Assembly (NCBI GenBank): GCA_965178125.1
Contig: OZ237736.1
Location: 1,674,001-1,738,000 of the forward strand
DNA: 64,000 nucleotides
Source of the DNA: Bilabrum cf. latius
Taxonomy: Eukaryota
Reading direction: 5' to 3'
Shown: piece after piece, positions 1 through 64,000 of the stretch
How the letters are laid out: each line of letters opens with the position of its first letter
Numbering within the stretch: the stretch's first letter is position 1
The notes under the pieces: generated by a model
Database searches by the model: none
The model's input: only the letters and a program-made list of their open reading frames with translations
Told to the model about the DNA's origin: nothing
Position numbers and translations under genes: made by a program

Positions 1-1035
1 GGTGCGAGCAGCCTTGGCTGGCCGCTCTGCGTCCTGCCCAGCTGAACCCCCCCCTTGGGTACCCTATGCAGTGGCTTCCTCCGAGCAGCCACCGCCAGTC
101 TCAACTGCACCTGCTCCTGCTCCTGCCGCTGCAGCCGCCGCCGCCTCTGCCCTCTTGCGTTTCTTGCCGATCCAAGGCCGGCTCCCCTCCCTATCATCTG
201 CCGTGTTCCCCACAATGGCCTTGGCCCTAAGCGTGGCAAGCACATCGTCCGCCTCCTGGTCCAGCCTGCCGAGGGCCTCATCCATGGCCACCTTCTCGCG
301 GCGGGCCAGTGCCTTGCGCTCCTTGTCGCGGGCGATCACCTCTGCGATCACCTCGCTGCGGCTCTTGCGAGGGGCATCATCTTCCTCCTGTTCATCGCTG
401 GGGCCCCTTTGAGAGGCACCTGCAGGGCCACTGCTGGCAGAAGCGGCCCCTGCACGCTGTTGTCGTTCCATCCAAGCCGGGAGCGGCTTCACACCACGCA
501 TCGGGGCTGCGCTCTGGGAAGCAGCCTGCCCCCCACCGAAATGAAGATTCGCAACCCAATCCGCACTGAGACCCTCGCGGTCGGTCTCTGCTGCTTTGTC
601 GTCAAAATCGAATCGATCGGCAGCTCCCCGCCCCTCCTGCTGCATTTTCCCGTAGTCATCGTCCCGCAGAGCTCTCCCAAAATGCGTCAATGGCTCCGCA
701 GGTCCACCTTCAGTGTCATCATCCAGCTAAAATTTCTACTTTTTCTTGCTGCGTCTTGCTCGCTGCAGTTGCCGCTGCCGTTCCCTCTAGGCTCTTGCAA
801 GCATGATCTCTTCCTAATCTGCGGCGGCATCGTCTGCTTTCGCACCAATCCTCCTATCATCAAACTGGTTTGATTTGCCAAGGGCGCGGTATTCCGGCAG
901 AAGCTCCCTCTTTCTTTTCTTGACAGCCTTGTCCCTAGCTGCAGCGACATTGCGGGACGACCCTCGAACTCTACGATTCAAGACATCAAATCGCTAATGC
1001 TTGTTGGCACGCGATTCAAATGGATTGGATGACAT
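1..1035 (-). CDS. NOP14: Nucleolar protein 14 (SSU processome), N-terminal part; runs off window start
   Basis: Reading TAG as sense gives one frame from ATG 1035: MSSNPFESRANKH*RFDVLNRR...LLPEYRALGKSNQFDDRRIG...EEIMLARA*RERQ...LTHFG...LHFGGG...KSRSEVIAEVIA, which are recognisable Nop14 blocks. In-frame TAGs at 994, 814, 787, 736, 727 and 64; no TAA/TGA. Confidence 0.9.
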
Positions 1036-1572
1036 AGTTTCTGGGAAGTTTGGCAGGTTTACTCGAGCGATTCAAGATAAATCCCCGGGAAAGGCAAGTG
1101 CCTAGCGGGGCACACCACGCGCGAGACGAGTGTGAGGAGTGCGCTTGTGATGGCACCAGATCAGATTTAGATGGAGTCCAGTGGCACGGTGGGCTGTCTT
1201 GTTGCATCCAGTGGACCCTGTACAGAGCCAATCATTACGAGACAGCAGGCAAGCGCGGTGACTGATATATTTCTAAATAGACCCCCGTTTCGATTGCATG
1301 ACCACGCTGCCACCACATTCTGGTACAGCCCATGGCCCTACACGGCCACCCAAATCAAACTGGCCCAACTCCCGTGCGACCTCCGCACGAGCTTGAACCA
1401 GCCATCACTAACTGAACCCGACTCGACAGTCGGATCCCCCCCATGACACCACAAGAGGCAACCCCCCAGCTGCCTCGCAGCCTGTGAACCTGGCCCGACT
1501 GTTAGGCCAGCTTCGCAGGCTCACAGAAACACTGGACTGGACCCTCCTCATCAGTTGCACAGCCTAGATTGC

Positions 1573-2203
1573 TCAGATGTGGCTAGGGTAGAGCATCACT
1601 CGCAGCGACGCGCCCATGGCGGCAGGCGGCAAGTTGCGGCGGAACTTAGCCCGAACAATGCCAGAGGTACCATGAGAACGAACAACCTTGCCCCAGATGA
1701 CCCTGAACTTGGTGCCATCGCGCTCGGCCTTGCCCTTATAGATGTACGCTACGCGCTTGCCAAGGTAGAACTTGCCCTCCTCGGTCGTCTCTACACCCTC
1801 TACCTTCACGAGAGCAGTGTGGGAGTACTGGTTCACCTTGGAACTGCAGAACGAAAAAGGCGCAAGTATTTATACATGCTGTGCATCAATGCTTTCTGGA
1901 ACAGCTGCATTGTAAAGGCTAAACTCAACAGGCAGTCTCACCCCTTGTATCCCACAAACTTCCCACGCACGTACAAACGAACGGGCTCCTGCGATAAAAC
2001 AAAATGGTATTTAGCGATTTGAGCTGCATTGGAAGACTGCGTGGCCATCTGAAGCCGTACAAGCGACAACCATCTACTGCAACAGCTCCATTTGTCGACT
2101 TTCGATGAGCTCAACAAAGCAGCTGGAAACAATCACCCACAAGTGCTACACTTCGTACTAAAATACATGCTTTAGCATCCTATCTTACCTTGCTGGCCGA
2201 CAT
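1573..2203 (-). CDS. RPL35A: 60S ribosomal protein eL33 (L35a); exons 2203-2189, 1988-1942, 1843-1573
   Basis: [38 protein letters not shown]...[12 protein letters not shown]...[27 protein letters not shown]...RVMLYPSHI. Two GT-AG introns restore the frame; TGA stop. Confidence 0.95.
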
Positions 2204-2416
2204 AATACCACGGAAATCCTATATATTGTTTCAGCGGTCGTCTCTGGTGATCGGATCACCCCTAACCCTACGTAACAAATCGAAAGTGCTGCTGCAGCAG
2301 TTGCTTTGTGTTTGCAGTTCGAGTAAGACAAGAGCATTGCAACAGTAGAATAGCATACCATTAAATATATTACAGCTATACGAACAACACAGAAAAAGGA
2401 TATCATTGATGCGACT

Positions 2417-3009
2417 TTATCTTGCCCGAGCCATTCCGTGGCCGCCGCCGGCACCCAGTTCTGCTGGTTCTACCCGTGCAGACTTCTCCGTAGTACCCCT
2501 CCCGGAATCTGAATCGCAAACTGGCTTCGCATCGTGTGGCTCTTCGACTAACTCTCCTGTGGTTTTGTCGCTTGTCTTGCCAACGACTCGCTTCGATTCT
2601 TGCTCCGTTTCTGCCGTGGCTCCCCCTTTGAGATATCCCCACATCCGGTACAAAAATTCCCCTGTCCACAAACTGATAAACCACCTCCACTGTGCGTGAA
2701 AAATGCGGTAATCGTGCGAAATATGATTATAGCTTGCCTGGAATTCACCTAGAGCGATATGCAAGGAGCAGGTGCGTGCGAGTGGTATCTCCATTGCTGT
2801 AAACTTACCCAAGATTGACCCTTCGGCCAGAACGCGGCCCGGATAGTTCGTGGCTTGGGAGTTTCGGTGTCCACGTCGCTGGATTCGGTGTCGCGGAATT
2901 CGCATTCTAGGTCTTCACCTCCATCGGATGACGCTACCATCATAATAAGGGCGACAGATAAAAGTACCGCCGAGAGCCCAAATATGACGAATCGCAAGGG
3001 ACACACCAT
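2417..3009 (-). CDS. Small membrane-anchored protein, 'MCPLR...TGxxL(W/Y)' type; probable intron 2808-2690
   Basis: N-terminal MVCPLRFVIFGLSAVLL hydrophobic segment. A GTAAGT donor at 2808 and CAG acceptor at 2690 (alternative 2738) join it in frame to WRWFISLWTGEFLY; TAA stop. Resembles a small conserved uncharacterised family (from memory). Confidence 0.6.
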
Positions 3010-3159
3010 GCCAAACCCGCTGGTGTGGTCACCCGGGAAACCACTTTGGAAGTTCCATCACGATACCAGCGAAAGTTCGTATTCCGTTGCGACCCACCAC
3101 CGGCGCCAAAACTGCAACCGCAGATATTTCGGACGAAGAAATTAGTATCTTGGAGATAC

Positions 3160-6100
3160 ATGAACAGATCTCACAAGGGAGCTGCTTAGCGAAATGCTAT
3201 GTTGGCATCGCCACAGCGGAAGTCTGCAAGAACCCACCATTCGCTCGAAGACACTGCTGGTTTCGGTTCGCAGACTTCCCTCGATGCTACCGCAAGGCTA
3301 GGTTTACAAGCGGAACGGGATGAAATAGCGAGCCCAGTTGCTATGTTTACACCATCTGAGATGCGTATGGTAGACAGAATTGCTGCAGAAGAAGCCAGGC
3401 GTCGCGTTGATGGTGATCGGACACGAGGGCAGCGCCGAGCCTGGGGCGAGCGCGCCCCAGCAGAACTAGAAGTGCGCAGATCACTCTCTCGCCCATTTGT
3501 TGCAGCAGTCACGCACCGCTTTGATGCGGCAGCAGTTCGGAGCATTGCCGAGCAGCGAGTGGCGGAAGATCGAGAGGCGGCTCACTCGCGCGACAGGGCC
3601 GGATTCGAGCCAGAGGTGGCGCGGGGAATGGGCGGCGGCTCTTCGGGCAGGCGTGTGTAGCGCCCTGCGTCCGCTCGGCAGGCTCGCAGCGGGGCAGTAA
3701 AGGCCGGCCCAGACGCGGTGGGCCTGCTGTCCAGCCGACGTGGCGACCGGGAAGAGGGCAAGGAGGAGGAGGACACGTCAGTGCGCGACAGGGGAAAGGG
3801 CAAGGGCAGAGAACGCAGTCGCGCTTCATCGGCACGCAAACATCGCCCAGGCACTGCGGCTGGCCCCAGGCGGGCCGCGCCCCGGTCGGGCAGGAGGTCG
3901 CAGGCGGAGGGCGCGGCGGTGCGCCGGCTGGAGCGGGAGCTGGATCGCATGCGGGGGGAGGTGGAGCGGCTAAGGACTGCCCAGCGCAAGGCAGGGCTCG
4001 CGCGGGCGCACGATACTGCAAACAGGATCCGCGGCGGAGAGCCAGTTAGCGCGGTGCTGGCTGGCAGCAGCGGCGGCAAAGGTGCCGCCCTCGGTGCGTC
4101 CGCGGCTGCCAGTGGCGGGTCCTTCGATAGGCGCGTGGCGCGCGCCAGTGCGGAGAGCGCGTCCCGTCGACGCGAGGTGGAGAAGCTGGCTGGCGAAGCA
4201 GAGGCTTCCGAGGCACGGGTGGCGCGGCTGGAGGCGGAGATCCGGCGGGTGAGAGAAGGAGAGGAACGGGAGCAGGAGCAGCGAGGTGAGGAGGGCGCGG
4301 GGAGGGACGGGCGGAGAGAGGCAGGCTTCGATGGGTCGGATGGGCCCGAGTCAGGACCCCCTCTGCCGATGCCTAGGGCCGAGGGCCTGCCAGAGGACAC
4401 CCTCAGGGGGCGAGGCGGGGACTTGGACGCTGGGAAAGGGGGCCCACAGCATGGGGGGCAGGACATCGTAGCCTCGCAGTCAGACAGACCAGGAGACAGC
4501 ATGCAGGCCCACGAGCGGGACCAGGGGCCCGCAAGTGCCGACGTAGAAGGCGATCGCCGCCCCCGACCCGCGTCAGCCCCGAGCCACCGTCGGAGCAGCT
4601 TCGGCGGCTTTGATGAAGGGCCACGGATGACGATTGCCAGGCGTCGGATGCTGCAGGAGCAGCAGGAGCGAGAGAGGGAACTGGACGCGATGCTGAACCA
4701 CACGTTCAAGGCCAAGCCCATCCCTGAGAGCACTCGGCTGCCCCTGTTCGGACGGATCATGGAGAGGCAGCGCACGCGGCGCGAGATGGTGCACGAGGCG
4801 AGGGCTGCCGAGGTGGCTGGTCAGCTGCGGCCGTTTGCTGCTCTGGAGCAGCATGAGCGGGAGATGCAGCGCCGCAAGCTCCGGGAGCGGGCCGAGCTGA
4901 TCGAGCAAGAGACAAGGGCGCTCCGAGACAGCCGGCGGTTCAAGGCGAACCCGGTGCCCCCCACCACCCGAGAGGCGGACGCAGAGGCCAAGGCTCGGGA
5001 GGAGAGGGAGTCGAGACGGGCGGAGCGGGTCAAGGCGCGGGCCCAGGAGCTCGCGGCCAGGTCAGCGCTGCCCAGCCGCATGCAGCAATGGGAGGCTCGC
5101 CGGCAGGAGGAGGAGCGTATGGGCCGCCGGGCGCGAGAACGGGAGCAGCGGCGCCGACTGGGCATCGAAGAGCCCACTTTCAGGCCCGAGGTGAACCCAA
5201 GCGTGCCGGACTACGAGGCGATGCAGCACAAGTTCCAACGCAAGCTGCAGCAGCGGAAGCAATCCGCGGGTACCACCGTGCCGCAGCCCTTCGGGTTCGA
5301 CGAACCGGAGCGCGTGGCTGCCGAGGAGGCTCGCAAGCGGGCAAAGCGAGAGGCGGACCGGCTTCGTTTCGAGCGCGAGTCAGAGGAGCGGGCGGCGAGG
5401 GCACTCGGAGGCTCGGTGACTCTAGGCAACACTAGCAGGAGCAGGAGCAGGAGCAGGGGTGGCAAGGGGGGCACGAGGCCCATGTCCGCCACGCTGGGCT
5501 CTACCCGCATGGGATCCACGTGGGGAGGGGCAGGCGGGGCACAGGGCGCGCCCGATGCAGCCATGACTCGGGCGACGCTGCTGCGGGAGGAAGCTACTCG
5601 TCGGCGGGCGCTGGAGCGGCAGCGGAAAGAGCGGGAGGAGGCCGAGCTGGAGGAGGCTCGGCAAGAGGAGGCAGCGCGGCTGCGGGGGCAGTACGCTCCG
5701 ATGTTTGCCGCCATGGAGCGGGAGCGGCTCGGCGGGCGCACACTGGCGTGGCAGATGGACGAGGACACCCCAGAGGCGCAGGAGGCAAGGAAGCAGGCCA
5801 GGCGCAGGCAGGCGGAGAACACGAGGCAGCTGCGAGAGAAGGTCCGCAGGGCGGAGGCGAGGCGCACCCCGCTGGTGCTGCTGCAGGCTCGCGCCGCCGC
5901 ACAGGCGGCCAGCCGCAGACAAGGACTGCTGAACGTGGCGGCCACGGTGGCTGCAGGACACGAGGATGCTGCGCTGCGAGGTACTGTTCGGGGCAAGGGC
6001 GCCCGGTCCAAGGCAGAGGCGCGGGCATCGCTGGCGGGGCGGGCGGCATGGCGCGACATGGCAGATGCCGGTGGGCTGGGGGTGGAGGCCGAGGCTGGGC

Positions 6101-6252
6101 CCGGAGGGGCGCAGAGGGGCGTGTTTAGTGCAGATGATGCCGCGGTGATGGCTACTGCGGGGCGAGGTGAGGCCGAGGATGCGCTGCAGAGAGCCAGGGG
6201 GCGCATGCAGGAGCAGCGGGAGGAGGCAGACAGCAGTGCCGGCGGGCAGTGA
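3160..6252 (+). CDS. FAM161/UPF0564-family centriolar/ciliary coiled-coil protein
   Basis: ORFs 3199-3660 and 3718-6252 share a frame and are joined through TAG 3658. Motifs FKAKPIPEST.LPLF, FKANPVP, VPDYE.MQ.KF and TVPQPF are typical of FAM161. TGA stop. Start is 3160 or 3199. Confidence 0.75.
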
Positions 6253-6432
6253 GACTGAAGCCAGCCACTCGCGGTTCCCTCTGAGCTAGTTGCGAGACAT
6301 GTCCGTGGCGGTGGGGTGGATACGCATGCATGCTAGAGCTTTATCTATTACTATATTACCGAGTCGCAACACAAGCACAACAACAGCGACAAGAACTGTG
6401 GAGCCATCATGATCCCACATAGAGGCAACCAA

Positions 6433-7620
6433 TTACCCGTCCGCTGCAGCGGCAGCCGCCCCCCCGCCATCCGAGTCCTCCTGCCCGTCTCCGTCCATTC
6501 CATCTTCCTCATCTACGTCCCCAACCTGCACGTGCGCAGCCCGGCCGGACGACTGATTGGCCGTCGCAGCCGCACCCGAGAAGTCTCCCTTGGCTCTCGG
6601 GTGCGGCTTGCCCTTGTCTTCCTCGTCTCCTTTGTTGGACGGCTCCAGGCAGTAGTACCGTAAGACCCACTCGACCTAGATCGCCACTGCGGCCAGTGCC
6701 CCGAGGAACACGAGCACCACCTCGGCTCCCGCCGCGTTGTACAGCTCCCTCGAGGTCTGGAAGCAGGGGCCCGCGAGACCGAACCAGGCAAAGCCCACGA
6801 TGGCCCACACGATGGTGAATCCAAGAATCAAATTGTATCCCAGCCACAGTGGCCACCACACCTTGAAAGGACACGGGCCGATGGTCTGCCAGGCGAAGAA
6901 TAGAACCAGCAGGTACGCCAGTCCGGTATTGCCGCGAAGATACGTGTCCAGTGGCTGCGTGCAGTCAGTGGAGGCCCCGTATAGAACCAGCGAGTTCGCA
7001 AATATTACGATCACCGCCATTGAGACCGCGCTCCACGGGGACAGCAAATAGGTGGGGGCCGCGACGTGACACACGCGAGCCCAGACGGCATCGGCCCTCG
7101 CCTTGGCCCGCAGGAAGTCCTTAGAAAGATCTACTCTCTCCTCCCGCTCACGCTCGCGCAAGTCCTACTTGAGCTAAGACACGTTTGCCCTCAGGCCAGC
7201 GCTGCCCTCTTCCTCGTCTTCGTCGGGAAATGCGCGTCTGGGATTGCCGTCCGAGTCAACGGCATCCTCGCCCTGTACTGTATTGGGCGCAGATTCATTC
7301 AAGCCAGGTGAAGGTTCGGGACTTAGCAAGCTAGAACCCACATTGGTGGCGGTGCCGTTTCCACCATCATCGAGATCTGGCGTTTCACCGGGTGTTGCTG
7401 CAGGCGTTGGATTCTCCTAGCCTGCAGTGCTGCCCTCTTTCGGGGTTGCAGCCCCACCTCCTTTCTCAGGGGAATTTCTAGTGCTACCATTGTCTGAATT
7501 CGGCTATGTCTGAACAGTTAGACCTATTGTAGGATCATCAGCGGGAGGCGCACCCTCTGCCTGACCGTTGTTTCCAGCGACATCTTGGGCATTGCTAGCA
7601 CTGCCTGCTGCACCCGACAT
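6433..7620 (-). CDS. Hypothetical multi-pass (~4 TM) membrane protein, ~395 aa
   Basis: Frame open from ATG 7620 to TAA 6433 with only TAGs in frame; four hydrophobic segments within 6680-7050. Confidence 0.7.
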
Positions 7621-7793
7621 AACAGGCGAAGAACAAACTGGTAAGTGACGAGTCAACCTTAGTTGCTGAGACTATGTTTAAAATGCGGTCAAGACTGTCG
7701 CACGAGGTCGCTAAGCGAGCAAAACAGTACCTTACAAAAAACTGAACAATCTGAATTCCGACGATTTGCATCGGAAATCTTCTCCCAGCAACA

Positions 7794-8864
7794 ATGTCAG
7801 GCGGACAGAGAAGGCTGTGGTGCTTTTACCATGTACAGAATGATGATGGTGATAGCAGTTCCCATCCAAACGCTTTCAACGTTCGTATTCCTGCGCAGCA
7901 GAAGCTGCCAACATTTGCTGATGTTTTGCGACACTTTCCGCTAGCTGGAACAGGAAGCTTCCACTTTCGGTTCAGAATCCCAAGTAAATCAACGGGATTT
8001 GAATTTTTAGACGTCGTGCATGAGCATGACGTGATCCCGACAATTAAAGGTAACGTGTTCGCAAAGGTTCTGCGTCTCGGTAAGTGCAGCAAGTAGTCCT
8101 AAACGTGTCGCAATCTATTTGAAGGTGCATCTATTACCACTCTCAAAATCAGATTTTCATGGTCCGCCGCAGATAGCTTGGTGTGTGCCAGCCGGCGGCA
8201 CGCAGGGATGCTCCCAGCGGGATAGGATGCGAGAGCCAGAGTTGCAGCAGCAAGGCGATAGGTTGCTCCTATGCTTCCAGAAGGTGGCGCGGCCCGCTCT
8301 ACCGCTCCCGCCTTCTAGCGTAAGCAGTGGGGCCAGTCGGCTGGGGCCGGATCCAGCAGCCCCGCGAAGGCTGGAGACCCCGCCCCTATCCCGGATGCAC
8401 AGATCGACGACGACCTGCGGCACATTAAGGATAAATCGGTGCAGTGGAGCATCATGCACCGAAGGAAAAAGGAGGCCGAGAAGAAGGCAGCCGTACAGGA
8501 GCAGTTCCACCAGCGTGAGGCAGCCGCCAAGGCCGCAGAGGAGGCCAAGTATAAGGCCAAGCTGGCCTACGAGTCGAGGGTCAAGGCTTGGAGGTACGAT
8601 GCCAGCGGGAGCGATAAGGGGGTGCGGCTGCTCCTTAGCACTTTGCACACGGTGCTGTGGGAGGGCGCGAAGTGGACCCCGGTGTCGATGGGACAGCTGA
8701 TGAGCAAGGGCAAAGTGCGGCTGTGGTACCTCAAGGCAGTGCGGGTGGTGCACCCCGACCACCACCAGAGCGACGCATCGGACAGAAAGTATCTCTGCCA
8801 GCAGGTGTTTGACGGCCTGAGCAGCAGCTTCAAGAGGTTTGAGCAGGAAGAGATGGGCAAGTGA
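7794..8864 (+). CDS. DIX-like domain + auxilin-type J-domain protein; intron 8080-8172
   Basis: Exon 1: FYHV..D....HPNAF...PTFADV..HFPL..TGSFHFRF (DIX-like). A GTAAGT...GCAG intron joins exon 2 in frame, through three TAGs, to VRLLLSTLHTVLW...W..VSMGQL...VR.WYLKAVRVVHPD (auxilin J-domain, HPD motif). TGA stop. Confidence 0.85.
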
Positions 8865-8935
8865 GAGGTGCTGCTGCTGCTCTCGTCGTGCCAGACAACA
8901 TGCGCGTCCTTGCTTCGATTATTATACTCATCCAC

Positions 8936-9820
8936 TCATCGTCCACCGCCAGAAGCACCCCGTTTCATCTTGATCGGACCCGAGGCCGATTTCCATACCT
9001 CGTCACTGCCAGCATGACCGCCCTCGGCTGCTCCTCCGGATGCCGCAGCCTTCGCCTGATTCATCGGGTTCTCCGGACTGCGCTGCCACAGCTTAAAAAT
9101 ACGGTCTCTGATCTGGCTACGTTTCAATCCAGGCTCCTCTGCCCTGATGCGGTCCATTTCTCGCTCTTCAAAGGCACGGTATGCGGCTTTTCGTCGGCGC
9201 TCGGGGTGCTTGTCACCTTCCCTGGCTGCAGTTGCCGCCTCCACGCTCACTCCCATCGCATGTGAACTCATTGCCGCAAGGGCAGCATCCAGTCCACTAA
9301 CGCTAATGGTTTGGACTGGCTCTGGAGCACTTCCAGCCGGAGCTGACGCCGCCCTTGCCAGGCCTGCGGGAGCCGCGCACATGTCATCGTCTTTCGAGGC
9401 CTTGGATTTCTTCTTGCTCTTGCCGCTGCTGGTAGACTTCGTTTTCTTAGTTTGTAAAGGACCTAGCCCAAGTGCCCACATGGCTGCCTCGGCGCTAGCT
9501 TTCTTGCTCTTCTTGCTTTTTGAAGCGCTCTTTGGCGTGCCGAATCCTTTCGACTTGTCAGACTTTCGCACCTTTACATACTCTGCAGCTTCAGCATCGC
9601 GAAGTGCCTTTTTCTCAGCTTCGCGTCTCTCTCGTTCGCGGCGCTTCGCTTCGTCTGCTTCCTCTCGTCCCTGCTTTCTAGTGTTTGCGCCCCTGGCCCA
9701 AGCGGCACTCTCAGCATCTTCTGCTTCCCTTCTGCGCACAGCGTCTTTCTCGGCCTACGCAGCCGCTTTCTAGGCCTTGGCCTTGGCCCCTCTCGTATCC
9801 TCTGCCCATTTCTTTGGCAT
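8936..9820 (-). CDS. CCDC124: CCDC124/Lso2/Oxs1 family protein
   Basis: N-terminus MPKKWAEDTRGAKAKA*KAAA*AEKD is reachable only through TAGs at 9770 and 9755. C-terminal HPERRRKAAY.AFEE...PGLKRSQ...WQRSPENPMNQ; TGA stop. Confidence 0.9.
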
Positions 9821-9971
9821 CGGCAATGACCATGTTGCTATTCATGTCGTGATATTTAAATCTTCATCATTCGCGATTTGCATCACATTGGACCAGCTTG
9901 AAGCCTACTCCTCTAGTATACTATGGAAAGTGCACAGCCTGCTAACACAGCCATCCTAGTCTACCAGTGTG

Positions 9972-11978
9972 TCACGGACCTGTACCTGTCCTCCTCCGCT
10001 TACGGGGCTGTTTGGGCTGCCATAGTGGGGACTCCGGCTCCCCATCGCTGCCTGTCTCGTCCACATTTACAGTACCAAACATGTGCACTGCAAGGGCTCT
10101 GTAGTCCACGGGTGCTCGCCTCTTTGGTCGGTTCGAAGACATGCCCACTATACCGCCGTCGTCCTCGTCCTCACCGGAGTCATCGTCTGACGAGTCATCC
10201 GACGTGTCAGTGCTTGAGCTCGATACACTGGCAGAGCCTGACTGCCTGCTGCCAGTGAGACTCTCCCCCTCCGAATCTGCACCCGAGCCGCGTCCACTCT
10301 CCCCTGCATCATCATCATCACCCAACCCTTGCTTGTCACCTCCTGTCTCCTCCTCTAGACCGTCCTCCTCTTCGTCACCCCCCTCCGAGAAGTCGCTTCC
10401 CTCGCTCGAATCAGACTCGAATTCTGCCGCCGATTTGGTTCGCATCGCCTCGAGTGATTTCTTGGCGGCCCCCCTAGACCGCTAGCGGGACCTCTCGCTC
10501 CGCTGGCTCCCTGCCGAGGACTGCCCCGGCCCCATTGCAGCAGCAGCAGCTGCTGCTGTTGCAGACCGAGAGCCACCGCCGTGCCCTCCCAGGGAGAATG
10601 GCACCGGCAGATGGGGTGCCGCTGGCCCTGCCTATGCCTCGCTCCTGAGCCCCGCCCGAGGAGAGCTGACAGCCACCGGACTGCCTACCAGCCGACCCAT
10701 GGTGGCCTTCTCCACAGCATCATGGGCGCTCCACCGGCCCAAATCTCGGCCAGAGGACTTCGACCCTCCGCGTGCACCTGCCTCGTCCGAATGGTCCAGC
10801 CCTCCCCGCTTCAGCTCGCCCCCCAGCACCTCGATGGCCTCCTGGATCGTCTCCGCCCGCTTCAGCTCGCCCCCCAGCGCCGCCTCGAGGGCCAGCAGGG
10901 CGTCTCCCTCCGCCTCGCACAGCGGACACAGCCAGTCCTCGTCCTCGTCGTCCAGGGAAGGAGGGTCCATGCCCACCGGGAGCGGCAGGCAGTACAGGTG
11001 CCAAGCCCTGTCGCAGCCCGCCCCGTCGCACAGGAGCAGCTCGTCACCCTGGTCGTCGTCGCCGTGTCTGCACGCACAGCATTCGATGCGAGACACGTGC
11101 ACAGAACCATCGGCTTGAGTCCTGCTTGCGAGAGGCACAGCGCTGCTGGAGCTGGACTGCGAGCTGCCGGCAGCGCCGGTGGCCGGCGACGATGAGTTCG
11201 ACAGTGGCTGCGGCGGTGGATGTGTCGCTCCTGCGGTTGCCCCTGTTTGGCGCTCCATGGGGTCGTGGGCAGATGCTGATATTGCTAGCTACGGAAAATC
11301 GCTCCTCAGGTCAGTCAGCTGCTGCAGGGAAACGAGGACCTGCCGTCGAATCCGTTCTAGCGCCTGGACAGCCTGGTGCACGCTAGCGTCGAGGTATCTT
11401 CGGTTCTAGATGGACTTCGATTGGGGGGGCTGTACTGCTTTTCCAGTCTTTGCTCCTTCCTTCCGGCTGTCCTGATCGACTTTAGACGAACTCGTCGCAC
11501 CCTTGGTTCGTGACACCCATCGCATGCGGGCATAGCCGCCACCGGCAGGGCTGTTCGATGCAGGCAACCCAGCTGGCCATTGATCGGAAGCACTAGACCC
11601 ATTACCACTTGATTTGTTCCAGCGCGGCGCACTGGCAGACAGAACCGCATGGAGCTCAAACTCTGCGCGACGACAGCTATCAATGACGCGGTCAACAATC
11701 GGATCCCAGGGGAAGTCGGACTTGGCTCCTCTACACTATCTGGAGAGCCGTATCGCTTTCTACACAAGAGTAAGCTAAGCTGAGGCCTCCTTAGGCCTGT
11801 TCCGCTTTGCCCCGATCTTGGGAGGTTGAATGCGGAGCACCTGTTCAGAGCTCGTCTTTGGACCTTGGTTCGCCTATCGGATGTCATCACCTACCCACCC
11901 GTGATAACCAATACCTTCTTTATCTAGAAGCGCATAGTTTGGCCTTTGATTGGCCCTTTTTCGGCGGCCAGATGCCAT
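9972..11978 (-). CDS. PHD-finger chromatin protein (~668 aa) with acidic tail
   Basis: Single frame from ATG 11978 to TGA 9972 through TAGs. C4HC3 finger CCAC...LLLCDGAGCDRAWHLYCL...WLCPLC, reminiscent of the HAT3.1/PRH-type PHD. Confidence 0.8.
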
Positions 11979-12299
11979 GTTGTGCTCGCTTTCTCTAGTG
12001 AAGGACCTTTACCTGTGCAACCCAACACACACAACGGCAGGCCCTGTTTCTCGATTCTACTTCGTGCTGCCACAAGCAAGATGGGTTCAAGTTGTCAGGT
12101 TGAACTGTGCTGTCACACTGTGCGACCGCAAGTTGCGACGGCCACATCACAGGGCGCACGGCAATGTGCTGCATTTTTTCACGGAATGTGGTGTGCCCGA
12201 ATCTGGAAGCACTCCAGCTTGACACGCGCACCGTCGCAACCATTAAAATGCTTCGATTCGTATTGGTATTACGTAGAGCTTAAACAGCCAGGATCGCGA

Positions 12300-15200
12300 A
12301 TGCAGCAGCAGTCAGTTAGAGCCGCGGCGGAAATCACACATGCGTAGTGGCTGCGTTGCTACGTGCGCAGAGATGAAAGTTCGGATGCATGGCTTATGTA
12401 CGTAGACTAGCAATGGGGCAGAATGCCGAAGCGCAAGCGTTCCATACGTAAACGACATCAAACATAGGATGATGGCGATGGCGAATTCTTACTCTCTGCT
12501 AGGCGAGTTGGCCCAGTTTTTCTTTTCAGCGAGCACGCGTAGTTTCCAAAAGCATACAAGCCGCATGCAGGCCTCGAAGAATAGTCCGCGCTGGGGAGGT
12601 ACGTCGCAGCTTTGGTCCCTGTGCGTCACCCGGCAAGCAAAATGCAGGGTAGCACTTTTAGTAGCACCTAGCATGGCACTAAGGCCGAGGAGATAGTCTC
12701 AATGGAAGCTCAATCTCCAAAACAATATGCATTGCGGCTGGTAGGGTGCGGGTGCTTGTGTGCGCTGTGCCGCGGCCACGGGGGCTGCGGGTCGGTTGAC
12801 GCGAGGTGCCGCCTGGTTGGAGCAAGCAGCGCTGTCGGTAGTACCGCGTCGGGCTCTCTTGGGTTTGACAGGCGTAAACCAGAAAATAGTTTACGAAACA
12901 ATCGTAGCGCCGGCACTGAAGCTGCCCGCCACAGCCTGTCGGGCCTCAGCAAGGGTAGCCGGGATAGTCGCAGCCGCAGAGAGCGGGATCGGGCCAGGCG
13001 CAGGAGGGCCAGCTTGGCGGCAGCGGCAGGCAGTGCGTCGGGCGGGGCCGCTGCTGCAGCAGCTGCTGCCCTGCAGTCGGAGAGTTGGACTGGCGCGAGC
13101 GCTGTCGTGTCTGTGCCAGCTGTGCCAGCAGTTGTTGGGCCGGCAGGCACTGCGCCAGGGCGAAGCAGCAGCCCCGATGCACCCGGCGATGACCTCGTAG
13201 CTGCTATGTTCGGCGGAAATGGAGCGGAGCCCGTGGAGTCTACTACCCATGATTCTACGTTGTTTCCCGCGTCTCAGGGACTGACCTCCCCTGGCCTGCT
13301 GCAGATGGAGGAGGGGAGGAGGCGGGGCAGGAGCAGCGGGGGCAGCGCGGGTAGAGGGCCTGTGCGATCCCAGTGGAGAGATGAGAGTAGCAGTCTCGTG
13401 CAGGACTCGCAGTAGCAATCTGAGTCCACGCAGTCTGGAGGCGGAAGCGCGCTGCTGGTAAGGGGCAGGTCCTCGTCACAGGGGATTGCCAGTTCGGCAG
13501 CTGGTGCTGCATCTGCGTCCTCTCTGCCTGGTGGCGTTGAGGCGGAGGAAGACCTGCTGGTGCAGGCCGAAAGAGCCATTGCAAGTCTGCCGGGAAGCGT
13601 TACAACCGGTGTGAGCGCAACTGGAGGTGACGGAGGATCACCAGGGCCGGGTATGCGAGGCAAGGCTGGTAGCCGACACGGCATGTCGCATCGCCCTGGC
13701 GCACTGTCGCTTGGTAGCCCGTACGGTGAGGTTGCGGGTCCATCTTCAAAGACCCATACCCCGCGGTTCTCGATTTCTGGATCCGCTCGTACCTTGGGTT
13801 CCCCCCATGGCATAGCCCACGGTGCAGGTGGTGCAGCTCGCGACTCGATCGTAGGTGCATCCTAGGACAAAGCAGAGTGGTCGGCCAGGGGATCTCTCGC
13901 GGGGCTGCCTCCCACGACCGGAATGACTGGAGCGAAACCAATGGTCGACTCCAGACGGGGCTCAAAAGAATCCGAAGGGCTCATGGGCGAAACTCGTAGC
14001 GGTGCTGTCGACCGTCTGCGACCTGCCGGGTATTCCTCACTGGAACTGGAGCCCGGCGACGGGCACGGACGTGACATTGAGGCTGCGTTAGCTGCAGGGG
14101 CGCGAGGCAGTAGGGAGCCCTCAGAGAGCGGGGCAGCCCCTCCCCCGAGATTAGTGCCGGCCGCGCTTGCTTCTGACCTGCGCACCTTGCTTCGGCGCGA
14201 GGTACTGCGCGTAGAGGTGCGTGCTGCCCTTGATCGCGACGTAACACGGAGGGCGGCACTCAGGGCGCTGAGGCACCGAGCCGTGCGTGGTCGTCCCGAT
14301 AGGCAGAGAGCAGTGGCCCTGGCAGCCAGGGAGGCTTTGCTTCCGCAGGAGCTGTCGGCCCTTGGGTTGGAAGGTGGGTCGGCTGACCCGGTTGAAGCAA
14401 AGACGGGCCGGTAGGGAACGAGGCGCATTCAAAGTGCTTGGGCTTCGGAGGACCGCGCTGTCTCTACTCCAGTGGGGAAGGGGGGTGGGCAACTGGGGCC
14501 CTGGAGGGAGGAGAGCCGCACCAGGTCTAGTACCATGGTGATGAACGAGGCAGACCGGACACCGATGGCATCGGCAAGGTTGAAGCAGCGCTAGAAAGCT
14601 CAGCATGAAGATGACGCGGGGCCGAGCATGCGAACGTTGGCCCTGGCTGTACCACTGCCATCCGCAGTCACAGGCCACTCAAAGCATACCCCTGCCAGCG
14701 AAGACGAACGGTGGGCCAGTGCCGCTGGTGGCAGATCCATTTCGGCTCCTGATCGACGGTGGTTGCTGGTACCGGTGTGGTGTCCGGTTCACCATGCCTT
14801 TCGCGGTTGCGAGGAGCATCGTGAGCAGCACCTACTGGACCCATTGGATGGCACACCGGCGGGGTATCGTTCCCTGGCTCCCGGGAATCGTCGGCGTACT
14901 ACTTCAGCGCTTTCTGGCAGGGCCTCCATGGACAGCGCTGGTATCGCTGGGGAGTCGGCGCACGACGAGCCCGAGGGGTCTATGCAGTCGGTGCATGATC
15001 AGGGTGGTGTGCTAGAGGCTGCACCAGCGCTGCCATGGCTAACACGAATGGCAAGTCTTGGCGGTCTGGACCACGGTGAAGACCAGTCAAGGAAGAGCAG
15101 CCAAGCGGACGATGCTCCAGCTGACCCCGTCGCCCTCGCTCATTGGACTGCTTCGGTGAGTGCCGCGATGGGGGAACAAGTTGGACGGGGGGTACTTGGA

Positions 15201-17006
15201 ATGCCAGCACCGCCGGGCCAGGCAGCGATGCGCGCTCTGCTGGACATGCTTCGTCCGCCGGCAGACTCACCTGGAAGCGCTGCCCGCGGCAGATCTGCCA
15301 CAGTCACCGAGCAGCTGGTTCTGTTGAGCAAGAGCAGCAAGGGGAGCAAAGATAGTCCTGTTGATGAAAAAGTAAGCCGTAAACGGCGTAAGTCCCGACT
15401 GCTTTCCTCCGCGTCCTACGGCAGCACGTCAACAGGAAGCCGGGAAAGTAGGGCTGGCCACTGCGAGGCAGGCGCCCAGGACATACACAGCGCAGAGCGC
15501 GATCCGTTGAGCCAGCCCGGGTCAGCGCCAACTCTTTCAACTACTGCTAGGCGACCATTCACGGCATCAGGCCGCTCGAATAGTGTGGAGCGGCGCACGC
15601 TTCGTGCAAGCGGGTCCAGCTCCAGACTCGCCCAGGTGGAACCTGCGCCGTTAACCGCCGATAACACGCCAAGGTCTGCGTCTGGAGAAGGAGACCAGGC
15701 TACAAGCGGCTCTGATGAGAAGCTGTGGGAGTCGCCTGTCTCGCGGGCCAGCCGTCCCGTCACTGCACCATCAACTCGCGGACCACGCGTCCGACAAGAC
15801 ACAGACGACAGTTCCGGACAGCCTTCCCGGCAGGACCAAGCGACTGACCGACATGAAGCTGCCGTGTAGCACGCGAGTGATGATCCGGTGCTAAGCATTG
15901 CAATCCGCAAGGGGCGCTCCTCCGGCGGATCGCGCACGCAGCCAGTGGTAGGCCTGCGCATGCAACTACCCGCCAGCCCCGCGGAGTCCGCTGCAAGCTC
16001 TGCTGCCGAACCTAGCGTCGGGTCTGTCGATAGCGCCGCCATGTTGCGGCTGGAAGGGCGTCCTGTGACTACCGCAATGGCGGTGCATGATGCCCGAGCA
16101 AAGCAAAGACGCAGGCGCCGCGGCAGCACTGCCAGCGCTTCGCGGCCGCTCTCTGGTTCCACAGGTCGGCCGAAAGGACTAGGCCTCGGAGGCATGCAGG
16201 GCACCCCGACAGACTCGCAGTCCTGGATGAGCTTCACCGAGGACGGGAGAAGCTCGGTCGCTGGTAGGTCGTCTGCTTTTGGATCCAAGGGAGTGCGGGG
16301 GCCGATCCGCTCCGGAGGCGACCTGCGCTGCCTGGATCCACAGGCTGCCCGCGCCGAAGAGGTGCCTTTTGCGATGCCATCACAAGCCCCCGCTGTGCTG
16401 GTGGCTAGAAGTAGGCTGCCGGCCTTCGTGTTGCGTCCAGGGAACAAAGGTGGTGGCCTTGAGGCATTACTGGGCGTGCAGTTTGAGGGCGGGCGGGACC
16501 GCATTTCGAAGGGCAGCAGCAAGAACTTCGTGATGGAGGCCCCGCTAGCGGCCCTCGTTCGGGCGGGGGTGCGCCTCGCGCTGCCTGAGGGCAAGGAGGC
16601 ACCCGCGCTGAGGGGGGTGCCTCCCTCTCTGCTAGCCATGCCCAGAGCACTTGCTCTTGGACAGTCCGACGAGGAAGAGGGGCCGGGCAGTCTGAGTGAC
16701 CAGCATTAGCACCAGCAGCCGGAAGCAGGAGCAGGAGCCGCGGTGCGGAGAGCCACTGCCAGCAGCGCGCAGGTCCCGCTGCTGCAGTTCGGCAGGAGTG
16801 GACAGAGGCGCTTTGCTGTGGACTTCCTGTACCCGCTCGTGAGCCCTGCACAAGCGCTAGGAGCTCTTTTGTCGTGCTTCTCGCACGCAGTGGTAGAGAG
16901 AGCAGAGGCTGAGGGAATGCTTGAACCTCCATCCGTGCGTGGCCCAGCGGCTGCCGATGGTAGTGACGATCGAGGCCTCTGGCACGCAGCTGGCGTCGCG
17001 CTTTGA
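12300..17006 (+). CDS. Large Tubby-domain protein (~1570 aa); Tubby domain interrupted by a long low-complexity region
   Basis: Six tracked ORFs (12702, 13560, 13923, 14628, 15888, 16743) share one frame, separated only by TAG. N-terminal LRCYVRRD...FLLSARR and C-terminal FEGGR...SSKNF...LLQFGR....FAVDFLYPL.SPAQA...LSCF match Tubby motifs. TGA stop. Start uncertain (frame is open further upstream). Confidence 0.75.
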
Positions 17007-17327
17007 TATAAATATTGAGACTGTGTATATATCGGCCCATGTGTTTTGCCCCTTCACGATGAGCAAAGCGGAACCTTTAGATGCAGTGCCGAATTCGCAG
17101 TGCGCGGCGCCCGCGTTCACCTCAAATATTGTGGTTTGCAGATAGGGCGTGTTTAGATTGTCCCGGCCTCGCAGTTTCGTGCGATCATCTTAAGCTCTGT
17201 CGCAAACGCTAAGCGCGCAGCTCGGGGGTTCTGCAACAACCGTCTGGGTGCTTCTCTGTGGATCTACAAATACTCGTGCGTTCCAACCGCCCCCTTGAGC
17301 GCCCTACCGGGCCTCTGCATACGAAGC

Positions 17328-20210
17328 ATGAGCACATCTTCTGTTTCATAGACTGCTAAAGCCGCTGCTGCTGGAAGAGCACCGGACACTCTGCCTCCGC
17401 ACCTGCCGGTGCGAGCTGGAGAACGGTCTATCGTGGAGGGTGCAGTCACGGCAGTCGCACCAGGGACAGATGCTGCATTTTACAATCAAGTTCAGGTTCT
17501 TAACAGGGATGTCAGCACAGCTGCTTTACGGGTTTGGGATCGCCGTCGCCGGAAAGAAGCGACAAAGAAGTAGGTAGTCCGAGCCGTGAAAAGTGCACTC
17601 GTTCGGGAGCTGAGGAAGAACGAGGCTGGGCCGAAGGAAGTCTGGACGGCTGGAGGTACTATGGCCGGAGGGATGGGGAGTGCGGAAAGCATGGATTCGA
17701 AAGAGGAGGGATCCCCGGAGGAGGTAGCAAAACTGGCTGAGGCAGCAATTGCAGAAGGCTACAAGGCCCGCTTAGCCGCAGAGACACAAGACGATCCAAG
17801 CAGTGGTGATGCTGCTTCGAGTGGAAGTGGTCCAGTCCCTGGAGACGGGCTCCCAGGAATGAGGATTTTTGAGGCGCTGGCAGCCACGGGCCTCCGAAGC
17901 GCGCGGTACTGCAGGGAGGTCCCCCGAGTGGCCGAGTGCATCGCCAACGACCTCCAGCAAACTGCAGTTGAGGCTGCAAAGCGAAACCTGGCGCTAAACG
18001 GAGTGTGCCCGCAGCGAGCTCGCGCACAGCGTAACGACGCCATCGCAGCCATGTTCGAGGCCAGACTGCCCCTCGAGCGGTTCGACGTAGTGGACCTCGA
18101 CCCCTACGGCTCCCCGGCCCCATTCCTGGACACCGCGCTGTAGAGCGTGGCAGACGGGGGCTTGCTCTGCGTGACAGCCACGGATATGATTGTGCTTGCA
18201 GGCAGCATGACCTCTGTGGCCTGGGCCAAGTACGGCAGGCAGCCGGTCAAGGGGGGCAGCGTCCATTCCGAGCAGGCGCTGCGGCTGGTGCTGGGCACTG
18301 TGCATGAGGTAGCTGCCCGGCACAGGCTGTGCATCCAGCCGCTGCTGAGCCTGTAGGCGGACTTCTATCTGCGGTGCTTCATTCGGGTGTGGCGCCAGCC
18401 CCAGGGCGCCATCGTGGGCGGGGCCATGCAGGGCATGCTGCTGCAGTGCTCCGACTGCCCTGCATGGTGGGTGCAGCCGCTGGGGAGGGCGCACTTCGGC
18501 GGGAAGGGCGGCACGAGCAAGGGAAAACGCAGTCGCAAGGCTCGATCGAAGGCCCAGGCTACCAGTAGCGCTGATGAGAGAGAAGGCGGGAAGGACGCGC
18601 CACTTGGAAGCGGTTCTGCCGGCTGTGCATCTGCAGGGAAGGTGGCTGATAAGACCGTCGTGGCCCCTGGCTCCTCCGCAAGCAGCAGTGTGAACACTTT
18701 AAGTTCGTCGCAATCTGCTGCACACCCACCGAGCCGCCCCGCTCCAACCTCTGTGACACTCGGAGCACGCCCCGAGTGGGCCTCTGAAGGCACTGCCGGG
18801 CTACCTGACGTCGAGCGCATGCCTCAAAAAGTAACCCCTGCCCGGGTGTCCGTTGTGGACAGCACCGTTGGGAGGGCTGGCAAGCGGCCTAGGCCTGACC
18901 TGGAGGTAGCGCCGGCGACGGAGCCCGGTGTCAGCGCCCTGGGTCCCGGTGGGGTGTGCGGCGTGTGCGAGGGCCCAGTGAGCATCGGGGGGCCTCTGTG
19001 GATGGGGCCACTGCATGATCCCGCCTTTGTTGATGACGTGAGAGGGGAGCTGGGGGCTCTGCTGGGAGATGGCAGACACAGCGGTGCGTCGGATGGTGCA
19101 GCGAACTCCGGTGCAGGCGCAGATGCAAGCGTGGACACAACAGTCGACTGTGGTGTAGATGAGTATGCCGGAGGGTACGCCGTGCCTGCCTCACTATTTT
19201 GGTTGGCTCCAGAACAGCACAGCGAGGGAGTCGGCGAGCCGCTGGAGCCCTGGAGGTGCCCTGTTGAGACAGTGGTGAACCAGCGTGTGTCGGGGTCGGT
19301 CAAGCATGTCCAAAGCGCCAAGCATGCGCCAGCCGTGTCTGCGTCCGCAACCGACCCCATGTCTGCCTCTCAAGCTCCGTACGCGGCTCCGATCGGGTGC
19401 TAGCAGCTGCCCTTGCCTCTCGGTCCTGGGGAGCAGGCCGTCACTGGCCGCCGCTCTGGGGAGGCACCTGACGCCGGCAGCAACGACATTGCCACTGTCC
19501 GGACATCCCGGCGCCGCCTCTTGGGCCTGCTAGGTGCGATTGGGTCCGAGCTGCTGGACGCCCCCTTCTACACGATCCCCTCTGCGTGGAGCAGCGCCAC
19601 CAAGGTGCTGCAGGGGATGCCTCGGGGGGAGCTGGAGGCGGCGCTGCACCGGCTGGGATACCGCACCAGTCCCGCCCACGGATCAGCCCACGCTGTCAAG
19701 ACCGATGCTCCAGCTGGGGCGATCGCTGCAGTGGCGAGGGCCTGGGCGCTTCGCCACCCTAACCCCAAGGTGCAGGCCGAGCTGGAGGCTGCCAGCGCGG
19801 CGGGTGCGGACGCGAGTGTTGGCCTGTCCCTTGCTGCACGCATCACCCGCGGGCTGCCTGGGGCCATGGGCCGCAGGGCAGATGCGCTCCGAGACGCCGT
19901 GCAGTTCGGGGGTCTTGGGGATCCAGCCGGGGGTGTCTCCTCGTCCTCATCCTCGTCCTCAGCGGCGAGGGGTGCTCGCAAGGAGAGGCATGCACAAGGG
20001 GTCAAGTTCCTCTCAAATCCGTAGCCCGCCTGGGGGCCCAAGCAAAGGGCTAGGGGGGTCGGCGCCAGCGAGACTCAGGCTGCCAGAGGCGGGGAGCATC
20101 GGCAGTCACAGCCACAGCCAGACATGGAGGACGGCGATGCGGCTGCTGGCAGAGCTGGGGGTGAGCCGGCCTCCAAGCGCCCACGAGTGGACGGTGTACC
20201 ATCATCGTGA
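17328..20210 (+). CDS. TRM1: tRNA (guanine26-N2)-dimethyltransferase
   Basis: [96 protein letters not shown]. One frame with several TAGs; TGA stop. Confidence 0.95.
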
Positions 20211-20290
20211 TCTGTGACTGGCTGCCCTGCACATTGGAATACTTGCTGCAGTGAACCGTATCGCCGCTGACATCGTTTGTGTGTGCCTGT

Positions 20291-21205
20291 TCACTGGTCC
20301 GCGCCGCCACTGGTCGGCAGAGAGGAATTCATCCAGGCAAGAGGGTGGCTGTCGTGCGTGATTCTCGACCTGCTTGAGATCTATTGATGAGCTTCAAGTC
20401 CCCTCATCTGCATCTACCACCGGCGCGCTGCTGCCAAGCACGGAGTACCCACGCTCCACCAGACTGATATGCTGAAACAAGCTATCGAGCACAGGGTCCA
20501 ACATACGCCTATTAGCCGAGGAGGTAGCCAGCCTCCCGTAGCAAACTCAGAGAATTGGACAGCGTCGTTCTGCACTGCTGCTACTCCTCCAGCGACAGTG
20601 TCGGGATTGACTACCAGCACCCAGCAGTCAAATACGGCATGTAAGCCTGTGGCTATAGCTAAAAGATTCAGGGCAAATAATGCGTGGGATAATGAAGCCT
20701 GCAGCCCAATAGCCAGAAAATACCCACCGCAGCCAATTCCAATCAAGTTCCCAAGATAAGACCCTGTACCATCGGATACAGCAAGAAGCAGAGTTGGGCA
20801 CAACAGAAATATCCCAATAGATATGCACAGAACTTTGGCGTATTGAGGGCCAGGAGCTCGGTGCGTTGCCACTAGCAGCGCGGATCCAAACATGGCAGCG
20901 CCGAGATATCCTGCGGAGGCCACAAATGCAGCCCTGTAATTGCTAGATACAACTGTGGAAGCAAGCCCAGATCCATCCATTGATATGGTGAACGATACTA
21001 TATGCCCTCCGACGAGCAATGCAGCAAGGCAGTGCCCGATCTCGTGTGTAAGCGTGACTGCGAAGCGCAGAGGGGCCACCACGGTACTGGCCAGCCATGG
21101 ATTCCAAAGGACTAACAAGCAACCAGCCGACCAAAATGCTACCCAAAGAGATGAGTCCGTCTACTTTGAATGTTCCTTGAGCATGGTGGAGGGTACGTTT
21201 AGCAT
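20291..21205 (-). CDS. Peptidase M50B-like membrane metalloprotease
   Basis: LTHEIGH (HExxH), ASAGYLG and NDA motifs, several TM helices. Reads through TAG 20414 to TGA 20291. Start ATG 21205 or 21184 is uncertain. Confidence 0.85.
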
Positions 21206-21488
21206 AGATGCCGGCTGGATCCGTGGATCAGGCTCCGAGTCCGAGCCTACTAAATCTAGTAGGACCTGGACTAGGCCTAGCCAAAACACCCGCCTGCCAT
21301 GCCTGAGTGTCTCAGTCCTACCTGGTCTCGAAGGCTAGCTCGGCCCAATTGTGGCCGTTGTAGGCTGTTTGTGTTCGCCAGCCAGGTGCCAGAAGGGATC
21401 AAGCGTGTTGGTGACACTGCTGGCTGCCCGCGAATGAAAGGACAAGTCGCCGGTGCAGGTGCACAGCATTCGCCCCGCCGGGTTGTCT

Positions 21489-22195
21489 TCAATCAGTGCC
21501 TCCGCTGTCCTTACTACCGCCGTCCCCAGAAGATGGCCCAAATCCCTTGCTAGACACGATGTCCCGTATGCTACTCATGAGCGCCTCCTCCTTCTCCTGC
21601 TGCTTCTCGAAGCTCACCTGCGCGAGTGCCCTCCTCTCCTCGGCCGTGTACACCTGACCCTCCTTCCGCAGCCTCACCTCCTCCATCCTCTTGTTGCGAC
21701 TGCCTGTCATCACGTACCCGAGCCCCTCAAGCATCGAGATCTAGTCACCGCTCCAGCTCACCTCCCCACGCCGCGGGATGCGCTGCCCCTCCGCCGCGAA
21801 CTTTGCCATTGCCTCCCCCTCGCCAGGCCTGAGCGCACCGCCGAACCCTCCGCTGCCCCTACCTGCGCTGGACCCAGCCTGCTCTCGTGCCGCCTGTCTC
21901 TCTAAGGCCCGCCGCTTCAGAGCGTCTTCACCTAGCACTGCCCCTGCAGCTGGGAGCGGGCCCTCCTCCTCCTCCTCGTCCTCGTCGCTGTCGGTGCCAC
22001 CGCCACTCTTCGCACCAGCCCGCTCGCTCCCGCCCCGTGAGGGTGCCTCAGGGGCCCCATCACCGGTGGCTCCATCTGACTCCCCATCCATGGGGACTGA
22101 TCTGCCCAGGCTGCTCAGCATATCGGGGTCGCCAGACTTGGAGCCGCGTACTGACTGCCGGTGCGCTGTCTGCTCCATGTGTTGCCCTGCAGACG

Positions 22196-22277
<82 letters not shown>

Positions 22278-22748
22278 ACCAAGTTTTAGATTATTACCTG
22301 AGTGAATCACATTGATAGATTCTGCTTCGTCGCGAGATACGTTGCGGTTTGAGGCGGGCTCCTTGTCAGCGAGAATCTTGGCCGGACCGGGGTCCTCCCC
22401 CCAAATCCACGGAGTCGGCAATCGCCGTCGTTCACGAGCTCTAGCAACCAGCTCGGCCTCACTTCTGAAGCCCCGCCGAGGTGCGCATTGGGCTTGTTCG
22501 TACCTATGCGGCTGTGGCTCCCTGCTGGGCCAAGCCCTGTCGCGAGGCTGCCACCTCTATCTCTCTTCTTGTTGAAAATTTCGTCCCTCCTGCCTACCAC
22601 CAGCACGGCTGCCACGATCAAATCTACTAGTTGAACTTCCGCGTGGCTAGCCACCGTATCTGTCCGGATTCGTCATGTATGCTGGTAGTGTGGCTCCACG
22701 ACCTCTACCAGCGCCAGCACCGGGCGCTCGCCGTCCAAACTCGTCCAT
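21489..22748 (-). CDS. NKAP: NKAP (NF-kB-activating protein)-like spliceosomal factor
   Basis: FGGALRPGEGEAMAKF...GQRIPRRGEV...*I..LE.LGYVMTGSRNKRMEEVRLRKEGQVYTAEERRAL is the NKAP C-terminal domain, with TAG 21741 inside it. ATG 22748; TGA 21489. Confidence 0.9.
22198..22275. repeat. (CTG)26 microsatellite, encoding poly-Ser (AGC) in NKAP
   Basis: Perfect trinucleotide run seen directly. Confidence 0.95.
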
Positions 22749-22943
22749 GGCCGTTTTATAAATACAGCACTGGTGGCAATGCGAACGTTTCTTTTTTTGA
22801 TTGATATCTTGTGCCGGGCACTATCGATTTGCTTCGCTTCCTTGGGGTTCCTTAGGAACCAACCCGCTTTGCTTTCAAATACGGCCCACTACGGCCTGGT
22901 GGTGTTCCCAAGTGATTTAAGTTCCTAGGGAGAAGCCATTTTA

Positions 22944-25502
22944 ATGGTGGCTAGAGACCTGTTTGGCTCGAAGGATGTCATTCTGTCGCCGCTTTCGGGA
23001 TTCAAGCGTGTTCGAGACTGCTCAGCCGGGTTTAGCAGCCCCTATAAAGAGTTGGACGATGATGCTATCAATTTTGGTCGGAACATACGGTTATGCACTG
23101 CAGACTCCTAGTGTGATCTCGGGCGAGATCTGTTCAGCCACTCAGAACACCCAGCTTACCCGAGCGACTGGCGACTGCTGGCAAAACTGGCACGCCGCTA
23201 GCACTTCAAAGACCGCGGTATCATCCGTGCAGCTAGAGGAATTGATCTGAACAATTTTGATTATCATGAAGGGTAGTACAAGACATAGCACATTGTTGGG
23301 AGAGGCGGCTTTGGTCGAGTCTGGCGAACTGTGCAGCAAGCCCCGTCCGCTCGTGCATCTGAGTGCCTGCTGGAAGCTTCTGAGCGCGCCATAGCTTCAT
23401 CTGGGAAACAGCGACTTGCAACCTTACCAGACCACTCTCTTTCGGCCGTTAAACGGCATGGAGGCCGCAGTTGGGCCCCGGGTATGGGCCTCAACCCGTG
23501 GGTGATCCGGGAGATTGCCGCCGGGGCTGAGGTGTCGGTGCCTGCCCCTGCAGAGTTGATCTACGGTTCTGTCACAGACAACATCTATTAGAGAGCACCT
23601 ACAAGCGAAACCCTCGAACGCACGTCCCCCACTTGCCCAAGTGCTAGGCTGAAGATGGCATGGCGCGACCACGCAGGGGGCGCCCGCCCCAGCTCTGCAT
23701 GGGAGCTGGGCCAGGGGGATCTAGGGGCTGCTCTTGACGATCAGCAGGGCTAGGGCGCTTTCCAAGACAGTTTTAATGTCAAGTTGGCTAGTTCTGCGCT
23801 CAGGTGCTTGCATTCTGTGCATGTGCGCGGCTGGGAGCACGGCGACATCAAGGTGGACAACATACTGCGCATGGATCCCGGCGGGGGCAGAACTGCGCTG
23901 TGCGACTGGGGGTGTGCGCGACGAATAAACGGCTGGACCTCCTGCACAGAGCGTGACTCGGTGGGGTCCGGCACCCGCGGCAGCTCCCTGTGGCGTGCCC
24001 AGAGGTCCATCGGGTCATTGCCGCGCAGCTAGCAGCAGGTGTGTGTCGACCCACAAGCGCGCCGAGAATGTTCGCATCAGCGCCATAGTGGCATGCTTGT
24101 GGCATGCGCAGTCTCTGGCTAGCCAAAGACCCTGCTTGACGCGGCCCAGCGGGCCCTTATGAATGGGAGGTCCAGCCACGGCAGTGGGGGCTTGGACCAC
24201 CCTGCTGGGACAGCAGCAGTGTCTGTGCAAGAGCAGCCAGTGCCAACGAATACCTCAACTTCATTGAATCTGGCGCAACTCCTCCCGGCTAGCTCAGCCG
24301 CTGGCCCGAGCTCGAGCCGTCCACCCTGTCAGTCGCTGCTCGAAGACGTGAAGGCAGTGGACCGGAGCCTGGGCCCCGCCGCATTGCGCGGAGCGGGAGA
24401 GGACGACTCGTTTGCTCAGAGCATGCTGAGAGCCATGCAAGCTGCAACCGGCAATACGCTAGATATCGAACTTCAGGGTGCTTATGCCTTGTGGCAGCAA
24501 GACAGCTGTGCATCTGCATGGCACGACCCGTGCACGGCTGACTTGTCTCGATGTGGAGGCAGCGTGCCGAGGGAGGCGCCTTGCCCCGCATCCGCTCTCG
24601 CTTGCTGGCAGCTGCAGCTCCATGCAGGTGTAGCTAGTGTGGCGCGCCGGGTGGCCATCGGTGCGCTGCTGTGGCGATTCGGGGGCTGCGATCCCTAGGG
24701 CCCAGGGCAGGGCTGGGTCCCGCAGGCCGGCACTGGGCCTTATCGCCCCCCCGAGGCTGTTGACAGCTCGCATGAAAAGGAGTTGTTTGGCTGCTGGGGC
24801 GGGCGAGCAGGCCTGGTGGCGCTGCAGCCTGGCGCCTTGGCCCAATCTGGGGAGGATGCAGTGCACTGTGTTTCTCGCACGATGCGTCAGTGCGTCCGCG
24901 ATGCAGCGACTGGCCCAGACAAATGGGCCATGGGCCTGGTCCTTGCTGAGGTAGGAAAAGCCGCTGCGCTGCGACGAGCAGGCACTTGTGTGGTCCAGGG
25001 ATGGAGGTGGTGGCGGTCCGCACCACAAGGGCTGTAGGCAAAGCCTGCGATGCGGTCGCCCAGCGGGGATAGCATGCCCTAGGACACATGGGCCCGCAGA
25101 AAGGCAGCGCTGGACAGGGACCCATTCGACGAATCAGACGATGGTTTCGGCAGCCCGACGCAGCCTGCACCGCGAGGCGAGGAGCAGGCCCCCCCGCAAG
25201 ACATGGTGCTGTTAGCAAGGGTCAAGCAGTCCGCCGCCCTATCTCAAGCTAGCACTGCTTCAGTGGATGTGGCGAAGCTTGTGCGGCTTGAATAGGATCC
25301 AAGCGTTGTCTCAAAGAGTAAAAAGGAATTAGCCAAGAGCGATACAGATGGCGGTGGGTGCGTGACCGGCGCTGGGAGGAGCGGACCGAGCCAGACAGCC
25401 GCTCGATTGGTGGAGGCAGCCGGGCACCTGCTGCAGTGGCATGCAGTCCATCGGATGGATCTTTTGGGCGTGCAGAGAATGCTTCTTTTTGGGCTTGAGT
25501 GA
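22944..25502 (+). CDS. Divergent Ser/Thr protein kinase with large insertions (~850 aa)
   Basis: One frame through TAGs: VGRGGFGRVW (G-loop), AVK, HGDIKVDNIL, DWG, GTGPYRPPE, DKWAMG, HLLQW...R. TGA at 25500. Start uncertain. Confidence 0.8.
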
Positions 25503-25755
25503 CTGCCGGCTATACCGTGGGCCTTAGATCTATGACCATATAGACTCGTATAATCACAAGGTCTACCCCGCGTATGGCAAGCCAGGGATTCAGTGAGCCT
25601 TTCACCTCCTCCATTGCCATACAGCAGAGTTCCCCAACGAATGGCAAAGGCTGCATGACGAGAAAGTCAGGCAGCCGAGCGCCGTGTACCAAAAGCTACC
25701 TCTGCCGCTGGCGGTTTGCATCTGGGCGGCGCTCGAGACAGTCCTCAGACGCTCA

Positions 25756-26626
25756 TCATACTTTTCCAACCCGCCCCACGAGCGGGATGTCGGATCCATC
25801 CCCGTCCCCATTCTGCAGCATGGAATCGAAGGTGAGGTCTTGGTTTCTCCTCTCGTCTACGCGAGCCAAGATCATCGCTGTCCACAGCGGGAAAACCGCA
25901 AACACGGCCCACGTCCCCTTTATCCAGCAGTACACTGCTCCATTCACGGAACCGTGCATCCCCAATGCAGCAAATATGATAAGATAGACTGGTACGCACA
26001 GCAAGAAGAAGCTCCAGAACCCCGCGAGTACCGACCGCAGGAAGAGATTCTCCGGCCACATCGGAAGAAACCTAAGCACGCATTTCCATTCCTCGTACAC
26101 AGAGGCCTTGAGCATAGGGATCTTTCTATTCTTCATATCGTTGTATATGCCTCCATCCGAGAACAATGTGAGGAAAAAGGCTAGCAAAAAGCCTGTCAGC
26201 ATGAAGTCCATGGTAATGTTTGTATTGTAGACCTTGTTCCACTTGACCACGTAGATCTCTCCGAACTCTCCCTGCTTTAACTTTCCCCATTGTGATACAG
26301 TCGCCCACTCTAGCCCAAAATTTACTCCAAAATTTATTAGCTGCAAGGTGAGATTCGTTGACGCCGTCAGAACTCAAACTTTCTCTAATCCGCGGTACGT
26401 TGGTGCCAATGTCAAACACAAATTGACTTACGATGCAAATTACCAGCTAAACGATCGTTTGCGGGGCAGTAAACAGCTCAGTAAGATTTTTAGCGGGCTT
26501 AATCCACAAGCCGTCGTCCGTTTTGTTGGGGGCGTCGTCGTCCAACGCTCGGTATTCAGACTGCTTGGCAGGTAGGGTGCTCTAGTACGACTCGGTGTCA
26601 TCACCTAGCGGAGGTGCTGCACTCAT
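25756..26626 (-). CDS. Hypothetical 4-TM membrane protein; intron 26431-26341
   Basis: A GTAAGT...GCAG intron joins exon 1 (ATG 26626, two TAGs) in frame to a hydrophobic exon 2; TGA stop. Confidence 0.65.
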
Positions 26627-26786
26627 GATGTGCGGCACGCTCCTTCTGTTCACTCTCTTTGCGGTGAAGCGCACGTCGCCGCGCATAGTCCGAGTCGTTG
26701 ACGCGATGTTCCGCAAGAAGCACTGCGCTCCGCTCCGAGATCATTACTCCATCGCCTAAACATTCAAAATCAAAGGCAGGAGCAGA

Positions 26787-28682
26787 ATGGGTTTGGTTTG
26801 CTCTATGGGCGGAGATAGCGGGGACACCTGCATGCCATGCATGCCATATCCAGCCCGAGACTTCCTACTACACGGCACCCTCGCTGGGTTGCAAGTAGCA
26901 GTACCAGTTCCATCGGACTTGAGTGGTTTCATGTGCCTCAGCGACGCAAATATTATGACTCTGGTTCAAATATGCATACTTTCGATAGACCAAGTATCTC
27001 AAGAATGCAACACTTCCCAGAATCTCACCCGAGCTGAGCTAGACGATGTGCACGGGATTCAATAGGCGGGTTCAACTGCTCAACAGAGATACACAATAGT
27101 ACTGCAAAGGGGCGTGCATGACCAAGCCAATAGAATTGCCCAACGAGGCGCTGCGGTGATTCGCATCAACGACATCAAGCGAGAGGGTCGCAACTTGCTG
27201 GAGCTCTTGCAAGCCCGTGTGTCCGTGCTGCGCTCCAAGGAGCAAGCTGCTGGGGTCAATCACAGGGGCATACTGGTATCTGCGCGTGCGCGTGGTGAGC
27301 TGGAACAGATTGGGCAAACCATCAGTGAAATGACAGTGCTACCGGTGCCCGATCGTCCTCTTACCGACGCGCCCCAAGCAAGCGGTGGGCAGATACGGCT
27401 GTCTGTGCGGGACATCCCAAAAACATTGCCTGTGCGGGCCGCTGCTTTTCTAGTCGAGCACTTGCAGCTACTGGAACGGCACAAAGGGGTAGTGCTGGCC
27501 CAGAGGCCCCACTACGAGGTGGTCGACAGCGCCGCGGGGGTGCCCTGGCCTGCCCGCCTCAAGAGGAGGGTGTCTCTCCTGTTCAACGACCTCGACCAGG
27601 CATCCACGGGGCAGCTTTCCGTCCGAGTGCTTCGCAAGGAAGCCCAAGTGGCCAGCGCCGAGGCAGTACGCAGTCTCAGCTTCGCTTCAATCGGGCGGCT
27701 AGTGCCATGCATGAGGCCAGGCAAGCTCTAGCACCACGAATTCGCTGCGATGCTGCACTCTCTGTGCTGTTCCACGGACGACGAGCTCATGCGCCACTTG
27801 TTCCTCGTACTGGCTGATACACGCAGGGTCGTGAACTGTGACGAGCCCCAGGCACCCGACGCAGTCGAGAGCCATGCCTCCGAGTCGCGTGCGACCGGTG
27901 GCCCGCCGACCTCGGGGCCCATGGCAACCCGCGCGGACTGGCAAGCGCAGGTCGCTGAGGCCGCCAACGTGTACATCAACCTAGACATGCTCAAGCAAAG
28001 ACACAAGAGCATGTACTCCGAAGGCGCTGCAGAAGAAGACGTGTCGCTTCGAATCTTGCTCGAGTCCTTGCGAGAGAAGCGCAAGGGCGAGATGACAGCT
28101 GCAGTGTACCACAAAACGGGTCGCCTGCTCGGTCTCGAGTCTTTCTTGCGACTGGTGCGCCGTCATCCAATCATTGGCTATGGCATTCGATACGCAAGGG
28201 GATTCTTCTAGCGCCGAACAACGGGCTAGTTCTTCTGGGAAAGCAGGCGCTATATGATCAAGCAAGCCATACGCCGAAGGGAAAACCGGTCTAGTGCCGC
28301 TACACGACCTAAGAGCTCATACGGTCGAAAAACGTCGGTACACCCTAGTTTGAATAGCCATGCTGCTGGAGGTGGCTAGCAAGTCGACGTAGAGCTGCCC
28401 ACTTTGGGCTGGGAGGACGGCAACGAGCATGTCGCCATCTGGCCTATCTATAGGGTGTCAGCTGCAACGGTAAAACCGGATCCGGCCGCGGCGCCTGTCA
28501 GTAAACCTGCAAACCCAGATCTTGAACACATTGATGTGCTAGGCTGGCTGAAGCGCCAAGCTTCGCAAACGATGCAGTCAATATCGGATCTGCCGGGTCA
28601 CGTCCTACTACAAGGAATTCCTCCGGAAGATGAGTTGGAGGCCTATTTTAATGCACAAGAATATGCAAGTGCTTATGTTTGA
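26787..28682 (+). CDS. Hypothetical protein (~631 aa), possible N-acylation (MGLVCS)
   Basis: ORFs 26787, 27114, 27750 and 28404 are co-frame and separated only by TAG; TGA at 28680. Confidence 0.7.
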
Positions 28683-28875
28683 GTAAGCTGATATGCAGTG
28701 TACAGTGTGGGGCAAAGTCTAGGCCTAGATCTACTCTGCACGCCAACTGCAACTGCAACGCGTTGAAGTGCAACGCGTGCGGCGTCCGAACTATTGACAA
28801 GACCTCCTAAAATGACGCACATGGCAGCAATAATGCAAGACAAAACAACATGGGGGCTTTTACATGGTCCCGGTT

Positions 28876-31287
28876 TTAGGATGGACTAACGCTGCCAGCC
28901 TGGCTTTGTTCACCGTCTTCCCCGTCGGCAGCCGAGCGACTCGGGCTTCCAGACACTTCCCCGGATTTCGGTTCTGCGAGCCCGCCCTCAACGACACTGC
29001 TCCCTTCCGACTTGCTCTCCTGCTTTCCAGTCCCTTGCGCGCTGCCTTTGCTCCCACCTGTAGGCTACTGCTGCAGCGCCGCTTCTGCCTCCCTGCGGAT
29101 GCCCTCCACTTGCGATGCAGCCGAGGGCCCCGCCCCCGCTGCTGCGTCCAAGCGGGAGAGTGGCAAGGGTGCGACTCCCATCTCTGCAGGGGCGCCAGAG
29201 GGCCCACCAGTATTCCCCCCTGTTTCCAGACCTGCCCGGCGCTGAAGAGCATTCAGCTCGCCTGCAAGCCGCCCCGCCAGCGACTGCCACCGCGCCACCT
29301 CGCCCTCCGCAGCGTCGCCCATGGCCCTGGCATCTTTGCTGGCTGCCTCCCGCTCCTGCAGCAGCAGCGCAATCAACGCGTCTTTGGCTCCCAACAGACG
29401 TAGGAGCTCCTGATGACGCCTCAGCAAGGCATTCCTCTCTGCGGTCTCCCGGGGCAGGGCGCCCTGGGCGCCGCGCACAGCCGCAGGTGCCTCGGCCTGC
29501 TCGCCCTCCTCCTGTGCACCGGACTCGGGCCCCAGCGCGGCCTCCGGGTCTGAAACAGGCTTGGCGAGCAGGCGGTCTGCGTCGGCGCAAAGCTCCGGGT
29601 ACCCGCGGAGGAACTGCAGAGCCTCGCCGGCCTGCTGGGCGGCGCCTCCCAGACCCAGCCGAGCAGACTGCTGGGAAGGGGCGAGCACGCCGCCCGAGCC
29701 ATCGGGGGACTGGTCAGGGCCCCCGGGCAAAGATCCCCCGAAGGCTGCAGGCGCGGCCTGCCTCAGCTTGGCGGAGAACTGGTCAATGGCCCGCACGTCA
29801 CCGGACACGAGCTGCGCCCCGTGGTCAAGGAGGGAGGCACGCAGCGCCTCGGCGGACCGCAGCCGGTGCAGGATTGCCTCGCAGTCTGCAACTGTCTCGC
29901 GCTCAATCGCTCGGCGCTCGCTGGCGAGGGATTCGCGCCGGGCCGCAGCCCTGGCCAGCCTGTGCACCAGGACCTCCCGCTTGGCCATGAGCCGGGCGTG
30001 GGCTGCCGCCAGTCCGGAGAGCCTGGCGTGGTATGCCTCGAGCAGGGATGGGCTTGCCCGCTGAGACGGGGCCATCATCAGCGAGCTAGACATGGGCGTG
30101 CCGGTTTCGTGGTCACCGGCTGCTCTCTGCCCCTTGCCCAAATCGTCCCCGCTGCTGCCTTGCGAAACATCCGGGCCGCCCGGTGCCTGCGAGTGCTCGG
30201 CCCTGCCGATTGCAGCGGCTAGCGCCCTCGAGGCCTCGCCGGGGGACGAACCGTACAGATAGGCCCCCGAGCCAAAAGGTGGCGGGCCCCCCATCTGGCC
30301 CAGGGGCGGCGCTGGCGGGGCATACGAGCCCATGGGGGCAGACCACGCGCCCCACCCGAGGCCTTGTCCTGGTCCAGCGGGTGCTCCCATCGCGCCTCCC
30401 AGAGAACCAATGCCAGGCATGGCCATGCTACCAGGGTCTACTCGACCTGCTCTGGCATCTGAAACTAGCCTGCGGAACTCGTGAGGCTCCAGCGCCCCGC
30501 TGCGATCGGCGTCATACTGGTTGAGCACGGCTGGGGCGGCAGCGGCGGCCGAATAGGGATCAGGCCCCGGCCCCAGCGGCCATGGTGTAGGCAAGGCATG
30601 TGCGTACGGGTTCGACAGATCTCGCTGCATTGCAACAGCCTGGCCGGCCTGGCTGCGCTGAGACACATCGGCAAGCATATGGGATAGAGCGGTGCCATCC
30701 AGACCCGCTTGCGACCCAGCCGCGCCATGCGCTCCTGCATACCTAGCAAAAAGCCTTCCTGCCTCAAAATCTGTGCGGGGGGTAACACTTGCGCCACCGG
30801 CGGCTTTTTCCTTGGCGGAAATTTCATCTAATGCCTTGCTTGGGTTCACGCCAGAGTCCTTAAGCATCCGCAGAAAGGACTGGCGATCAAGAGCAGTCCC
30901 TCCGTTGGCGGCGTATCTATGAGGTGGGGCATGGTGCAACATCTACACAAGTATGTCAAGATTTGATAGCCATGTAAGAAAGAGCGTTTGCTAGGCTGGG
31001 CGCGCTCACCTTTCGAATAGCGCACCGGCAGAAAACTCGGTTGTCATGGCTGGGACAGGCGCGGCTGCAGCTGCAGGAGCAGGTGCAGCTGCAGTAGGTT
31101 TGGTCCCAGATTTTGACTTTGATGATTTCTTTTTACTCTTTTTGTCCTTGCTGGAAGCTGCGAGCAGTTAAATCACAATTTGATCGACCCGACGACAACA
31201 GCTTGCAACGAAGAAGCGGCAAACGTGATGTGGCCACCACCTGCACTAGCAAGACTGGAATAGCTTCAGGTTCTTACACTTTGGCAT
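28876..31287 (-). CDS. EF-hand / coiled-coil protein; introns 31277-31158 and 31009-30917
   Basis: EF-hand-like QYDADRSGALEPHEF and repeated (D/E)F.AG.LF.RY. GT-AG introns restore the frame. Reads through TAG 29065 to TAA 28876. Confidence 0.7.
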
Positions 31288-31433
31288 GCCAATAGCTTCG
31301 TAAACGTGGCGTGCCTCGATAAGTTGCCTTGCCGACCGTTTGATTTTGGTTGCTCTCATGTGCACGTTACAAAGGCCTTGGTGGAACGGATTTGAAGTTA
31401 GAAATCGAATTCTAGCTCGATCGTCAGGTCATA

Positions 31434-32446
31434 ATGGTGTCCATGCAGGGTGAGATGGGTGCAGTTATCATGATGAGGACTCAGGAAGCTTTGGAGAAGG
31501 GCATTGAGGATCTACGCTAGAAATACGCAAGGAAGGATGCTGAGAAAAAGGCCAGAGCCGCTCGAGGCGAAGATATTGATGGCACTGCAGCTGCTGGTGG
31601 TGCGAGCGCAGCCCCTAGTGGATCCGATGCTGCTGAATCAAGTGGTGTGAAGGATGGTGATGATACAGGCCCAGATGCTGAGCTGCGAGCATTGCGGGCA
31701 CGTCGTCTCGCCTAGTTGAAGAAACGAGCCAAGAAAACAGCGGAAGCAAGAAAAGCCGGACATGGAGACCTGAGAGAGATCAAGGAAGAAGAATTCTTGA
31801 AGGAAGTAACATCAAGCAAGAGAGTCGTCGTGCATTTCTTTCACGGGGACTTCAAACGGTGCGCCGTGATGGACAAGGTAAGCCACACCATTTGGACTGC
31901 TGCGACCCGACTTCATCACAAACGCGCAATAATTTGTCCCAACTGCTGCGCACGACTTGTTCCTCGCAGCATCTTCGCGTCTTGGCCCCAAGGCTTGCTC
32001 AAACCAAGTTCTTGCGACTGGATGCTACCAAGGCCCCGTTCTTCGTCGGCAAGTTGGCGGTCCGGATCATGCCAACACTTGTTGGGTTTATCGATGGAGT
32101 TGCGAGGGGCAGGCAGCTTGGATTCCAAGGGCTCGGGGGATCAGAGGATTTCAACACGGGGCTGCTCGTTGAGGTGCTGCGTGGTATGGGAGTAGCTGAC
32201 GAAGAGGAGTGCGTGCGTGTTCTTGATGAGATCGAGAGCCGGGGCACGATCGTTGCTGGAAGTGCGGTGACTGGGTCTAGCGCTACCACAGGCGATGCGG
32301 ACGATGTCCTGGCCGACAAGCTGGATGCAGCACGCGCAGACGGTGCTGACAGCTCGGAGCTGGCCCGAATCCGCATGCAAGAAGAACTCGAGAGACGGAG
32401 AGCTGCATACGTTAAGGCGCTAGATGATGCCGACTTGGAGGGCTAA
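31434..32446 (+). CDS. Phosducin-like protein 3 / TXNDC9; intron 31878-31969
   Basis: ELRALRARRLA*LKK...GHGDLREIKEEEFLKEVTSSKRVVVHFFH.DF.RC.VMDK|HL..LA.....KF...DA.KAPFFV.KL.VRIMPTL...DG. TAA stop. Confidence 0.9.
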
Positions 32447-32633
32447 TGTTCATTTCTTGAAACTCTTTACCCTGAATGGAAAATCAGCGCTGATACAGCG
32501 CCGCTGGACGGCGTGGCACTGGCAGCAATGTGATGAGTGCACTGTCGTCATGCTCACTTCTCAACGCTCAGCACAAAATCTGCCCACGTAGCCAGTGGGA
32601 ACCGTAAATTTTGCTACCTGTGGCGAGAACGCC

Positions 32634-35600
32634 ATGTATCCGGAGTGTTGCTCGAAGCGCTACGCGTTCCTGGTCATGATTGTCTTGGTGGCAGCCATTG
32701 GAGTGCTGGCCACTGCCAATCCAGAGATAGATGCTCCCGAAAGCGATTCGCAGTCCGCACTGGGGTTGCCTGGTATCAGATCGTATCAAAGGAAAAATTT
32801 AAAGCTTGTGCAGCAAGTTAATGCATTGCGAAGATCCCTTGCCTTGGCTGAATAGAAGGTCTCCGAACTGGAGGATTCGTCTGCACCCGATCGTATTGAG
32901 CATGCAGAATCTCGTAGCAATGCGATTCGGCAAGAGCAGCAGCTAGAGCAACAGCGAATTGAAGCAGAAAAGGTCAAAATTGAGCGCATGCGACAAGAAA
33001 CAGAGCTCGCAATGGCAAAGTCGGCAGCTGCGAACGCCACGGCAAAGGCCGAAGCGTCCCGCGCGCAGGCAGCGACAAGGGCAGCAGAGGCCGCCAGGCA
33101 AAACGCTGCATTGGAAATTTTTCGCGCTGGTTTGCGTAATGCGGAAATCAATGCTAGTGTGGCGATTCGTGATGCAGCAGAGGCGGAGCGGCGACGGCTG
33201 CAAGCCGAGACTGACCATGTTAGAGCAGTGCAAGCTGCTCTGCTTGCCAACACAAGCAACATGCAGATGGGGATTCAATCATTGGAGAGCAAACGACAGT
33301 AGCACTTAGTAAGTCTGGATTTGGAGAAGAACAGGTTGTCTCGCCTGGATGCGGAGCTTCGGCTCGCAACCGCTGCTGCGGCAGCTGCTCAGGCCAACGC
33401 AAGCGTTGCATCCACGGAGGTAGCGCTCTGGAATGCAAAGACAGAACATATTTAGGCCAGTGTTAGGTTGCATGAGCTGCGAGTGCGCGAAATTGAGACA
33501 GGTATTCTGGAAGAGCGCGCTCAAGCCGATACAGCTCGGGCCGAAGCTGCAGCCTCGCATGGCAGGGCGCTTGAGCGCGCTGCTGAGGCAGAGGTTGAAG
33601 CGGCACGAGCAGCAAAATCAGAAGCTGAACTGCTGCAGGAAACCGCAAAGGTCGAAGCAGCAGAGGCGTAGATCCGCGCTGTCCGTGCGAAGGCTGACCT
33701 TGAGAAAGAGTTGCGCGAACACGACCACCTGGCTGCGTAGTAGCGGCGGCAAGACATGCGCGATGCCGAACTTTTGAAGGACAGACTAGCTCGTGAACGT
33801 GCTAAAGAGAAAGAAGAACTTCATTTCAGTCTCTAGGCCAAGTAGCTGCAGCTTGAAGAGAGCTCTGCAAAGACGAAAGCGCTCGCCGACGCCGAGGCTA
33901 GGGTGTGGGAACGGCAGCAGACCTCCGAGGAACGAGCGCAGGAGTCCAAAGAGCGGGAGCAGCACGAGACTCAACGGTGGAAATCAGTAGTCGATCAGAT
34001 TATCCAAGCGTGCGGGCACGGAGCTCGCCAGCTTCTGGGGCCCATGCTGCTACCGACAGCGGCCGCTGTTGCAATCCTCTGCGCCGCATGGTATGCCGTC
34101 CGTCGGCTGGTCGACATCGTGACAGCCCAGCTCAACTCCATTCTTAACCGCCCCAAGGTGTTCAGAGAGACCAGTGCTGATTCCATGGACTTCCTGTCCT
34201 GGATAAGAGGCGTTGGCTTGCTGGGGGCTCTCCGTGCTATGCTGCTCAGTGCGATCGTATCCATCATCAGGGTACTCAGCCTTGGATGCTGTTGGCGGGT
34301 GCACTCTGATTGGTTCAATTCCGTGTGGCGTTGCGGTTGCTGTGCTAGTGGTAGTACGGTTTCTTCAGCAAGACGAGGTGACATTGCCAACGATGTGCTC
34401 GCTGGGGTGGTATTGAGTCCTCCATTGCACTCTGATGTCGCGAGCTTCTGCCGTAGCATCCACGCTGCAAGACAGCGAGGGCGCCCATTTCGAAATTGCT
34501 TGCTGTATGGACCTCCCGGCACAGGCAAGACACTGCTTGCTAAACGAATCGCCAAGAGTTGTGGCCTGGCATTCGCCATGGCCTCAGGGGGAGACATTGC
34601 CTCGCTCGGCTCGACCGCAGTCTCGGAGCTCAATAGAATGTTCGAGTGGGCCACACACATGGCGAGCAGCGGCGATTCAGGCAGTGCGTTCGAAGCGGTT
34701 GTATCATCCTTGCTGTCATTCTGCCTAGGAAAGGCAATGGCAGGACCTGTGGTGCGGTGGTTCTCTCGAGCCGCAACAGCCGGTCCCTGGCACTGGCTAC
34801 ATTCGTTCATGTGGGAGAATGTTTGCGGACCACGCGACAGCAGCGGTAGTTCTAGCCATGATTTGTCACTTCAAGGGGGTGCAGTATTGTTCATCGATGA
34901 GTGTGAAGCGTTCCTAGGAACTCGCAGCGACACCCCAGGTGATGGGTCTGTATCGCAGGGTCACGGAGCGACCTTGTCTACATTTCTCTCCCTCACTGGT
35001 TCGCAGCGAACAGATGTCATGGTCATTCTAGCATCCAACCGCCCGGGGGATTTGGACAGCGCGGTCACGGACAGGATGGACCTTGCCCTAAGCCTTCCCC
35101 TGCCCGGGTTGCGCGAGCGCAAGATGCTGCTCCGCCAGCTTTGGCACGTACTCATCATGCCCCATGTATTGTCTGGCGGCCCAGACATGTTCGACCAGAT
35201 AACAGATACAAGTAAATCACTTGGAGACTGGGGCCGAAGGCAGTCTAAAGGAGGGCACGACTCCGAAGCAAGCGAGGATGCTTCTCTTGGAGCGGCCGCT
35301 GCTGCGGCAGGGTGCTCCGTCGACGAGCTTCCACAAACTATGAGTGGCACAAACAAGCAGCGGTGTGCTGCAATGTGGTCTGATGTTAATAGCGATCTGC
35401 TTGACATGGTTGCCCGGGGCACGAGCGGTTTCAGTGGCAGACAGCTCCGCAAGCTCGTGGCGTCTATTCTCGCCGACGCTGAAGCAGGCCGCTGCGGGCA
35501 TTCCGCTGCGTCCATTGACGGCTCTTCATTATACGTGGGGTCTCTTAATGCGGAACTCGTGGAACACGTCTTGCGTAGAGAACAAAGGAAGCACAGCAAC

Positions 35601-35846
35601 AGGTTGAAGTCGGGAGGCCAAAGGCACGAAGCTTCTGGCGATGTGCGCCATCCCCACGCCTCCTTCACCGTCCCAGGGAACTTGCAGAGGGCACTACGGG
35701 CTTATCCCGATAAACAGCACAATTTCGAGGGGCCTAGTGTAGACGAGCGCCAGTAGGCTGGGAACTCGACGGCGGAGCAAAGCCCTCGCGAAGCTGGCTG
35801 GGAAGGCGAGCTTGTTGGCAGCCCTATCCGTACGTCTTGGGATTGA
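32634..35846 (+). CDS. ATAD3-like AAA+ ATPase with N-terminal hydrophobic leader and long coiled coil (~1070 aa)
   Basis: PFRNCLLYGPPGTGKT (Walker A), AMASGGDIA.LG..AV.EL..MF.W, LFIDECEAFL (Walker B), LASNRPGDLDSAV.DRMD, T.GFSGRQL.KL. The upstream coiled coil is joined through TAGs, including tandem TAGTAG at 33738. TGA at 35844. Confidence 0.85.
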
Positions 35847-36231
35847 TAAAGTGCCAGTATGGTGCGGGTCTATCAATTCCTAAATCAGTTTCTTACTTGA
35901 CATGATTGTATCATGACTTCATGTAGCCGAGGCAGAAACCCCGCAATGACACAGCTGCAGCAGGTCTACCGTCCGAATCGCGGCAAACTCCGGGTGCTGA
36001 ATTCAACTTACTTGTGTGATTCTCATTATTACCATGCCATTCCAAAGCTTTCGATTACGTAATTTTTGCAATAATATTGAACTCATGGCATCCCGATCAG
36101 ATTCCTTGCTAGCCTCAACCTAGACGAGAGCACTTGCTCGGTCGTTCTTTCAATAGAAGTTCTTCATCTCGTGTCTTCGATGCATGACGACGACAAACAC
36201 ACCAACACAACAGCAGCTTCCAGCTGGACCT

Positions 36232-38780
36232 TCATTCGCCAGCGCTACCTACTAGCCCATCTGCTTGAGCCAGGTTCACAACCATTCGATGCAGAGCAGA
36301 TGCCCAACCCTTGCTATCACTCGAGGAGAATTGCAGTTGGACGCTCTCTGCGCTGGCAAAGAGCATCCCCGGTTTCACCACCTTCACCTCCAAGCCTGCC
36401 CTGGCTGGCTCGCCACCTGCAGCTGCCTGATCGAAATCGGACCTTCGATGAATATGGGCAGTTGGTGCTGCCTTGCCGGACTAGTTATCGGATGCGGTGG
36501 CCGGTGCGCTGCTATCTGGCGTGCTCGTCAGGTTGCCAGGCACACATCCTCGCAAGCAGATGCTCTGCAGCGGGAGTGCCGAAATCTTCTTCACGCGATC
36601 ACGGGCTTGTGCATCAGGAATGTCTGCCAAGCCGGCAAAGGGGGGGCCAGGCGGGAAAGGTGAAGCCGTCGACGAGCCAGCACGGGGCCTCGGGCCGCCG
36701 GCACGCACCTCGGCACTGGCCGTGGTGGCTCCGGAGTGACTGGTCGCAGCAACGTCGCGGGTCGTTGCCGCGGCACTCGTGTGGCTCCTAGCCGTCTCTC
36801 CCCGCTGCACGATGGACGAGTGGGTCCCCAAGTCGGCACTGTCCTCGAACAGGTGCAACATGCCTGCCATCGTGAGCACCACCGTGCACGGGCTCCAGCT
36901 CTTGAAGAGGCCCCCGCTGCGCCGCCAGCCTCGGCCCCAACGAAGTACAAGCGGTGAAACCAGAGGCGAAGGAACGTCAGAGGGGCACCGGCTCACGAAT
37001 GACAGGAAGCTCTTGGATTTCCGCACGCTTGCATCACGCCCCTCACTTGTTGGGTCAGACCGGTAGGCACTGCGGCCCGCATCTCCAGCGCCAGCCTGGC
37101 GGTACACGCTGAACGCCTCAGCCTCCACCCTTGCTGTAAAATCCGAAAATGTGTCAATATCTCTGGCCGCCGCCACCGCAGAGTCTGTGCGCACACCGGG
37201 TCCTAGCATCTGCCCCTGCAGCTCCGCTAGCAGCTCCAAAGCCGTTGATGTTGCCTTCGATCGACGCACCTCTGCGCGGCGAAACTATTCGAACAGTGCG
37301 GCAAATCCGCGGACAAATGCGCGGCGGCAAGCCAGCAGCCCCCGACACCCCCTCGCATACACGAGCTCAGCGGACCACGGGTCATCGACGAATTCAAGCG
37401 CAGCCTGCTCCCGACGGCGTGCCTGCTGCACAGCGCCGCTAGCTAGCCTGCGCTACCTGCGCTCTCGATCGGCAGTAGTGCTGGCCGGCAGCTTGGCTCC
37501 GAATGTGTCTGCCATCCGGACCCAGGCTGCATTCACCTCCTCTGCGGCTCCATGCAGCATGCTCAGCAGCCCCTCGGCATCCCGTGACACGGCCTCGCAC
37601 TGCTTCTTGTAGCCCGCCGCGGCAGTAGCCAGAGTGTGCTCAAGGGCCTCCCCGCGCAGCCTCGAGGCGAACACGTGCAGCTTGCTGGCAACCTGCGACC
37701 CAGAGAGGTCGCTCGCAGCGTATGCAGCTCGAAATAAGGTAGACGGCTTGCGGGGCGCTGCTCTGCCCTCTGCTCTGCCCTGCGAAGAGTCGTCCGAATT
37801 TGCAGAGTGCTGGGTGCCGGGCCCACCGGTTCCAAGCTCTCGCAGTGCATCCAGCATGCCAACCGAGGCTGCAGATCGCGGGTTGGACGCGTCCGTGGAT
37901 GCAGCCCGCCCGTCGGTCATGAGTCCTCCACCAACCACACCTGCGCGGGATTCGCTCCCAGGATTGTCCAGATCGGCGTCCCGGGCGGCCTCAAATACGG
38001 CTACTGCATCAACAGGGAAGGAGCACGCGAGCACTCTAGCGGAGGAGGCCAGAGTCTCGGCCACGCGGGCCAGGTGGTCTGCTGTCGCCTTGTTGTGCGC
38101 GGCAGATTGCTGCATCCACCGATTCCAAGCCTGCCAATACGCCCGAACAGCCAGCTCTGCACGTGCGAAGTCCCCAGCTCTGTATTCCTCAACACCCCGC
38201 CACACATGCAGAGAGTGATGCTCCGCCTCGCTTCTCGCATGCGCTAGTCTGGCAGACAAACTCTCGCGGCCAGGGCGTCCCAATTCCGCCGAATGCAATA
38301 CTGCACCAGGAGCCACTGCAACTGTCCCCATGGGTTGATCAGTTTCTGCCGCCGCTCCGCTGCTACCAGCATCGGTAGACTCGCCTGGCGTCGAATCAAT
38401 CGCATTGGTACTGTCGCCTTGATGGTCCTCAGCGGGATCAGCTGCCGTCACGGCTGCCTCAATACCATCCTAAGAGGTTTGATCGCCGGATTCATTGGCA
38501 ACATCACCACCAGCACTGCCAGTGGAATCTTGTTCATCGCCTGAGCCAGGCTGCTGCTGATCCAGGTCTTCCGGTGCTGCGGCTTCAACTGGTGATGACG
38601 AGCCATCCTACTGCTATGTACCACTATGTTGCTAAGAAGCAACCGGAGAATCGCGGGAGACTCCATCCTATTCCCATTCACGCTATGCTGCGGCGTGGAG
38701 ATTTAGTGGCTGTGCTGAAGCATATTTCTCAAAGAAAATACAAACGCCACGAGCGCTATAAGCGTGTGACTCTCACACAT
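36232..38780 (-). CDS. Putative BAR/F-BAR + PH-domain protein; intron 38776-38688 after a 4-nt first coding exon
   Basis: Frame open through TAGs to TGA 36232. A helical region is followed by PH-like G..RRSGGLFKSW....VVLT.AG.LHLF. ATG-T|GTGAG...CACTAA...GCAG restores the frame. Confidence 0.6.
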
Positions 38781-38976
38781 ATTGCTATTAAACTAAATTG
38801 GAGCGTGTCCCAAGCTGTGATGTGATGTGTCTTTGATGGTTGATTGGCCGGAATCCCGGATAAACGCGCTAGTAGGCGCCGCGCGCTACAGCGCGGAACC
38901 TCAACAGACAAGCCTGACAGGCTCGATCGCTACAGGTAGATCCTTCCATTGTGTTTCTCATGCTTACTTTGTGATT

Positions 38977-40251
38977 ATGTCTGTATCAGCAGGGCAGCGC
39001 GCGGCCTCCATCTCATCAAAGCTGCCCAAAATTTGGATGAAGTTTGCGGCAGGTGAAAATGGACTGGTCAGTCGGGACCTTGGGACAGTTACGATAGTGT
39101 TACGGTCTGATCTAATTCCCAAAACAGCAGAAAATTTTCGAGGATTATGTGAAGGTGACTACGGCGACAGGGAGGATTCAAAGCAGCCAAAGTATGCCGG
39201 CTCAAGAGTGTACAGAATTGTCCCTGGTCTTGGGATTTGGGCTGGAGATTACGAAAGAGGGGACGGGCTTGGTGGCAAATGTGTGGTTAATGTAGCAGGA
39301 GCCGAACTTGGCAAGCTGAACGAAGAGGGTATGGGTCTCCGTCACTTAGGCCGCGGCACAGTTTCAATGTGGCCAACGTTCGGGATGGATACAGCTGCAA
39401 GTTCCTTCTTCATCGCTTTAGCAAGGGGACCCCTGCCACTGTTGGATGGCCGCGCAGTAGTGGTTGGTTATGTTGTTGCCGGGTTCGATGCCCTGGACTC
39501 AATAGAATCCCTGGGTGCGCCGAGTGGTTTTCCGAGGGAGGAAGTTAAGCTCTAGGCTTGCGGCTAGCTCCCTGGCGATGGTTCGGCTCAGCCAGGACAT
39601 CTGAAAGAAACATCCCACAGCAAAACGAAGAGTACTGCAAGTAAGGCCATGCGCGTCTCAACAGCGGCGGGCCATCCCGGGCCGGTGCCCGCTGAGACAG
39701 GTGAGACCTGTGACGCCCACACGCCTACTGATCTGGGTGCCAAGCAGCCGTCTGGACAGGCGAGCATGCCAGACGCTTCCAGCCGCAGAGCTTCTGCGGG
39801 AATTCCTGTGCCGCTGCTAAGGTAGGCAAAACCGGAGGTATTTCGCGGCCCGTTGGCGAGCGCTGTTCGAGCAGATGCGTCAACTCCTGCTGGCGGTGCA
39901 GATGTGGTGCAAGCAGCGTGGCAGGGCCCTTCGCCAACTGATGGGCACTCGGCAACAATGGGAGCGGATACGTCGTTTACTGGTGTTGCCACTGCGATGG
40001 CGCGTGGTGTTGGTGGTGGCACTCATGGCCACGGGGAGTAGCAGGAGAGCCGAGGCGCAGTCGCTGGCTCGCAGTCAACTGCCAGTGCTGGCAGCGGGCC
40101 GACGGTGGGCCAGGTGGTTCAGGTCCGGAGAGATTATCGCGCGCAAGCGATGATTCAAGGTGGAGCAGGGTACTCTGGAGCATCGGCGCTTCATCGTGTG
40201 TCTGCTGATGTTCTGGGTGATTTCAATGCAAGCAAGTCGGTGCCAAGCTGA
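38977..40251 (+). CDS. Divergent cyclophilin-type PPIase domain with low-complexity C-terminal tail
   Basis: LG.V.I.L.SD.IPKTAENFRGLCEG...YAGS..YRIVPG...AGDY..GDG.GG...LRH.GRG.VSM...S.FFI...LDG..VV.G.V..G...EEVKL*ACG*L. TGA at 40249. Confidence 0.85.
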
Positions 40252-40380
40252 CTGCGTGTTTGACGTGTGGGGGCTTGCAGGAGCCGAGAATCTCCATGAA
40301 GGAATTCGCCACTCGACTCAGCGCCACGAGATACTGTGTTACGGACTAGACAAGTCTACCCTGTTCCATTCAGCGGCATT

Positions 40381-43032
40381 TTATTCATCCTAGTGGCAGG
40401 ACCGCGTTGGAGATAGCAGCCGGCTGAAGTAGCTAGGAAGCCTACGCTCCCCTGTTGGTAATGATTTGGCTACTGGCTCACGCTGATGCTGAGAGGGCCT
40501 GATCTGCCGATCTTGGTCCTTGACCTTGTTATCTTGGACCAGATATCGTCGAACTGGACCCTCCGATCGGTGCCCCTACGGCTCAAGAACCTGCTTGCCT
40601 GTGTATGCTACAGGGGCCTGTATCGAGCGTCGGGTTGCTATTCTCATCGACTGTCGCGGCCTTCCCGTAGAGTGTTTCGCGTCTCTTGCAGCCACTGAAG
40701 ACGTACGAAGTGGGGAACCTCGTTTCCGTGAGTAGACATGGCCGTGGTCTGGGGCACACATACTGACTGGAACCTGCCGGAATCTTCCGGACGATCTCGA
40801 TGGGCTGCGATGCTTGGCTACTTCTGCTTTTCGCTGCCGCGGAGAGACTGACCAAACTGCACCACTCAAGGAAAATTGCTCACCGCGGTCTTCACGGTTC
40901 AGTAACGCCTCAAGGTGATCGAATCGAGCTGACAGCTGCCTGCGCCATGCCACACTAGATGCGCCCTGTTCAGCTGGATCAGCGCCTGGTTCTCGGGTCA
41001 CTCGTCGACTTCCTGCTGTCGTTTCAACCCCTCGAATACTCCGTTGGTCACCATGTATGTCGAGGTCTTCCGACTCCCAGGTGGATCTAGCGCCTGTTTT
41101 CTCGCCGTAAACCGCTGGCATGATAGTGGGTGCTAGATCTACGGCAGAAGTGTGTTCAGGAACTGTCTGTCCGCTGGCAGGTGTGGTGTCTGTGTTGTGC
41201 TCAGGAACTGCTGGCCTGCAAGGGTCAGCAGTGTCTGCATCCTGCCCGAGATTCGCTGCCGTCCAAGAGGAAGAGGTGTCTGCATCCTGCCCGGGAGCCG
41301 CTGGCGTCTAAGAGGAAGAGGTGTCTGCATCCTGCCCGGGAACCGCTGCCGTCCAAGAGGAATAGGTGTCTGCATCCTGCCCGGGAACCGCTGCCGTCCA
41401 AGAGGAATAGGTGTCTGCATCCTGCCCGGGAACCGCTGCCGTCCAAGAGGAAGCGGTGTCTGCATCCTGCCCGGGAACTGCTGGCGTCCAAGAGGAAGAG
41501 GTGTCTGCATCCTGCCCGGGAACCGCTGGCGTCTAAGAGGAAGCGGTGTCTGCATCCTGCCCGGGAACCGCTGGCCTGCCGCGTTGGAGCACGGCATCTG
41601 TGACTCGGCCGATAGGTGCTGGGTTGGCTGTTATGCCTAGTTTTCTGCTTCTATTGGTGGCATCGAGCTCAGCTTGGCAAAGCATGGCTTCGTGGTCCAG
41701 TCTTTCCCAAATGGCCCACTGCTTGGCCGCATGTACGTCATCTTGAGTGCCCAATTTCAGATACTCAAGCGATGTTGCGGGGTCCCACGGCCCAGCTGCT
41801 ATTGTGCCGGTTGCAGCAATCGCTGTAGCTGCTGGTGGCCCTCCCCGAGCGCCCGCGCAACTTCCGGTGCTCCCTTGGAGTGGAGTTTTTGTCTGGACCT
41901 CCTGCGCTACCGCTGCGGACTACCCCTGGCTGCACTCCGCCTGTGTCTGCGCCCTGGTACCATTTTCTTCAGTCTGGCTCCCTGCACTGCTTGCTTCCGA
42001 CTGCCGAATTGTCAAGCGGCTTGCCCCATGGTCGGCCTGGCACTACTCTTGGAGCAGCCGCCGCGCCTCGGTTGAGGCCAAGCTCGCCCTGATCATTTCC
42101 ATGCGTCGGAGAAGGGTGCTGCATGAGCCCGTGTCAGCAAAATGTGCATAGCTACCTGCAAGCATGAACTTCTTCAAGCAATCCATGCACCGACCCCATC
42201 GCTGGTTCTGTAGAGCCACACGAGCCAAGCGTTGCTCGAGCTTCCGGATTGGCCAATCACACGTGGCCATAGAGCGATTCTACTTAGTGAATGAATCCGC
42301 GTACTATCTACACTATGCGGGCCCGTCTGTCTTTGCGAGCTGTATCCACCGACACGTATCCTTCAAAATGTGCAAGTGGCCTTCAACTACACCCTCAAGC
42401 TCCGCCGCTGCAAGTTCCACTTGTCTCATCTGGTGCTTAGTGGCTTGCAAGAGTAAGCCGCTGATTTTTGCAGCGACCAAAGCACAATCGACCGCCTGCT
42501 ACAGCTACGCCCTTGATCGCAGGGATGAGTCAATTATGAGGTCTGCCTCCAGTGGCGTGCTACGCAAGCCCGATTCACCACGCAGCTTTACGTCGCTTTT
42601 TTCTCCCCTGAATATGCGCAGAGGCGGGGTGCAGGTCTGGTTCGTGGGACTGCTTGCCAAGTATTTGGGGCTTATATCGAAGTATGTGAATGCACTATCG
42701 CCACCAGCCTTTGGGTCGCGACCCCCAAAATCATGCCATACGCCTTTCGAATGCTATACAGCGCGTCTTTTTGGGGGGGTTTCTAATCCTGTTTGGAGCA
42801 CAGGCACAGAAGTTGTTGCATCTCGAACAAGGCGATCAAGGAGCACCGCCCCGCGCTCAGCTCTTATCCCCTTGCCGGCAGCGAAGCGCGACTCTAGTAA
42901 TTTGCCTGATAAATTCGGGTCACCTACATCCGCGTATCTAGTCGCTTGCACTGCGTGCTGCGAACCTGATTTCGGTTCTTGAAGCCTTGGTGTCCTCTGC
43001 GACTGCGACTTCGTTTCGACGGCATCGCACAT
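40381..43032 (-). CDS. Hypothetical protein (~883 aa) with 15-aa tandem repeats
   Basis: ORFs 42754, 42043, 41533 and 40576 are co-frame with only TAG between them; ATG 43032, TAA 40381. Confidence 0.7.
41231..41575. repeat. 45-bp coding minisatellite, ~7.7 copies (DTSSSWTAAVPGQDA on the minus strand)
   Basis: Unit gtgtctgcatcctgcccgggaaccgctgccgtccaagaggaagag recurs every 45 bp. Confidence 0.9.
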
Positions 43033-43300
43033 GTCTTGGATGGGACGGCTTGGGTGGTTGCGAGGGCTACAACAGCAGTCAAACGTGACTGAGAGCTGTT
43101 ACGCCGAGTGAGGTGCCAAAGAAATATTAAGCGATTCAACCGGCACAGCCTGAGTTTGTGTAAAGTGAGTGTGTGACGAGGGTCCTAGCATCACACTGCA
43201 AAGCAAAGTGAAGTGCACACACACGCCACGTGCGGCGTGCGAAATACGCCCAGATACTGCTGTCTTGGACAGCCCACATGCTCTGTGCAGGCCAAGTGCG

Positions 43301-45203
43301 TTACTTCCCGCCCGCAGAGTCGGCAGTCTGCCCAGTGCCCCCTTCCTCAGCTTCTTTCTTGGCGCGCTCTCGAGCCCGTGCCCTCTTGTTCTTGCGCTTG
43401 CGCTTGCCTCCCCCAGCGCCTGCGCCAGCTCCAGTTTGTGGCTTGATAAAGTCAGCGCCAACCACCCCGCCACCAGAGCTGCCTCCGCCCCGACGGCCAC
43501 CTCCACTGAGCCGGCCCGCAGACGCCATGCCCCCTCCGACAGACGTGGCGGCAGGTCCAGATGGACCTCCTCGGCCCCGCATGGTAGGAGGCACGTACTT
43601 GCCTGGAACGTACTTCTTGGGTGCGCCACCGCTTGCACCTCCCCCTGTACCACCTGCGGGTGCAGGGCCAGCTCGCCGAGAGCCCGATGAGTCGATGCCG
43701 CTGCCGCTGCCACCTGCTGATGCGCCGGCTCCAGCGGCTGCGGCGGGTGCAGACTCCGGTACCTCCTTTGGATACCCCTCTGCCGAAGTTGGCACTGCCT
43801 TGGCTTCAAGAATGTACTCGAAGGGGGTATCGGAGAGGGCGGCCCCGCCCGTGTGGTGGAACACGCGGATCTTGTTGTCCACTCGCATGCGAGGGTGAGT
43901 CGTGCCCGAGACTATGTAACGGCCACATCGACTCCAGCTAAAGTCAATAGTATCTGCCATTCGCGAATCGCCGACCTTCTTCATGCGCTGGGCATCCCAT
44001 ATCTCGACACGACCGCTCATGTTCCTGAAGCCGCCCAGCGCCACAAACCGACCGCGGGGACTGTAGATCACAGTGTTCCGAGGACCCTCCCCGAAATCGA
44101 AAATAGCCTTTGCAGACGGCTTGCGTTTGTCGGTCCCATGCAGGTACCTGTACAGCTAAGCAGCGGGTGGTGAGTTGCCCCCAATGACTACGAAGTCGCG
44201 GGCACCGTCGCTGGGTCGGACATACGGCGACCAGGCAACGCAGTGCACGGCACCAGGTTTGGGAAGCACAATGGCTTCTGTTAGTCGGCCGCAGTTACTT
44301 GCAATGTGCAGGAAGCTCTCGCCATAGTACGATTTGTCACTGGTTTCCGTGGAGGCCGTCACCAGCACTGCAGCCCCATCTGGGGACCATTCGAACTCGG
44401 CACTATCAACCATCAATGCCTTGTTCGACACAGCTGATTTAGAGGATGAAATGTCTGACATGCTGTACACTAGCATTCTTGCCGGCTGTCCTTTTCTGCG
44501 AGGAACGAAGGCGGCTAGGGAAGCCGAGCTGGCATCCTTGCTCGGGGCCAAGCTGACAGCAGTCACCCCATCGAGCTTGCCTGACACATCCGGCTTGTCC
44601 ATGTTTGGCTTCTCTGCATTGTAAACACGAATGGCATTTTCCCTGCGCAGCACGAACTGGGACTCGTCCTGGGTCCACTGTACCACTGGCCAACATCTGT
44701 GTGGGCTCTCGCGCTCGTGGAACTCGCACAGTTTCGCGCCGTCTGAGACTCGCCATACCATAACATTAGCTGCAGGCACAAGGGTGTAGATGCAACAATA
44801 AAGGCGTGGTTTCATTGCCAGGATGACGACGCATACATGGGCAACCGTGCGGGCACAACTCACGCCTACTATCTATCTTCCGATGCATTGTGCATACGAA
44901 AGCCCCGCTAGGCGAAAATCCGGCCTTTTTAACCTCTTTGTGATCTAGAGTGCACAGCGTGCTGCATTTTCCATCCAGGGACACCACCTGCACGCCATCC
45001 TCATCGGAGGCCAAAACAGCAAGTCTGCCATCTTGACTGCATTCGCTCACTGCAAACTCTCCATCGGCCACCACCTTAACAACTCTTGGGGCAATGCTCG
45101 TTGCAGATGGTGCTGTCATCAGCACGACTCTCCGCTGCTCCCGCACGAGCAAGTACGACTGCGCGGCGGGGCCTGCAGTCGCTGCTCCTCCCACAGCTGC
45201 CAT
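43301..45203 (-). CDS. EIF2A: Eukaryotic translation initiation factor 2A; intron 44863-44770
   Basis: FSPSG, WP.VQWT.DE, W.PDG...LV...TE..DKSYYGE, G.VH.V.WSP, FDFGEGPRNT..YSP.GR...LGGF.N..G..EIWD, PRMRVDN, KYVPP.MR. In-frame TAG at 44156; TAA stop. Confidence 0.92.
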
Positions 45204-45835
45204 TTTCACGACGCACAAGGAAAGCTCGGAGACCAGCGCTCAATGTTGGCAGGAAACTGAGCTAACAGTCCAGCTGCGCGAAATAGAAGATGCCAACTCG
45301 CTGTATGACTCAACTTGATGCCCCAAAGAACCTTTGTGCACTACAGTGCTGTGTTTGACAGCACTTGCTGGACGCCGTCGACGATGATTTTCAGGGCTTG
45401 CTTGCTGGCTGGTGCGATGATTTGTTGGATTGCCGTGAATGGTGCCAGTACGACGTGAGGGGCACAGCGAAAGCAGCCACCCTCAAGCTGTGCGACTCGC
45501 ACGCGTCATGGCAGACCAGGGATTCGTTTAAAGTCTGGCGCCATCCAGGATCGGGCCAAGGCCGCTACACAAAGCAGAAACAGTTCGATTGGGTGGGCTT
45601 ACTAAGCTTGAGAGGTCACAGGAGCCGTTGCCCGAGGGTTCTAGCGGTCCGTGACCGCTGAAGCGCTTGACAGCGTCACATTGATGAATGACGTGGGCAC
45701 TAGCGTGTAGTGCTATGACGTTCCATGCGAGTACAAAATTAAAATAAAAGCACCCAAAGCATTCACGATGCGAAGCGACAACATCGCGCGCATGCAATCT
45801 CTTTGAGCTGCCCGGCGCTCAAGCGCATGAGCGCA

Positions 45836-46359
45836 TCACTTGTCCGCCATTTTCTCCACGAGCAGAACAGGCTTTAGGATGTTGCTCTTGTTTGTCTCCA
45901 CCACTGCACCGTTGGTAACCATTTCTTCCAAAATAAAGTGGGCCTTCTCGAGGTTGAACATTATGTCAAGCTCGCACACGTTCTCGAAGTACTTATCCAG
46001 GGTCTCCACGAAGGCGTGGATAAACTCCAGCATTCCGAGCTCGTTCTGCGGAAAGATTTATGCTAGTGCAGTTAAAAAACATTGGTCCGGAAAGTGCATT
46101 GAGCGACAAATCAATACGTATCCATGCTTACCTCTTCCTCAGGATCACAGCCCACAATGAAGTATAGGGATGCATACCTACGATAAACTACCTTGATTCC
46201 CCTGTACTCCATGAATGAGCATAGGCGTTCACTTCGGCCCAAGCAACGTCGAATGATCTCGCTCTCCACAGCAGTCCGCTCTTCGATTGTCTTAAACTCG
46301 TAGTAATTAGCTAGGCGCGTTTGCCCTTGCTTGTTAACCATCAAGATGAATTTAATCAT
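45836..46359 (-). CDS. AP4S1: AP-4 adaptor complex sigma subunit; intron 46131-46046
   Basis: [20 protein letters not shown]...[21 protein letters not shown]...[45 protein letters not shown] stop. Confidence 0.9.
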
Positions 46360-46547
46360 CTTAGTGAGATGACCCAAGAAAGCGCTGTGCCAGCCATGGG
46401 ACGGCTCTTGGAAAAACCCACGATTTTCTGAATACTGCACGCAACAATATCATCATAATCGTATTTCCGTTCTGTTGCCAGATTCTTGGCTTGCAAGGAG
46501 GTAAACAAGCCCATAGTTGTGTAGAAACCACGAGTGGTTCGTGAAAT

Positions 46548-49500
46548 ATGGGTTGTGGATCAAGTAAGCTGTCGGTCGTTCCCGCAACGTAGTAGAAAGA
46601 CGGGCAACTGGCTGGATTGATTGGCTCAACAGATACTACGACAGCTGCGTCGCCGAAGAAAGCTACGAACCAGTCCATGGATATGCCTGGCTCCGGCAAG
46701 ACAACCGCGTCTAAAGACCAAGCTTCAAGCGCTACAGGAGCAGCTTCTGGTATGACCTCTGCACCGCAGCAAGAACGGATAACTCCCTCACCGTCACGCG
46801 ACCCGGTGGCCAATGCTCAGAAAAAGGCAGACGGTGCGAGGCAGGGCGGCCCAGATTCTAGACCAAATGGCGCGGATCAAGCTTCTGGGTCGAAGACTAG
46901 TAGTGATCCGGATTCGGCTGCGCTGCCGGAAGCGTCGCCAAAGCGAAGGCCCGAAGCATCCAACGAATCGAAGCTCTCACCAAGACCGGCGAGCTCTTTG
47001 GGCAAACACATATCCGCTGAAGTCCTGGCTGAGGGCAAAGAGAAGCTTAAGCACGTGACGGCTCCGACAGAGGAAGAACTCGCAAAGCAAAGAGCAGAGC
47101 TGCGCAATGACGGCGCAGCACCCATGTTTAACGTTGAGGACCTAGACTCGAGATTTGAACGTGTGGGTATCAAAGGGATTCGTCTCAAACCTGAGCCAAA
47201 GAAAAAACGGGTGAAGGGTGCGTCTCACTTTAAGGCAGCTGCCGATGCTGTCATGTCGGCCTCGAGCCTCAACAAGGACGCGGCGCAGTCCAGGGACAGC
47301 CAGCCCCAGGACGCCGCTGCGCCCGGTCCGTCACAGCTAGCAGGCAAGCCCAAGTTCGGACTTTCCCCGGAGGACATGGCTGGCTCCGACGATGACTCAG
47401 ACCTGTCGAGTGTTGGGAGCAGTGACGACGACGACGACGAGGTGCTGGATGAGGACTGGCTCGCGACCGGCACGGCGGACGACGAGCAGGCTGGGGCCGG
47501 GGATGGAGACCAGGAGGGATCGGAGGAAGCCGAGGAAGCCAAGCCGACCGAAAAAGACGAGGAAGAGGAAGAGGAGGATGACGGCGTGGACTGGTCCGAC
47601 CTGGAGACCCTCCGGGCCGTGCTGCTGCGGGCCCAGCTTACCGCCGAAAATAGGCGCGAGTTCGTCGAGGCGCTGCAGCGACAGACGTTCTAGCCGGGTT
47701 CCTACGTGGTGCACCAAGGCGAGAAGGGCGACTCGTTCTACATCATCACGAAGGGCGAGGTGGTCGTGTCCAAGACCCTCGAGAGCCAAGAGGACGAAGA
47801 GTCGTTCAGCGCGGTGGGACTCGTCATCGACGGAGTGGACCCCAGTGGCAGTCGGACGAGAGAGGGTGTGCTTACACGCCTGTACCAGGGACACTTCTTC
47901 GGCGAAATGGCGCTTCGACAGAAAAAGCCGAGGAACGCCAATGTGCGTGTCTTGTCGTCGCAGCCAGTCCAGTGCGCGCGGATGGACCAGGAGAGGTTCC
48001 ATGCATTCCAGGAACAAAGCGAAAAGTTTAAGAGCATCATTGGCCATCTCATCATTGAGAAGGAAGCATCTAAGAAGAAGAGGGACGAGATGAGGCGCAA
48101 ATACCTGGAGGAGGTGGAGGAGGAGGAGGAGGAGATCATGGACAACAAGAATCACGTCTTGGAGATGGAGCCGGTGCACAAGTCCAAGAATGCAGACGGT
48201 AAAGTTGTGTTGAATGGGTATGTCTTGCAGTACAAAATCGGACAGGGCGCTTTTGGAAAGGTGTACTTGGCCCAGAAGGAGGGGGAGGAGCGTCTCTACG
48301 CCGTGAAGCGCGTGGACCAGGCCGCCATGGCGAGGCGGAACCGTCTGCCTGGGGGTCGGCCGGGGAACGGTAGCGGCTAGAAGGACGCAATCGCTAGCTA
48401 GGCGAGCAGTGCTGGCATGGAGAACTACGACGATGTCACTCGGGAGGTGATGGTCATGCAGCGGTTGCAGCACCCCAACATCGTCCGTCTGTACGAGTGC
48501 TTTCAGGAGAAGCCGAAAGGTGATGGAGCGACGAGGCGGAGCCAGTACCTGTACATGGTGCAAGAGTTCATTCCTAACGGAACTATCCAGGAGGAGGAGC
48601 TGGAGAATGAACCGATTGACCCTGACATTTGCAGGCACGTGTTCCGTGGTCTGCTTGCCGGGCTGCAGTACCTCCACTGGCAGGGCGTGGTGCACCGCGA
48701 TATCAAGCCGAGCAACATCCTGATCGATGAGAACAACAACGCTAAGCTCGCTGACTTTGGCACTGCTGCTCTCGTGCCGCCCGATAACGATCGACTAAGC
48801 GACGTGCAGGGCACACCGGCATTCCAACCGCCGGAGATTTTCACGATGGAGCGGGGGTCTGGCAACACGTACAGTGGGTTTGCATTTGACATGTGGTCGG
48901 CAGGGGCAACCCTATATTCGCTTGTGTTCGGGCGGCCCCCATTTATGGCAAAAGGCCAGGTGGCGCTGGTGGAGGCTGTCACCCATGACGAGCTGAAGAT
49001 AGAGGAGAGCAAGGTGAACCCATTCTTGCGCAACTTGCTCATGGGTCTGCTTGAGAAGGACCCGTCCAAGCGCATGACGCTGCCCGGCGCGATGACGCAT
49101 GACTGGGTCACGCAGGAGGGGGCTGACCCTCTGATCACAGCTAGACACAAACGGTTGCGTCTCCACGACATTGCAGAAAGGTCGCGCATGGCATAGCTCG
49201 CATCGATTACCGTGCAGAAGGTGGCAGGTCCCGAGCAGCAGGTAGGCACAGCTGCCGCAGGGTCATCGAGGGCACAGTCCAAAGGTGCTGGAGCGTCCGG
49301 TCGCCCAACACCTCCACCTCGAGGGCTGCGCCCGCCGCCACGTCCAACAGTGCGGATTGGCCGGTAGTCCTCCAATGAATCCACTGATACATTCGCCAGT
49401 GCTGTGCGTGGATCACCCACCACACCGACGTCGGGAACAGGCATAGGGTAGGGCCGCCCTGCAGTTGCCAGTCTCAACCTCGGGTTACGAACAGGAGATA

Positions 49501-52500
49501 CCGCTGCACCGCCTACAACAAAGAGTGGGCAGCGCGCGAGGAGACGGAGCGTTGCTGTGGCCGGATACCGATACAACCCTATCACACCGCTGTCTGCTCG
49601 TGATGGATTCGGTGGTGGCTAGTCACTCCTGAAGGGAGCTTCTACGTCTCGCGGTGGCGGCAAGGGCTTCAATAAATGGGGATCAAAGGAGGCTGCCGGT
49701 GGCAGAGGAGACGCCCCAGCATCGGGTGCAGGTGCAAGCGAGCGGCCGGGTGGGGGCCCCAGTGGTGCAGAGCTACTCGCGAAGAGTTTAACTCGAACCT
49801 AGTCTGCTCCCTACTTGCTTCCGAGCGTTCGAGAGGACCCGCTGCTCAAGTCGTAGACTGCAGTTAGTCGGCACGAGTATGAAATGAGGCAGAATCGTTT
49901 CGGCCGCCTTTGGCGCACCAAAAACCACAGCCATGCAAAGCATGGCATGCCCCACGCTGGGCATGCCAAGGGCAAACGGCGCAGCATCTTCATCAAAAAC
50001 GACGTGGAAGTCGGAATGGAGGGCGTTACGCAATCCCCCCGCATTGACCACGAGCTTCAAGTGAGGCCGGGTAGGGGCCATGGCGGCGGTGTAGATAGTG
50101 TCGGATACTCTAGCCCAGATGCTGCGGCTGGAGGTGGTGCTGGGCCTGCCACTTCAGTTTCGGGCAGCAGTGCTGGACCACGGGGCGGACGAGTGGTCGG
50201 CCTTCAGGAGAAGAAAAGGGCCGAAACTCGCCGGAAGAAGCAGCAGGAGACGCAGGCTAAGATTCGTGAGCTGTGCCGAGCAACGCAGAAAAAGAGGATG
50301 CGCCTTTTCAAGGGCTACGAGGGTCAGTTGGACAGCAAGACGCTCCAGGTGCTCATGGACCAGGGCAGGCTCCCAATCGCAGCAGAACGTGCAGCGGCTC
50401 AAGTTGTCGACATGGAAATTTTCAGCGGTGGGGGAGGGAAAGACGATGCCAAGTCAACGGACAGTGACGCGAGTGCCAATGGCAACGCAAGCCCGCCAGG
50501 TCATGTTACAATGGAAGGACTTGGGCCAGCTTCACCTGGAGCTGGCAGTCGAAATCTGGGCGGCAGCAGCGGCCTCGGATTAAATTCTTCCTTGAAAGGC
50601 AAGCTTGGAGGCTCCGGTGAGCTCAGCAAGTCCAAGCAGGTTCTATCCCGGGCTGAGAGTGAGGCGAGACTTCACAAAGGTGGCCTCAGTCGAACGAAGG
50701 ACTTTGTGATGGTCCGCCACGAAGCTGCTGCCGGAGGTGCGGATGGCGGTCGAGCAATGAAAGGAGTCGTATTCACTTCGAACACTGATTCGCTCAGTCT
50801 TGTGGGTGGCTTGAGAAATGCGCAGCTGAACAAGAGGGGTCAGGGCTAGGACCAGCTGGGAGGCATCGGGGCAACCCATGTAGAAGCAAGCGATGAAGAC
50901 TCGTCTGACGACGACGATGCCAGTCTGGACAGCGCTAGCGAATGGGCTGGCGATGGTGGCGGGCGCAAGAGCGGCATTAAGAAGAGCAGAAAGAATAGGG
51001 TCGAGTCGGGCAGCGACAGCGATTCGGACAGCGACAGCGATGGCGAGGAGATCGTCGCATTGGATGGTAATGACGATATCAACGACGTGTTTGACGAGCT
51101 AGAGGCCTACAAGCACAAGCATGACCCCTCGCTGGACGACCTATCTAAAGAGGAAGAAGCTAGGCTTGCCGTCGCTTTGGCCAGTCTGTCTGTGGACGAG
51201 ATGGCAGCCACAAAAGCAGGTGAAGTACCTCGGGCAGCAGATGCTGCCAGGCGTGGGGAGCAGCTGGAAGGCGACACCGTCGAGCAAGAGAACGAAGATG
51301 ACAGCGATGCTGACGACGTTCACGAAGCAGGATCTGCTGACGGCCTCCGCACTCCGCCCTTGGTGGAGAAGCAAAGTGATGACAGTACGCCTCTCTCTCC
51401 CGCTGCGAGCAGCGACGCAGCAGTTGGATAGGAAGCAGTGAGCAGGATGTAGGCCAGCAAGGTGGAGCAGAAGCATGCCAAGCAAAGGGCGAGAGAGGCT
51501 ATTCCCATGCGGACAGTGCGAAACAACTGGGGTGGTGTGGACCCTATACGAGGCCTTGTGTGGGCTGCTGCTGAGCGCTAGGGCAAACCTGACTACATGG
51601 AAGATCGTTTCCTTGCTGTACCCACCGTGTACGATCGGCGCGATGTGGGAGGGGCACAGGAGCCAGACTGGGTCAGGGCTTGTGGTGGGGCTGCCACATT
51701 TGCTGTGTTTGACGGCCACAAAGGGGACACTGCGTCTGAGTACCTGCGACGTGGCTGGTAGCGGAAGCTGCGAGATGTGCTTGCGAGACCTGAGTCTCGG
51801 CCACCATAGTTACCTCCGATGTCAGCTCGTGATAGCAGCCGTGGCGTAGATGGCGTCAGTGCAGCAACAGGTGGTGCTTTCTCCCCTCGACCGGGCGACG
51901 AGGAGGCCGCTCCCGAGCCTGACTTGCCGATTGGTGTGGCCAGCAGTGGAGACAGCATGGCAAGGGCTCTTCAAGCCGCGTGTACTGAATTGGATGGCGA
52001 GTTGCTGGCTCACTGCAAGAAATACGATGTTGGAGACGGCTCCACTGGAACTGCTGTGGTTTTTATGAGAGATCCTGCAGGTGTAGCGGGTGACGAGGCC
52101 GGTTTGCTGTCTACAGCGAAGGCTCCACTTCGAGTTTGGTGTGCAAACGTTGGAGACACTCGGGCAGTACTTAGTCGAGGTGGCATTGCTGTTGAACTCT
52201 CCAAGGACCACGGCACGGATGATCCCGAAGAGGTCGCTAGGGTACACAGCGTTGGTGGGGCGATCAAGCAGCGCAGGCTGCAAGGCATTCTGGCTGTGAC
52301 TCGAGCTTTCGGTGACATGGAGCTCAAGGTTGACTACGAGGGTCGATATGTTGAGGACCTTACGGGGCCACCACTTATTGCAATGCCGGATGTCGTGCGT
52401 CGTTCCATTGATGCGGAGCGCCCAGAGGATGAGGCCGAAGTGGTAGACGATGATGATGACCCTGATGAGTTGGATCGTGTTGGTAGGGACGCCAGGAACA

Positions 52501-53018
52501 GCTCCGCGTCTGCTCGGGACCAAGAGCTAGGCGTCGATCTCACGGCTGGCCGAGTAAGTAGGGGGCGTGATAGCTCTCTTAGTGGCGAGAAACTGGGTCC
52601 AACAGAGGACCGGGACGAGAGCAATTTCAACTTGCTGTCTTCAAAGGCGGGTGCATCGAAATTGACCACCGAGGACAGTCCGAGCAAGGGTGCAGGAGCA
52701 GCCATGGCATCTAGGTCTAAGGAATCGGACGGAGCAGATCGAGGCGTGCTTGACGGATGGCGCACAGCTACAGGGTCTGATGAGTTCGTCATCATAGCAT
52801 GTGACGGTCTGTGGGACGTCATGAGCAGCCAGTAGGCCGTGAACTTCGTACGTCGACAGCTTGCTGAGCACGGTGACCTTGTGCGAGCTGCCAATGAGCT
52901 CGTGCAGAAATCACTTGAGCTATTCACCATCGACAACGTCACAGCAATCATCGTTGGTTTCATGAGAGAAGGTGCTGGCGAGCCTGCAGTTGCTGGCGAC
53001 AGCCTGATGACCGTGTAA
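46548..53018 (+). CDS. N-acylated cNMP-binding domain + CaMKK/SnAK-like kinase + PP2C (PPM) phosphatase fusion, 2156 aa
   Basis: One intronless frame with only TAGs. MGCGSSK start; F*PGSYVVHQGEKGDSFYII.KGEV...GHFFGEMAL...PRNANV (cNMP); IGQGAFGKV, YAVK, HRDIKPSN, DFG, GTPAFQPPE (kinase); R*GKPDYMEDR, FAVFDGH, ANVGDTR, LSKDH, LAVTRAFGD, IACDGLWDV, DNVT (PP2C). TAA at 53016. Confidence 0.9.
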
Positions 53019-53101
53019 TTGGTGCATAAGTACATCTGCTAGATTTTGTAATTTGGCTTTAGCTTAACATTCAATTAATTGTAGCGTGCTCGGCAATCTC
53101 A

Positions 53102-53133
53102 CCTAACCCCCCCTAACCTAACCCTAACCCTAA
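53102..53133. repeat. Short degenerate (CCCTAA)n tract, inverted relative to the downstream TTAGGG arrays
   Basis: cctaacccccctaacctaaccctaaccctaa seen directly. Confidence 0.85.
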
Positions 53134-53143
53134 ATTCTCCAAT

Positions 53144-53514
53144 CGCCCACCTCCATCCGCCGCCCTCTGCAGGCACCACCCACCAGCCACATCCCAAGCG
53201 CCCACCTCCATCCGCCGCCCTCTGCAGGCACCACCCACCAACCACATCCCAAGCGCCCACCTCCATCCACCGCCCTCTGCAGGCACCACCCACCAGCCAC
53301 ATCCCAAGCGCCCACCTCCATCCGCCGCCCTCTGCAGGCACCACCCACCAACCACATCCCAAGCGCCCACCTCCATCCACCGCCCTCTGCAGGCACCACC
53401 CACCAGCCACATCCCAAGCGCCCACCTCCATCCGCCGCCCTCTGCAGGCACCACCCACCAGCCACATCCCAAGCGCTCGCCTCTATCCGCCGCCCTCTGC
53501 AGGCACCACCCACC
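53144..53514. repeat. Subtelomeric 55-bp C-rich satellite, ~6.7 copies
   Basis: Unit cgcccacctccatccgccgccctctgcaggcaccacccaccagccacatcccaag with alternating variants; abuts the TTAGGG array. Confidence 0.95.
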
Positions 53515-53767
53515 TTAGGGTAGATTAGGGTTAGGGTTAGGGTTAGGGTTAGGGTTAGGGTTAGGGTTAGGGTTAGGGTTAGGGTTAGGGTTAGGGTTAG
53601 GGTTAGGGTTAGGGTTAGGGTTAGGGTTAGGGTTAGGGTTAGGGTTAGGGTTAGGGTTAGGGTTAGGGTTAGGGTTAGGGTTAGGGTTAGGGTTAGGGTT
53701 AGGGTTAGGGTTAGGGTTAGGGTTAGGGTTAGGGTTAGGGTTAGGGTTAGGGTTAGGGTTAGGGTTA
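53515..53767 (+). repeat. Internal telomeric array (TTAGGG)~41
   Basis: Near-perfect hexamer run with one variant near its start; unique sequence resumes at 53768. Confidence 0.97.
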
Positions 53768-55613
53768 CAGTACCATCCTAGGCCAGGCCCGGGCGCCGCG
53801 AAAGTATCATGTTCCGCAAAAAGTATCATGTTCCGCAAAGACGGTGTTGCCGCGCAGTGTCCAAGTGGTCGCAAGATCGCACTGAGGCAGATCTGGGCCA
53901 GTTGCAGATATGCAAGCAGTCGACAAGAGGTGCAAGTGATTAGCAATGCATATTTGGTGTATGATTATGCTTGTCTGCTTGGTTTACAATGAATCTCGGC
54001 CTCGGTCTCCTCGGTGGTGCTGCCCGTGGGTGACGAGCACCCAGGGGGCTGCACGGGATGGACGCCCACCCGGCGAGTCTGGACCAAACCGCGTCGTGCA
54101 AATTGGGTTTGCCAAGGAGGTGTGCCCTGCTGTGTTTCGCCCGCGAGAATAGGGGGTTGTCTCCCCGTCGGGCAGGTGCTCCATCCAGCTCGCCCGTCCG
54201 TGACTGAGACAGCACGGGCCGCGACAAGTGCGCGAGCCCGGGGATCAAGTCAGCGGCCGATGGCAGCGAGCCGGCATGAAGCGCGTGCACGAGGAGCTTG
54301 CGCTTCCCATGCACTGCCTGCCCCACCTCATTGCGGATCTGGGACATCAGGTTCATCGTGTTGCCACACACACCTCCACACTCGACGATCGGATCTACAG
54401 AGACACCTGTCCCGGGATGCTGCTCCTCGTCATTGGCCTGCTCCTTCTCGCCCCGGGGGCACGCGCTGCCTCGAAGCACGCACCCGCGCTCCCGCCCGAC
54501 TCAAGGACTGAGTGCTGGGAGGGTGCGCGGGCAGCCGCGTGAGAGGATGACGGGCGTGCCGCCGAAGGCCGAGTCCAGGAGCTGGGGACGGGACGCATCG
54601 TTGGGACTGCCCTGAGGAGACCAAAGAATCAACCGCCATCCGTACGGATCCCTATACGGTTGGCCGGTCTGACTCTCTGCTCGCCCACCGCACAGATCTG
54701 CTCAGTTCCATGCAATGTTTGCCAGAAGCGGCGAGAGGGTCTCATCAGCACAGGTGGGTCCTAAAGGCTGCCTGCAATGCATAGAAAAAGAATATATCGA
54801 TTGAAACTAATTAATAGCCCCTCGATGCATGGCAACATACCCGAGTGCTGCCATGAAAACCGGACAACGCACAAGCACGTTAGCAGACCAGCGATGATCC
54901 CATACAGATGCCAGAACCTAACAGAAACACCAACAATCAATTTGAATGAATACAATAGAATCAAAATACCTGGCGGTTGTTGTACTCGGGCTATGCGGTA
55001 CCTAGCTGTTCTGTCTGCAAACGCCATGGCGCGCCCCAATGAGGCGAGACCAAAAGCAGACCCACAGCAGCATGTCACCTTGAACATACAACGACATATG
55101 GCAGTAAGTGGTAATTAACATGAATCCCAACAGGCCTCAGTACAGTTGAGCCGGTATGTGGCGCTGAGAGGTGTGGTTGCGCCAGAATCCGCAAACGGTC
55201 GTGAACAGCGGAACCAGCATGCGCGGCGCCGAGGACGTCCAGCAGGGCAAGCCTGTAGCAGGGTGTGCACCGGTTCACGGTACCGATGCTTGGATGTTTG
55301 TGGGCTAGGAATCTGTTTTGTAATACACATGATAGGGTTAGCCCTAACCCTTCAGAATCGGATGCATGGTTCATTTACTTCCATGAGAAGGGCTGACGTC
55401 CTGCATGCACTACATTAGCCCAAATACAACACACGCACATGTCGTCTTGAAACAGTGCACCTCTTTATATTACAGTGGATATAACTCATGGCGAGAGAGG
55501 CTTGTCTGTCTGCAGTGCTGCAATGCAGCTCTTCACTGCTGCACATGCAGCTCGAGGTTCTGCAAGTTATCTGTTCTGCATAGAAAATCACAGAACATGA
55601 CACCTCACTGGCC

Positions 55614-58600
55614 TCATGTCCATTTCTCGTCAAACCCCCAGCCTTCTTGCTCAATTGCTGGGATGTGTACCCACCGTGGAGCGGTGCCAAGAAGAAGGAT
55701 CTCGATTTCGCCACGTGCCCGTGAAATATCTCGCTGGCCCATACCACGCAATCCAGCGCCGGGCACTGATGGCGCCATGTTCTGGTCACCACGAATTCCT
55801 CTAGGTCGTGACAGTGCTGAAGTCGGCGGCTGCGTGATGGCGCTGGAGGCTGCTCCCAGCGGCGGCTGCAACTCGGCAAGGCCGTCACTACCAGCCTTGT
55901 CGGTAGGCATCTGCAGCAATCGACCGATTGGATCATCATCGCTGCCAGCCCCACTGGATGCTGATTCCGAGGCAGGCCTCAATGGTTCCGATGCCCTGCT
56001 GCCGATCGCAGTTCGGTTGAATGCGTTGGCCTCCGTTCGTTCTGCGGGACTCGAGCTCGCATGCTCGCCGGATTGCCGCATGTGCCTTGATCGCTTCTAT
56101 TGCCCTTCTTCCTCATCGCTCTCATGGCCGGGCCAAATATGTCCCAACGAATCTAGGCTATGCTCAAGAGCAGAAGTAGTGGTGGATGCCTGTGACAGGA
56201 TGCTGTCGCCATCGTCAAGAGGACGAGCACGTGTGTACATCCGAAGAACCTAGCTGCAGTGTTGCGATTGAGGTATGTGATACGCACGCCAAAGCTCGTG
56301 CCTCTGGTCGGCACTCACGCCTGCTTCTCCTGCTTCTGCACGTGCTCGGGCCACCATGGATCGGACATCTCCCACAGCTTTCAAGCTTTGAGCTAGTGAC
56401 CTGCGTACCAGCCCCTTGCCTGCTGCCTTGTAGTACGGGGCTTCTGATAGTGCAGGCACTACTGATGGACTACAGGGCAGGTTAATGCAGAGACCAGCGC
56501 CGTAGTAGCCTACATCGATGACACGACGCAGTGACCCATCCTACCTGTTCAGCGCCCCTCTGAAGACTTGAGGACAATCAAAGCCTGGGTTCATCCACTT
56601 GAAATGATCTAGCACGACAGACTCCACGTGCTGGGCAATGGTAACGGCAGGCTGGGCGGTTCTTGGTGGTGGCGAGACGTCGAGCACTGTCTAAAGTCCA
56701 GATCGTGCAATCGACGGCTGGCCTCCCCTTGGTCGCTTCGTTCCAGGCAGAGGGGGCCGCTGCAACCGATCGGGCAGCAATACTGCAGACCCAATCACAC
56801 ACGCAGGTAAAAGCCACACTGATACCATACGACGAAACTGCTCGTCTGCGAGGGATGGCTGTCCGTTCTGCCTGGTGCCTACGACAGCACGAAGAATTGA
56901 AGCGACGTACGAGGTCCGGACAGATGACTCGGCAGCAAGCTTGCGTTGCATGGTCCAGGATAACGATGTTATCAACGCATAGCCTAGCTTGGAGGCCCTA
57001 GCAGATGTCGTGGTCGCCAAGTCACCCCTGAGATTCCCAGCGTTCTTAGAGCCGCGCCACATTGCGCCTGCATCTGGCCTGGGACTGAAGGCAATCTTGG
57101 ATATGCACATCTGCAAGCCAACTAGTATTGCACTCCTTGAGCACCTGAGCCGAGATAGGAGCAGCCCGTACAGTGCTACAGCTAGGCTGCCCCTTGCTAG
57201 CATTCCTTTCCGTGTGCCACTGCGAAGGTGGAGCTTTGCCAGGTGCATTTGCGCAAGGTAAAGCTTCCGTAGCTGCTGCTCCATGACTACAGCGTGGGAC
57301 ATGTCTGTAGACTTGGCAAAGTGCAACAATAGCCTGGACCGCTCAGGCAGTCGAGACAAAATGTCAGCCTGCACGTCAGCCCGTACCATAGCACGAAAGC
57401 CGGTGATTCCGTTGTTCACACCGCTGATGCCCAACTGGAAGTGCTCGTCACCTTGCGTTGATACGAGTCCAGAAAGACCATACCTCTCGGAGATCCGAGA
57501 GATCTGCCATGTCATGCCCAAGCCTTCTGCCAACGCACACAGGCTCCAAGACGTTACCATGACCTCACAGACGGCAAGCACAGTCCACGAGTTCAAGAAC
57601 GTACCGTTGCACCCCCCAGCCCTGACTGACTACACCGCATTTCCGATTTGATCAATGATGGCGGATGCAACCGCCATTACATTAGACTGCTCAGGCATAC
57701 TGCTAGCAGATTGCAAACAGTCACGGACGCTGGACCACTCCAGTGTCGAAGGCCCTAAGTTTCGAAGAACTGGCCTAGTAGCGGGAAGCCACGTTACGGC
57801 AATTTGCTCTGCAACAACCTGAGACCATGCATCTGTCCGTAGAGCCACGCAGCCTTCCATACAGCATCTGCTCATCGATGCAGCTAGCGCCCACATCGCC
57901 GATCGCTGATACGTGGGAATCCTGTCTGCACCACAGACAGCTGCTACGAGCAGTCTTTCGATTCTGCAAAGTGCCCGACGGAGTGTATACCTGAGCATTT
58001 CCAAGTGATTCATGATGGATGTCTTCTTCACGACCTCCACGAAGCATTGCGAGAATGGAGCCACTGACAAATGCTCGATAGTGTCGGCGCGATGTTCACT
58101 CCGTAACTGTCCGTACTGCAGTTCAGCTGGTAGCACTACGGAGGCCAGCATCAGACTCATGGTTGACGCGGGTACATCGAACTCGCCCCTGGTCGATCCA
58201 AGGATTCCTGCAGTTAGCCTTGCATAGCTTTGAGTGAATGCCGTTTGCAGCCCAAGGTATATCCGCCGGCGGGTTGGCAGTGCATCCAGAGCTGCCTAGG
58301 CTCGAATCATGCTTGCAGTTCTCGAACTCAAAGTCGATGGAGCATGTGCATCCGATTCAGCGAAGTGGCGAACCTTAGAGAGAACTCGTCGGCGAAACTG
58401 GTCATATGCAGAGTCGTGCGCCCCTGGACTAGGCTGAAATGCTCGGAATGCTCCAGGCTGGTACAAATGCAGCTGAGATGACAGCATGCAGCCAAGTGAC
58501 ATAAATGAAGGCATGCCGTAGTCGTTGCCAGTGTCATTCTCGGCTAAAACACGTCGGTGCACGGAAAGCACGTCACCCCAGGATAGCGTAGCTGGAAGCA

Positions 58601-61600
58601 TTCCTTGGAAGGTTCCGGCGTACTCTCCAACGGACGCCAGCGCCGCATATGGACGAATTCGCTCTTGCATCACGGCATACCGTGCGTGTTCGAGCCGTGT
58701 TCCGTGTATGACTCCTCGCAGCAACTGATCCCGACAGCTATGCATGTACTGAACTGTTGCTGGGTTTGGTACAGCAACTGACACTGAGCGTTCACCACAC
58801 ACCTCAAAGCCTACGCCAAAACTGCAGTACATGGCCATATCCGCATCCTGTTGCGGCCACAGCTGTCCGTACGGATGAATTATGGCTGCGAGATCTCTCA
58901 TACCTCGGCGTTGATGACGTCCAGTCCAAGCAGGTGCTCGCGCCGCGCCGCGGTACAGCTGTTCCCGAGCACTGCGTGTCAGTGTTTTCCTGCTCACCTT
59001 CCTGTTTGTAGCGCCTGACGCCGATCGCTTGCCATCTCCTGTTGGACCAAACCATTCACCTCTGCGGCCTCTGGCAAACTCCTCATCGCTCTCATCCATT
59101 GCGATCTCCCGAGCACGTTCTTCTTCTGCCTGCTGGGCAGCCAAGTCTTCATGAGCTTTGCGAAGCTGTCCCTGTGCTGCCTGTTGCAAGAGAGACATAG
59201 GATTGCATGCTTTGCAGCCCACTCGCTAGGCGTAGAACACGGAGCACCTGGCTATCTGTCTCATCAGCAGTATCATGAGGAAGCAGTTGTAGTGTGATAC
59301 TAAGTGCAGATGATCAAGTAAAGAGTCGTGACTCAAAGACCACTCGTAGGAGCTGCTGTGCTATGCTTCATCATTCTCCACGCCACGTTGCTTAGCGAAG
59401 TCGTCGTCCTCATCCACGTCCACGTCGGTGTCGTCTGAATCGCTCTGCGCAGCAGCACCACCGCTTATTCCCACGCCTTCATTCTGCTGAGCCTCGTCAG
59501 AATCAGAGTCAGAGTCACTCAACTAGTCAACGGCTGGGTAGCCAAGCCACCGTACCCAATGAAATGCGCACGAAAGCAACCGGGATGGGCTTCTGTGCAG
59601 GGTGTGAGAGCCAGGCCAGAATCTACTTGTCTGTGGACCAGGTCCACTCCCAGCGTGTGCGAGCGACGAATGGTATCCACCGGCTTGGCCTCCACCACGT
59701 TGGACACGTACCACTAGCTCTGGACCTAGCCAGTCGAGCCTGCTGGCAGCAGCCGTGAGCCCGCAGCCGAAGACGTACAGCACACAGCTTCGGATCACAT
59801 CCACATGGGAGCCCTGGGTCCAGAAGCCTTCATGCATACTCATTTCTACAACACCCTCAGTATCAAGCGTTTGCTGCAAGGACTGAGACGGAGGTTCGAA
59901 CGAGTCTATCAGGTCACGGCAAAGATCAAGCAATCCACTAGGTACAAGAATAGATACCGTAGCAGCACCAACATCGAAAAGTTGAACGTGGATGTCAGCA
60001 GCGAGTCCGCGCAGTATACGAAGCGTTGGCAATTTCGACGATTGATCGTTTGCGTTTTCTGCTTGCGTGCTGACAGCCCTACTCCACAAGGTTCCAGAAT
60101 GCGGCACCACTGAAGCCCACCCTTCCCTTGCAGCCTTGTCGACATCACGATGGAACTATCGGGTGCACTCCTACTCAATTAGTTTGCTATACTTGGTAAC
60201 ATCAGACAAGGCCCCGGCAGCCAACACCCGGATGCTTGAGCCACCAAGTCCATTCGGACACTTCTGCTGCAGATCGGTCACCTTGGATCGTAAGCTATCA
60301 ATCTGCTCTTGGTCGCAACGACGCTCAGCCCACAGCATCGCAGTTTGCTAGTCTTTGAAAACGTCATCCCCGTCATCAAGGAATGCTGTCCATGATATGC
60401 GCATTGATCCGCCGGCAGGCGGCCGCTGTGCGTGCGGGGCGCGAACTACCACGCCAGTTGAGGGTGATTGAGACAAGCTGGTATACGACGGAAGCAGCGA
60501 ATCTGAGTCATGTACACCTAGAACGCCATCTGTGATCCAGTCCAGCAGTGCATGGTCCGATCCATCAAGCCCCAGTGGGCTTGCCAACGTGTGAGGCAGA
60601 AAGTGGTTCGAAGTCTCGTCTGCACTGGATCCATTGAGGTCTGCGACAGCTCCAAGAACAGTGAACCCATCTAAATCAAATGCAGAATCGCTGTGACAAG
60701 ACAGCGGTACGTTTCTGGAACCTGGTGCAGACTTGAACGCTCTATATATCGCAGGCTGGTCCGGAATTGTGCTGTCCATTGATCTTCGCGGAGAGGCCGA
60801 GCTTGACAGGCCTCGGCTTGCACTCGGAGTGACGGGCTAGCTGGATGTTCGACTCTCTTTGACAGCGACTTTCTTCCTTGCTGCGGCACGAGATCCTTGC
60901 CTTCGGACGGCGGGCAATGGAGCGAACCCAAGGCACATGCCTGCCAAGAAGTCCAGGGGGGATGACAGGTGCTGTAGAGGTCCAGACTCCGTTTCTGGTT
61001 GGGACATCTGATCGAGCGAGCTGCCAGTGGCCTAGCTGGCACCACGAGAACTACTGCTGTGGCTGCTTGCGGCGCCTGACGACTGTCGACGGCGGCTTGG
61101 CGAGCTGCCAGTGGCCTAGCTGGCACCACGAGAACTACTGCTGTGGCTGCTTGCGGCGCCTGACGACTGTCGACGGCGGCTTGGCGAGCTGCCAGTGGCC
61201 TAGCTGGCACCACGAGAACTACTGCTGTGGCTGCTTGCGGCGCCTGACGACTGTCGACGGCGGCTTGGCGAGCTGCCAGTGGCCTAGCTGGCACCACGAG
61301 AACTACTGCTGGGGCTGCTTGCGGCGCCTGACGACTGTCGACGGCGGCTTGGCGAGCTGCCAGTGGCCTAGCTGGCACCACGAGAACTACTGCTGGGGCT
61401 GCTTGCGGCGCCTGACGACTGTCGACGGCGGCTTGGCGAGCTGCCAGTGGCCTAGCTGGCACCACGAGAACTACTGCTGTGGCTGCTTGCGGCGCCTGAC
61501 GACTGTCGACGGCGGCTTGGCGAGCTGCCAGTGGCCTAGCTGGCACCACGAGAACTACTGCTGGGGCTGCTTGCGCCTCGTGACGATCGTGCACGAGTAG

Positions 61601-62292
61601 CCGTTTCAGGAAGTTCGAATCCCCGCATCTCACTGTGTGCTCCTGACATCTCTGCTCGGGCAGCGAGAGCAGCTTGGGCAGGCAGATATCCAGTTGGCGC
61701 GTACTAGCAGCAATCAACCAGCGATACGTATGTATGCAGATCTGACTCCTTAATCAAGTCGTCAATTAATTGTTTGTGAAATATTTCTGCATCAGCGCTG
61801 GGTGTATCGTAGACCGTGAGAAGATCGGCCAGCATGCCATTTTCGATGACATCGCTTGAGACTCCAAGTTCTCGAAGGCACTCCTAAATCTCTTCGACTT
61901 CGATGCCATCCATCTGCGATATAATAAACTGAAGTTCAATATACTGCGGTTGCTGCTGAGATGTACTCCTATTATCCCAACTGTAGCTCTGGCTTACTTC
62001 AGCTGGCGGATTCGGCTGCTGGGGATCGAAAGTGCGGATCATCTCTAATTTCTCTTCGGATATCTGCGTAACAATGCAACATAAGTATGTATTGAGCTGT
62101 CTGCGGCGGATAGCAAATCAATACTGCCCATATACTCCACATAGAACTCACTGGAACGTGCTACCAAAACAGAGCTCGACGATTCATTGCTCGCTGCAAT
62201 CTTTTGAGTACTTTGTGCATAGATTGCATCTAGCGTGTATCATCTAAGACTTTACATGCATCGTCAATGGAACACAAGGTTTCGTCAGACAT
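55614..62292 (-). CDS. Giant orphan protein (~2200 aa); exon 62063-55614 plus probable exon 62292-62152
   Basis: Seven tracked ORFs (55614, 56250, 56691, 57630, 58296, 59523, 60348) share one frame. I read the gaps and upstream region: ~6.45 kb with ~20 TAGs and no TAA/TGA until TGA 55614. A GTGAGT (62151)...CAG (62064) intron links it to ATG 62292. Confidence 0.8.
61016..61575. repeat. 84-bp coding minisatellite, ~6.6 copies (SPSRRRQSSGAASS[H/P]SSSSRGAS*ATGS on the minus strand)
   Basis: Near-identical 84-bp units, each with one in-frame TAG in the giant-ORF frame. Confidence 0.92.
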
Positions 62293-62503
62293 CTTTAGGC
62301 CGGTTCTGGCGCAAGCAATACTCAACGGAATATTGTGCGCGTCCCCCTCGTGGGGGGCGAGTGCCACCAGTGGGGGGTGCGTGCGGCGCCGCGCTCGACG
62401 GCGGAACACAGTATCTCAAACTGCAAGTGGTCTCGAACATCAAGATTTTTTTGTTTGCTTGCTGGCATTTTGTTTCTCTTCTGCCAGGCAGTGTGAAAAA
62501 TAT

Positions 62504-63451
62504 ATGTCAGACCATGCATCACCGTGGGCATTGCTTGGATTGAAGCCTGTAGACTTCGCAACGGAAAATCTCGCAATCCGCCGAGGCTTGTGTATCGCAG
62601 CTTGCGGCATATCGGTTGAAACCGTGCGGTGCATCTTTTAGGATGGTGCCTATGTATCTGCGCGATAGCGTACATCACTTCATAGTGTAATGCAGCGTAT
62701 TTGTGCGACAGATGACGGCAAAGTGCTGCGTGTCGACCCAAGCTTCTTGCTTGCGGAAACAGGCCAAAGACACTTGCGTTATGCTATCAATAGTATTAAA
62801 GAGAAGTCTGACGACGCAATCAGACGTGCCATGATGAAACTGGCTCCACAGAATGGGTTGGCGTTGCATGGAACCGGCAAGCACGCACCAAGCTCGTCGA
62901 AGCACGTCGAAAAGATGGCATGTGCTACTGCAGCTGAAGACGACACTGCAAATACTCAAAAGGGCTCATACCTGAGATCATCTGCCTCTGGGTGTGCAAG
63001 ATCGGAATCGAAAGGCAATGTTGGCTCAGGCTCCAGCCAGTAGCACCGGCGTGCACGGCGGGGCTAGTCCAAGGTCCACGGCCAGAAGATGCCGACTCAA
63101 GCCCAAGTATACTCGTGGCAAGAGGCAGTACTGCATCTGCGAACGCTCTGTGACGCATGCGAGCAGAAGGCTCACCTGACCGGAGCGGAAGCTCGCAGCT
63201 TGGTCAGATTGGCTAGCAGCAGCATCGAACCAGCTCTCGGGCGTCTAATGCAACTGGCGCGCGCAGACAAGTCTAAGAGGTCTGTGCCACTTAAGCGGAC
63301 TGCTACAGCGAGAACGAGCCTATCGCGTACACCCGTCGAGTTGCCCAAAAGGAGGAGAGGGGAGAAAAGGAAATTGCTCGCTGGGGATGCGACGCCATCG
63401 AAAAGGTGTAGGAGCATCCCTGGTGCAGTTTCGTTTCTTTCAGGGAAGTAA
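62504..63451 (+). CDS. Orphan basic protein (~315 aa), divergent from the giant ORF
   Basis: ORFs 62267, 62690 and 63089 are co-frame, separated only by TAGs (62639, 62666, 63041, 63065); TAA at 63449. NLS-like PKRRRGEKRK. Start ATG 62504 is inferred. Confidence 0.6.
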
Positions 63452-63546
63452 ATACTAGGTCAATACAGGTGGGCACTCGCCATCTCACTTCTATATCCAC
63501 CCAACACTCCCCCCTCCTAACTTCCAGCCAAATTGGCACCACGGCG

Positions 63547-63692
63547 CCATCCATCGCCCGCACAAACAACCTCCTTGCCCCGGCACAGCCACCATGGCCC
63601 CCATCCATCGCCCGCACACCCACCCTCCTTGCCCCGGCACAGCCACCATGGCCCCCATCCATCGCCCGCACACCCAACCTCCTTGCCCCGGC
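63547..63692. repeat. Subtelomeric 54-bp C-rich satellite, ~2.7 copies
   Basis: Unit ccatccatcgcccgcacacccaccctccttgccccggcacagccaccatggccc; abuts the terminal array. Confidence 0.9.
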
Positions 63693-64000
63693 TAGGGTTA
63701 GGGTTAGGGTTAGGGTTAGGGTTAGGGTTAGGGTTAGGGTTAGGGTTAGGGTTAGGGTTAGGGTTAGGGTTAGGGTTAGGGTTAGGGTTAGGGTTAGGGT
63801 TAGGGTTAGGGTTAGGGTTAGGGTTAGGGTTAGGGTTAGGGTTAGGGTTAGGGTTAGGGTTAGGGTTAGGGTTAGGGTTAGGGTTAGGGTTAGGGTTAGG
63901 GTTAGGGTTAGGGTTAGGGTTAGGGTTAGGGTTAGGGTTAGGGTTAGGGTTAGGGTTAGGGTTAGGGTTAGGGTTAGGGTTAGGGTTAGGGTTAGGGTTA
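63693..64000 (+). repeat. Telomeric array (TTAGGG)n, at least 51 copies, running off the window end
   Basis: Perfect hexamer run with the G-strand 5'->3' toward the window end. Confidence 0.98.

Follow-up and report, generated by a model that had tools for sequence, protein, structure and literature searches.

The window, i.e., the whole 64-kb stretch of DNA that was analysed, is a gene-dense chromosome end (58% GC) of a small protist genome. When TAG is read through, its two strands together carry 25 long ORFs that do not overlap; these comprise 18,280 codons and 164 in-frame TAG, and the absence of in-frame TAA and TGA from them is a consequence of their definition. The main features are as follows.

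1-1035, minus strand: N-terminal part of a Nop14 gene running off the window start (Pfam Nop14, 127.9 bits, aa 3-273, TAG=X); six in-frame TAG, five within the match
3160-6252, plus strand: FAM161A/B-like gene, two in-frame TAG, TGA end (Pfam FAM161A_B, 151.7 bits)
8936-9820, minus strand: CCDC124/LSO1-2-like gene, TAG at aa 17 and aa 22, TGA end (Pfam Ccdc124, 86.7 bits)
9972-11978, minus strand: PHD-finger protein gene, eight in-frame TAG (Pfam PHD, 27.1 bits)
12081-17006, plus strand: 1,641-aa ORF, 12 in-frame TAG, weak Tubby-like C-terminus (Pfam Tub, 20.9 bits, below cut-off)
17328-20210, plus strand: TRM1 tRNA (guanine26-N2)-dimethyltransferase gene, six in-frame TAG, the key one at 18141-18143 (aa 272) (Pfam TRM, 268.8 bits with X)
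20291-21469, minus strand: peptidase M50B-like gene, four in-frame TAG (Pfam Peptidase_M50B, 76.9 bits)
21489-22748, minus strand: NKAP gene, three in-frame TAG, one (21741-21743) within the Nkap_C domain (Pfam Nkap_C)
22779-25502, plus strand: 907-aa ORF, 13 in-frame TAG (the densest), less sure to be a gene because its weak kinase-like match (Pkinase, 25.9 bits) is below cut-off
31434-32400, plus strand: phosducin-like/thioredoxin-fold gene, presumably PhLP3-like, for which no family match was obtained; TAG at 31518 and 31713; from frame translations alone, a probable GT..AG intron near 31879-31952, another frame continuing after GTAAGC...CGCAG
32295-35846, plus strand: AAA-ATPase gene whose product has a long coiled coil; 11 in-frame TAG including the TAG-TAG pair 33738-33743, TGA end (Pfam AAA, 73.3 bits)
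36232-38331, minus strand: 699-aa ORF, three in-frame TAG (ORF and RNA-derived contigs), with an intron at 38688-38776 upstream in the transcript; no family matched in Pfam
38836-40251, plus strand: cyclophilin gene extended by a long C-terminal tail, TAG at 39553, 39565, 39823 and 40039 (Pfam Pro_isomerase, 81.5 bits; PDB alignments)
40381-43032, minus strand: 883-aa ORF, 12 in-frame TAG, 15-aa tandem repeats (translation)
43301-45289, minus strand: eIF2A gene of two exons, intron 44770-44863 (GT..AG, minus strand), a single true in-frame TAG at 44158, TAA end (Pfam eIF2A, 151.1 bits; spliced reading)
45728-46375, minus strand: small gene, presumably for an adaptor-complex sigma subunit as judged from its translation and not from a database match; intron 46046-46131, no in-frame TAG, TGA end
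46548-53018, plus strand: 2,156-aa cNMP-binding, protein kinase and PP2C gene, 18 in-frame TAG, TAA end (Pfam Pkinase 196.7, PP2C 131.8 and cNMP_binding 52.4 bits)
55614-62042, minus strand: 2,142-aa ORF, 22 in-frame TAG, seven within identical tandem repeat units (translation); no known family in Pfam
63694-64000, plus strand: telomere (TTAGGG)n, up to the window end (direct sequence reading)

The following observations are independent of the ORF definition. The standard code gives a longest stop-to-stop ORF of 863 aa; with TAG alone read through, this length increases to 2,167 aa, whereas it is 863 aa and 891 aa with only TAA and only TGA, respectively, read through. Within the 6.5-kb gene at 46548-53018, counts of TAG/TAA/TGA are 18/0/0 in the coding frame and 13/5/31 and 22/17/75 in the two other frames. 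Furthermore, Pfam matches cross TAG positions in 11 ORFs on both strands, the families being Nop14, FAM161, CCDC124/LSO1_2, PHD, TRM1, M50B, NKAP, AAA, cyclophilin, eIF2A and the cNMP, Pkinase and PP2C combination. An earlier note on this DNA had proposed that UAG is a sense codon in many genes, including their conserved domains, and these matches bear the proposal out; within the limits of sequence evidence, UAG is shown to be a sense codon. TAG was found at all nine coordinates which that note had named, i.e., 51579, 39565, 18141, 47691, 21741, 52833 and 31713, and the pairs at 33738 and 46590.

In the 12 genes backed by Pfam or RNA-derived contigs, 65 TAG, 232 CAG, 77 CAA and no in-frame TAA occur in 8,783 codons; UAG accounts for about one sixth of glutamine codons, and its frequency of about 7 per 1,000 codons is spread over unrelated genes. 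Part of the 164 TAG is non-coding, such as two apparent ones of the eIF2A ORF that lie in a misread stretch upstream of the intron. Counts by quintile along the ORFs are 53/30/27/20/28, and the enrichment in the first fifth (53/158) suggests that ORF starts were placed too far upstream.

UAA and UGA terminate genes. The terminators of the 25 ORFs are TGA in 16 and TAA in eight, one ORF being open at the window start, and the protein of 46548-53018 has the same last residue in the window, where TAA follows, as in the metagenome contig L001 of a relative, where TGA follows. It is the mark of the ambiguous codes in Condylostoma and karyorelict ciliates that the same codon also terminates near mRNA 3' ends, and UAG could likewise mean Gln within genes and serve as a terminator in some contexts. 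Since the way in which the ORFs were built carries them past each TAG, a gene truly ending at TAG would look like one with a short tail containing TAG, and such termination may escape notice in sequence alone; in six of the 25 ORFs, for instance, only 2 to 30 codons separate the last TAG from the ORF end. We nevertheless regard an ambiguous code as quite improbable: no gene requires TAG as its terminator, and the comparable C-terminus ends at TAA or TGA as above. The last TAG of TRM1 (aa899) falls in a column that is filled in 97% of the listed homologues, with 61 codons remaining, and in the cyclophilin ORF a further 227 codons without a stop follow the TAG of the conserved C-terminal motif.

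The earlier note had also asked for confirmation that UAG is retained in spliced mRNA. In runs X5, X6 and X7, gene-sized contigs of very uneven depth (2.6 to 321) are spliced at three 86-94-nt introns that are GT..AG on the gene strand: the joint 38687/38777 and those of the eIF2A intron and of intron 46046-46131 are present in all three runs. Run X1 has even depth (17-19) and keeps all three introns. The labels of the spliced-contig runs read only 'RNA?' and in one case 'probably DNA', and we assigned their contigs to RNA because the three GT..AG introns are spliced out. These contigs differ from the window at no letter, with no gaps reported. The X5 contigs, which are contigs and not raw reads, cover 34 in-frame TAG of five genes, all unchanged; record 14 (46494-53018, 0 differences, 0 gaps) holds all 18 TAG of 46548-53018 in one piece, and records 9 (33258-36052), 10 (36048-38687) and 11 (38926-41289), each with 0 differences, cover the AAA-ATPase gene, the 699-aa ORF and the cyclophilin gene, respectively. 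Because these 34 TAG are identical in spliced RNA-derived contigs, the UAG codon is neither spliced out nor edited in mRNA.

It is scarcely conceivable that the TAGs are untranslated, whether as assembly errors, pseudogene mutations, tiny introns or RNA-edited sites. We found no evidence supporting this explanation; a minority edited form would be compatible with the contig data because contigs drop rare variants. Over 20 kb, the contigs of four runs, which come from three studies, are identical to the window at every letter, and the spliced contigs keep the TAGs while real introns are removed. The frames are broken only by TAG and never by TAA or TGA, which is unlike random damage, and at the corresponding positions relatives have either TAG or a sense codon.

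The assignment of UAG to Gln, as the earlier note had it, is supported by three independent lines, i.e., homologue columns, summed Pfam scores, and the exchange of TAG with CAG/CAA between the window and its relatives. At TRM1 aa272, rightly put forward as a normal Gln position, Q occurs in 97 and E in 2 among the 120 homologues listed (of 127 found). The PP2C position 51579 (site 61), for which the same was held, again rightly, has Q as the commonest residue (9/30) and CAG in the relative, and at 52833 (site 479), described as of Q/E type, Q and E are equally frequent (46 each among 149). Q is not favoured at TRM1 aa343 (S 85, Q 16), aa82 (W 24, F 22, L 19) and aa899 (E 45, L 26, Q 14), again among the 120 homologues listed, nor at PP2C site 121 (H 15, P 9 of 35). 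When weighted log-odds are summed over all 10 usable columns, Q is the sole positive residue (+5.1 bits), followed by K and R (−9.2 each) and S and E (−10.0 each); the sum for L is −13.5. Pfam bits summed over nine families, for which only Q, K, E and L of the 20 residues were tried in addition to X, are 1169.6 for Q, 1165.9 for K, 1163.9 for E, 1156.6 for X and 1151.7 for L; the margin of Q is small (3.7 bits over K, 5.7 over E). Single families vary around this order: Q 271.0, K 269.7, E 269.1, X 268.8 and L 268.1 for TRM; Q 126.5, E 126.1, K 125.3, X 124.4 and L 123.3 for Nkap_C; and K 24.8, Q 24.3, X 22.0, E 21.7 and L 21.6 for the LSO1_2-like match.

One rival reading keeps UAG as sense but assigns it to a different polar residue, glutamate or lysine. 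Peritrich ciliates, an oligohymenophorean ciliate and Blastocrithidia read UAG as Glu. Solved homologues (PDB) carry E at the TAG sites of cyclophilin (4/4), NKAP (2/2) and PP2C (5/5, near-identical chains), and R and K at those of CCDC124; at Nop14 aa14, the aligned residue is Q in human and K in yeast. The tie at PP2C site 479, the excess of E over Q at TRM1 aa899, and Pfam sums of K and E that both exceed X also favour this reading. We hold it to be even less likely than an ambiguous code, because Q far outnumbers E at TRM1 aa272, only Q has a positive log-odds sum and the Pfam sum is highest for Q, and because, as described below, the relatives favour Q over K and E both at the TAG sites and at the ends of their fragments. 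Since cyclophilin 39565 and NKAP 21741 are aligned with E in solved homologues, each is Q/E-ambiguous when taken alone. This agrees with the Q/E type noted beforehand for NKAP; at cyclophilin 39565, which had been called a Gln position, the in-frame TAG stands but Gln is not singled out. The cNMP position 47691, likewise called a Gln position, has Q in the 94% relative and R in a 62% relative, with an indecisive Pfam result.

At least three diverged relatives, with protein identities of 94-99%, 73-90% and 60-68%, have the same UAG signature, which indicates that a clade, rather than a single strain, uses the variant code. In 14 site-by-relative comparisons at TAG sites, the relatives have Q in seven, S in three, and R, N, P and V in one each, and K or E in none, with the qualification that at one site E appears instead of V in the relatives' BLAST alignments; the closest relative has Q at 3/3 sites compared. 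A 777-codon alignment with L001 contains 534 identical residues and TAG at nine positions, six of which pair with CAG/CAA (four window TAG, two L001 TAG). Both of the TAGs that L001 itself carries opposite Gln face a window CAG, and the six include the reciprocal pair at PP2C 52833, where the window has CAG-TAG and L001 has TAG-CAG. In addition, the 11 distinct called ends of the relatives' protein fragments correspond to a window Q in seven, a window TAG in three and P in one, and never to E or K, even though Q is only 3.6% of the protein of 46548-53018; only one such end, shared by P0123 and P0273 and read in L001, is verified as TAG in DNA.

Pyrrolysine is another known meaning of UAG, and its decoding involves the genes pylT/pylS, with UAG confined to a few positions of particular enzymes; the evidence speaks against it here, in view of the TAG frequency in unrelated genes and the correspondence with Gln.

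We therefore consider it very probable that the nuclear genes use a variant code in which UAG is glutamine and UAA and UGA are stops, with the meaning of NCBI table 15. The genome-wide validity claimed beforehand holds for this window and the relatives' fragments, which is the range that the evidence covers. UAG→Gln is a rare code change, and the other eukaryote lineages in which it is known are few. The mechanism of decoding is what we infer, because no tRNA gene, no Rfam match and no eRF1 gene were found within the 64-kb window. A tRNA-Gln with anticodon CUA would decode UAG, pairing with it and not with UAA; its simplest origin would be a duplicated tRNA-Gln(CUG) with one anticodon base changed, and the normal glutaminyl-tRNA synthetase would charge it. 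Recognition of UAG by eRF1 may have been lost or weakened; the motifs of eRF1 that read the third stop-codon base are GTS, NIKS and YxCxxxF.

Many ciliates, hexamitin diplomonads, some ulvophyte algae and aphelids read UAR as Gln (NCBI table 6). UAG=Gln is common to these codes and the present one, whereas TAA is not sense here and ends 8 of the 24 complete ORFs; with no in-frame TAA in the supported genes, UAR=Gln was ruled out. A tRNA-Gln(CUA) is documented in some UAR=Gln organisms (PMC5304391). In Iotanema spirale (fornicate, Metamonada), UAG means Gln while UAA and UGA are stops, and the mechanism predicted for it is a tRNA-Gln(CUA) together with an eRF1 that is altered by T32G in its GTS motif (Panek et al. 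2017, PMC5304391; PMC9161772). The two systems are alike in the change of UAG alone to Gln with UAA kept as a stop, in a background unlike that of ciliates and in the predicted mechanism. They differ in that Iotanema is an anaerobic metamonad flagellate known from a transcriptome only, whereas the window is a GC-rich, gene-dense chromosome end with a TTAGGG telomere. No metamonad TRM1 is present among the named proteins in the 120 matches listed (of 127 found), and of the named ones, the nearest to be covered over the full length comes from Cafeteria (41% identity).

UAG-only→Gln is also given for ciliates, namely two lineages of Phyllopharyngea and Protocruzia tuzeti (McGowan et al. 2024, PMC11687900). 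Their codon table is identical to the present one; the window differs from them in having TTAGGG repeats and 25 genes on at least 64 kb. Ciliate macronuclear DNA is typically AT-rich with G4T2- or G4T4-type telomeres, and chromosomes are gene-sized in Phyllopharyngea; the window has none of these features. Codes of this kind are already known, and therefore the present lineage is probably a further case. The view taken beforehand, that the organism is not ciliate-like and that the reassignment arose independently, is plausible from the TTAGGG telomere, the arm of at least 64 kb with its 25 genes, the 58% GC and the nearest named TRM1, with the reservation that this TRM1 placement is a weak, single-gene one.

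UAG-only changes with UAA kept as a stop, but with a residue other than Gln, are described for Rhizaria sp. exLh (Leu) and Scotinosphaera (Ser) (PMC5304391, PMC11687900). Leu was rejected for the window, its Pfam sum (1151.7) being lower than that of X (1156.6), its log-odds sum −13.5, and L being absent from the 14 relative comparisons; Ser was rejected with a log-odds sum of −10.0 against +5.1 for Q, and no Ser replaces Gln in the closest relative.

A point against Gln is that in the 15-aa repeats of the ORF at 40381-43032, TAG in two units alternates with TGG (Trp) in five. As a minor observation, the NKAP codon at 21741 reads CTA on the given strand, the gene being on the minus strand.

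The window lies at the end of a eukaryotic chromosome, with (TTAGGG)n from 63694 to the last base and a G+C content of 55–64% along its length. Long ORFs are tightly packed on both strands, with a spacing of 20–300 bases, and neither tRNA genes nor matches to Rfam families were found within the window. Introns are few and short; three of 86–94 nt, each with GT..AG borders in the sense of its gene, are absent from the contigs of three sequencing runs (X5, X6 and X7).

Introns in the window
38688-38776, minus-strand gene: intron, CT..AC on the plus strand; skipped in X5, X6 and X7
44770-44863, minus-strand gene: intron, CT..AC on the plus strand; skipped in X5, X6 and X7
46046-46131, minus-strand gene: intron, CT..AC on the plus strand; skipped in X5, X6 and X7
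near 31879-31952, PhLP3-like gene (window 31434-32400): probable intron, GT..AG

Exon 2 of the PhLP3-like gene runs beyond 32270 in another frame, and therefore the ORF list is wrong for the end of this gene and for the start of the neighboring AAA gene (ORF 32295-35846), whose RNA-derived contig starts near 32562. The AAA gene may be ATAD3-like; its domain matched only p97/Cdc48-type ATPases among solved structures, which decides neither for nor against this assignment. On the inner side of the telomere (63480-63693), about three tandem copies of a C-rich unit of about 60 bases were read by eye, and these look like a subtelomeric repeat.

The earlier note had reported TAG codons in frame inside genes, and all nine of its TAG coordinates do hold TAG. 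Stop-to-stop ORFs of at least 150 aa were then compared across the window under four codes.

Stop-to-stop ORFs of at least 150 aa under each code
Standard code: total 30,024 aa; longest ORF 863 aa
TAG read through: total 54,549 aa; longest ORF 2,167 aa
TAA read through: total 36,223 aa; longest ORF 863 aa
TGA read through: total 59,665 aa; longest ORF 891 aa

TGA is more frequent than the other stop triplets in this GC-rich DNA, so that reading it through creates numerous spurious ORFs, and it leaves the real genes unjoined. Reading through TAG gives 25 non-overlapping ORFs with 18,280 codons and 164 TAGs, and Pfam matches cross TAGs in 11 of these ORFs (Nop14, FAM161, CCDC124/LSO1_2, PHD, TRM1, M50B, NKAP, AAA, cyclophilin, eIF2A and cNMP+Pkinase+PP2C). 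In the gene at 46548-53018 (+), the coding frame has 18 TAG, 0 TAA and 0 TGA, and the other two frames have 13, 5 and 31 and 22, 17 and 75, respectively. The 12 genes with support from Pfam or from RNA-derived contigs (8,783 codons) contain 65 TAG, 232 CAG and 77 CAA codons, and TAG would thus make up about 17% of Gln codons if read as Gln. The base following these 65 TAGs is C in 21, G in 19, A in 16 and T in 9, without a strong context. The joining of ORFs and the Pfam matches over TAGs confirm the observation, and we regard it as almost certain that UAG is a sense codon.

TAGs inside genes could also be assembly errors, tiny introns or sites edited in RNA, and sequencing runs bear on all three. 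Seven runs from three studies contain at least 0.89 of the sampled words, and runs X8–X15 share only 0.07–0.12. Four of the seven (X1, X5, X6 and X7) were compared with 33019-53018 as contigs. X1 has the character of genomic DNA, with long contigs, introns kept and an even depth of 17–19 (35 in one repeat-containing bin). X5, X6 and X7 have gene-sized contigs with highly uneven depth (2.6 to 321; 3 of 30 bins lack cover in X6) and miss the three introns; because the introns are skipped at GT..AG joints, we infer that these contigs, from runs labelled just "RNA?", derive from spliced RNA. For none of the four runs was a differing letter, insertion or deletion listed against 33019-53018.

In-frame TAGs covered by X5 contigs
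Gene 46548-53018: 18 (one record, 46494-53018)
AAA gene: 8
Cyclophilin gene: 4
ORF 36232-38331: 3
eIF2A gene: 1

Assembly errors are ruled out by the match of runs from three studies without differing letters. All 34 in-frame TAGs covered by the X5 contigs, whose RNA origin follows from the splice joints, are unchanged, and this answers the check that the earlier note had asked for, namely that UAG be kept in spliced mRNA. Tiny introns and editing in bulk RNA are thereby ruled out also, with the limit that contigs rather than reads were compared and rare RNA variants would escape. The small adaptor-complex sigma-like gene at 45728-46375 (-), which ends in TGA, has an X5 contig depth of 279 and 0 TAG in about 142 codons, and this raises the question of whether TAG is avoided in highly expressed genes.

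As far as sequence comparison can tell, the strongest line of evidence for Gln comes from close relatives. The gene at 46548-53018 encodes a protein of 2,156 aa, and protein collections contain fragments from at least three relatives of it.

Relatives of the 2,156-aa protein
Relative 1: 94–99% identity; contig of 11,688 bases
Relative 2: 73–90% identity; contig of 5,888 bases
Relative 3: 60–68% identity; JGI contigs, one of them the metagenome contig L001

In 14 site-by-relative comparisons at window TAG codons, the relatives have Q in 7, S in 3 and R, N, P and V in 1 each; the closest relative has Q at 3 of 3, and the residues other than Q lie in the kinase insert and in linkers. The relatives' fragments end at their own stop triplets, because they were called with the standard code, and 11 distinct ends fall on Q in 7 cases, on TAG in 3 and on P in 1 of the window protein, whose Q content is only 3.6%. 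The alignment with L001 covers 777 codons with 534 identical residues and has TAG at 9 positions: window TAG is opposite CAA or CAG in L001 at 4, L001 TAG is opposite window CAG at 2, and the remaining 3 are opposite AAT, CCT and GTG. At 52830-52835 the window has CAG-TAG and L001 TAG-CAG. A Gln-type codon is kept in L001 at 4 of 7 window TAGs and at 11 of 17 window CAG/CAA codons, and this similar retention indicates that TAG evolves like a Gln codon.

A metagenome scan found a close relative in 1 of 80 loci (L001), and no clear gain from TAG read-through was found in the 49 loci longer than 4 kb, among which the shorter L001 is not included. Another contig of the same metagenome as L001, L080 (20,153 bases, 71.6% GC, eukaryote-like), has a 2,058-aa ORF under the standard code; reading through TAG does not lengthen this ORF, with some ORF length gained overall, and L080 belongs to another organism, whose code is probably the standard one. 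The fusion of cNMP-binding, kinase and PP2C domains in one 2,156-aa protein extends beyond this lineage, because public proteins of 1,692–2,746 aa carry PP2C at the same end.

Columns of more distant homologues were also examined, with 120 homologues aligned to the window TRM1 protein and 150 representatives for the PP2C part. At TRM1 aa272 (18141), Q is found in 97 of 120, and at PP2C site 61 (51579) Q is the commonest residue (9 of 30); both had been proposed as normally Gln. PP2C site 479 (52833), which the earlier note had listed as a Q/E-type position, has Q 46 and E 46 of 149. Q is not favoured at TRM1 aa343 (S 85, Q 16 of 120), at TRM1 aa82 (W 24, F 22, L 19), where conservation is poor, or at PP2C site 121 (H 15, P 9 of 35), and TRM1 aa899 has E 45, L 26 and Q 14 of 120. 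In a sum of weighted log-odds that took in all 10 sufficiently filled columns, favourable and unfavourable alike, Q reached +5.1 bits, followed by K and R (-9.2 each), S and E (-10.0 each) and L (-13.5), with every remaining residue lower. The Nop14 search, set to longer lengths, gave only 2 matches from 8,000 scored candidates, too few for column statistics.

Seven proteins were scored against Pfam with TAG as X (unknown residue), Q, E, K or L, the other 16 residues being left out, and nine families were summed (Nop14, LSO1_2, TRM, Nkap_C, Pro_isomerase, eIF2A, Pkinase, PP2C and cNMP_binding).

Summed Pfam bits by reading of TAG
Q: 1169.6
K: 1165.9
E: 1163.9
X: 1156.6
L: 1151.7

Q is the best of these five by only 3.7 bits over K, and PP2C and cNMP depart from the sum in scoring slightly higher as E or K. 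Solved homologues at TAG sites are few and distant, with the residues E, K, R, N, T and Q: E in cyclophilin (4 of 4), PP2C (5 of 5, near-identical chains) and NKAP (2 of 2), R and K in CCDC124, and at Nop14 aa14 Q in human and K in yeast, the other four Nop14 sites being E, T, N and N in yeast. These polar positions are compatible with Q and alone would not single it out. The homologue columns, the Pfam sums and the exchange of TAG with CAA/CAG between relatives support the proposal of the earlier note that UAG is read as Gln, which we consider very probable.

All 24 complete ORFs are terminated by TGA (16) or TAA (8), one more being open at the window start; no in-frame TAA or TGA was found in the supported genes, and thus UAA has not been reassigned, unlike in the common UAR=Gln codes. 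The large gene has the same last residue in the window, where TAA follows, as in L001, where TGA follows, and from sequence no gene in the window needs UAG as terminator. By analogy with the examples treated by Panek et al. (PMC5304391), no anticodon other than CUA would pair with UAG without also pairing with UAA. On this basis, we infer that decoding would involve a tRNA(CUA) and a changed eRF1. The tRNA would most simply have arisen from a duplicate of tRNA-Gln(CUG) by a single change in the anticodon, and eRF1 is predicted to recognise the G of UAG no longer, comparable to the T32G change in the GTS motif of Iotanema (PMC5304391).

Concerning lineage, Cafeteria roenbergensis is the named full-coverage TRM1 match with the highest identity (41%) among the 120 matches listed, whose named proteins include neither metamonads nor ciliates. 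In a FastTree tree of TRM1 (121 rows) the window protein adjoins C. roenbergensis and one unnamed protein; this was flagged as a meeting of long branches, and the placement is only a hint. Ciliates differ from the window in telomere type, chromosome size and base composition.

Very few nuclear codes give UAG and UAA different meanings; PMC11687900 names Iotanema, Rhizaria exLh, Scotinosphaera, Protocruzia, some phyllopharyngean ciliates and one oligohymenophorean ciliate. A code of this kind is not new, because UAG alone is read as Gln in Iotanema spirale, Protocruzia tuzeti and two phyllopharyngean ciliate lineages (PMC11687900, PMC5304391). Literature searches of main texts found no UAG=Gln code for a stramenopile, stramenopile-like or other GC-rich flagellate, and we rate the present organism as a further case of this code, on which a paper under its own name could exist. 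Only tentatively do we propose an independent, undescribed origin in a clade of free-living flagellates, possibly related to stramenopiles, of which at least three diverged members all read TAG as sense. A culture appears to exist for one of them, together with RNA data and an assembly that reaches a telomere. If this is true, it would be the first non-ciliate of this kind in which the tRNA(CUA), the change in eRF1 and the way UAG is told apart from UAA are open to direct tests. In the two founding cases outside the ciliates, for want of genomes, a tRNA(CUA) was only predicted and eRF1 substitutions were pointed out (PMC5304391); an organism whose genome is compact and well assembled, and for which RNA data exist, would allow these predictions to be checked directly. 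Standard-code gene callers split such genes into fragments, pieces of which from relatives are already in public protein collections, and annotation, orthology and phylogenomics of the lineage will consequently go wrong as long as the code has not been set.

Part of the 164 TAGs are noncoding, two in the eIF2A ORF lying in a misread stretch upstream of an intron. The excess of TAGs in the first fifth of ORFs (53 of 158) fits ORF starts called too far upstream. The "ORF" at 53064-53810 (-) is a long microsatellite, (Thr-Leu)n of about 85 units in one frame followed by 3–4 copies of a unit of about 45 aa; it is unlikely to be a gene, and its 5 TAGs are best left out of the coding count. Within the 15-aa tandem repeats of ORF 40381-43032 (-), the same position is TAG in 2 units and TGG (Trp) in 5, one transition apart in a low-complexity region, where drift may account for it. 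The N-terminal part of ORF 55614-62042 (-) has seven near-identical Ser/Arg-rich units of about 33 aa, each with one TAG at the same place, which indicates one ancestral TAG copied with the repeat.

What the first reader, a model, noticed from the sequence alone, without database searches (positions are those of the whole stretch)
1573..63451. UAA and UAG are uncoupled: TAA still terminates genes
Seen: of 25 complete models, 8 end in TAA (2417, 6433, 28876, 32444, 40381, 43301, 53016, 63449) and the rest in TGA. TAA closes PhLP3, eIF2A and the PP2C fusion after their conserved C-terminal regions, and I found no in-frame TAA in any model. Established: most eukaryotic stop reassignments move UAA and UAG together; UAG-only reassignment (the layout of NCBI table 15) is rare. 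Inference: this needs an eRF1 that reads UAA/UGA but not UAG, plus tRNA-Gln(CUA) without a UUA-anticodon tRNA.
Basis: partly seen in the sequence, partly recalled or inferred. Interest (0 to 1): 0.85.

Follow-up and report, generated by a model that had tools for sequence, protein, structure and literature searches.

The report
TAG codes glutamine, TAA still stops
In this GC-rich protist chromosome end, TAG is used inside genes as a glutamine codon while TAA and TGA still end genes, a rare but already described kind of genetic code found here in what is probably a new lineage.

Summary
They close open frames that carry many in-frame TAG but no TAA or TGA. In 20 long frames (16,873 codons) I count 144 TAG, 0 TAA and 0 TGA. 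About 63 TAA would be expected if TAA were used like TAG (CAA:CAG = 208:475).

A window-wide test that assumes no gene models gives the same answer. 0 of 49 TAA triplets with open flanks have coding-like sequence on both sides, against 69 of 320 TAG.

TAA falls where orthologues end. 19 cNMP-kinase-PP2C orthologues stop 9-26 residues after the last PP2C motif, and the window protein stops 26 residues after it. A 95%-identical relative's eIF2A ends at the same codon.

TAG most likely means Gln. Q holds 54 of 75, 16 of 19 and 82 of 145 residues at three conserved columns, and the close relative has Q at a fourth site.

The proposed mechanism, tRNA-Gln(CUA) plus an eRF1 blind to UAG, could not be tested: the window has no tRNA gene or eRF1 and no genome is held.

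UAG-only codes are already published. The host looks like a stramenopile, a group for which my searches found no report. Here UGA, not UAA, is the main stop (16 of 24).

The parts
2417..2419 (-). TAA ending an exon-like open frame (2417-2905) with no family match
   Evidence: triplet; codon score 0.26 before the TAA, -0.14 after; no Pfam family
6433..6435 (-). TAA stop of a 395-aa membrane-like protein (6433-7620)
   Evidence: score falls from 0.45 to 0.08. The next in-frame TGA lies 350 codons on, running antisense through the FAM161 gene (Pfam).
28876..28878 (-). TAA stop of a 688-aa protein (28876-30942, with a 5' intron)
   Evidence: Spliced contig X5 record 14 covers 28796-30916 and joins on to 31010-31157. 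The next in-frame TGA lies 125 codons on (weak).
32444..32446 (+). TAA stop of the thioredoxin-fold, PhLP3-like gene (31434-31875, intron 31876-31967, 31968-32446)
   Evidence: (GT..AG joint in X5 and X11). The relative's RNA-type contig stops matching 14 nt after the TAA.
40381..40383 (-). TAA stop of an 883-aa repeat-bearing protein (40381-43032)
   Evidence: a second in-frame TAA follows 13 codons on and a TGA 20 codons on.
43301..43303 (-). TAA stop of eIF2A (43301-45031, 5' part probably split by introns)
   Evidence: Pfam eIF2A 2.6e-44. Relative P0001 (95% identical) ends at the same codon. Score falls from 0.34 to -0.12.
53016..53018 (+). TAA stop of the cNMP-binding, kinase and PP2C fusion protein (46548-53018, 2156 aa)
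   Evidence: Pfam. 19 orthologues end 9-26 aa after the PP2C DN motif; this protein ends 26 aa after it. A second TAA follows 10 codons on; the next TGA is 288 codons on.
63449..63451 (+). TAA ending a weak 394-aa model (62267-63451) next to the telomere
   Evidence: low coding score 0.04; weak model
18141..18143 (+). In-frame TAG in TRM1 (aa 272) at a conserved Gln column
   Evidence: Q in 54 of 75 homologues
52833..52835 (+). In-frame TAG in the PP2C domain (aa 2096) at a conserved Gln column
   Evidence: Q in 16 of 19 orthologues
787..789 (-). In-frame TAG in Nop14 (aa 83) at a conserved Gln column
   Evidence: Q in 82 of 145 homologues
44156..44158 (-). In-frame TAG in eIF2A (aa 292); the close relative has Q here
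1573..1575 (-). TGA stop of RPL35a (last exon 1573-1869)
   Evidence: Pfam L35Ae matched to profile position 95 of 95, six residues before the stop
45836..45838 (-). TGA stop of the clathrin-adaptor sigma subunit (last exon 45836-46057)
   Evidence: Pfam matched to profile position 141 of 142, three residues before the stop

Best explanation
The window is nuclear DNA of a GC-rich, gene-dense, intron-poor protist, probably a stramenopile. Its nuclear code has UAG reassigned from stop to a sense codon, most likely glutamine. UAA and UGA remain the only terminators, with UGA the commoner one.

Shown here:
- TAG is frequent inside conserved genes and stays TAG in spliced transcripts.
- TAA and TGA never occur in frame inside genes.
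- TAA lies where orthologues end.
- Coding signal stops at TAA just as it does at TGA.

Inferred, not shown: UAG is read by a tRNA-Gln with anticodon CUA. That anticodon cannot pair with UAA, which is why the two codons can part ways. No UUA-anticodon suppressor would exist, and eRF1 would have lost or weakened its recognition of UAG while keeping UAA and UGA.
For: 1. Reading TAG through raises frames of 300 aa or more from 18 to 53; reading TAA through gives only 22.
2. The 20 long frames hold 16,873 codons: TAG 144, TAA 0, TGA 0. A-ending codons are not rare (CAA 208 / CAG 475, GAA 324 / GAG 687), so about 63 TAA would be expected if TAA behaved like TAG. The 95% upper bound on in-frame TAA use is about 0.018% of codons.
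3. A model-free scan of all 578 TAA triplets (both strands; those within 60 codons of a window end were skipped) found 49 with 60 open codons on each side. 0 of those 49 have coding-like codon usage on both sides. The figures for TAG are 69 of 320, and for TGA 1 of 149.
4. Codon-usage score drops across each of the six TAA stops scored, as it does at TGA stops. The drop is small at 40381 (0.06 to 0.01).
5. For the PP2C fusion, 19 orthologues end 9-26 aa after the last conserved motif, and the window protein ends 26 aa after it, at TAA.
6. A relative's eIF2A (95% identical over 391 aa) ends at the same codon and has Q at the window's TAG.
7. Q is the majority residue at three conserved TAG columns: 54 of 75, 16 of 19 and 82 of 145. 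Human Nop14 has Q at another TAG. Summed log-odds over 16 TAG columns rank Q first (0.83, against S -2.17 and A -4.37).
8. 20 of 21 in-frame TAG codons in 28300-41200 lie in contigs of run X5. Those contigs skip four GT..AG introns and show 0 other letters, so TAG is neither spliced out nor edited.
9. TGA as a stop is validated by RPL35a and the AP sigma subunit, whose Pfam profiles run to their last positions just before TGA.
10. The mechanism is the one argued in PMC5304391 (passages read) and PMC11687900 (Introduction and Discussion read).
Against: - The sample is only 64 kb, about 24 genes. Very rare or context-dependent sense use of TAA (below roughly 1 in 5,600 codons) cannot be excluded.
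- No tRNA gene, no eRF1 and no proteomic or ribosome data were available, so the mechanism is untested.
- The codon that the relative uses at the TAA positions could not be read, because the difference table was cut (1018 rows not shown).
- Three TAA-ended models lack homology support.
- Not all conserved TAG columns favour Q. Two have a Ser majority (50 of 75 and 64 of 132) and one an Asn majority (74 of 146). The margin of Q over S in the summed score is only 3 bits.
- The tool itself labels run X5 'RNA? (probably DNA)'. I infer RNA from its spliced joints.
Confidence: 0.85

Rival explanations
1. TAA is also a sense codon, either UAR=Gln as in Tetrahymena and Hexamita, or a dual stop/sense codon as in Blastocrithidia or Condylostoma. 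It would simply be very rare in this GC-rich genome.
For: The genome is GC-rich (0.55-0.64) and TAA is the rarest of the three triplets (608 against 1228 TAG and 1588 TGA on both strands). The sample is small.
Against: A-ending synonymous codons are used at 44-48% of their G-ending partners, so GC bias predicts about 63 in-frame TAA, not 0. 0 of 49 open-flank TAA triplets have coding signal on both sides. The PP2C and eIF2A proteins end at TAA where orthologues end.
Confidence: 0.04
2. TAA and TGA are stops, but TAG encodes another amino acid: Ser as in Scotinosphaera, Leu as in the rhizarian exLh, or Glu.
For: Two conserved TAG columns have a Ser majority (TRM1 aa 343, 50 of 75; Nop14 aa 100, 64 of 132). 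PDB homologues show E at the NKAP and cyclophilin TAG sites.
Against: Three conserved columns have a Q majority, and the 95%-identical relative has Q at a TAG site. Summed log-odds are Q 0.83, S -2.17 and E -19.5. Leu is not among the eight best-scoring residues and is the top residue in only 1 of 16 columns, a poorly aligned one.
Confidence: 0.08
3. TAG is ambiguous: sense inside genes, but also a terminator at some gene ends, depending on context.
For: This cannot be excluded from 24 genes. One gene has a TAG two codons before its TAA (aa 881 of 883). TAG is slightly scarcer in the last 20 codons (1 seen, 3 expected; not significant).
Against: None of 24 models needs TAG as its stop. TAG is spread along genes in all deciles. 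McGowan et al. found no dual use in the comparable ciliate cases (PMC11687900, Discussion).
Confidence: 0.07
4. Artefact: the TAG-interrupted frames are pseudogenes, assembly errors, or are repaired by RNA editing or splicing, and the organism uses the standard code.
For: None found.
Against: 144 TAG lie in 20 otherwise intact frames with strong family matches. Spliced contigs carry 20 of 21 TAG unchanged. In the rows that are shown, a separate species-level relative lists no change at the in-frame TAG at 28377-28379. Independent runs hold the same sequence.
Confidence: 0.01

Closest known systems
Iotanema spirale (fornicate): UAG=Gln, UAA kept as stop (Panek et al. 2017, PMC5304391, passages read)
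   Same: The same code layout: only UAG is reassigned, to Gln. The same inferred mechanism: a CUA-anticodon tRNA-Gln and an altered eRF1.
   Different: In Iotanema UAA is described as the dominant stop; here TGA closes 16 of 24 genes. The window carries an ATAD3-type mitochondrial AAA protein. Its TRM1 and kinase-PP2C proteins group with stramenopiles, so it is probably a different lineage. Identity with Iotanema was not formally excluded.
Ciliates with UAG=Gln only: Hartmannula sinica, Trochilia petrani, Protocruzia tuzeti (McGowan et al. 2024, PMC11687900, abstract, Introduction and Discussion read)
   Same: UAG is a widespread sense codon for Gln, UAA is not reassigned, and there is no sign of dual use.
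   Different: In the phyllopharyngean species of that paper, UAA is the stop of 86.9-98.3% of genes and UGA of 1.7-13.1%. Here UGA is the majority stop. The window has TTAGGG telomere repeats, about 90-nt spliceosomal introns and 58% GC. By my own knowledge, not from a call, ciliate telomere repeats are G4T2 or G4T4.
Rhizarian exLh and TARA phyllopharyngean ciliates (UAG=Leu); Scotinosphaera (UAG=Ser)
   Same: UAG and UAA are uncoupled, and UAA is a stop.
   Different: The amino acid differs. Here Leu is not supported, and Ser is less supported than Gln.
UAR=Gln codes (NCBI table 6: Tetrahymena, Hexamita, Ulvophyceae, Amoeboaphelidium as reported)
   Same: TAG is read as Gln.
   Different: TAA is also Gln there. 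Here there are 0 in-frame TAA in 16,873 codons, and TAA ends genes. Amoeboaphelidium genomes are about 40% GC (PMC10608142, Table 1), unlike this window.
Cafeteria roenbergensis (bicosoecid stramenopile)
   Same: It is the nearest named relative in the TRM1 tree (SH-aLRT 96). It shares the cNMP-kinase-PP2C fusion and has a GC-rich, gene-dense genome (PMC6972860, abstract).
   Different: Its genome paper mentions a non-standard code only for the mitochondrion (PMC6972860, passages read). Best identity is only about 40%, so it is not a close relative.

Membership tests
UAG=Gln, UAA/UGA=stop nuclear code (layout of NCBI table 15) | Frequent in-frame TAG inside conserved protein genes | tested here: met
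   144 TAG in 16,873 codons of 20 frames; 18 to 53 long frames when TAG is read through
UAG=Gln, UAA/UGA=stop nuclear code (layout of NCBI table 15) | TAG falls at conserved Gln columns of homologues | tested here: met
   Q in 54 of 75, 16 of 19 and 82 of 145; the close relative has Q. Against: two Ser-majority columns and one Asn-majority column. Overall Q ranks first by 3 bits.
UAG=Gln, UAA/UGA=stop nuclear code (layout of NCBI table 15) | TAA absent from coding frames and found at true gene ends | tested here: met
   0 TAA in frame; 0 of 49 open-flank TAA are coding on both sides; ends match orthologues
UAG=Gln, UAA/UGA=stop nuclear code (layout of NCBI table 15) | TGA is a terminator | tested here: met
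   0 TGA in frame; the RPL35a and AP sigma profiles end just before TGA
UAG=Gln, UAA/UGA=stop nuclear code (layout of NCBI table 15) | tRNA-Gln with anticodon CUA present, none with UUA | not testable with these tools
   No tRNA gene in the window; no genome held
UAG=Gln, UAA/UGA=stop nuclear code (layout of NCBI table 15) | eRF1 N-domain changes (GTS, NIKS, YxCxxxF) that fit loss of UAG reading | not testable with these tools
   eRF1 is not in the window; no genome held
UAR=Gln code (NCBI table 6) | In-frame TAA at Gln columns | tested here: not met
   0 in-frame TAA where about 63 are expected
Ambiguous stop/sense codes (Condylostoma, karyorelicts, Blastocrithidia) | The codons that terminate also occur in frame as sense codons | tested here: not met
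   Neither TAA nor TGA occurs in frame. Whether TAG ever terminates is inconclusive.
UAG=Leu or UAG=Ser codes | TAG at conserved Leu or Ser columns | tested here: inconclusive
   Leu: top residue in 1 of 16 columns. Ser: majority in 2 conserved columns, but summed score -2.17 against Q 0.83. The relative's Q argues for Gln.

The most novel reading that the evidence does not exclude
This is an independent, so far unreported origin of a UAG-to-Gln-only code in a GC-rich heterotrophic stramenopile related to bicosoecids. It would be shared by at least two species that differ by about 8% in DNA. UGA rather than UAA is the main terminator. That would be a UAG reassignment outside the settings of the published cases I read, where UAA is the dominant stop. 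It would argue against simple codon capture under AT pressure, and it would give a compact, telomere-to-telomere tractable genome in which to study how eRF1 separates UAG from UAA.
Probability: 0.45. Interest if true: 0.75.

Novelty: new member of a known kind. Interest (0 to 1): 0.6.

Why it matters
UAA and UAG almost always change meaning together, so each lineage that splits them is a natural experiment. It shows how a release factor and a suppressor tRNA can tell the two codons apart.

The published UAG-only cases I read about keep UAA as their dominant stop. They are a rhizarian, a fornicate and several ciliates (a green alga, Scotinosphaera, is also listed). This window shows the same split in a 58% GC genome where UGA is the usual stop, probably in a stramenopile.

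If confirmed genome-wide, it adds an independent origin and widens the conditions under which UAG can be captured.

It also matters in practice. Any annotation of this organism or its relatives with the standard code will truncate most proteins. All 20 long frames here carry at least one TAG.

Tried and rejected
- **Whole genome.** None is held, so there is no tRNA inventory, no eRF1 and no genome-wide stop tally.
- **The search of earlier findings.** Closed.
- **RNA genes.** ARAGORN and Rfam found none in the window.
- **Relative's DNA.** Scans of metagenome contigs and genome contigs with the eIF2A C-terminal half found no relative, so I could not fetch it.
- **Read laying.** Its table of other letters was cut (1018 rows not shown) and so was the indel table (106 not shown). 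I could not read which codon the relative has at the TAA stops, and I could not test TAG-to-CAG exchanges.
- **Deletions after the PhLP3-like TAA.** One relative run shows deletions of 3, 7 and 5 nt at 32494-32506. They sum to 15 nt, so they do not prove non-coding sequence, and I do not use them.
- **Contig ends.** Ends near TAA stops (X5 at 28796, X11 at 28835) are only weak hints, because contigs cannot show RNA ends.
- **The look-up of sequencing runs.** It listed no holder on record as RNA.
- **First eIF2A protein search.** It was swamped by low-complexity words and returned one hit.
- **PhLP3 label.** The PDB search with the last exon gave only chance matches (E about 0.04). Pfam gave no significant family on either exon alone.
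- **Amoeboaphelidium as the source.** Considered and rejected on GC content: about 40% against 58%.
- **Stramenopile literature.** Five literature searches found no report of a stramenopile nuclear UAG reassignment. The library lacks most subscription journals, and supplements were closed. The eRF1 alignment of PMC5304391 is in a supplement that I could not see.
Full report
**What the window is.** It is 64 kb of eukaryotic nuclear DNA with GC 0.55-0.64 and genes packed on both strands. It has a few short introns of 89-120 nt with GT..AG ends. It ends in a (TTAGGG)n telomere array.

Pfam finds ordinary eukaryotic genes: Nop14, FAM161, CCDC124, a PHD protein, TRM1, an M50B peptidase, NKAP, an ATAD3-like AAA ATPase, a cyclophilin, eIF2A, a cNMP-binding, kinase and PP2C fusion, RPL35a and an adaptor sigma subunit. 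There is a weak Tubby match, below Pfam's cut-off. There is no tRNA or other known RNA gene.

**TAG is a sense codon.**
- With the three standard stops, the window has 18 stop-to-stop frames of 300 aa or more (longest 863).
- Reading TAG through gives 53 (longest 2167). Reading TAA through instead gives only 22 (longest still 863).
- Twenty long frames together hold 16,873 codons with 144 in-frame TAG. Seven of these are copies within one 84-nt tandem repeat.
- The TAG codons are not removed or edited. Contigs of run X5 match the window with 0 other letters and skip four GT..AG-bounded stretches, so they derive from spliced RNA. The tool itself labels the run 'RNA? (probably DNA)'. These contigs cover 20 of the 21 in-frame TAG codons in 28300-41200.

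**TAA is not a sense codon.**
- The same 16,873 codons contain no TAA and no TGA in frame. These frames were defined as free of TAA and TGA, so the count alone is circular; their length is not. TAA occurs 58 and 79 times in the two off-frames of the same genes. Frames of 2156, 2142, 1641, 1183 and 1030 codons without a TAA would not exist if TAA were used like TAG.
- GC bias does not explain the absence. CAA:CAG is 208:475, GAA:GAG is 324:687 and AAA:AAG is 189:394. A Gln-coding TAA would therefore be expected about 63 times. The 95% upper bound on its use is about 0.018% of codons.
- I also ran a test that assumes no gene models. For every TAA, TAG and TGA triplet on both strands (those within 60 codons of a window end were skipped), I asked two things: whether 60 codons on each side are free of TAA and TGA, and whether both flanks have coding-like codon usage (log-odds above 0.1, trained on the long frames). 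For TAA, 49 of 578 have open flanks and 0 of those 49 are coding on both sides. For TAG, 320 of 1197 have open flanks and 69 of those pass. For TGA, 149 of 1586 have open flanks and 1 passes, in a different frame from the gene there.

**TAA terminates.**
- Codon-usage score falls across each of the six TAA stops scored, as it does across TGA stops: 0.45 to 0.08 at 6433, 0.30 to -0.10 at 28876, 0.34 to -0.12 at 43301 and 0.28 to -0.22 at 53016. The fall is slight at 40381 (0.06 to 0.01).
- Reading through TAA would add 350 codons antisense to the FAM161 gene at 6433, 288 codons at 53016 and 125 at 28876. In 3 of 8 cases a second in-frame TAA follows within 22 codons.
- Homology gives the strongest evidence. 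I aligned the 20 best hits that share the cNMP, kinase and PP2C architecture, out of 120 listed. In 19 of them the last PP2C motif is present, and they end 9-26 residues after it. The window protein ends 26 residues after it, at TAA.
- A protein from a close relative (P0001, 95% identical over 391 residues) is the C-terminal two thirds of eIF2A and ends at the very codon where the window has TAA. Which stop codon the relative uses could not be seen.
The relative's RNA-type contig stops matching 14 nt after the TAA.
- The name PhLP3 is not confirmed by a tool. Pfam gives only a thioredoxin match at E 0.13 on the last exon. The resemblance to phosducin-like protein 3 is by eye and recall.
- TGA as a stop is validated by RPL35a and the adaptor sigma subunit. 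Their Pfam profiles run to positions 95 of 95 and 141 of 142, a few residues before TGA.

**What TAG encodes.** I translated TAG as X and looked at homologues.
- TRM1 (75 of 99 hits aligned; the 24 left out were mostly further species of genera already present): aa 272 has Q in 54 of 75; aa 343 has S in 50 of 75 and Q in 5.
- PP2C domain: aa 2096 has Q in 16 of 19.
- Nop14 (all 150 listed hits): aa 83 has Q in 82 of 145; aa 100 has S in 64 of 132; aa 103 has N in 74 of 146. Human Nop14 has Q at aa 14.
- The 95%-identical relative has Q at eIF2A aa 292.
- PDB homologues show E at the NKAP and cyclophilin TAG sites, and R and K at the two CCDC124 sites.
- Summed log-odds over the 16 TAG columns with at least 60% occupancy rank Q first (0.83), then S (-2.17) and A (-4.37). 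Leu is not among the eight best-scoring residues.

Gln is therefore the best reading. I put it at about 0.85, with Ser as the main alternative.

**Does TAG ever terminate?** No model needs it to. TAG is spread over all deciles of gene length. There is 1 TAG in the last 20 codons where 3 would be expected, which is not significant. Dual use cannot be excluded from 24 genes.

**Mechanism.** The sequence shows the coding outcome only. The explanation is taken from the literature, not tested here. A tRNA-Gln with anticodon CUA reads UAG but cannot pair with UAA, whereas a UUA anticodon would read both by wobble. So capture of UAG alone leaves UAA free to remain a stop, and eRF1 must lose or weaken UAG recognition (PMC5304391, passages; PMC11687900, Introduction and Discussion). 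The window has no tRNA gene and no eRF1, and no genome was available.

**Which organism.**
- All 4 named proteins among the 20 orthologues with the full cNMP, kinase and PP2C fusion are from stramenopiles: Cafeteria twice and Albugo twice. A Tribonema protein lacks the PP2C part.
- I built a TRM1 tree from 33 of the 99 hits (the 22 named and 11 unnamed ones that I chose) plus the window protein. It puts the window protein next to Cafeteria roenbergensis (SH-aLRT 96). This is one gene, and Cafeteria's composition is flagged as unusual.
- Identity to Cafeteria is only about 40%, so the organism is at most a distant relative.
- Amoeboaphelidium, an algal parasite reported to read TAG and TAA as Gln (PMC6299283, passage), has about 40% GC (PMC10608142, Table 1) and is excluded.
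- A species-level relative exists. Contigs of runs X8 and X10 are collinear with 28300-41064 at about 92% identity (747 other letters and 157 gaps over 9.5 kb). The rows shown list no change at the in-frame TAG at 28377-28379. Of the 38 listed differences in that gene, 21 fall on third codon positions.

**Comparison with what is known.** UAG-only reassignment is published for:
- the rhizarian exLh (Leu) and Iotanema spirale (Gln) (PMC5304391);
- Scotinosphaera (Ser), Protocruzia tuzeti, Hartmannula sinica and Trochilia petrani (Gln), and three uncultured phyllopharyngean ciliates (Leu) (PMC11687900, Discussion).

So the kind is known. The differences here are the probable lineage, the GC-rich genome and the stop usage. 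Five searches found no stramenopile case. Here UGA closes 16 of 24 genes. UAA is called the dominant stop in exLh and Iotanema, and it closes 87-98% of genes in the phyllopharyngean ciliates.

**Verdict.** The tRNA and eRF1 mechanism is plausible and standard but untested. I rate it a new member of a known kind, of moderate to high interest for people who study code evolution. The runs that hold this sequence date from 2025, so its owners may already know.

Noticed in passing
window 53139-53767 and 63547-64000: There are two telomere-type arrays in the same orientation: 40 copies of TTAGGG at 53525-53767 inside the window, and 51 copies at the window's end (63693-64000). Each is preceded by its own 54-55 nt tandem repeat. 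The 10 kb between them carries a 2142-aa frame with no family match and a weak 394-aa frame. This could be a terminal element added beyond an old chromosome end (by recall, like yeast Y' elements set off by internal telomere tracts), or an assembly join.
   Followed up: partly
window 46548-53018 (+): A single 2156-aa frame fuses a cyclic-nucleotide-binding domain, a protein kinase and a C-terminal PP2C phosphatase. The same architecture appears in about 20 database proteins. The named ones are all stramenopiles (Cafeteria, Albugo).
   Followed up: partly
window 61016-61586 (-) and 41231-41573 (-): There are tandem repeats inside coding frames, of 84 nt x 6.8 and 45 nt x 7.6. The 84-nt unit carries an in-frame TAG in each copy, so a reassigned codon has been multiplied by repeat expansion.
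   Followed up: no
window 28300-41064: Public runs hold a collinear relative at about 92% DNA identity (two slightly different strains, in X8 and X10). Transcript-like contigs of the window's own organism occur in runs labelled as other organisms. This suggests it lives as a companion or contaminant in protist or algal cultures.
   Followed up: partly
window 32295-32633 (+): The long ATAD3-like frame opens upstream of, and overlaps, the last exon of the neighbouring PhLP3-like gene in another frame. The true start is probably a later ATG (32550 or 32634), so naive longest-frame models overrun here.
   Followed up: partly
window 8103-8864 (+) and 45836-46400 (-): Two further intron-bearing genes lie in apparent gaps: an auxilin-like protein with a C-terminal J-domain-like end (recognised by eye only; Pfam gave no match) and a clathrin-adaptor sigma subunit (Pfam 6.3e-23). 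Both end in TGA.
   Followed up: partly

Follow-up and report, generated by a model that had tools for sequence, protein, structure and literature searches.

A possibly Y'-like, multi-copy gene module between two co-oriented telomeric arrays at a putative chromosome end of Bilabrum cf. latius

In contig OZ237736.1 of Bilabrum cf. latius (GCA_965178125.1), a long telomeric array is followed by 9.9 kb of gene-bearing DNA and then by a second array, which raises the question of what this segment is and how it came to lie on top of a telomere. To our knowledge, most known gene-carrying modules flanked by telomere tracts are those of budding yeast (Y', with a helicase) and retroelements that encode a reverse transcriptase (RT). 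The window analyzed here is the whole stretch of 64,000 nucleotides (positions 1,674,001 to 1,738,000 of the contig), which has a GC content of 59% and in which no tRNA is found. For its eIF2A, the nearest named hit comes from an oomycete, at 31%, and the GC contents of Halocafeteria (46.8%) and Cafeteria (approximately 70%) both depart from that of the window.

Tandem Repeats Finder and inspection of the sequence reveal the order 55-bp satellite, (TTAGGG)40.5, 9.9 kb, 54-bp satellite and TTAGGG up to the window edge, with the internal and outer arrays co-oriented, which confirms the two-array layout claimed in the earlier note. The last host gene, outside the module and given as context, occupies 46545..53018 on the plus strand as a single frame, 2,157 codons long, in which TAG occurs 18 times (cNMP-binding, protein kinase, PP2C). 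A short, degenerate telomere-like patch at 53101..53133 (minus strand; CCCTAA on the plus strand, perfect over 17 nt at 53117) is oriented opposite to both TTAGGG arrays. The C-rich 55-bp satellite (53139..53514, 6.8 copies by Tandem Repeats Finder) is broken off within its final unit where the telomeric repeats start and is probably the host chromosome's own end cap. The internal array (53515..53767, plus strand) comprises TTAGGGTAGA at 53515-53524 and a perfect 243-nt run of TTAGGG at 53525-53767 (40.5 units). On the far side, the C-rich 54-bp satellite (63547..63692, 2.7 copies by the same program), also broken off within its final unit at the start of telomeric repeats, is the module's outer cap. 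The outer array (63693..64000, plus strand) has at least 51 units and reaches the window edge; because the window ends within it, this array is described as probably terminal on the chromosome.

In this organism TAG is a sense codon, most probably for Gln, and it makes up 0.17 of the Gln-type codons in host genes and ORF1 alike. ORF1 and ORF2 of the module are open only when TAG is sense; with this proviso, the two orphan genes proposed earlier are both present, and ORF1 belongs to no known family. ORF1 (62117..55614, minus strand) points inward and spans 2,167 codons from stop to stop, with its first Met at 62042 and 22 TAG codons; a run of this length free of TAA and TGA has a chance of approximately 3e-18 at the local stop frequency. 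An 84-bp in-frame repeat within it (61016..61586, minus strand, 6.8 copies) encodes a 28-aa unit rich in Ser, Gly and Arg. ORF2 (62096..63451, plus strand) is divergent from ORF1 and spans 451 codons from stop to stop with 6 TAG, its likely start being Met 62504 (approximately 315 aa). Third codon positions take 16 of the 25 differences listed in ORF1 (p 0.0016); these differences were drawn from the 40 rows with the best support among 192, and some are in a region with indels. ORF1 is established, at the level of the assembled DNA, as coding and under constraint.

Among 1.84 billion proteins, 10 relatives of ORF1 are found at 35-88% identity, and none is found in viral contigs, genome contigs or the first metagenome scan. 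The database copies are only fragments, and standard annotation has missed the module, because TAG is sense here. A full-length counterpart is present on the metagenome contig L001, where a 1,902-codon ORF with TAG as Gln is colinear with ORF1 (27% identity across 998 columns and 22% across 666; the conserved regions of ORF1 are aa 477-860 and aa 949-1932), accompanied by a divergent 336-codon ORF and then a 49-bp satellite whose strand polarity matches that of the window's satellites. This contig, as assembled, establishes that a distant relative shares the gene layout; no telomeric repeat is present on it, and its non-coding parts give no alignment with the window. The divergent ORF is a weak positional counterpart of ORF2: the best BLASTP E value is 0.11, the whole-length score is reached by 10 of 500 and 7 of 500 shuffles, and that of the first 115 aa, a region picked post hoc, by 0 of 2,000. 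The similarity of the 55-bp, 54-bp and 49-bp satellites is at shuffle level (359, 223 and 485 of 1,000 shuffles reach the score), and strand polarity is the sole feature common to the three. In the literature searched, which included few subscription journals and no supplements, the element is undescribed, as is a TAG-sense code in a stramenopile.

Such conservation could reflect an autonomous telomere-targeted element in which ORF1 is an unrecognized polymerase, recombinase or nuclease: two large ORF1 regions remain colinear, their identity being 22-27%, and include short invariant motifs (e.g., HVQxFDVG, RxDAWSQV and RGSxNAGN), a C-terminal motif is conserved, and the two-gene layout is preserved alongside. 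However, no catalytic signature is common to both full-length members, FLDD at ORF1 aa 579 is not kept in L001, and Walker A and zinc-knuckle motifs are absent from ORF1 and its full-length counterpart. Pfam, PHROGs and PDB sequence searches with the ORF1, ORF2 and L001 proteins yield nothing above noise, including no Pfam helicase family at E up to 10, and sequence-level searches find no RT or endonuclease in either ORF; the earlier failure to recognize RT, endonuclease or helicase motifs thus held in domain, PDB-sequence and motif searches. AlphaFold2 models have a mean pLDDT of 31 (9-row alignment) and 36 (2-row alignment), too poor for use, and fold searches with the 2-row model (no match at E up to 0.001; best Z 6.1, to generic helices) are uninformative on the fold. 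For relative P0129, looked up in the ESM Atlas, the best score of 0.80 is inside the shuffled-protein range. An autonomous element is considered very unlikely. It is likewise highly improbable that the module represents a self-mobilizing class of telomere-targeted element restricted to one protist lineage with TAG=Gln, whose 2,000-residue protein, of new fold, would recognize CAGTACCATC, attach the module to telomeric repeats with no need of RT, helicase or a known nuclease, and perhaps help to maintain the ends.

For capsid and packaging genes, neither PHROGs nor Pfam gives a notable match in this two-gene segment, the viral fold search having used the poor model. Terminal inverted repeats, as in a virophage or polinton-like virus, were also sought; among the 25 of 113 inverted-repeat pairs listed, all are telomeric.

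The segment was previously taken to be unique DNA, a description that fails, as contigs from public runs carry copies 77-93% identical to it. The comparison uses runs X1, X5, X6 and X7 (X2-X4 and X8-X10 are left out), of which X7 covers 11 of 30 bins, mostly in the inner arm, so that its gaps carry no weight. Run X1 contains window-identical contigs together with variants of approximately 90% identity at the inner end and of 85% and 77% in ORF1 (a colinear 5,751-nt contig), and X5 and X6, from a second study, also carry a 77-82% copy. The contigs establish several diverged module copies per sample.

The inner boundary of the module is conserved and reads CAGTACCATC (53768..53777, plus strand) directly after GGGTTA. 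A second copy, approximately 90% identical, begins with GGGTTA|CAGTACCATC, identical in all 16 letters, on one contig of one run (X1, which may be the source sample) with a single telomeric hexamer visible; the predicted GGGTTA|CAGTACC junction is thus found again. This contig has 16 differences from the window in approximately 169 nt, carries GGGTTACAGTACCATC in the same register and has a loose end before 53792. Window-identical contigs begin 38 and 40 letters ahead of 53778, which fits the junction, with letters 53744-53777 masked. The 16-nt junction motif also occurs by chance at 25 viral loci, with telomeric repeats or further similarity in 0 of 25. Since the same telomere-side junction is present on a diverged copy, the join of tract and module is read as older than the window copy and not made by the assembler alone; the join of this chromosome to the module is a candidate from the assembled sequence. 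G-strand repeats in this orientation would not form a natural end at the module's inner side; the internal tract should therefore be interstitial, tandem or circular.

These results bear on a plainer reading, namely an ordinary host subtelomeric gene family that reached this end once through capture during telomere repair, or that the assembler positioned here via telomeric repeats. Codon use in ORF1 is indeed host-like, with the same TAG fraction as in host genes, and telomere failure in Pyricularia yields long interstitial tracts and subtelomere amplification (PMC8381367). Nevertheless, the window is gap-free at the internal array, the junction on the diverged copy indicates that the assembler alone is not the cause, and the module has 0 matches within the first 53 kb of the window, which together make this reading quite unlikely.

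The inner arm (53768..55613), which is 3' of ORF1 and without a long ORF, is the deepest and most uniform part of the module among copies. It is approximately 3-fold deeper than ORF1 in summed contig depth, with 391-602 versus 133 for the ORF1 core (plus 61 for the diverged copy) in X1, 26-34 versus 9.8 in X5 and 5 versus 2-3 in X6, figures that have no host-gene baseline and do not equal copy number. In one diverged copy (X5), identity is 93% at 55057-55222 versus 82% within ORF1. The arm contains a 19-bp tandem (53801-53839), a telomere-like palindrome (55332-55351) and a stable minus-strand hairpin (54595-54765; z -4.1, 0 of 200 shuffles), which is the best among 62 strand-windows and is 830 nt away from the boundary.

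A non-autonomous end-attaching retroelement (Terminon/HeT-A style), with RT supplied in trans by telomerase or another element, would account for part of this pattern. The inward ORF1 RNA would end in reverse-complement telomeric repeats, anneal to the G-rich overhang and be copied, and outer ends would be truncated and capped by telomerase. The ORF1 sense strand passes into CCCTAA repeats across a boundary that is precise and conserved, which is the polarity described for Terminons (PMC6431247); depth drops outward from the inner (3') end in X1, X5 and X6, as 5' truncation would produce, and the stable hairpin lies in the 3' arm. By contrast, no RT is found in either ORF at the sequence level, the choice of this hairpin from many windows and its distance from the boundary weaken its significance, and folding of the first 180 nt from the boundary does not exceed that of shuffled sequence (z -1.0 and 0.1). 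An Rfam search at E up to 5 returns no hammerhead, its 3 matches being weak and unrelated, and core-motif scans find none either, although a very deviant ribozyme is possible; CUGAnGA words near 54612 and 54745 were rejected as a hammerhead, being arms of one inverted repeat without the GAAA half. The outer end here is also not randomly truncated, as ORF2 and the satellite are present, likewise in L001. SART/TRAS elements have RT and endonuclease domains and carry poly(A) at their 3' junction; no such poly(A) is found, the inner arm has no A or T run of six or more, and the only such homopolymer of the segment is at 62446. Of the retroelement hint in the earlier note, the inward polarity of ORF1 stands and the hammerhead, poly(A) and RT are not found; we consider this origin unlikely.

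The best explanation, to which we give an about even chance, takes the 9.9-kb segment to be one member of a multi-copy family of Y'-like subtelomeric modules, which spread from one chromosome end to another by recombination via the telomeric tract. That the module is old and sits atop ordinary telomeres at several chromosome ends, a part of the same reading, is a matter on which we are evenly balanced. The proposal of a telomere-resident module placed onto an existing telomere is supported by its multiple copies and by the recurrence of the junction. By analogy, the module would move as yeast Y' does: a telomere that has become short or has broken, at an end lacking the module, may invade the tract beside a copy and copy it through to the end (break-induced replication, BIR), or a circle looped out between both arrays may recombine into another telomere. 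The former telomere would become the internal array, and the outer array would be maintained by telomerase. Erosion and healing of the outer end, with gene conversion beside the tract, would account for the greater depth and uniformity of the inner arm relative to the genes. The two proteins would most likely be non-catalytic helpers favoring retention or recombination of the module; as a guess from composition only, ORF1 may be a large, mostly helical scaffold and ORF2 a small basic nuclear protein. The inward polarity and the depth gradient are equally compatible with a retroelement.

The module shares features with several known systems. Like the Aurantiochytrium LORE-TEARS and subtelomeric mirusvirus-like element, it presents orphan-rich DNA inserted at a stramenopile chromosome end and flanked by two sets of end elements, whereas that insert is 269 kb, viral and bounded by rDNA and long repeats, and the module is 10 kb with two genes and true TTAGGG arrays (10.1101/2023.06.15.545109). 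Like MoTeR/FoTeR, it sits in telomeric repeats, leaves interstitial tracts and has tandem repeats near one end (PMC8381367; PMC12857005). Unlike these and the SART/TRAS non-LTR elements, it has no RT, REL or APE endonuclease that could be found. Terminons/Athena, endonuclease-deficient Penelope-like elements, share the inward sense that ends at reverse-complement telomeric repeats, the telomere-capped outer end and accessory ORFs without known function (PMC6431247); read from the DNA, ORF1 has this polarity and these telomeric caps. The module differs in that no telomerase-related RT or 3' hammerhead is found at the sequence level and its second ORF is divergent.

The closest likeness is to Y' of S. 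cerevisiae. In a recent account, Y' is an optional, multi-kb, multi-copy element with internal telomeric tracts of 20 to ~500 bp before it and the terminal telomere beyond, a tandem repeat inside, one or two conserved ORFs and several size or sequence classes, and it spreads by BIR and perhaps circles (10.1101/2025.11.13.688250). The module resembles Y' in these structural features, its optional presence at some ends being presumed; in the window it is flanked by the internal tract and the putatively terminal telomere, and the junction recurs on the second copy. Unlike Y', whose ORF codes for a helicase (Y'-Help1), it has no helicase signature, and it has a 2,167-codon orphan ORF, a divergent ORF and its own satellite cap, with copies that diverge to 77% and a relative at 27% protein identity. 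Its behavior appears Y'-like, and none of the enzymes of known telomere-dwelling elements is found in it. Whether Y' proteins act on telomeres is an open question even in yeast (10.1101/2025.11.13.688250). The module keeps its position signal, two-gene layout and large orphan protein over deep divergence without a recognized enzyme, and it would offer a case, independent of yeast, in which to study the persistence of Y'-like elements and a possible action of their proteins at telomeres.

The apparent end of this chromosome carries two co-oriented telomeric arrays, and the layout described in the earlier note (satellite, TTAGGG, approximately 9.9 kb, satellite, TTAGGG) is present in the sequence without gaps. 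The last host gene (46545-53018, plus strand) encodes a single protein with cyclic-nucleotide-binding (cNMP), kinase and PP2C phosphatase domains in one frame containing 18 TAG codons. Beyond it lie a short inverted CCCTAA patch (53101-53133, minus strand), a 55-bp satellite (53139-53514) and a perfect internal TTAGGG array of 243 nt (53525-53767, plus strand); the module from 53768 ends in a 54-bp satellite (63547-63692), from which the outer TTAGGG array (plus strand) runs to the window edge. The satellites and the internal array were also returned by a repeat search. With the patch just inside it, the 55-bp satellite is flanked by telomeric sequence in opposite orientations. Both satellites are C-rich on the TTAGGG-bearing strand, and in each the repeat onset interrupts the final unit; these partial units have the look of telomerase-healed ends, and such healing may have formed both.

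The module contains ORF1 (62117..55614, minus strand, 2,167 codons), which is directed inward, and the divergent ORF2 (62096..63451, plus strand). On sequence evidence, ORF1 is coding. With the last 1,194 residues as query, phmmer retrieved 10 proteins (35-88% identity) from 1.84 billion representatives. All are short pieces, which would follow where TAG is called as a stop; a word-based search added one piece from the N-terminal region (4 matches among 8,000 scored candidates). Third codon positions hold 16 of the 25 listed copy differences inside ORF1 (p 0.0016), a selected set drawn from the best 40 of 192 rows. In the GC-rich stretch of the inner arm (53768-55613), short open frames occur at 53940-54500 (minus strand, 186 codons), which had no match in Pfam, and at 54276-54542 (plus strand, 88 codons), and a third small gene is possible.

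A metagenome scan with P0138, a database protein relative, yielded one JGI contig (L001, 8,118 nt) among 77 candidate stretches. Its ORF of 1,902 codons, with TAG as Gln, is colinear with ORF1 (27% identity over 998 columns, E 4e-80; second block, 22% over 666 columns, E 6e-25). A divergent ORF of 336 codons is found upstream; its similarity to ORF2 is weak and involves a partly post hoc choice of region. A 49-bp satellite of 2.8 copies, whose G-rich strand is that of ORF1, begins 49 nt beyond the stop of the 336-codon ORF; in the window, 96 nt separate the ORF2 stop from the 54-bp satellite, which has the same polarity. No telomeric repeat was found in the 8,118 nt. Past the satellite, positions 1-54 are non-telomeric, and the word TTGCCGTA recurs in them at a distance of 50 nt; a second repeat unit may begin here.

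Read with the standard code, the window has no frame longer than 864 codons. Treating TAG as sense opens frames of 1,741, 2,158 and 2,168 codons that tile the window, and neither TAA nor TGA as sense gives such tiling. Judged from these frames, TAG is a sense codon here and TAA and TGA are stops; L001 uses the same TAG code. The TAG residue is most likely Gln. In an eIF2A orthologue (96% identical), Q faces the window TAG and 10 of 11 flanking residues are identical; Q also aligns with one ORF1 TAG in the database relative P0124 and with one L001 TAG in the best-conserved motif. Against Gln, TAG faces H in P0137 and P in P0130 (further relatives), and five distant eIF2A proteins have T at the TAG position. 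Most TAG positions in the 27% identity alignment lie opposite residues other than Q, and cyclophilin and PP2C structures have E at the positions aligned with TAG in most printed alignments, with a Q-like match in one. The accessible part of one survey lists TAG as Gln with TAA/TGA stops only for some ciliates and Iotanema (PMC11687900). The host is a GC-rich, intron-poor protist that appears not to be ciliate-like, with a weak lean to stramenopiles. A 45-bp coding repeat (41231-41573) alternates TAG and TGG at one unit position.

Pfam, PHROGs and PDB searches of ORF1, ORF2 and their L001 counterparts returned nothing of note, and the two full-length members, ORF1 and the L001 ORF, have in common neither an RT nor a helicase nor a zinc-knuckle motif at the sequence level. 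The earlier note's failure to recognise RT, endonuclease or helicase motifs is borne out at this level. A deeply diverged enzyme may still be encoded; an autonomous element with an unknown enzyme is quite improbable. Rfam returned no family, a hammerhead core scan no core, and no poly(A) was found. A branched hairpin at 54595-54765 (minus strand; -74.5 kcal/mol, z -4.1) is the best of 62 inner-arm strand-windows; it was rejected as a hammerhead despite a CUGAnGA word opening both arms. Approximately 270 nt beyond the ORF1 stop, a telomere-like palindrome (55332-55351; AGGGTTAG-CC-CTAACCCT) contains CCCTAACCCT, a word resembling the telomerase template, and could be a telomere-protein binding site or a fusion scar.

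Parts of the segment occur in nine public runs from five studies, and half or more of it in six. Contigs of four runs were compared with 53744-61010 at 80% likeness. X1, possibly the source sample of the window, contains window-identical contigs and variants that are approximately 90% alike at the inner end and 85% and 77% alike within ORF1; the 77% variant is a colinear contig of 5,751 nt. A different study supplies X5 and X6, both from one sample, and these contain contigs nearly identical to the window as well as that diverged copy. In X1, the inner-end variant opens with GGGTTACAGTACCATC, in the register of the window, and then diverges; this is the GGGTTA|CAGTACC junction foreseen for other copies, on one contig with one hexamer visible. 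The repeats at the inner junction are of the G strand, which rules out a natural chromosome end on this side. For window-identical contigs, 53744-53777 was masked; two begin 38 and 40 letters before 53778, which fits contigs cut inside the repeat. The module is multi-copy and old; an ordinary subtelomere, captured or mis-joined, is an unlikely source. Summed contig depth, which is no copy number and was compared only within the segment, is approximately three times higher over the inner arm than over ORF1 in X1, X5 and X6. For one diverged copy, likeness is 93% just within the inner arm and 82% in ORF1, so part of this gradient may reflect copies with genes below 80% likeness rather than truncation. 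Both the gradient and the polarity would fit a retroelement, by comparison with PMC6431247, but no RT or ribozyme was detected in the module, and this origin is rather doubtful.

The simplest account, to which we give an even chance, is a Y'-like life, in which recombination through the telomeric tract would copy the module onto other chromosome ends and telomerase would cap the outer satellite. The mechanism of spread is unproven, and the protein roles are inference only. A study of Y' (10.1101/2025.11.13.688250) describes optional elements that have one or two ORFs and a tandem repeat and in many cases lie behind an internal tract of 20 to about 500 bp; their spread is by BIR and perhaps also through circles. 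Invasion of interstitial tracts by telomeres is likewise proposed for Pyricularia in PMC8381367. Related work includes 10.1101/2023.06.15.545109, 10.64898/2026.06.25.734631, 10.64898/2026.07.28.741278, PMC13768787 and PMC9498494.

Among the papers listed by a literature search, none was seen to describe this module. RT is a feature of SART/TRAS elements, and the module differs from them in having no detected RT. It differs from Terminons in RT and hammerhead and, as PMC12857005 describes them, from MoTeR/FoTeR in RT. A helicase is a Y' feature that was not detected in the module at the sequence level, whereas the architecture of the module matches that of Y'.

Follow-up and report, generated by a model that had tools for sequence, protein, structure and literature searches.

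Where Y'-like elements came from is, to our knowledge, an open question, and Drosophila HeT-A is a telomeric element that lacks a reverse transcriptase (RT) and needs none of its own. In the portions of the published accounts on which we draw, the telomere-embedded elements compared here all carry a recognisable enzyme (an RT or a helicase) or rely on a partner that has one. The Y' elements of Saccharomyces cerevisiae (PMC13177704) are units of 5-10 kb that carry genes and lie beside telomere tracts or between them, with tandem copies, an internal minisatellite and conserved ORFs including a recognisable helicase; they spread by recombination/BIR, possibly through circles. MoTeR1 and MoTeR2 of Pyricularia oryzae (10.1101/845669, PMC8381367) form head-to-tail arrays with TTAGGG tracts between the units, distal truncations, identical truncations repeated by D-loop copying, non-coding derivatives and other transposons inserted in the units; the RT of MoTeR1 comes with a restriction-like endonuclease. 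Athena/Terminon endonuclease-free Penelope-like elements (PMC6431247, PMC8557442) attach in one polarity at telomere repeats, show repeat-capped truncation, keep introns and carry accessory ORFs, and HeT-A (PMC10088271) forms telomere arrays.

Here we describe a 9,933-bp module (53765-63697) between (TTAGGG)40 and (TTAGGG)86 in a window of 64,000 nucleotides (C2:1674001-1738000), 4.8 kb from the contig end, in the genome of Bilabrum cf. latius. The module and its relatives share with the four systems, as far as these are covered by the passages cited, the structural features just listed except the enzymes; spread by recombination, circles or D-loop copying is proposed for them. Unlike Y', the modules show no helicase motif, fall into four families, carry a divergent gene pair and are abundantly truncated distally; a proximal tract precedes every examined module start, as against about half of Y' elements (PMC13177704). 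Neither the RT nor the endonuclease of MoTeR1 was found. Unlike Athena/Terminons, the modules yielded no RT or hammerhead and have divergent rather than co-oriented genes. Unlike in the HeT-A system, the host retains telomerase and TTAGGG tracts, and no junction poly(A), RT-bearing partner or Gag match was found. Since the modules resemble Y' and MoTeR arrays but show the enzyme of neither family, we assign them to none. We found no description of such modules, or of a TAG=Gln code in a comparable organism, in the literature covered, mostly main texts of non-subscription papers. That the modules form a new element class is a possibility we raise tentatively.

A sequence-only reading of this DNA had singled out the long gene of the module as an orphan. 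Gene and element are both real and larger than that reading saw: the long gene belongs to a 9.9-kb two-gene module with relatives at other ends, and the second gene, the fixed module start and the same build of the whole genome's ends had been missed. From the centromere side, the module runs from a fixed start after TTAGGG through about 1.45 kb, the long gene, a spacer, the second gene and 54-bp repeats to the next tract (Table 1); the long gene reads toward the centromere and the second gene toward the telomere. Two more copies, both cut distally, follow beyond the window up to the contig end.

Table 1. Module features and adjoining repeats, in window positions.
Feature	Position	Strand	Remarks
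55-bp tandem repeat	53139..53514	+	chromosome side of first telomere tract
Interstitial (TTAGGG)40 tract	53525..53767	+	module start in phase, TTA common to both
Fixed centromere-side end of module	53765..55230		apparently non-coding
Long gene, whole	62292-55614	-	one 88-nt intron, 2,196 aa, 24 TAG read as Gln
Long gene exon 2	55614..62063	-	6,450 nt, TGA end
84-bp tandem repeat	61016..61586	-	6.8 copies, codes Ser/Arg-rich 28-aa repeat; similar repeat in subfamily B
Long gene intron	62064..62151	-	88 nt, GT-AG, position common to subfamily B
Long gene exon 1	62152..62292	-	141 nt, ATG at 62292
Spacer between divergent genes	62293..62503		211 bp; putative two-way promoter
Second gene	62504..63451	+	315 aa, divergent from long gene
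54-bp tandem repeat	63547..63692	+	distal module end; copy number varies among copies
Second telomere tract	63693..64000	+	86 units in genome

The stretch of about 1.45 kb after the module start holds no convincing gene: short ORFs of the proximal 1.5 kb gave no Pfam match and show few substitutions, without codon-position bias. In this proximal segment the subfamilies are 94-95% identical, compared with 68-73% in the DNA of their genes, and its core (about 54065-54665) is almost invariant, with 0-3 differing bases per 150 among subfamilies. The gene spacer contains a GTTCCG and GGCGCC motif pair that recurs in a metagenomic relative and of which the 53 kb of host DNA has one instance, lying between a divergent pair of host ORFs; the pair is a candidate promoter element, and the spacer may act as a promoter. 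GGCGCC lies within 35 bases of GTTCCG or CGGAAC at window positions 53792, 55225, 62385 and 38875 and at position 1358 of the metagenomic contig (L076); such sites flank the proximal segment on either end and also occur within the gene spacer, in the repeats of family F3 and between divergent host ORFs.

Read with the UAG=Gln code (table 15), the long gene's frame has no TAA, no internal TGA and a terminal TGA, while the standard code yields 312 aa at most in one piece; the claim of a minus-strand protein of about 2,200 aa, visible only under that code, was correct. Each of the other five frames of exon 2 holds 29-73 TAA and TGA codons, and at this off-frame rate (246/10,746 codons) the chance of the open frame is about 1e-22. 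Within the genome's own RT/TERT loci, many of them related and not independent copies, TAG encodes the Gln of two RT motifs in 14/21 and 9/20 cases. Eleven of the 22 aligned TAG codons of the long gene stand opposite a Gln codon in the paralogue. The Gln meaning of TAG in this genome is supported independently of the long gene by the RT-motif positions, and also by the paralogue. One pattern-based scan for CUA-anticodon tRNAs found no tRNA (8 matches, 8 in the control). TAG makes up 18% of the Gln codons in the long gene and 17% in 11 host ORFs of the window, which, with the open frame, agrees with the earlier description of an intact, host-code-adapted protein.

The intron noticed in that reading has GT..AG ends, and its prediction is supported by conservation: subfamily B has an 88-nt intron at the identical position, and the metagenomic relative has a 97-nt phase-0 intron near the start of its long frame. 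Positions 61620-63500 are present letter for letter, unspliced, in four public runs from one sample, possibly the assembly source, which has no bearing on expression. The Ser/Arg block reported earlier corresponds to the 84-bp repeat, and the acidic linker, which had been placed at 59400-59520, was located at about 59400-59510. A short telomere-like palindrome lies in the 3' flank of the long gene (55327-55352).

The earlier reading had recognised no motif in about 1000 aa of globular-looking sequence. For the long protein, no match was found in Pfam, NCBIfam or PHROGs, among PDB sequences (single sequence and three profiles), in phages (tblastn) or viral contigs, or, for residues 1060-1930, in a word-indexed search among near-length proteins. 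The F3 long protein retrieved only four pieces, at 99-100%, and a first-domain profile only three short pieces, at 68-83%. Databases hold only fragments of the long protein because standard gene callers break the frame at TAG. The long proteins have no conserved Walker A, RT, polymerase B, HUH, tyrosine-recombinase, helicase, recombinase or nuclease motif; Walker A occurs in 0/5 and a DEAD-like word in 1/5. The residues invariant in all five include, in the second block, a Tyr-x4-Phe-Arg-x8-His set and, in the first, several Asp; they are active-site candidates, no more. An AlphaFold model of residues 930-1930 from a two-row alignment was unusable (mean pLDDT 30). Likenesses seen by eye to a metallo-beta-lactamase start (HVQLFDVG), RT motif A, a DxD nucleotidyltransferase and a tyrosine recombinase were rejected, the partner motifs being absent in each case.

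Searching the genome with the long protein gave eight loci, all at contig ends adjoining telomere tracts: four full copies that are 99-100% identical, one cut by a contig start, and three of subfamily B (66% in the core). Telomere linkage is supported. An ordinary subtelomeric gene family fits less well: the copies are embedded in the telomere-repeat arrays themselves, their modules begin at a fixed point but differ in their distal ends, and two further module families have homologous long genes. That the gene is the functional core of a telomeric cassette fits the module anatomy, and the core role is putative. Between subfamilies A and B the long proteins are 60% identical overall, and dN/dS is 0.23 overall and 0.17-0.20 in three globular blocks (dS 1.0-1.5, near saturation), revealing the purifying selection that the earlier reading had left to be sought; the changes between two A alleles (8 synonymous, 14 replacement) are too scarce for a verdict. 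In subfamily B the second gene has 42% identity (E 3e-62), with pN 0.41 below pS 0.67.

Outside the genome, a profile of the C-terminal half gave 11 matches among 1.84 billion cluster representatives, all short pieces, and the eight clusters looked up had no names. One match led to a metagenomic contig of 8,118 bp (L076). Its single frame of 1,902 aa needs table 15 to stay open, contains 24 TAG and is 26% identical to the long protein along its length. This contig has a 5' intron, a divergent second ORF (a weak match to the second gene, E 0.027) and GT-rich repeats beyond that ORF, and stops before any telomere tract. Two other loci (L077 and L078, E 3e-4) were dismissed as chance matches, having no telomere repeats and no profile match. 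Old, rearranged copies of the proximal segment (75-92%) were seen at L016:5300-6300 and L061:2264-3083, in the subtelomere inside the first tract.

We surveyed 46 regions at or near contig ends, which were chosen from search matches and contig order and not at random; two of them stop before the contig end is reached. They contain 169 telomere tracts and 131 starts of four module families (the window's family 19, F2 12, F3 94, F4 6). In these regions every start (131/131) directly follows TTAGGGTTAGGG, none is reversed, and 38/46 regions have at least one. Junctions read TTAGGG and then TTACAG or TATC. Distal module ends vary and are capped by telomere repeats, mostly with little or no overlap with the repeat. 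Another 19 segments are family members that lack part of their proximal side, copies of an 821-bp repeat or DNA without relation to the families; 21 are too short to class. Genome-wide, the F2/F4 start pattern gave 34 matches against none in a control, one of them far from an end at an internal telomere array. At C14:701395-703790, telomere tracts with F2 and F3 starts lie in the middle of a 1.2-Mb contig, reflecting a mis-join, a fusion or an internalised end. At C36, an F3 module is followed by 821-bp repeats with three telomere units between them.

A full-length F3 module (11.4 kb) and the longest F2 module (8.7 kb, cut) also carry a divergent long/short gene pair, with the long gene toward the telomere. 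F3 is the commonest telomere module, with at least 40 matches (C36:573866-585251 and C23:289-7326 among them), and its 2,346-codon frame reads toward the telomere, its 500-aa gene toward the centromere. The long protein of F2 matches that of F3 along about 900 aa (E 6e-19), and the F2 protein matches A and B at E about 1e-4. An A/B/C profile matches the F2/F3 profile with a probability of 86% (E 4.8e-6 over 505 columns; second block E 2.4e-4) and F3 alone weakly (E 0.004). With only about 20% identity between families, the long proteins of the window's family, F2 and F3 are taken, on these profile matches, as one remote superfamily. The F2 and F4 short genes are homologous (E 2e-29); the other short genes have no cross-family match.

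Among 116 complete modules there are 76 junction types; seven types (35 modules) occur on more than one end and 69 on one end. A 683-bp module, mostly with 115-123 flanking repeats, lies on three contigs, and a unit of 1,220 bp, 11-13 repeats and 58 bp on four. Multi-end types often have equal tract lengths and an equal neighbour, ends with common types have no chromosome-side DNA in common where more than 1.5 kb could be compared, and in tandem runs unit and tract length repeat together. In one F4 module a telomere tract cuts the module inside an inserted virophage-like element, which we read as a break healed once the element had inserted. This module (C28:15097-24095) carries an AT-rich (36% GC) virophage/Polinton-like insert reading TAG as Gln, with an integrase-like ORF (by eye), an SF3-type helicase and a protein-primed polymerase B. 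Its polymerase has 17 near-identical copies (96-99%), mostly internal, and 45 matches genome-wide, and the polymerase/helicase/integrase block was rejected as an autonomous partner, being a separate dispersed insert. The host's TERT is intact, one open 1,767-aa frame (C4:1605605-1610905) with 14 TAG and a long Ala-Gly repeat. In gene style and in its virophage-like inserts the host is reminiscent of bicosoecid stramenopiles.

We regard as the best explanation, at about even odds, that the modules are telomere-embedded DNA elements that spread in Y'-like fashion through telomere tracts, with break-and-heal, and encode a protein serving the element. A telomeric 3' end would invade a TTAGGG tract, either an interstitial one or one joined to a module in a circle, and copy the module behind it; under this proposal the centromere-side start is always exact because the telomeric end copies the module behind its tract. 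Later breaks within the module, healed by telomerase, would leave variable distal ends. The long protein and its short basic/acidic partner may act on telomeric DNA, favouring copying or protection of their own module; this would account for the selective maintenance of an intact 2,200-aa frame in so unstable a place. We infer the recombination route, transcription and this action on telomeric DNA. Identically cut modules with equal tract lengths on different chromosomes favour DNA-level copying over telomere-primed retroposition, as do the kept intron, which simple mRNA retroposition does not predict, and the opposite long-gene directions. The cited parts of the Y' (PMC13177704) and MoTeR (PMC8381367, 10.1101/845669) accounts describe amplification by the same tract-mediated DNA route. 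Against it, the long proteins have no conserved helicase, recombinase or nuclease motif, so that nothing links the protein to recombination; the DNA route also does not account for the first joining of module to tract. Tandem identical units could partly be assembly artefacts, and several contig ends carry bacterial-looking DNA. The 69 junction types confined to one end, the scant overlap at most distal junctions and the non-random choice of end regions also weigh against this route.

Telomere-primed retroposition leaves the same signature, a fixed start with a variable far end; recombination could have come second, as it did in MoTeR arrays. Unspliced, centromere-directed RNA ending in telomere-complementary repeats would then be copied at the 3' overhang by telomerase, by an undetected RT in trans or by the long protein as a polymerase diverged beyond recognition, with telomerase capping incomplete copies. 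Polarity and truncation fit equally well with telomere-primed reverse transcription as in Athena/Terminons, and the exact start, single polarity and nested distal truncation match both those elements and MoTeR arrays in the parts cited (PMC6431247, PMC8557442, 10.1101/845669); Penelope-like elements retain introns too (PMC8557442). A gene-less 2.7-kb derivative retains the proximal end and the distal repeats, and the genome matches the proximal 933 bp 24 times but the gene core at 8 loci. Of the two strands of the near-invariant core, the centromere-directed one folds better (z -4.55 vs -2.81, 20 shuffles), but only 2/210 predicted pairs show compensatory change, so that a consensus RNA structure is not supported by covariation, and of the 150-nt segments folded locally just one gives a strong result (z -4.3). 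We judge this explanation unlikely, in view also of the differing long-gene directions between families and of the searches for its enzymes. Among 4,299 ORFs of the 46 end regions and the metagenomic contig, no RT was found but one CRE-like copy inside the first tract, and no element combined an RT with an RLE or APE endonuclease. The long-protein profile gave no RT match (E 0.55), the control comparison of TERT with LINE RT itself coming to no better than 0.002; the genome has 84 RVT_1 matches, and no examined module contains one, in a search of limited sensitivity without TERT itself among its matches; and a TERT-RT query gave no Penelope-like RT, such searches being weak for TERT-like enzymes. 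Rfam detected no hammerhead ribozyme in seven loci (56,885 bases; three weak unrelated matches), a core-motif scan of six modules was empty, and the end regions examined showed neither poly(A) at the proximal junction nor an RT-bearing partner. The two genes might instead be host genes, such as telomere/chromatin proteins or contingency genes, trapped in the arrays and passively amplified. Host-like TAG use, a spliceosomal intron, a promoter motif of host type and steady purifying selection agree with this, but the search found no internal single-copy member (8/8 loci at ends), most copies are fragments, and homologues about 20% identical, with other partners and directions in three families, show a diversity more like that of mobile elements; we find it quite improbable. 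Very improbable, in our estimate, is a reduced telomere-integrating virus-like or linear-plasmid-like element with a structural or replicative long protein: the compact divergent two-gene layout, the repeats at both ends and their conservation in a distant environmental relative are in keeping with it, but no terminal inverted repeats were found in the module, its proteins gave no polymerase B, packaging ATPase or capsid match, and viral contigs and phages gave no match.

Beyond Y'-like spread, it is conceivable, if doubtful, that the modules represent a new telomere-specific class in which a 2,000-2,350-aa protein, by an undescribed activity, joins the element to telomere repeats or copies it there with no RT, transposase or helicase that could be recognised, possibly recruiting telomerase to copy the element's RNA, and that such elements share end maintenance with telomerase across a UAG=Gln protist lineage. 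In this telomerase-positive protist, most of the chromosome ends examined are filled by the four families. Three of these code for a large protein under selection that has no match in Pfam, NCBIfam or PDB, and none outside its kin in the 1.84 billion representatives. The long protein is a new superfamily to solve, and the modules offer a natural setting in which to study how genes become residents of telomere arrays.

Beyond the last telomere tract, bacterial-looking ORFs were noted at C15:1-3802, C14:1-3441, C35:1-1669 and C20:1070543-1079703, probably chimeric reads or assembly contamination. On the chromosome side of the window, a plus-strand host gene (46545-53018), a single frame of 2,157 codons, joins cyclic-nucleotide-binding, CaMKK-like kinase and PP2C phosphatase domains and stops 500 bp short of the first telomere tract. 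Ordinary host genes in the window include a tRNA N2,N2-dimethylguanosine methyltransferase (17019-20210, plus strand) and an ATAD3-like AAA ATPase (32271-35846, plus strand).
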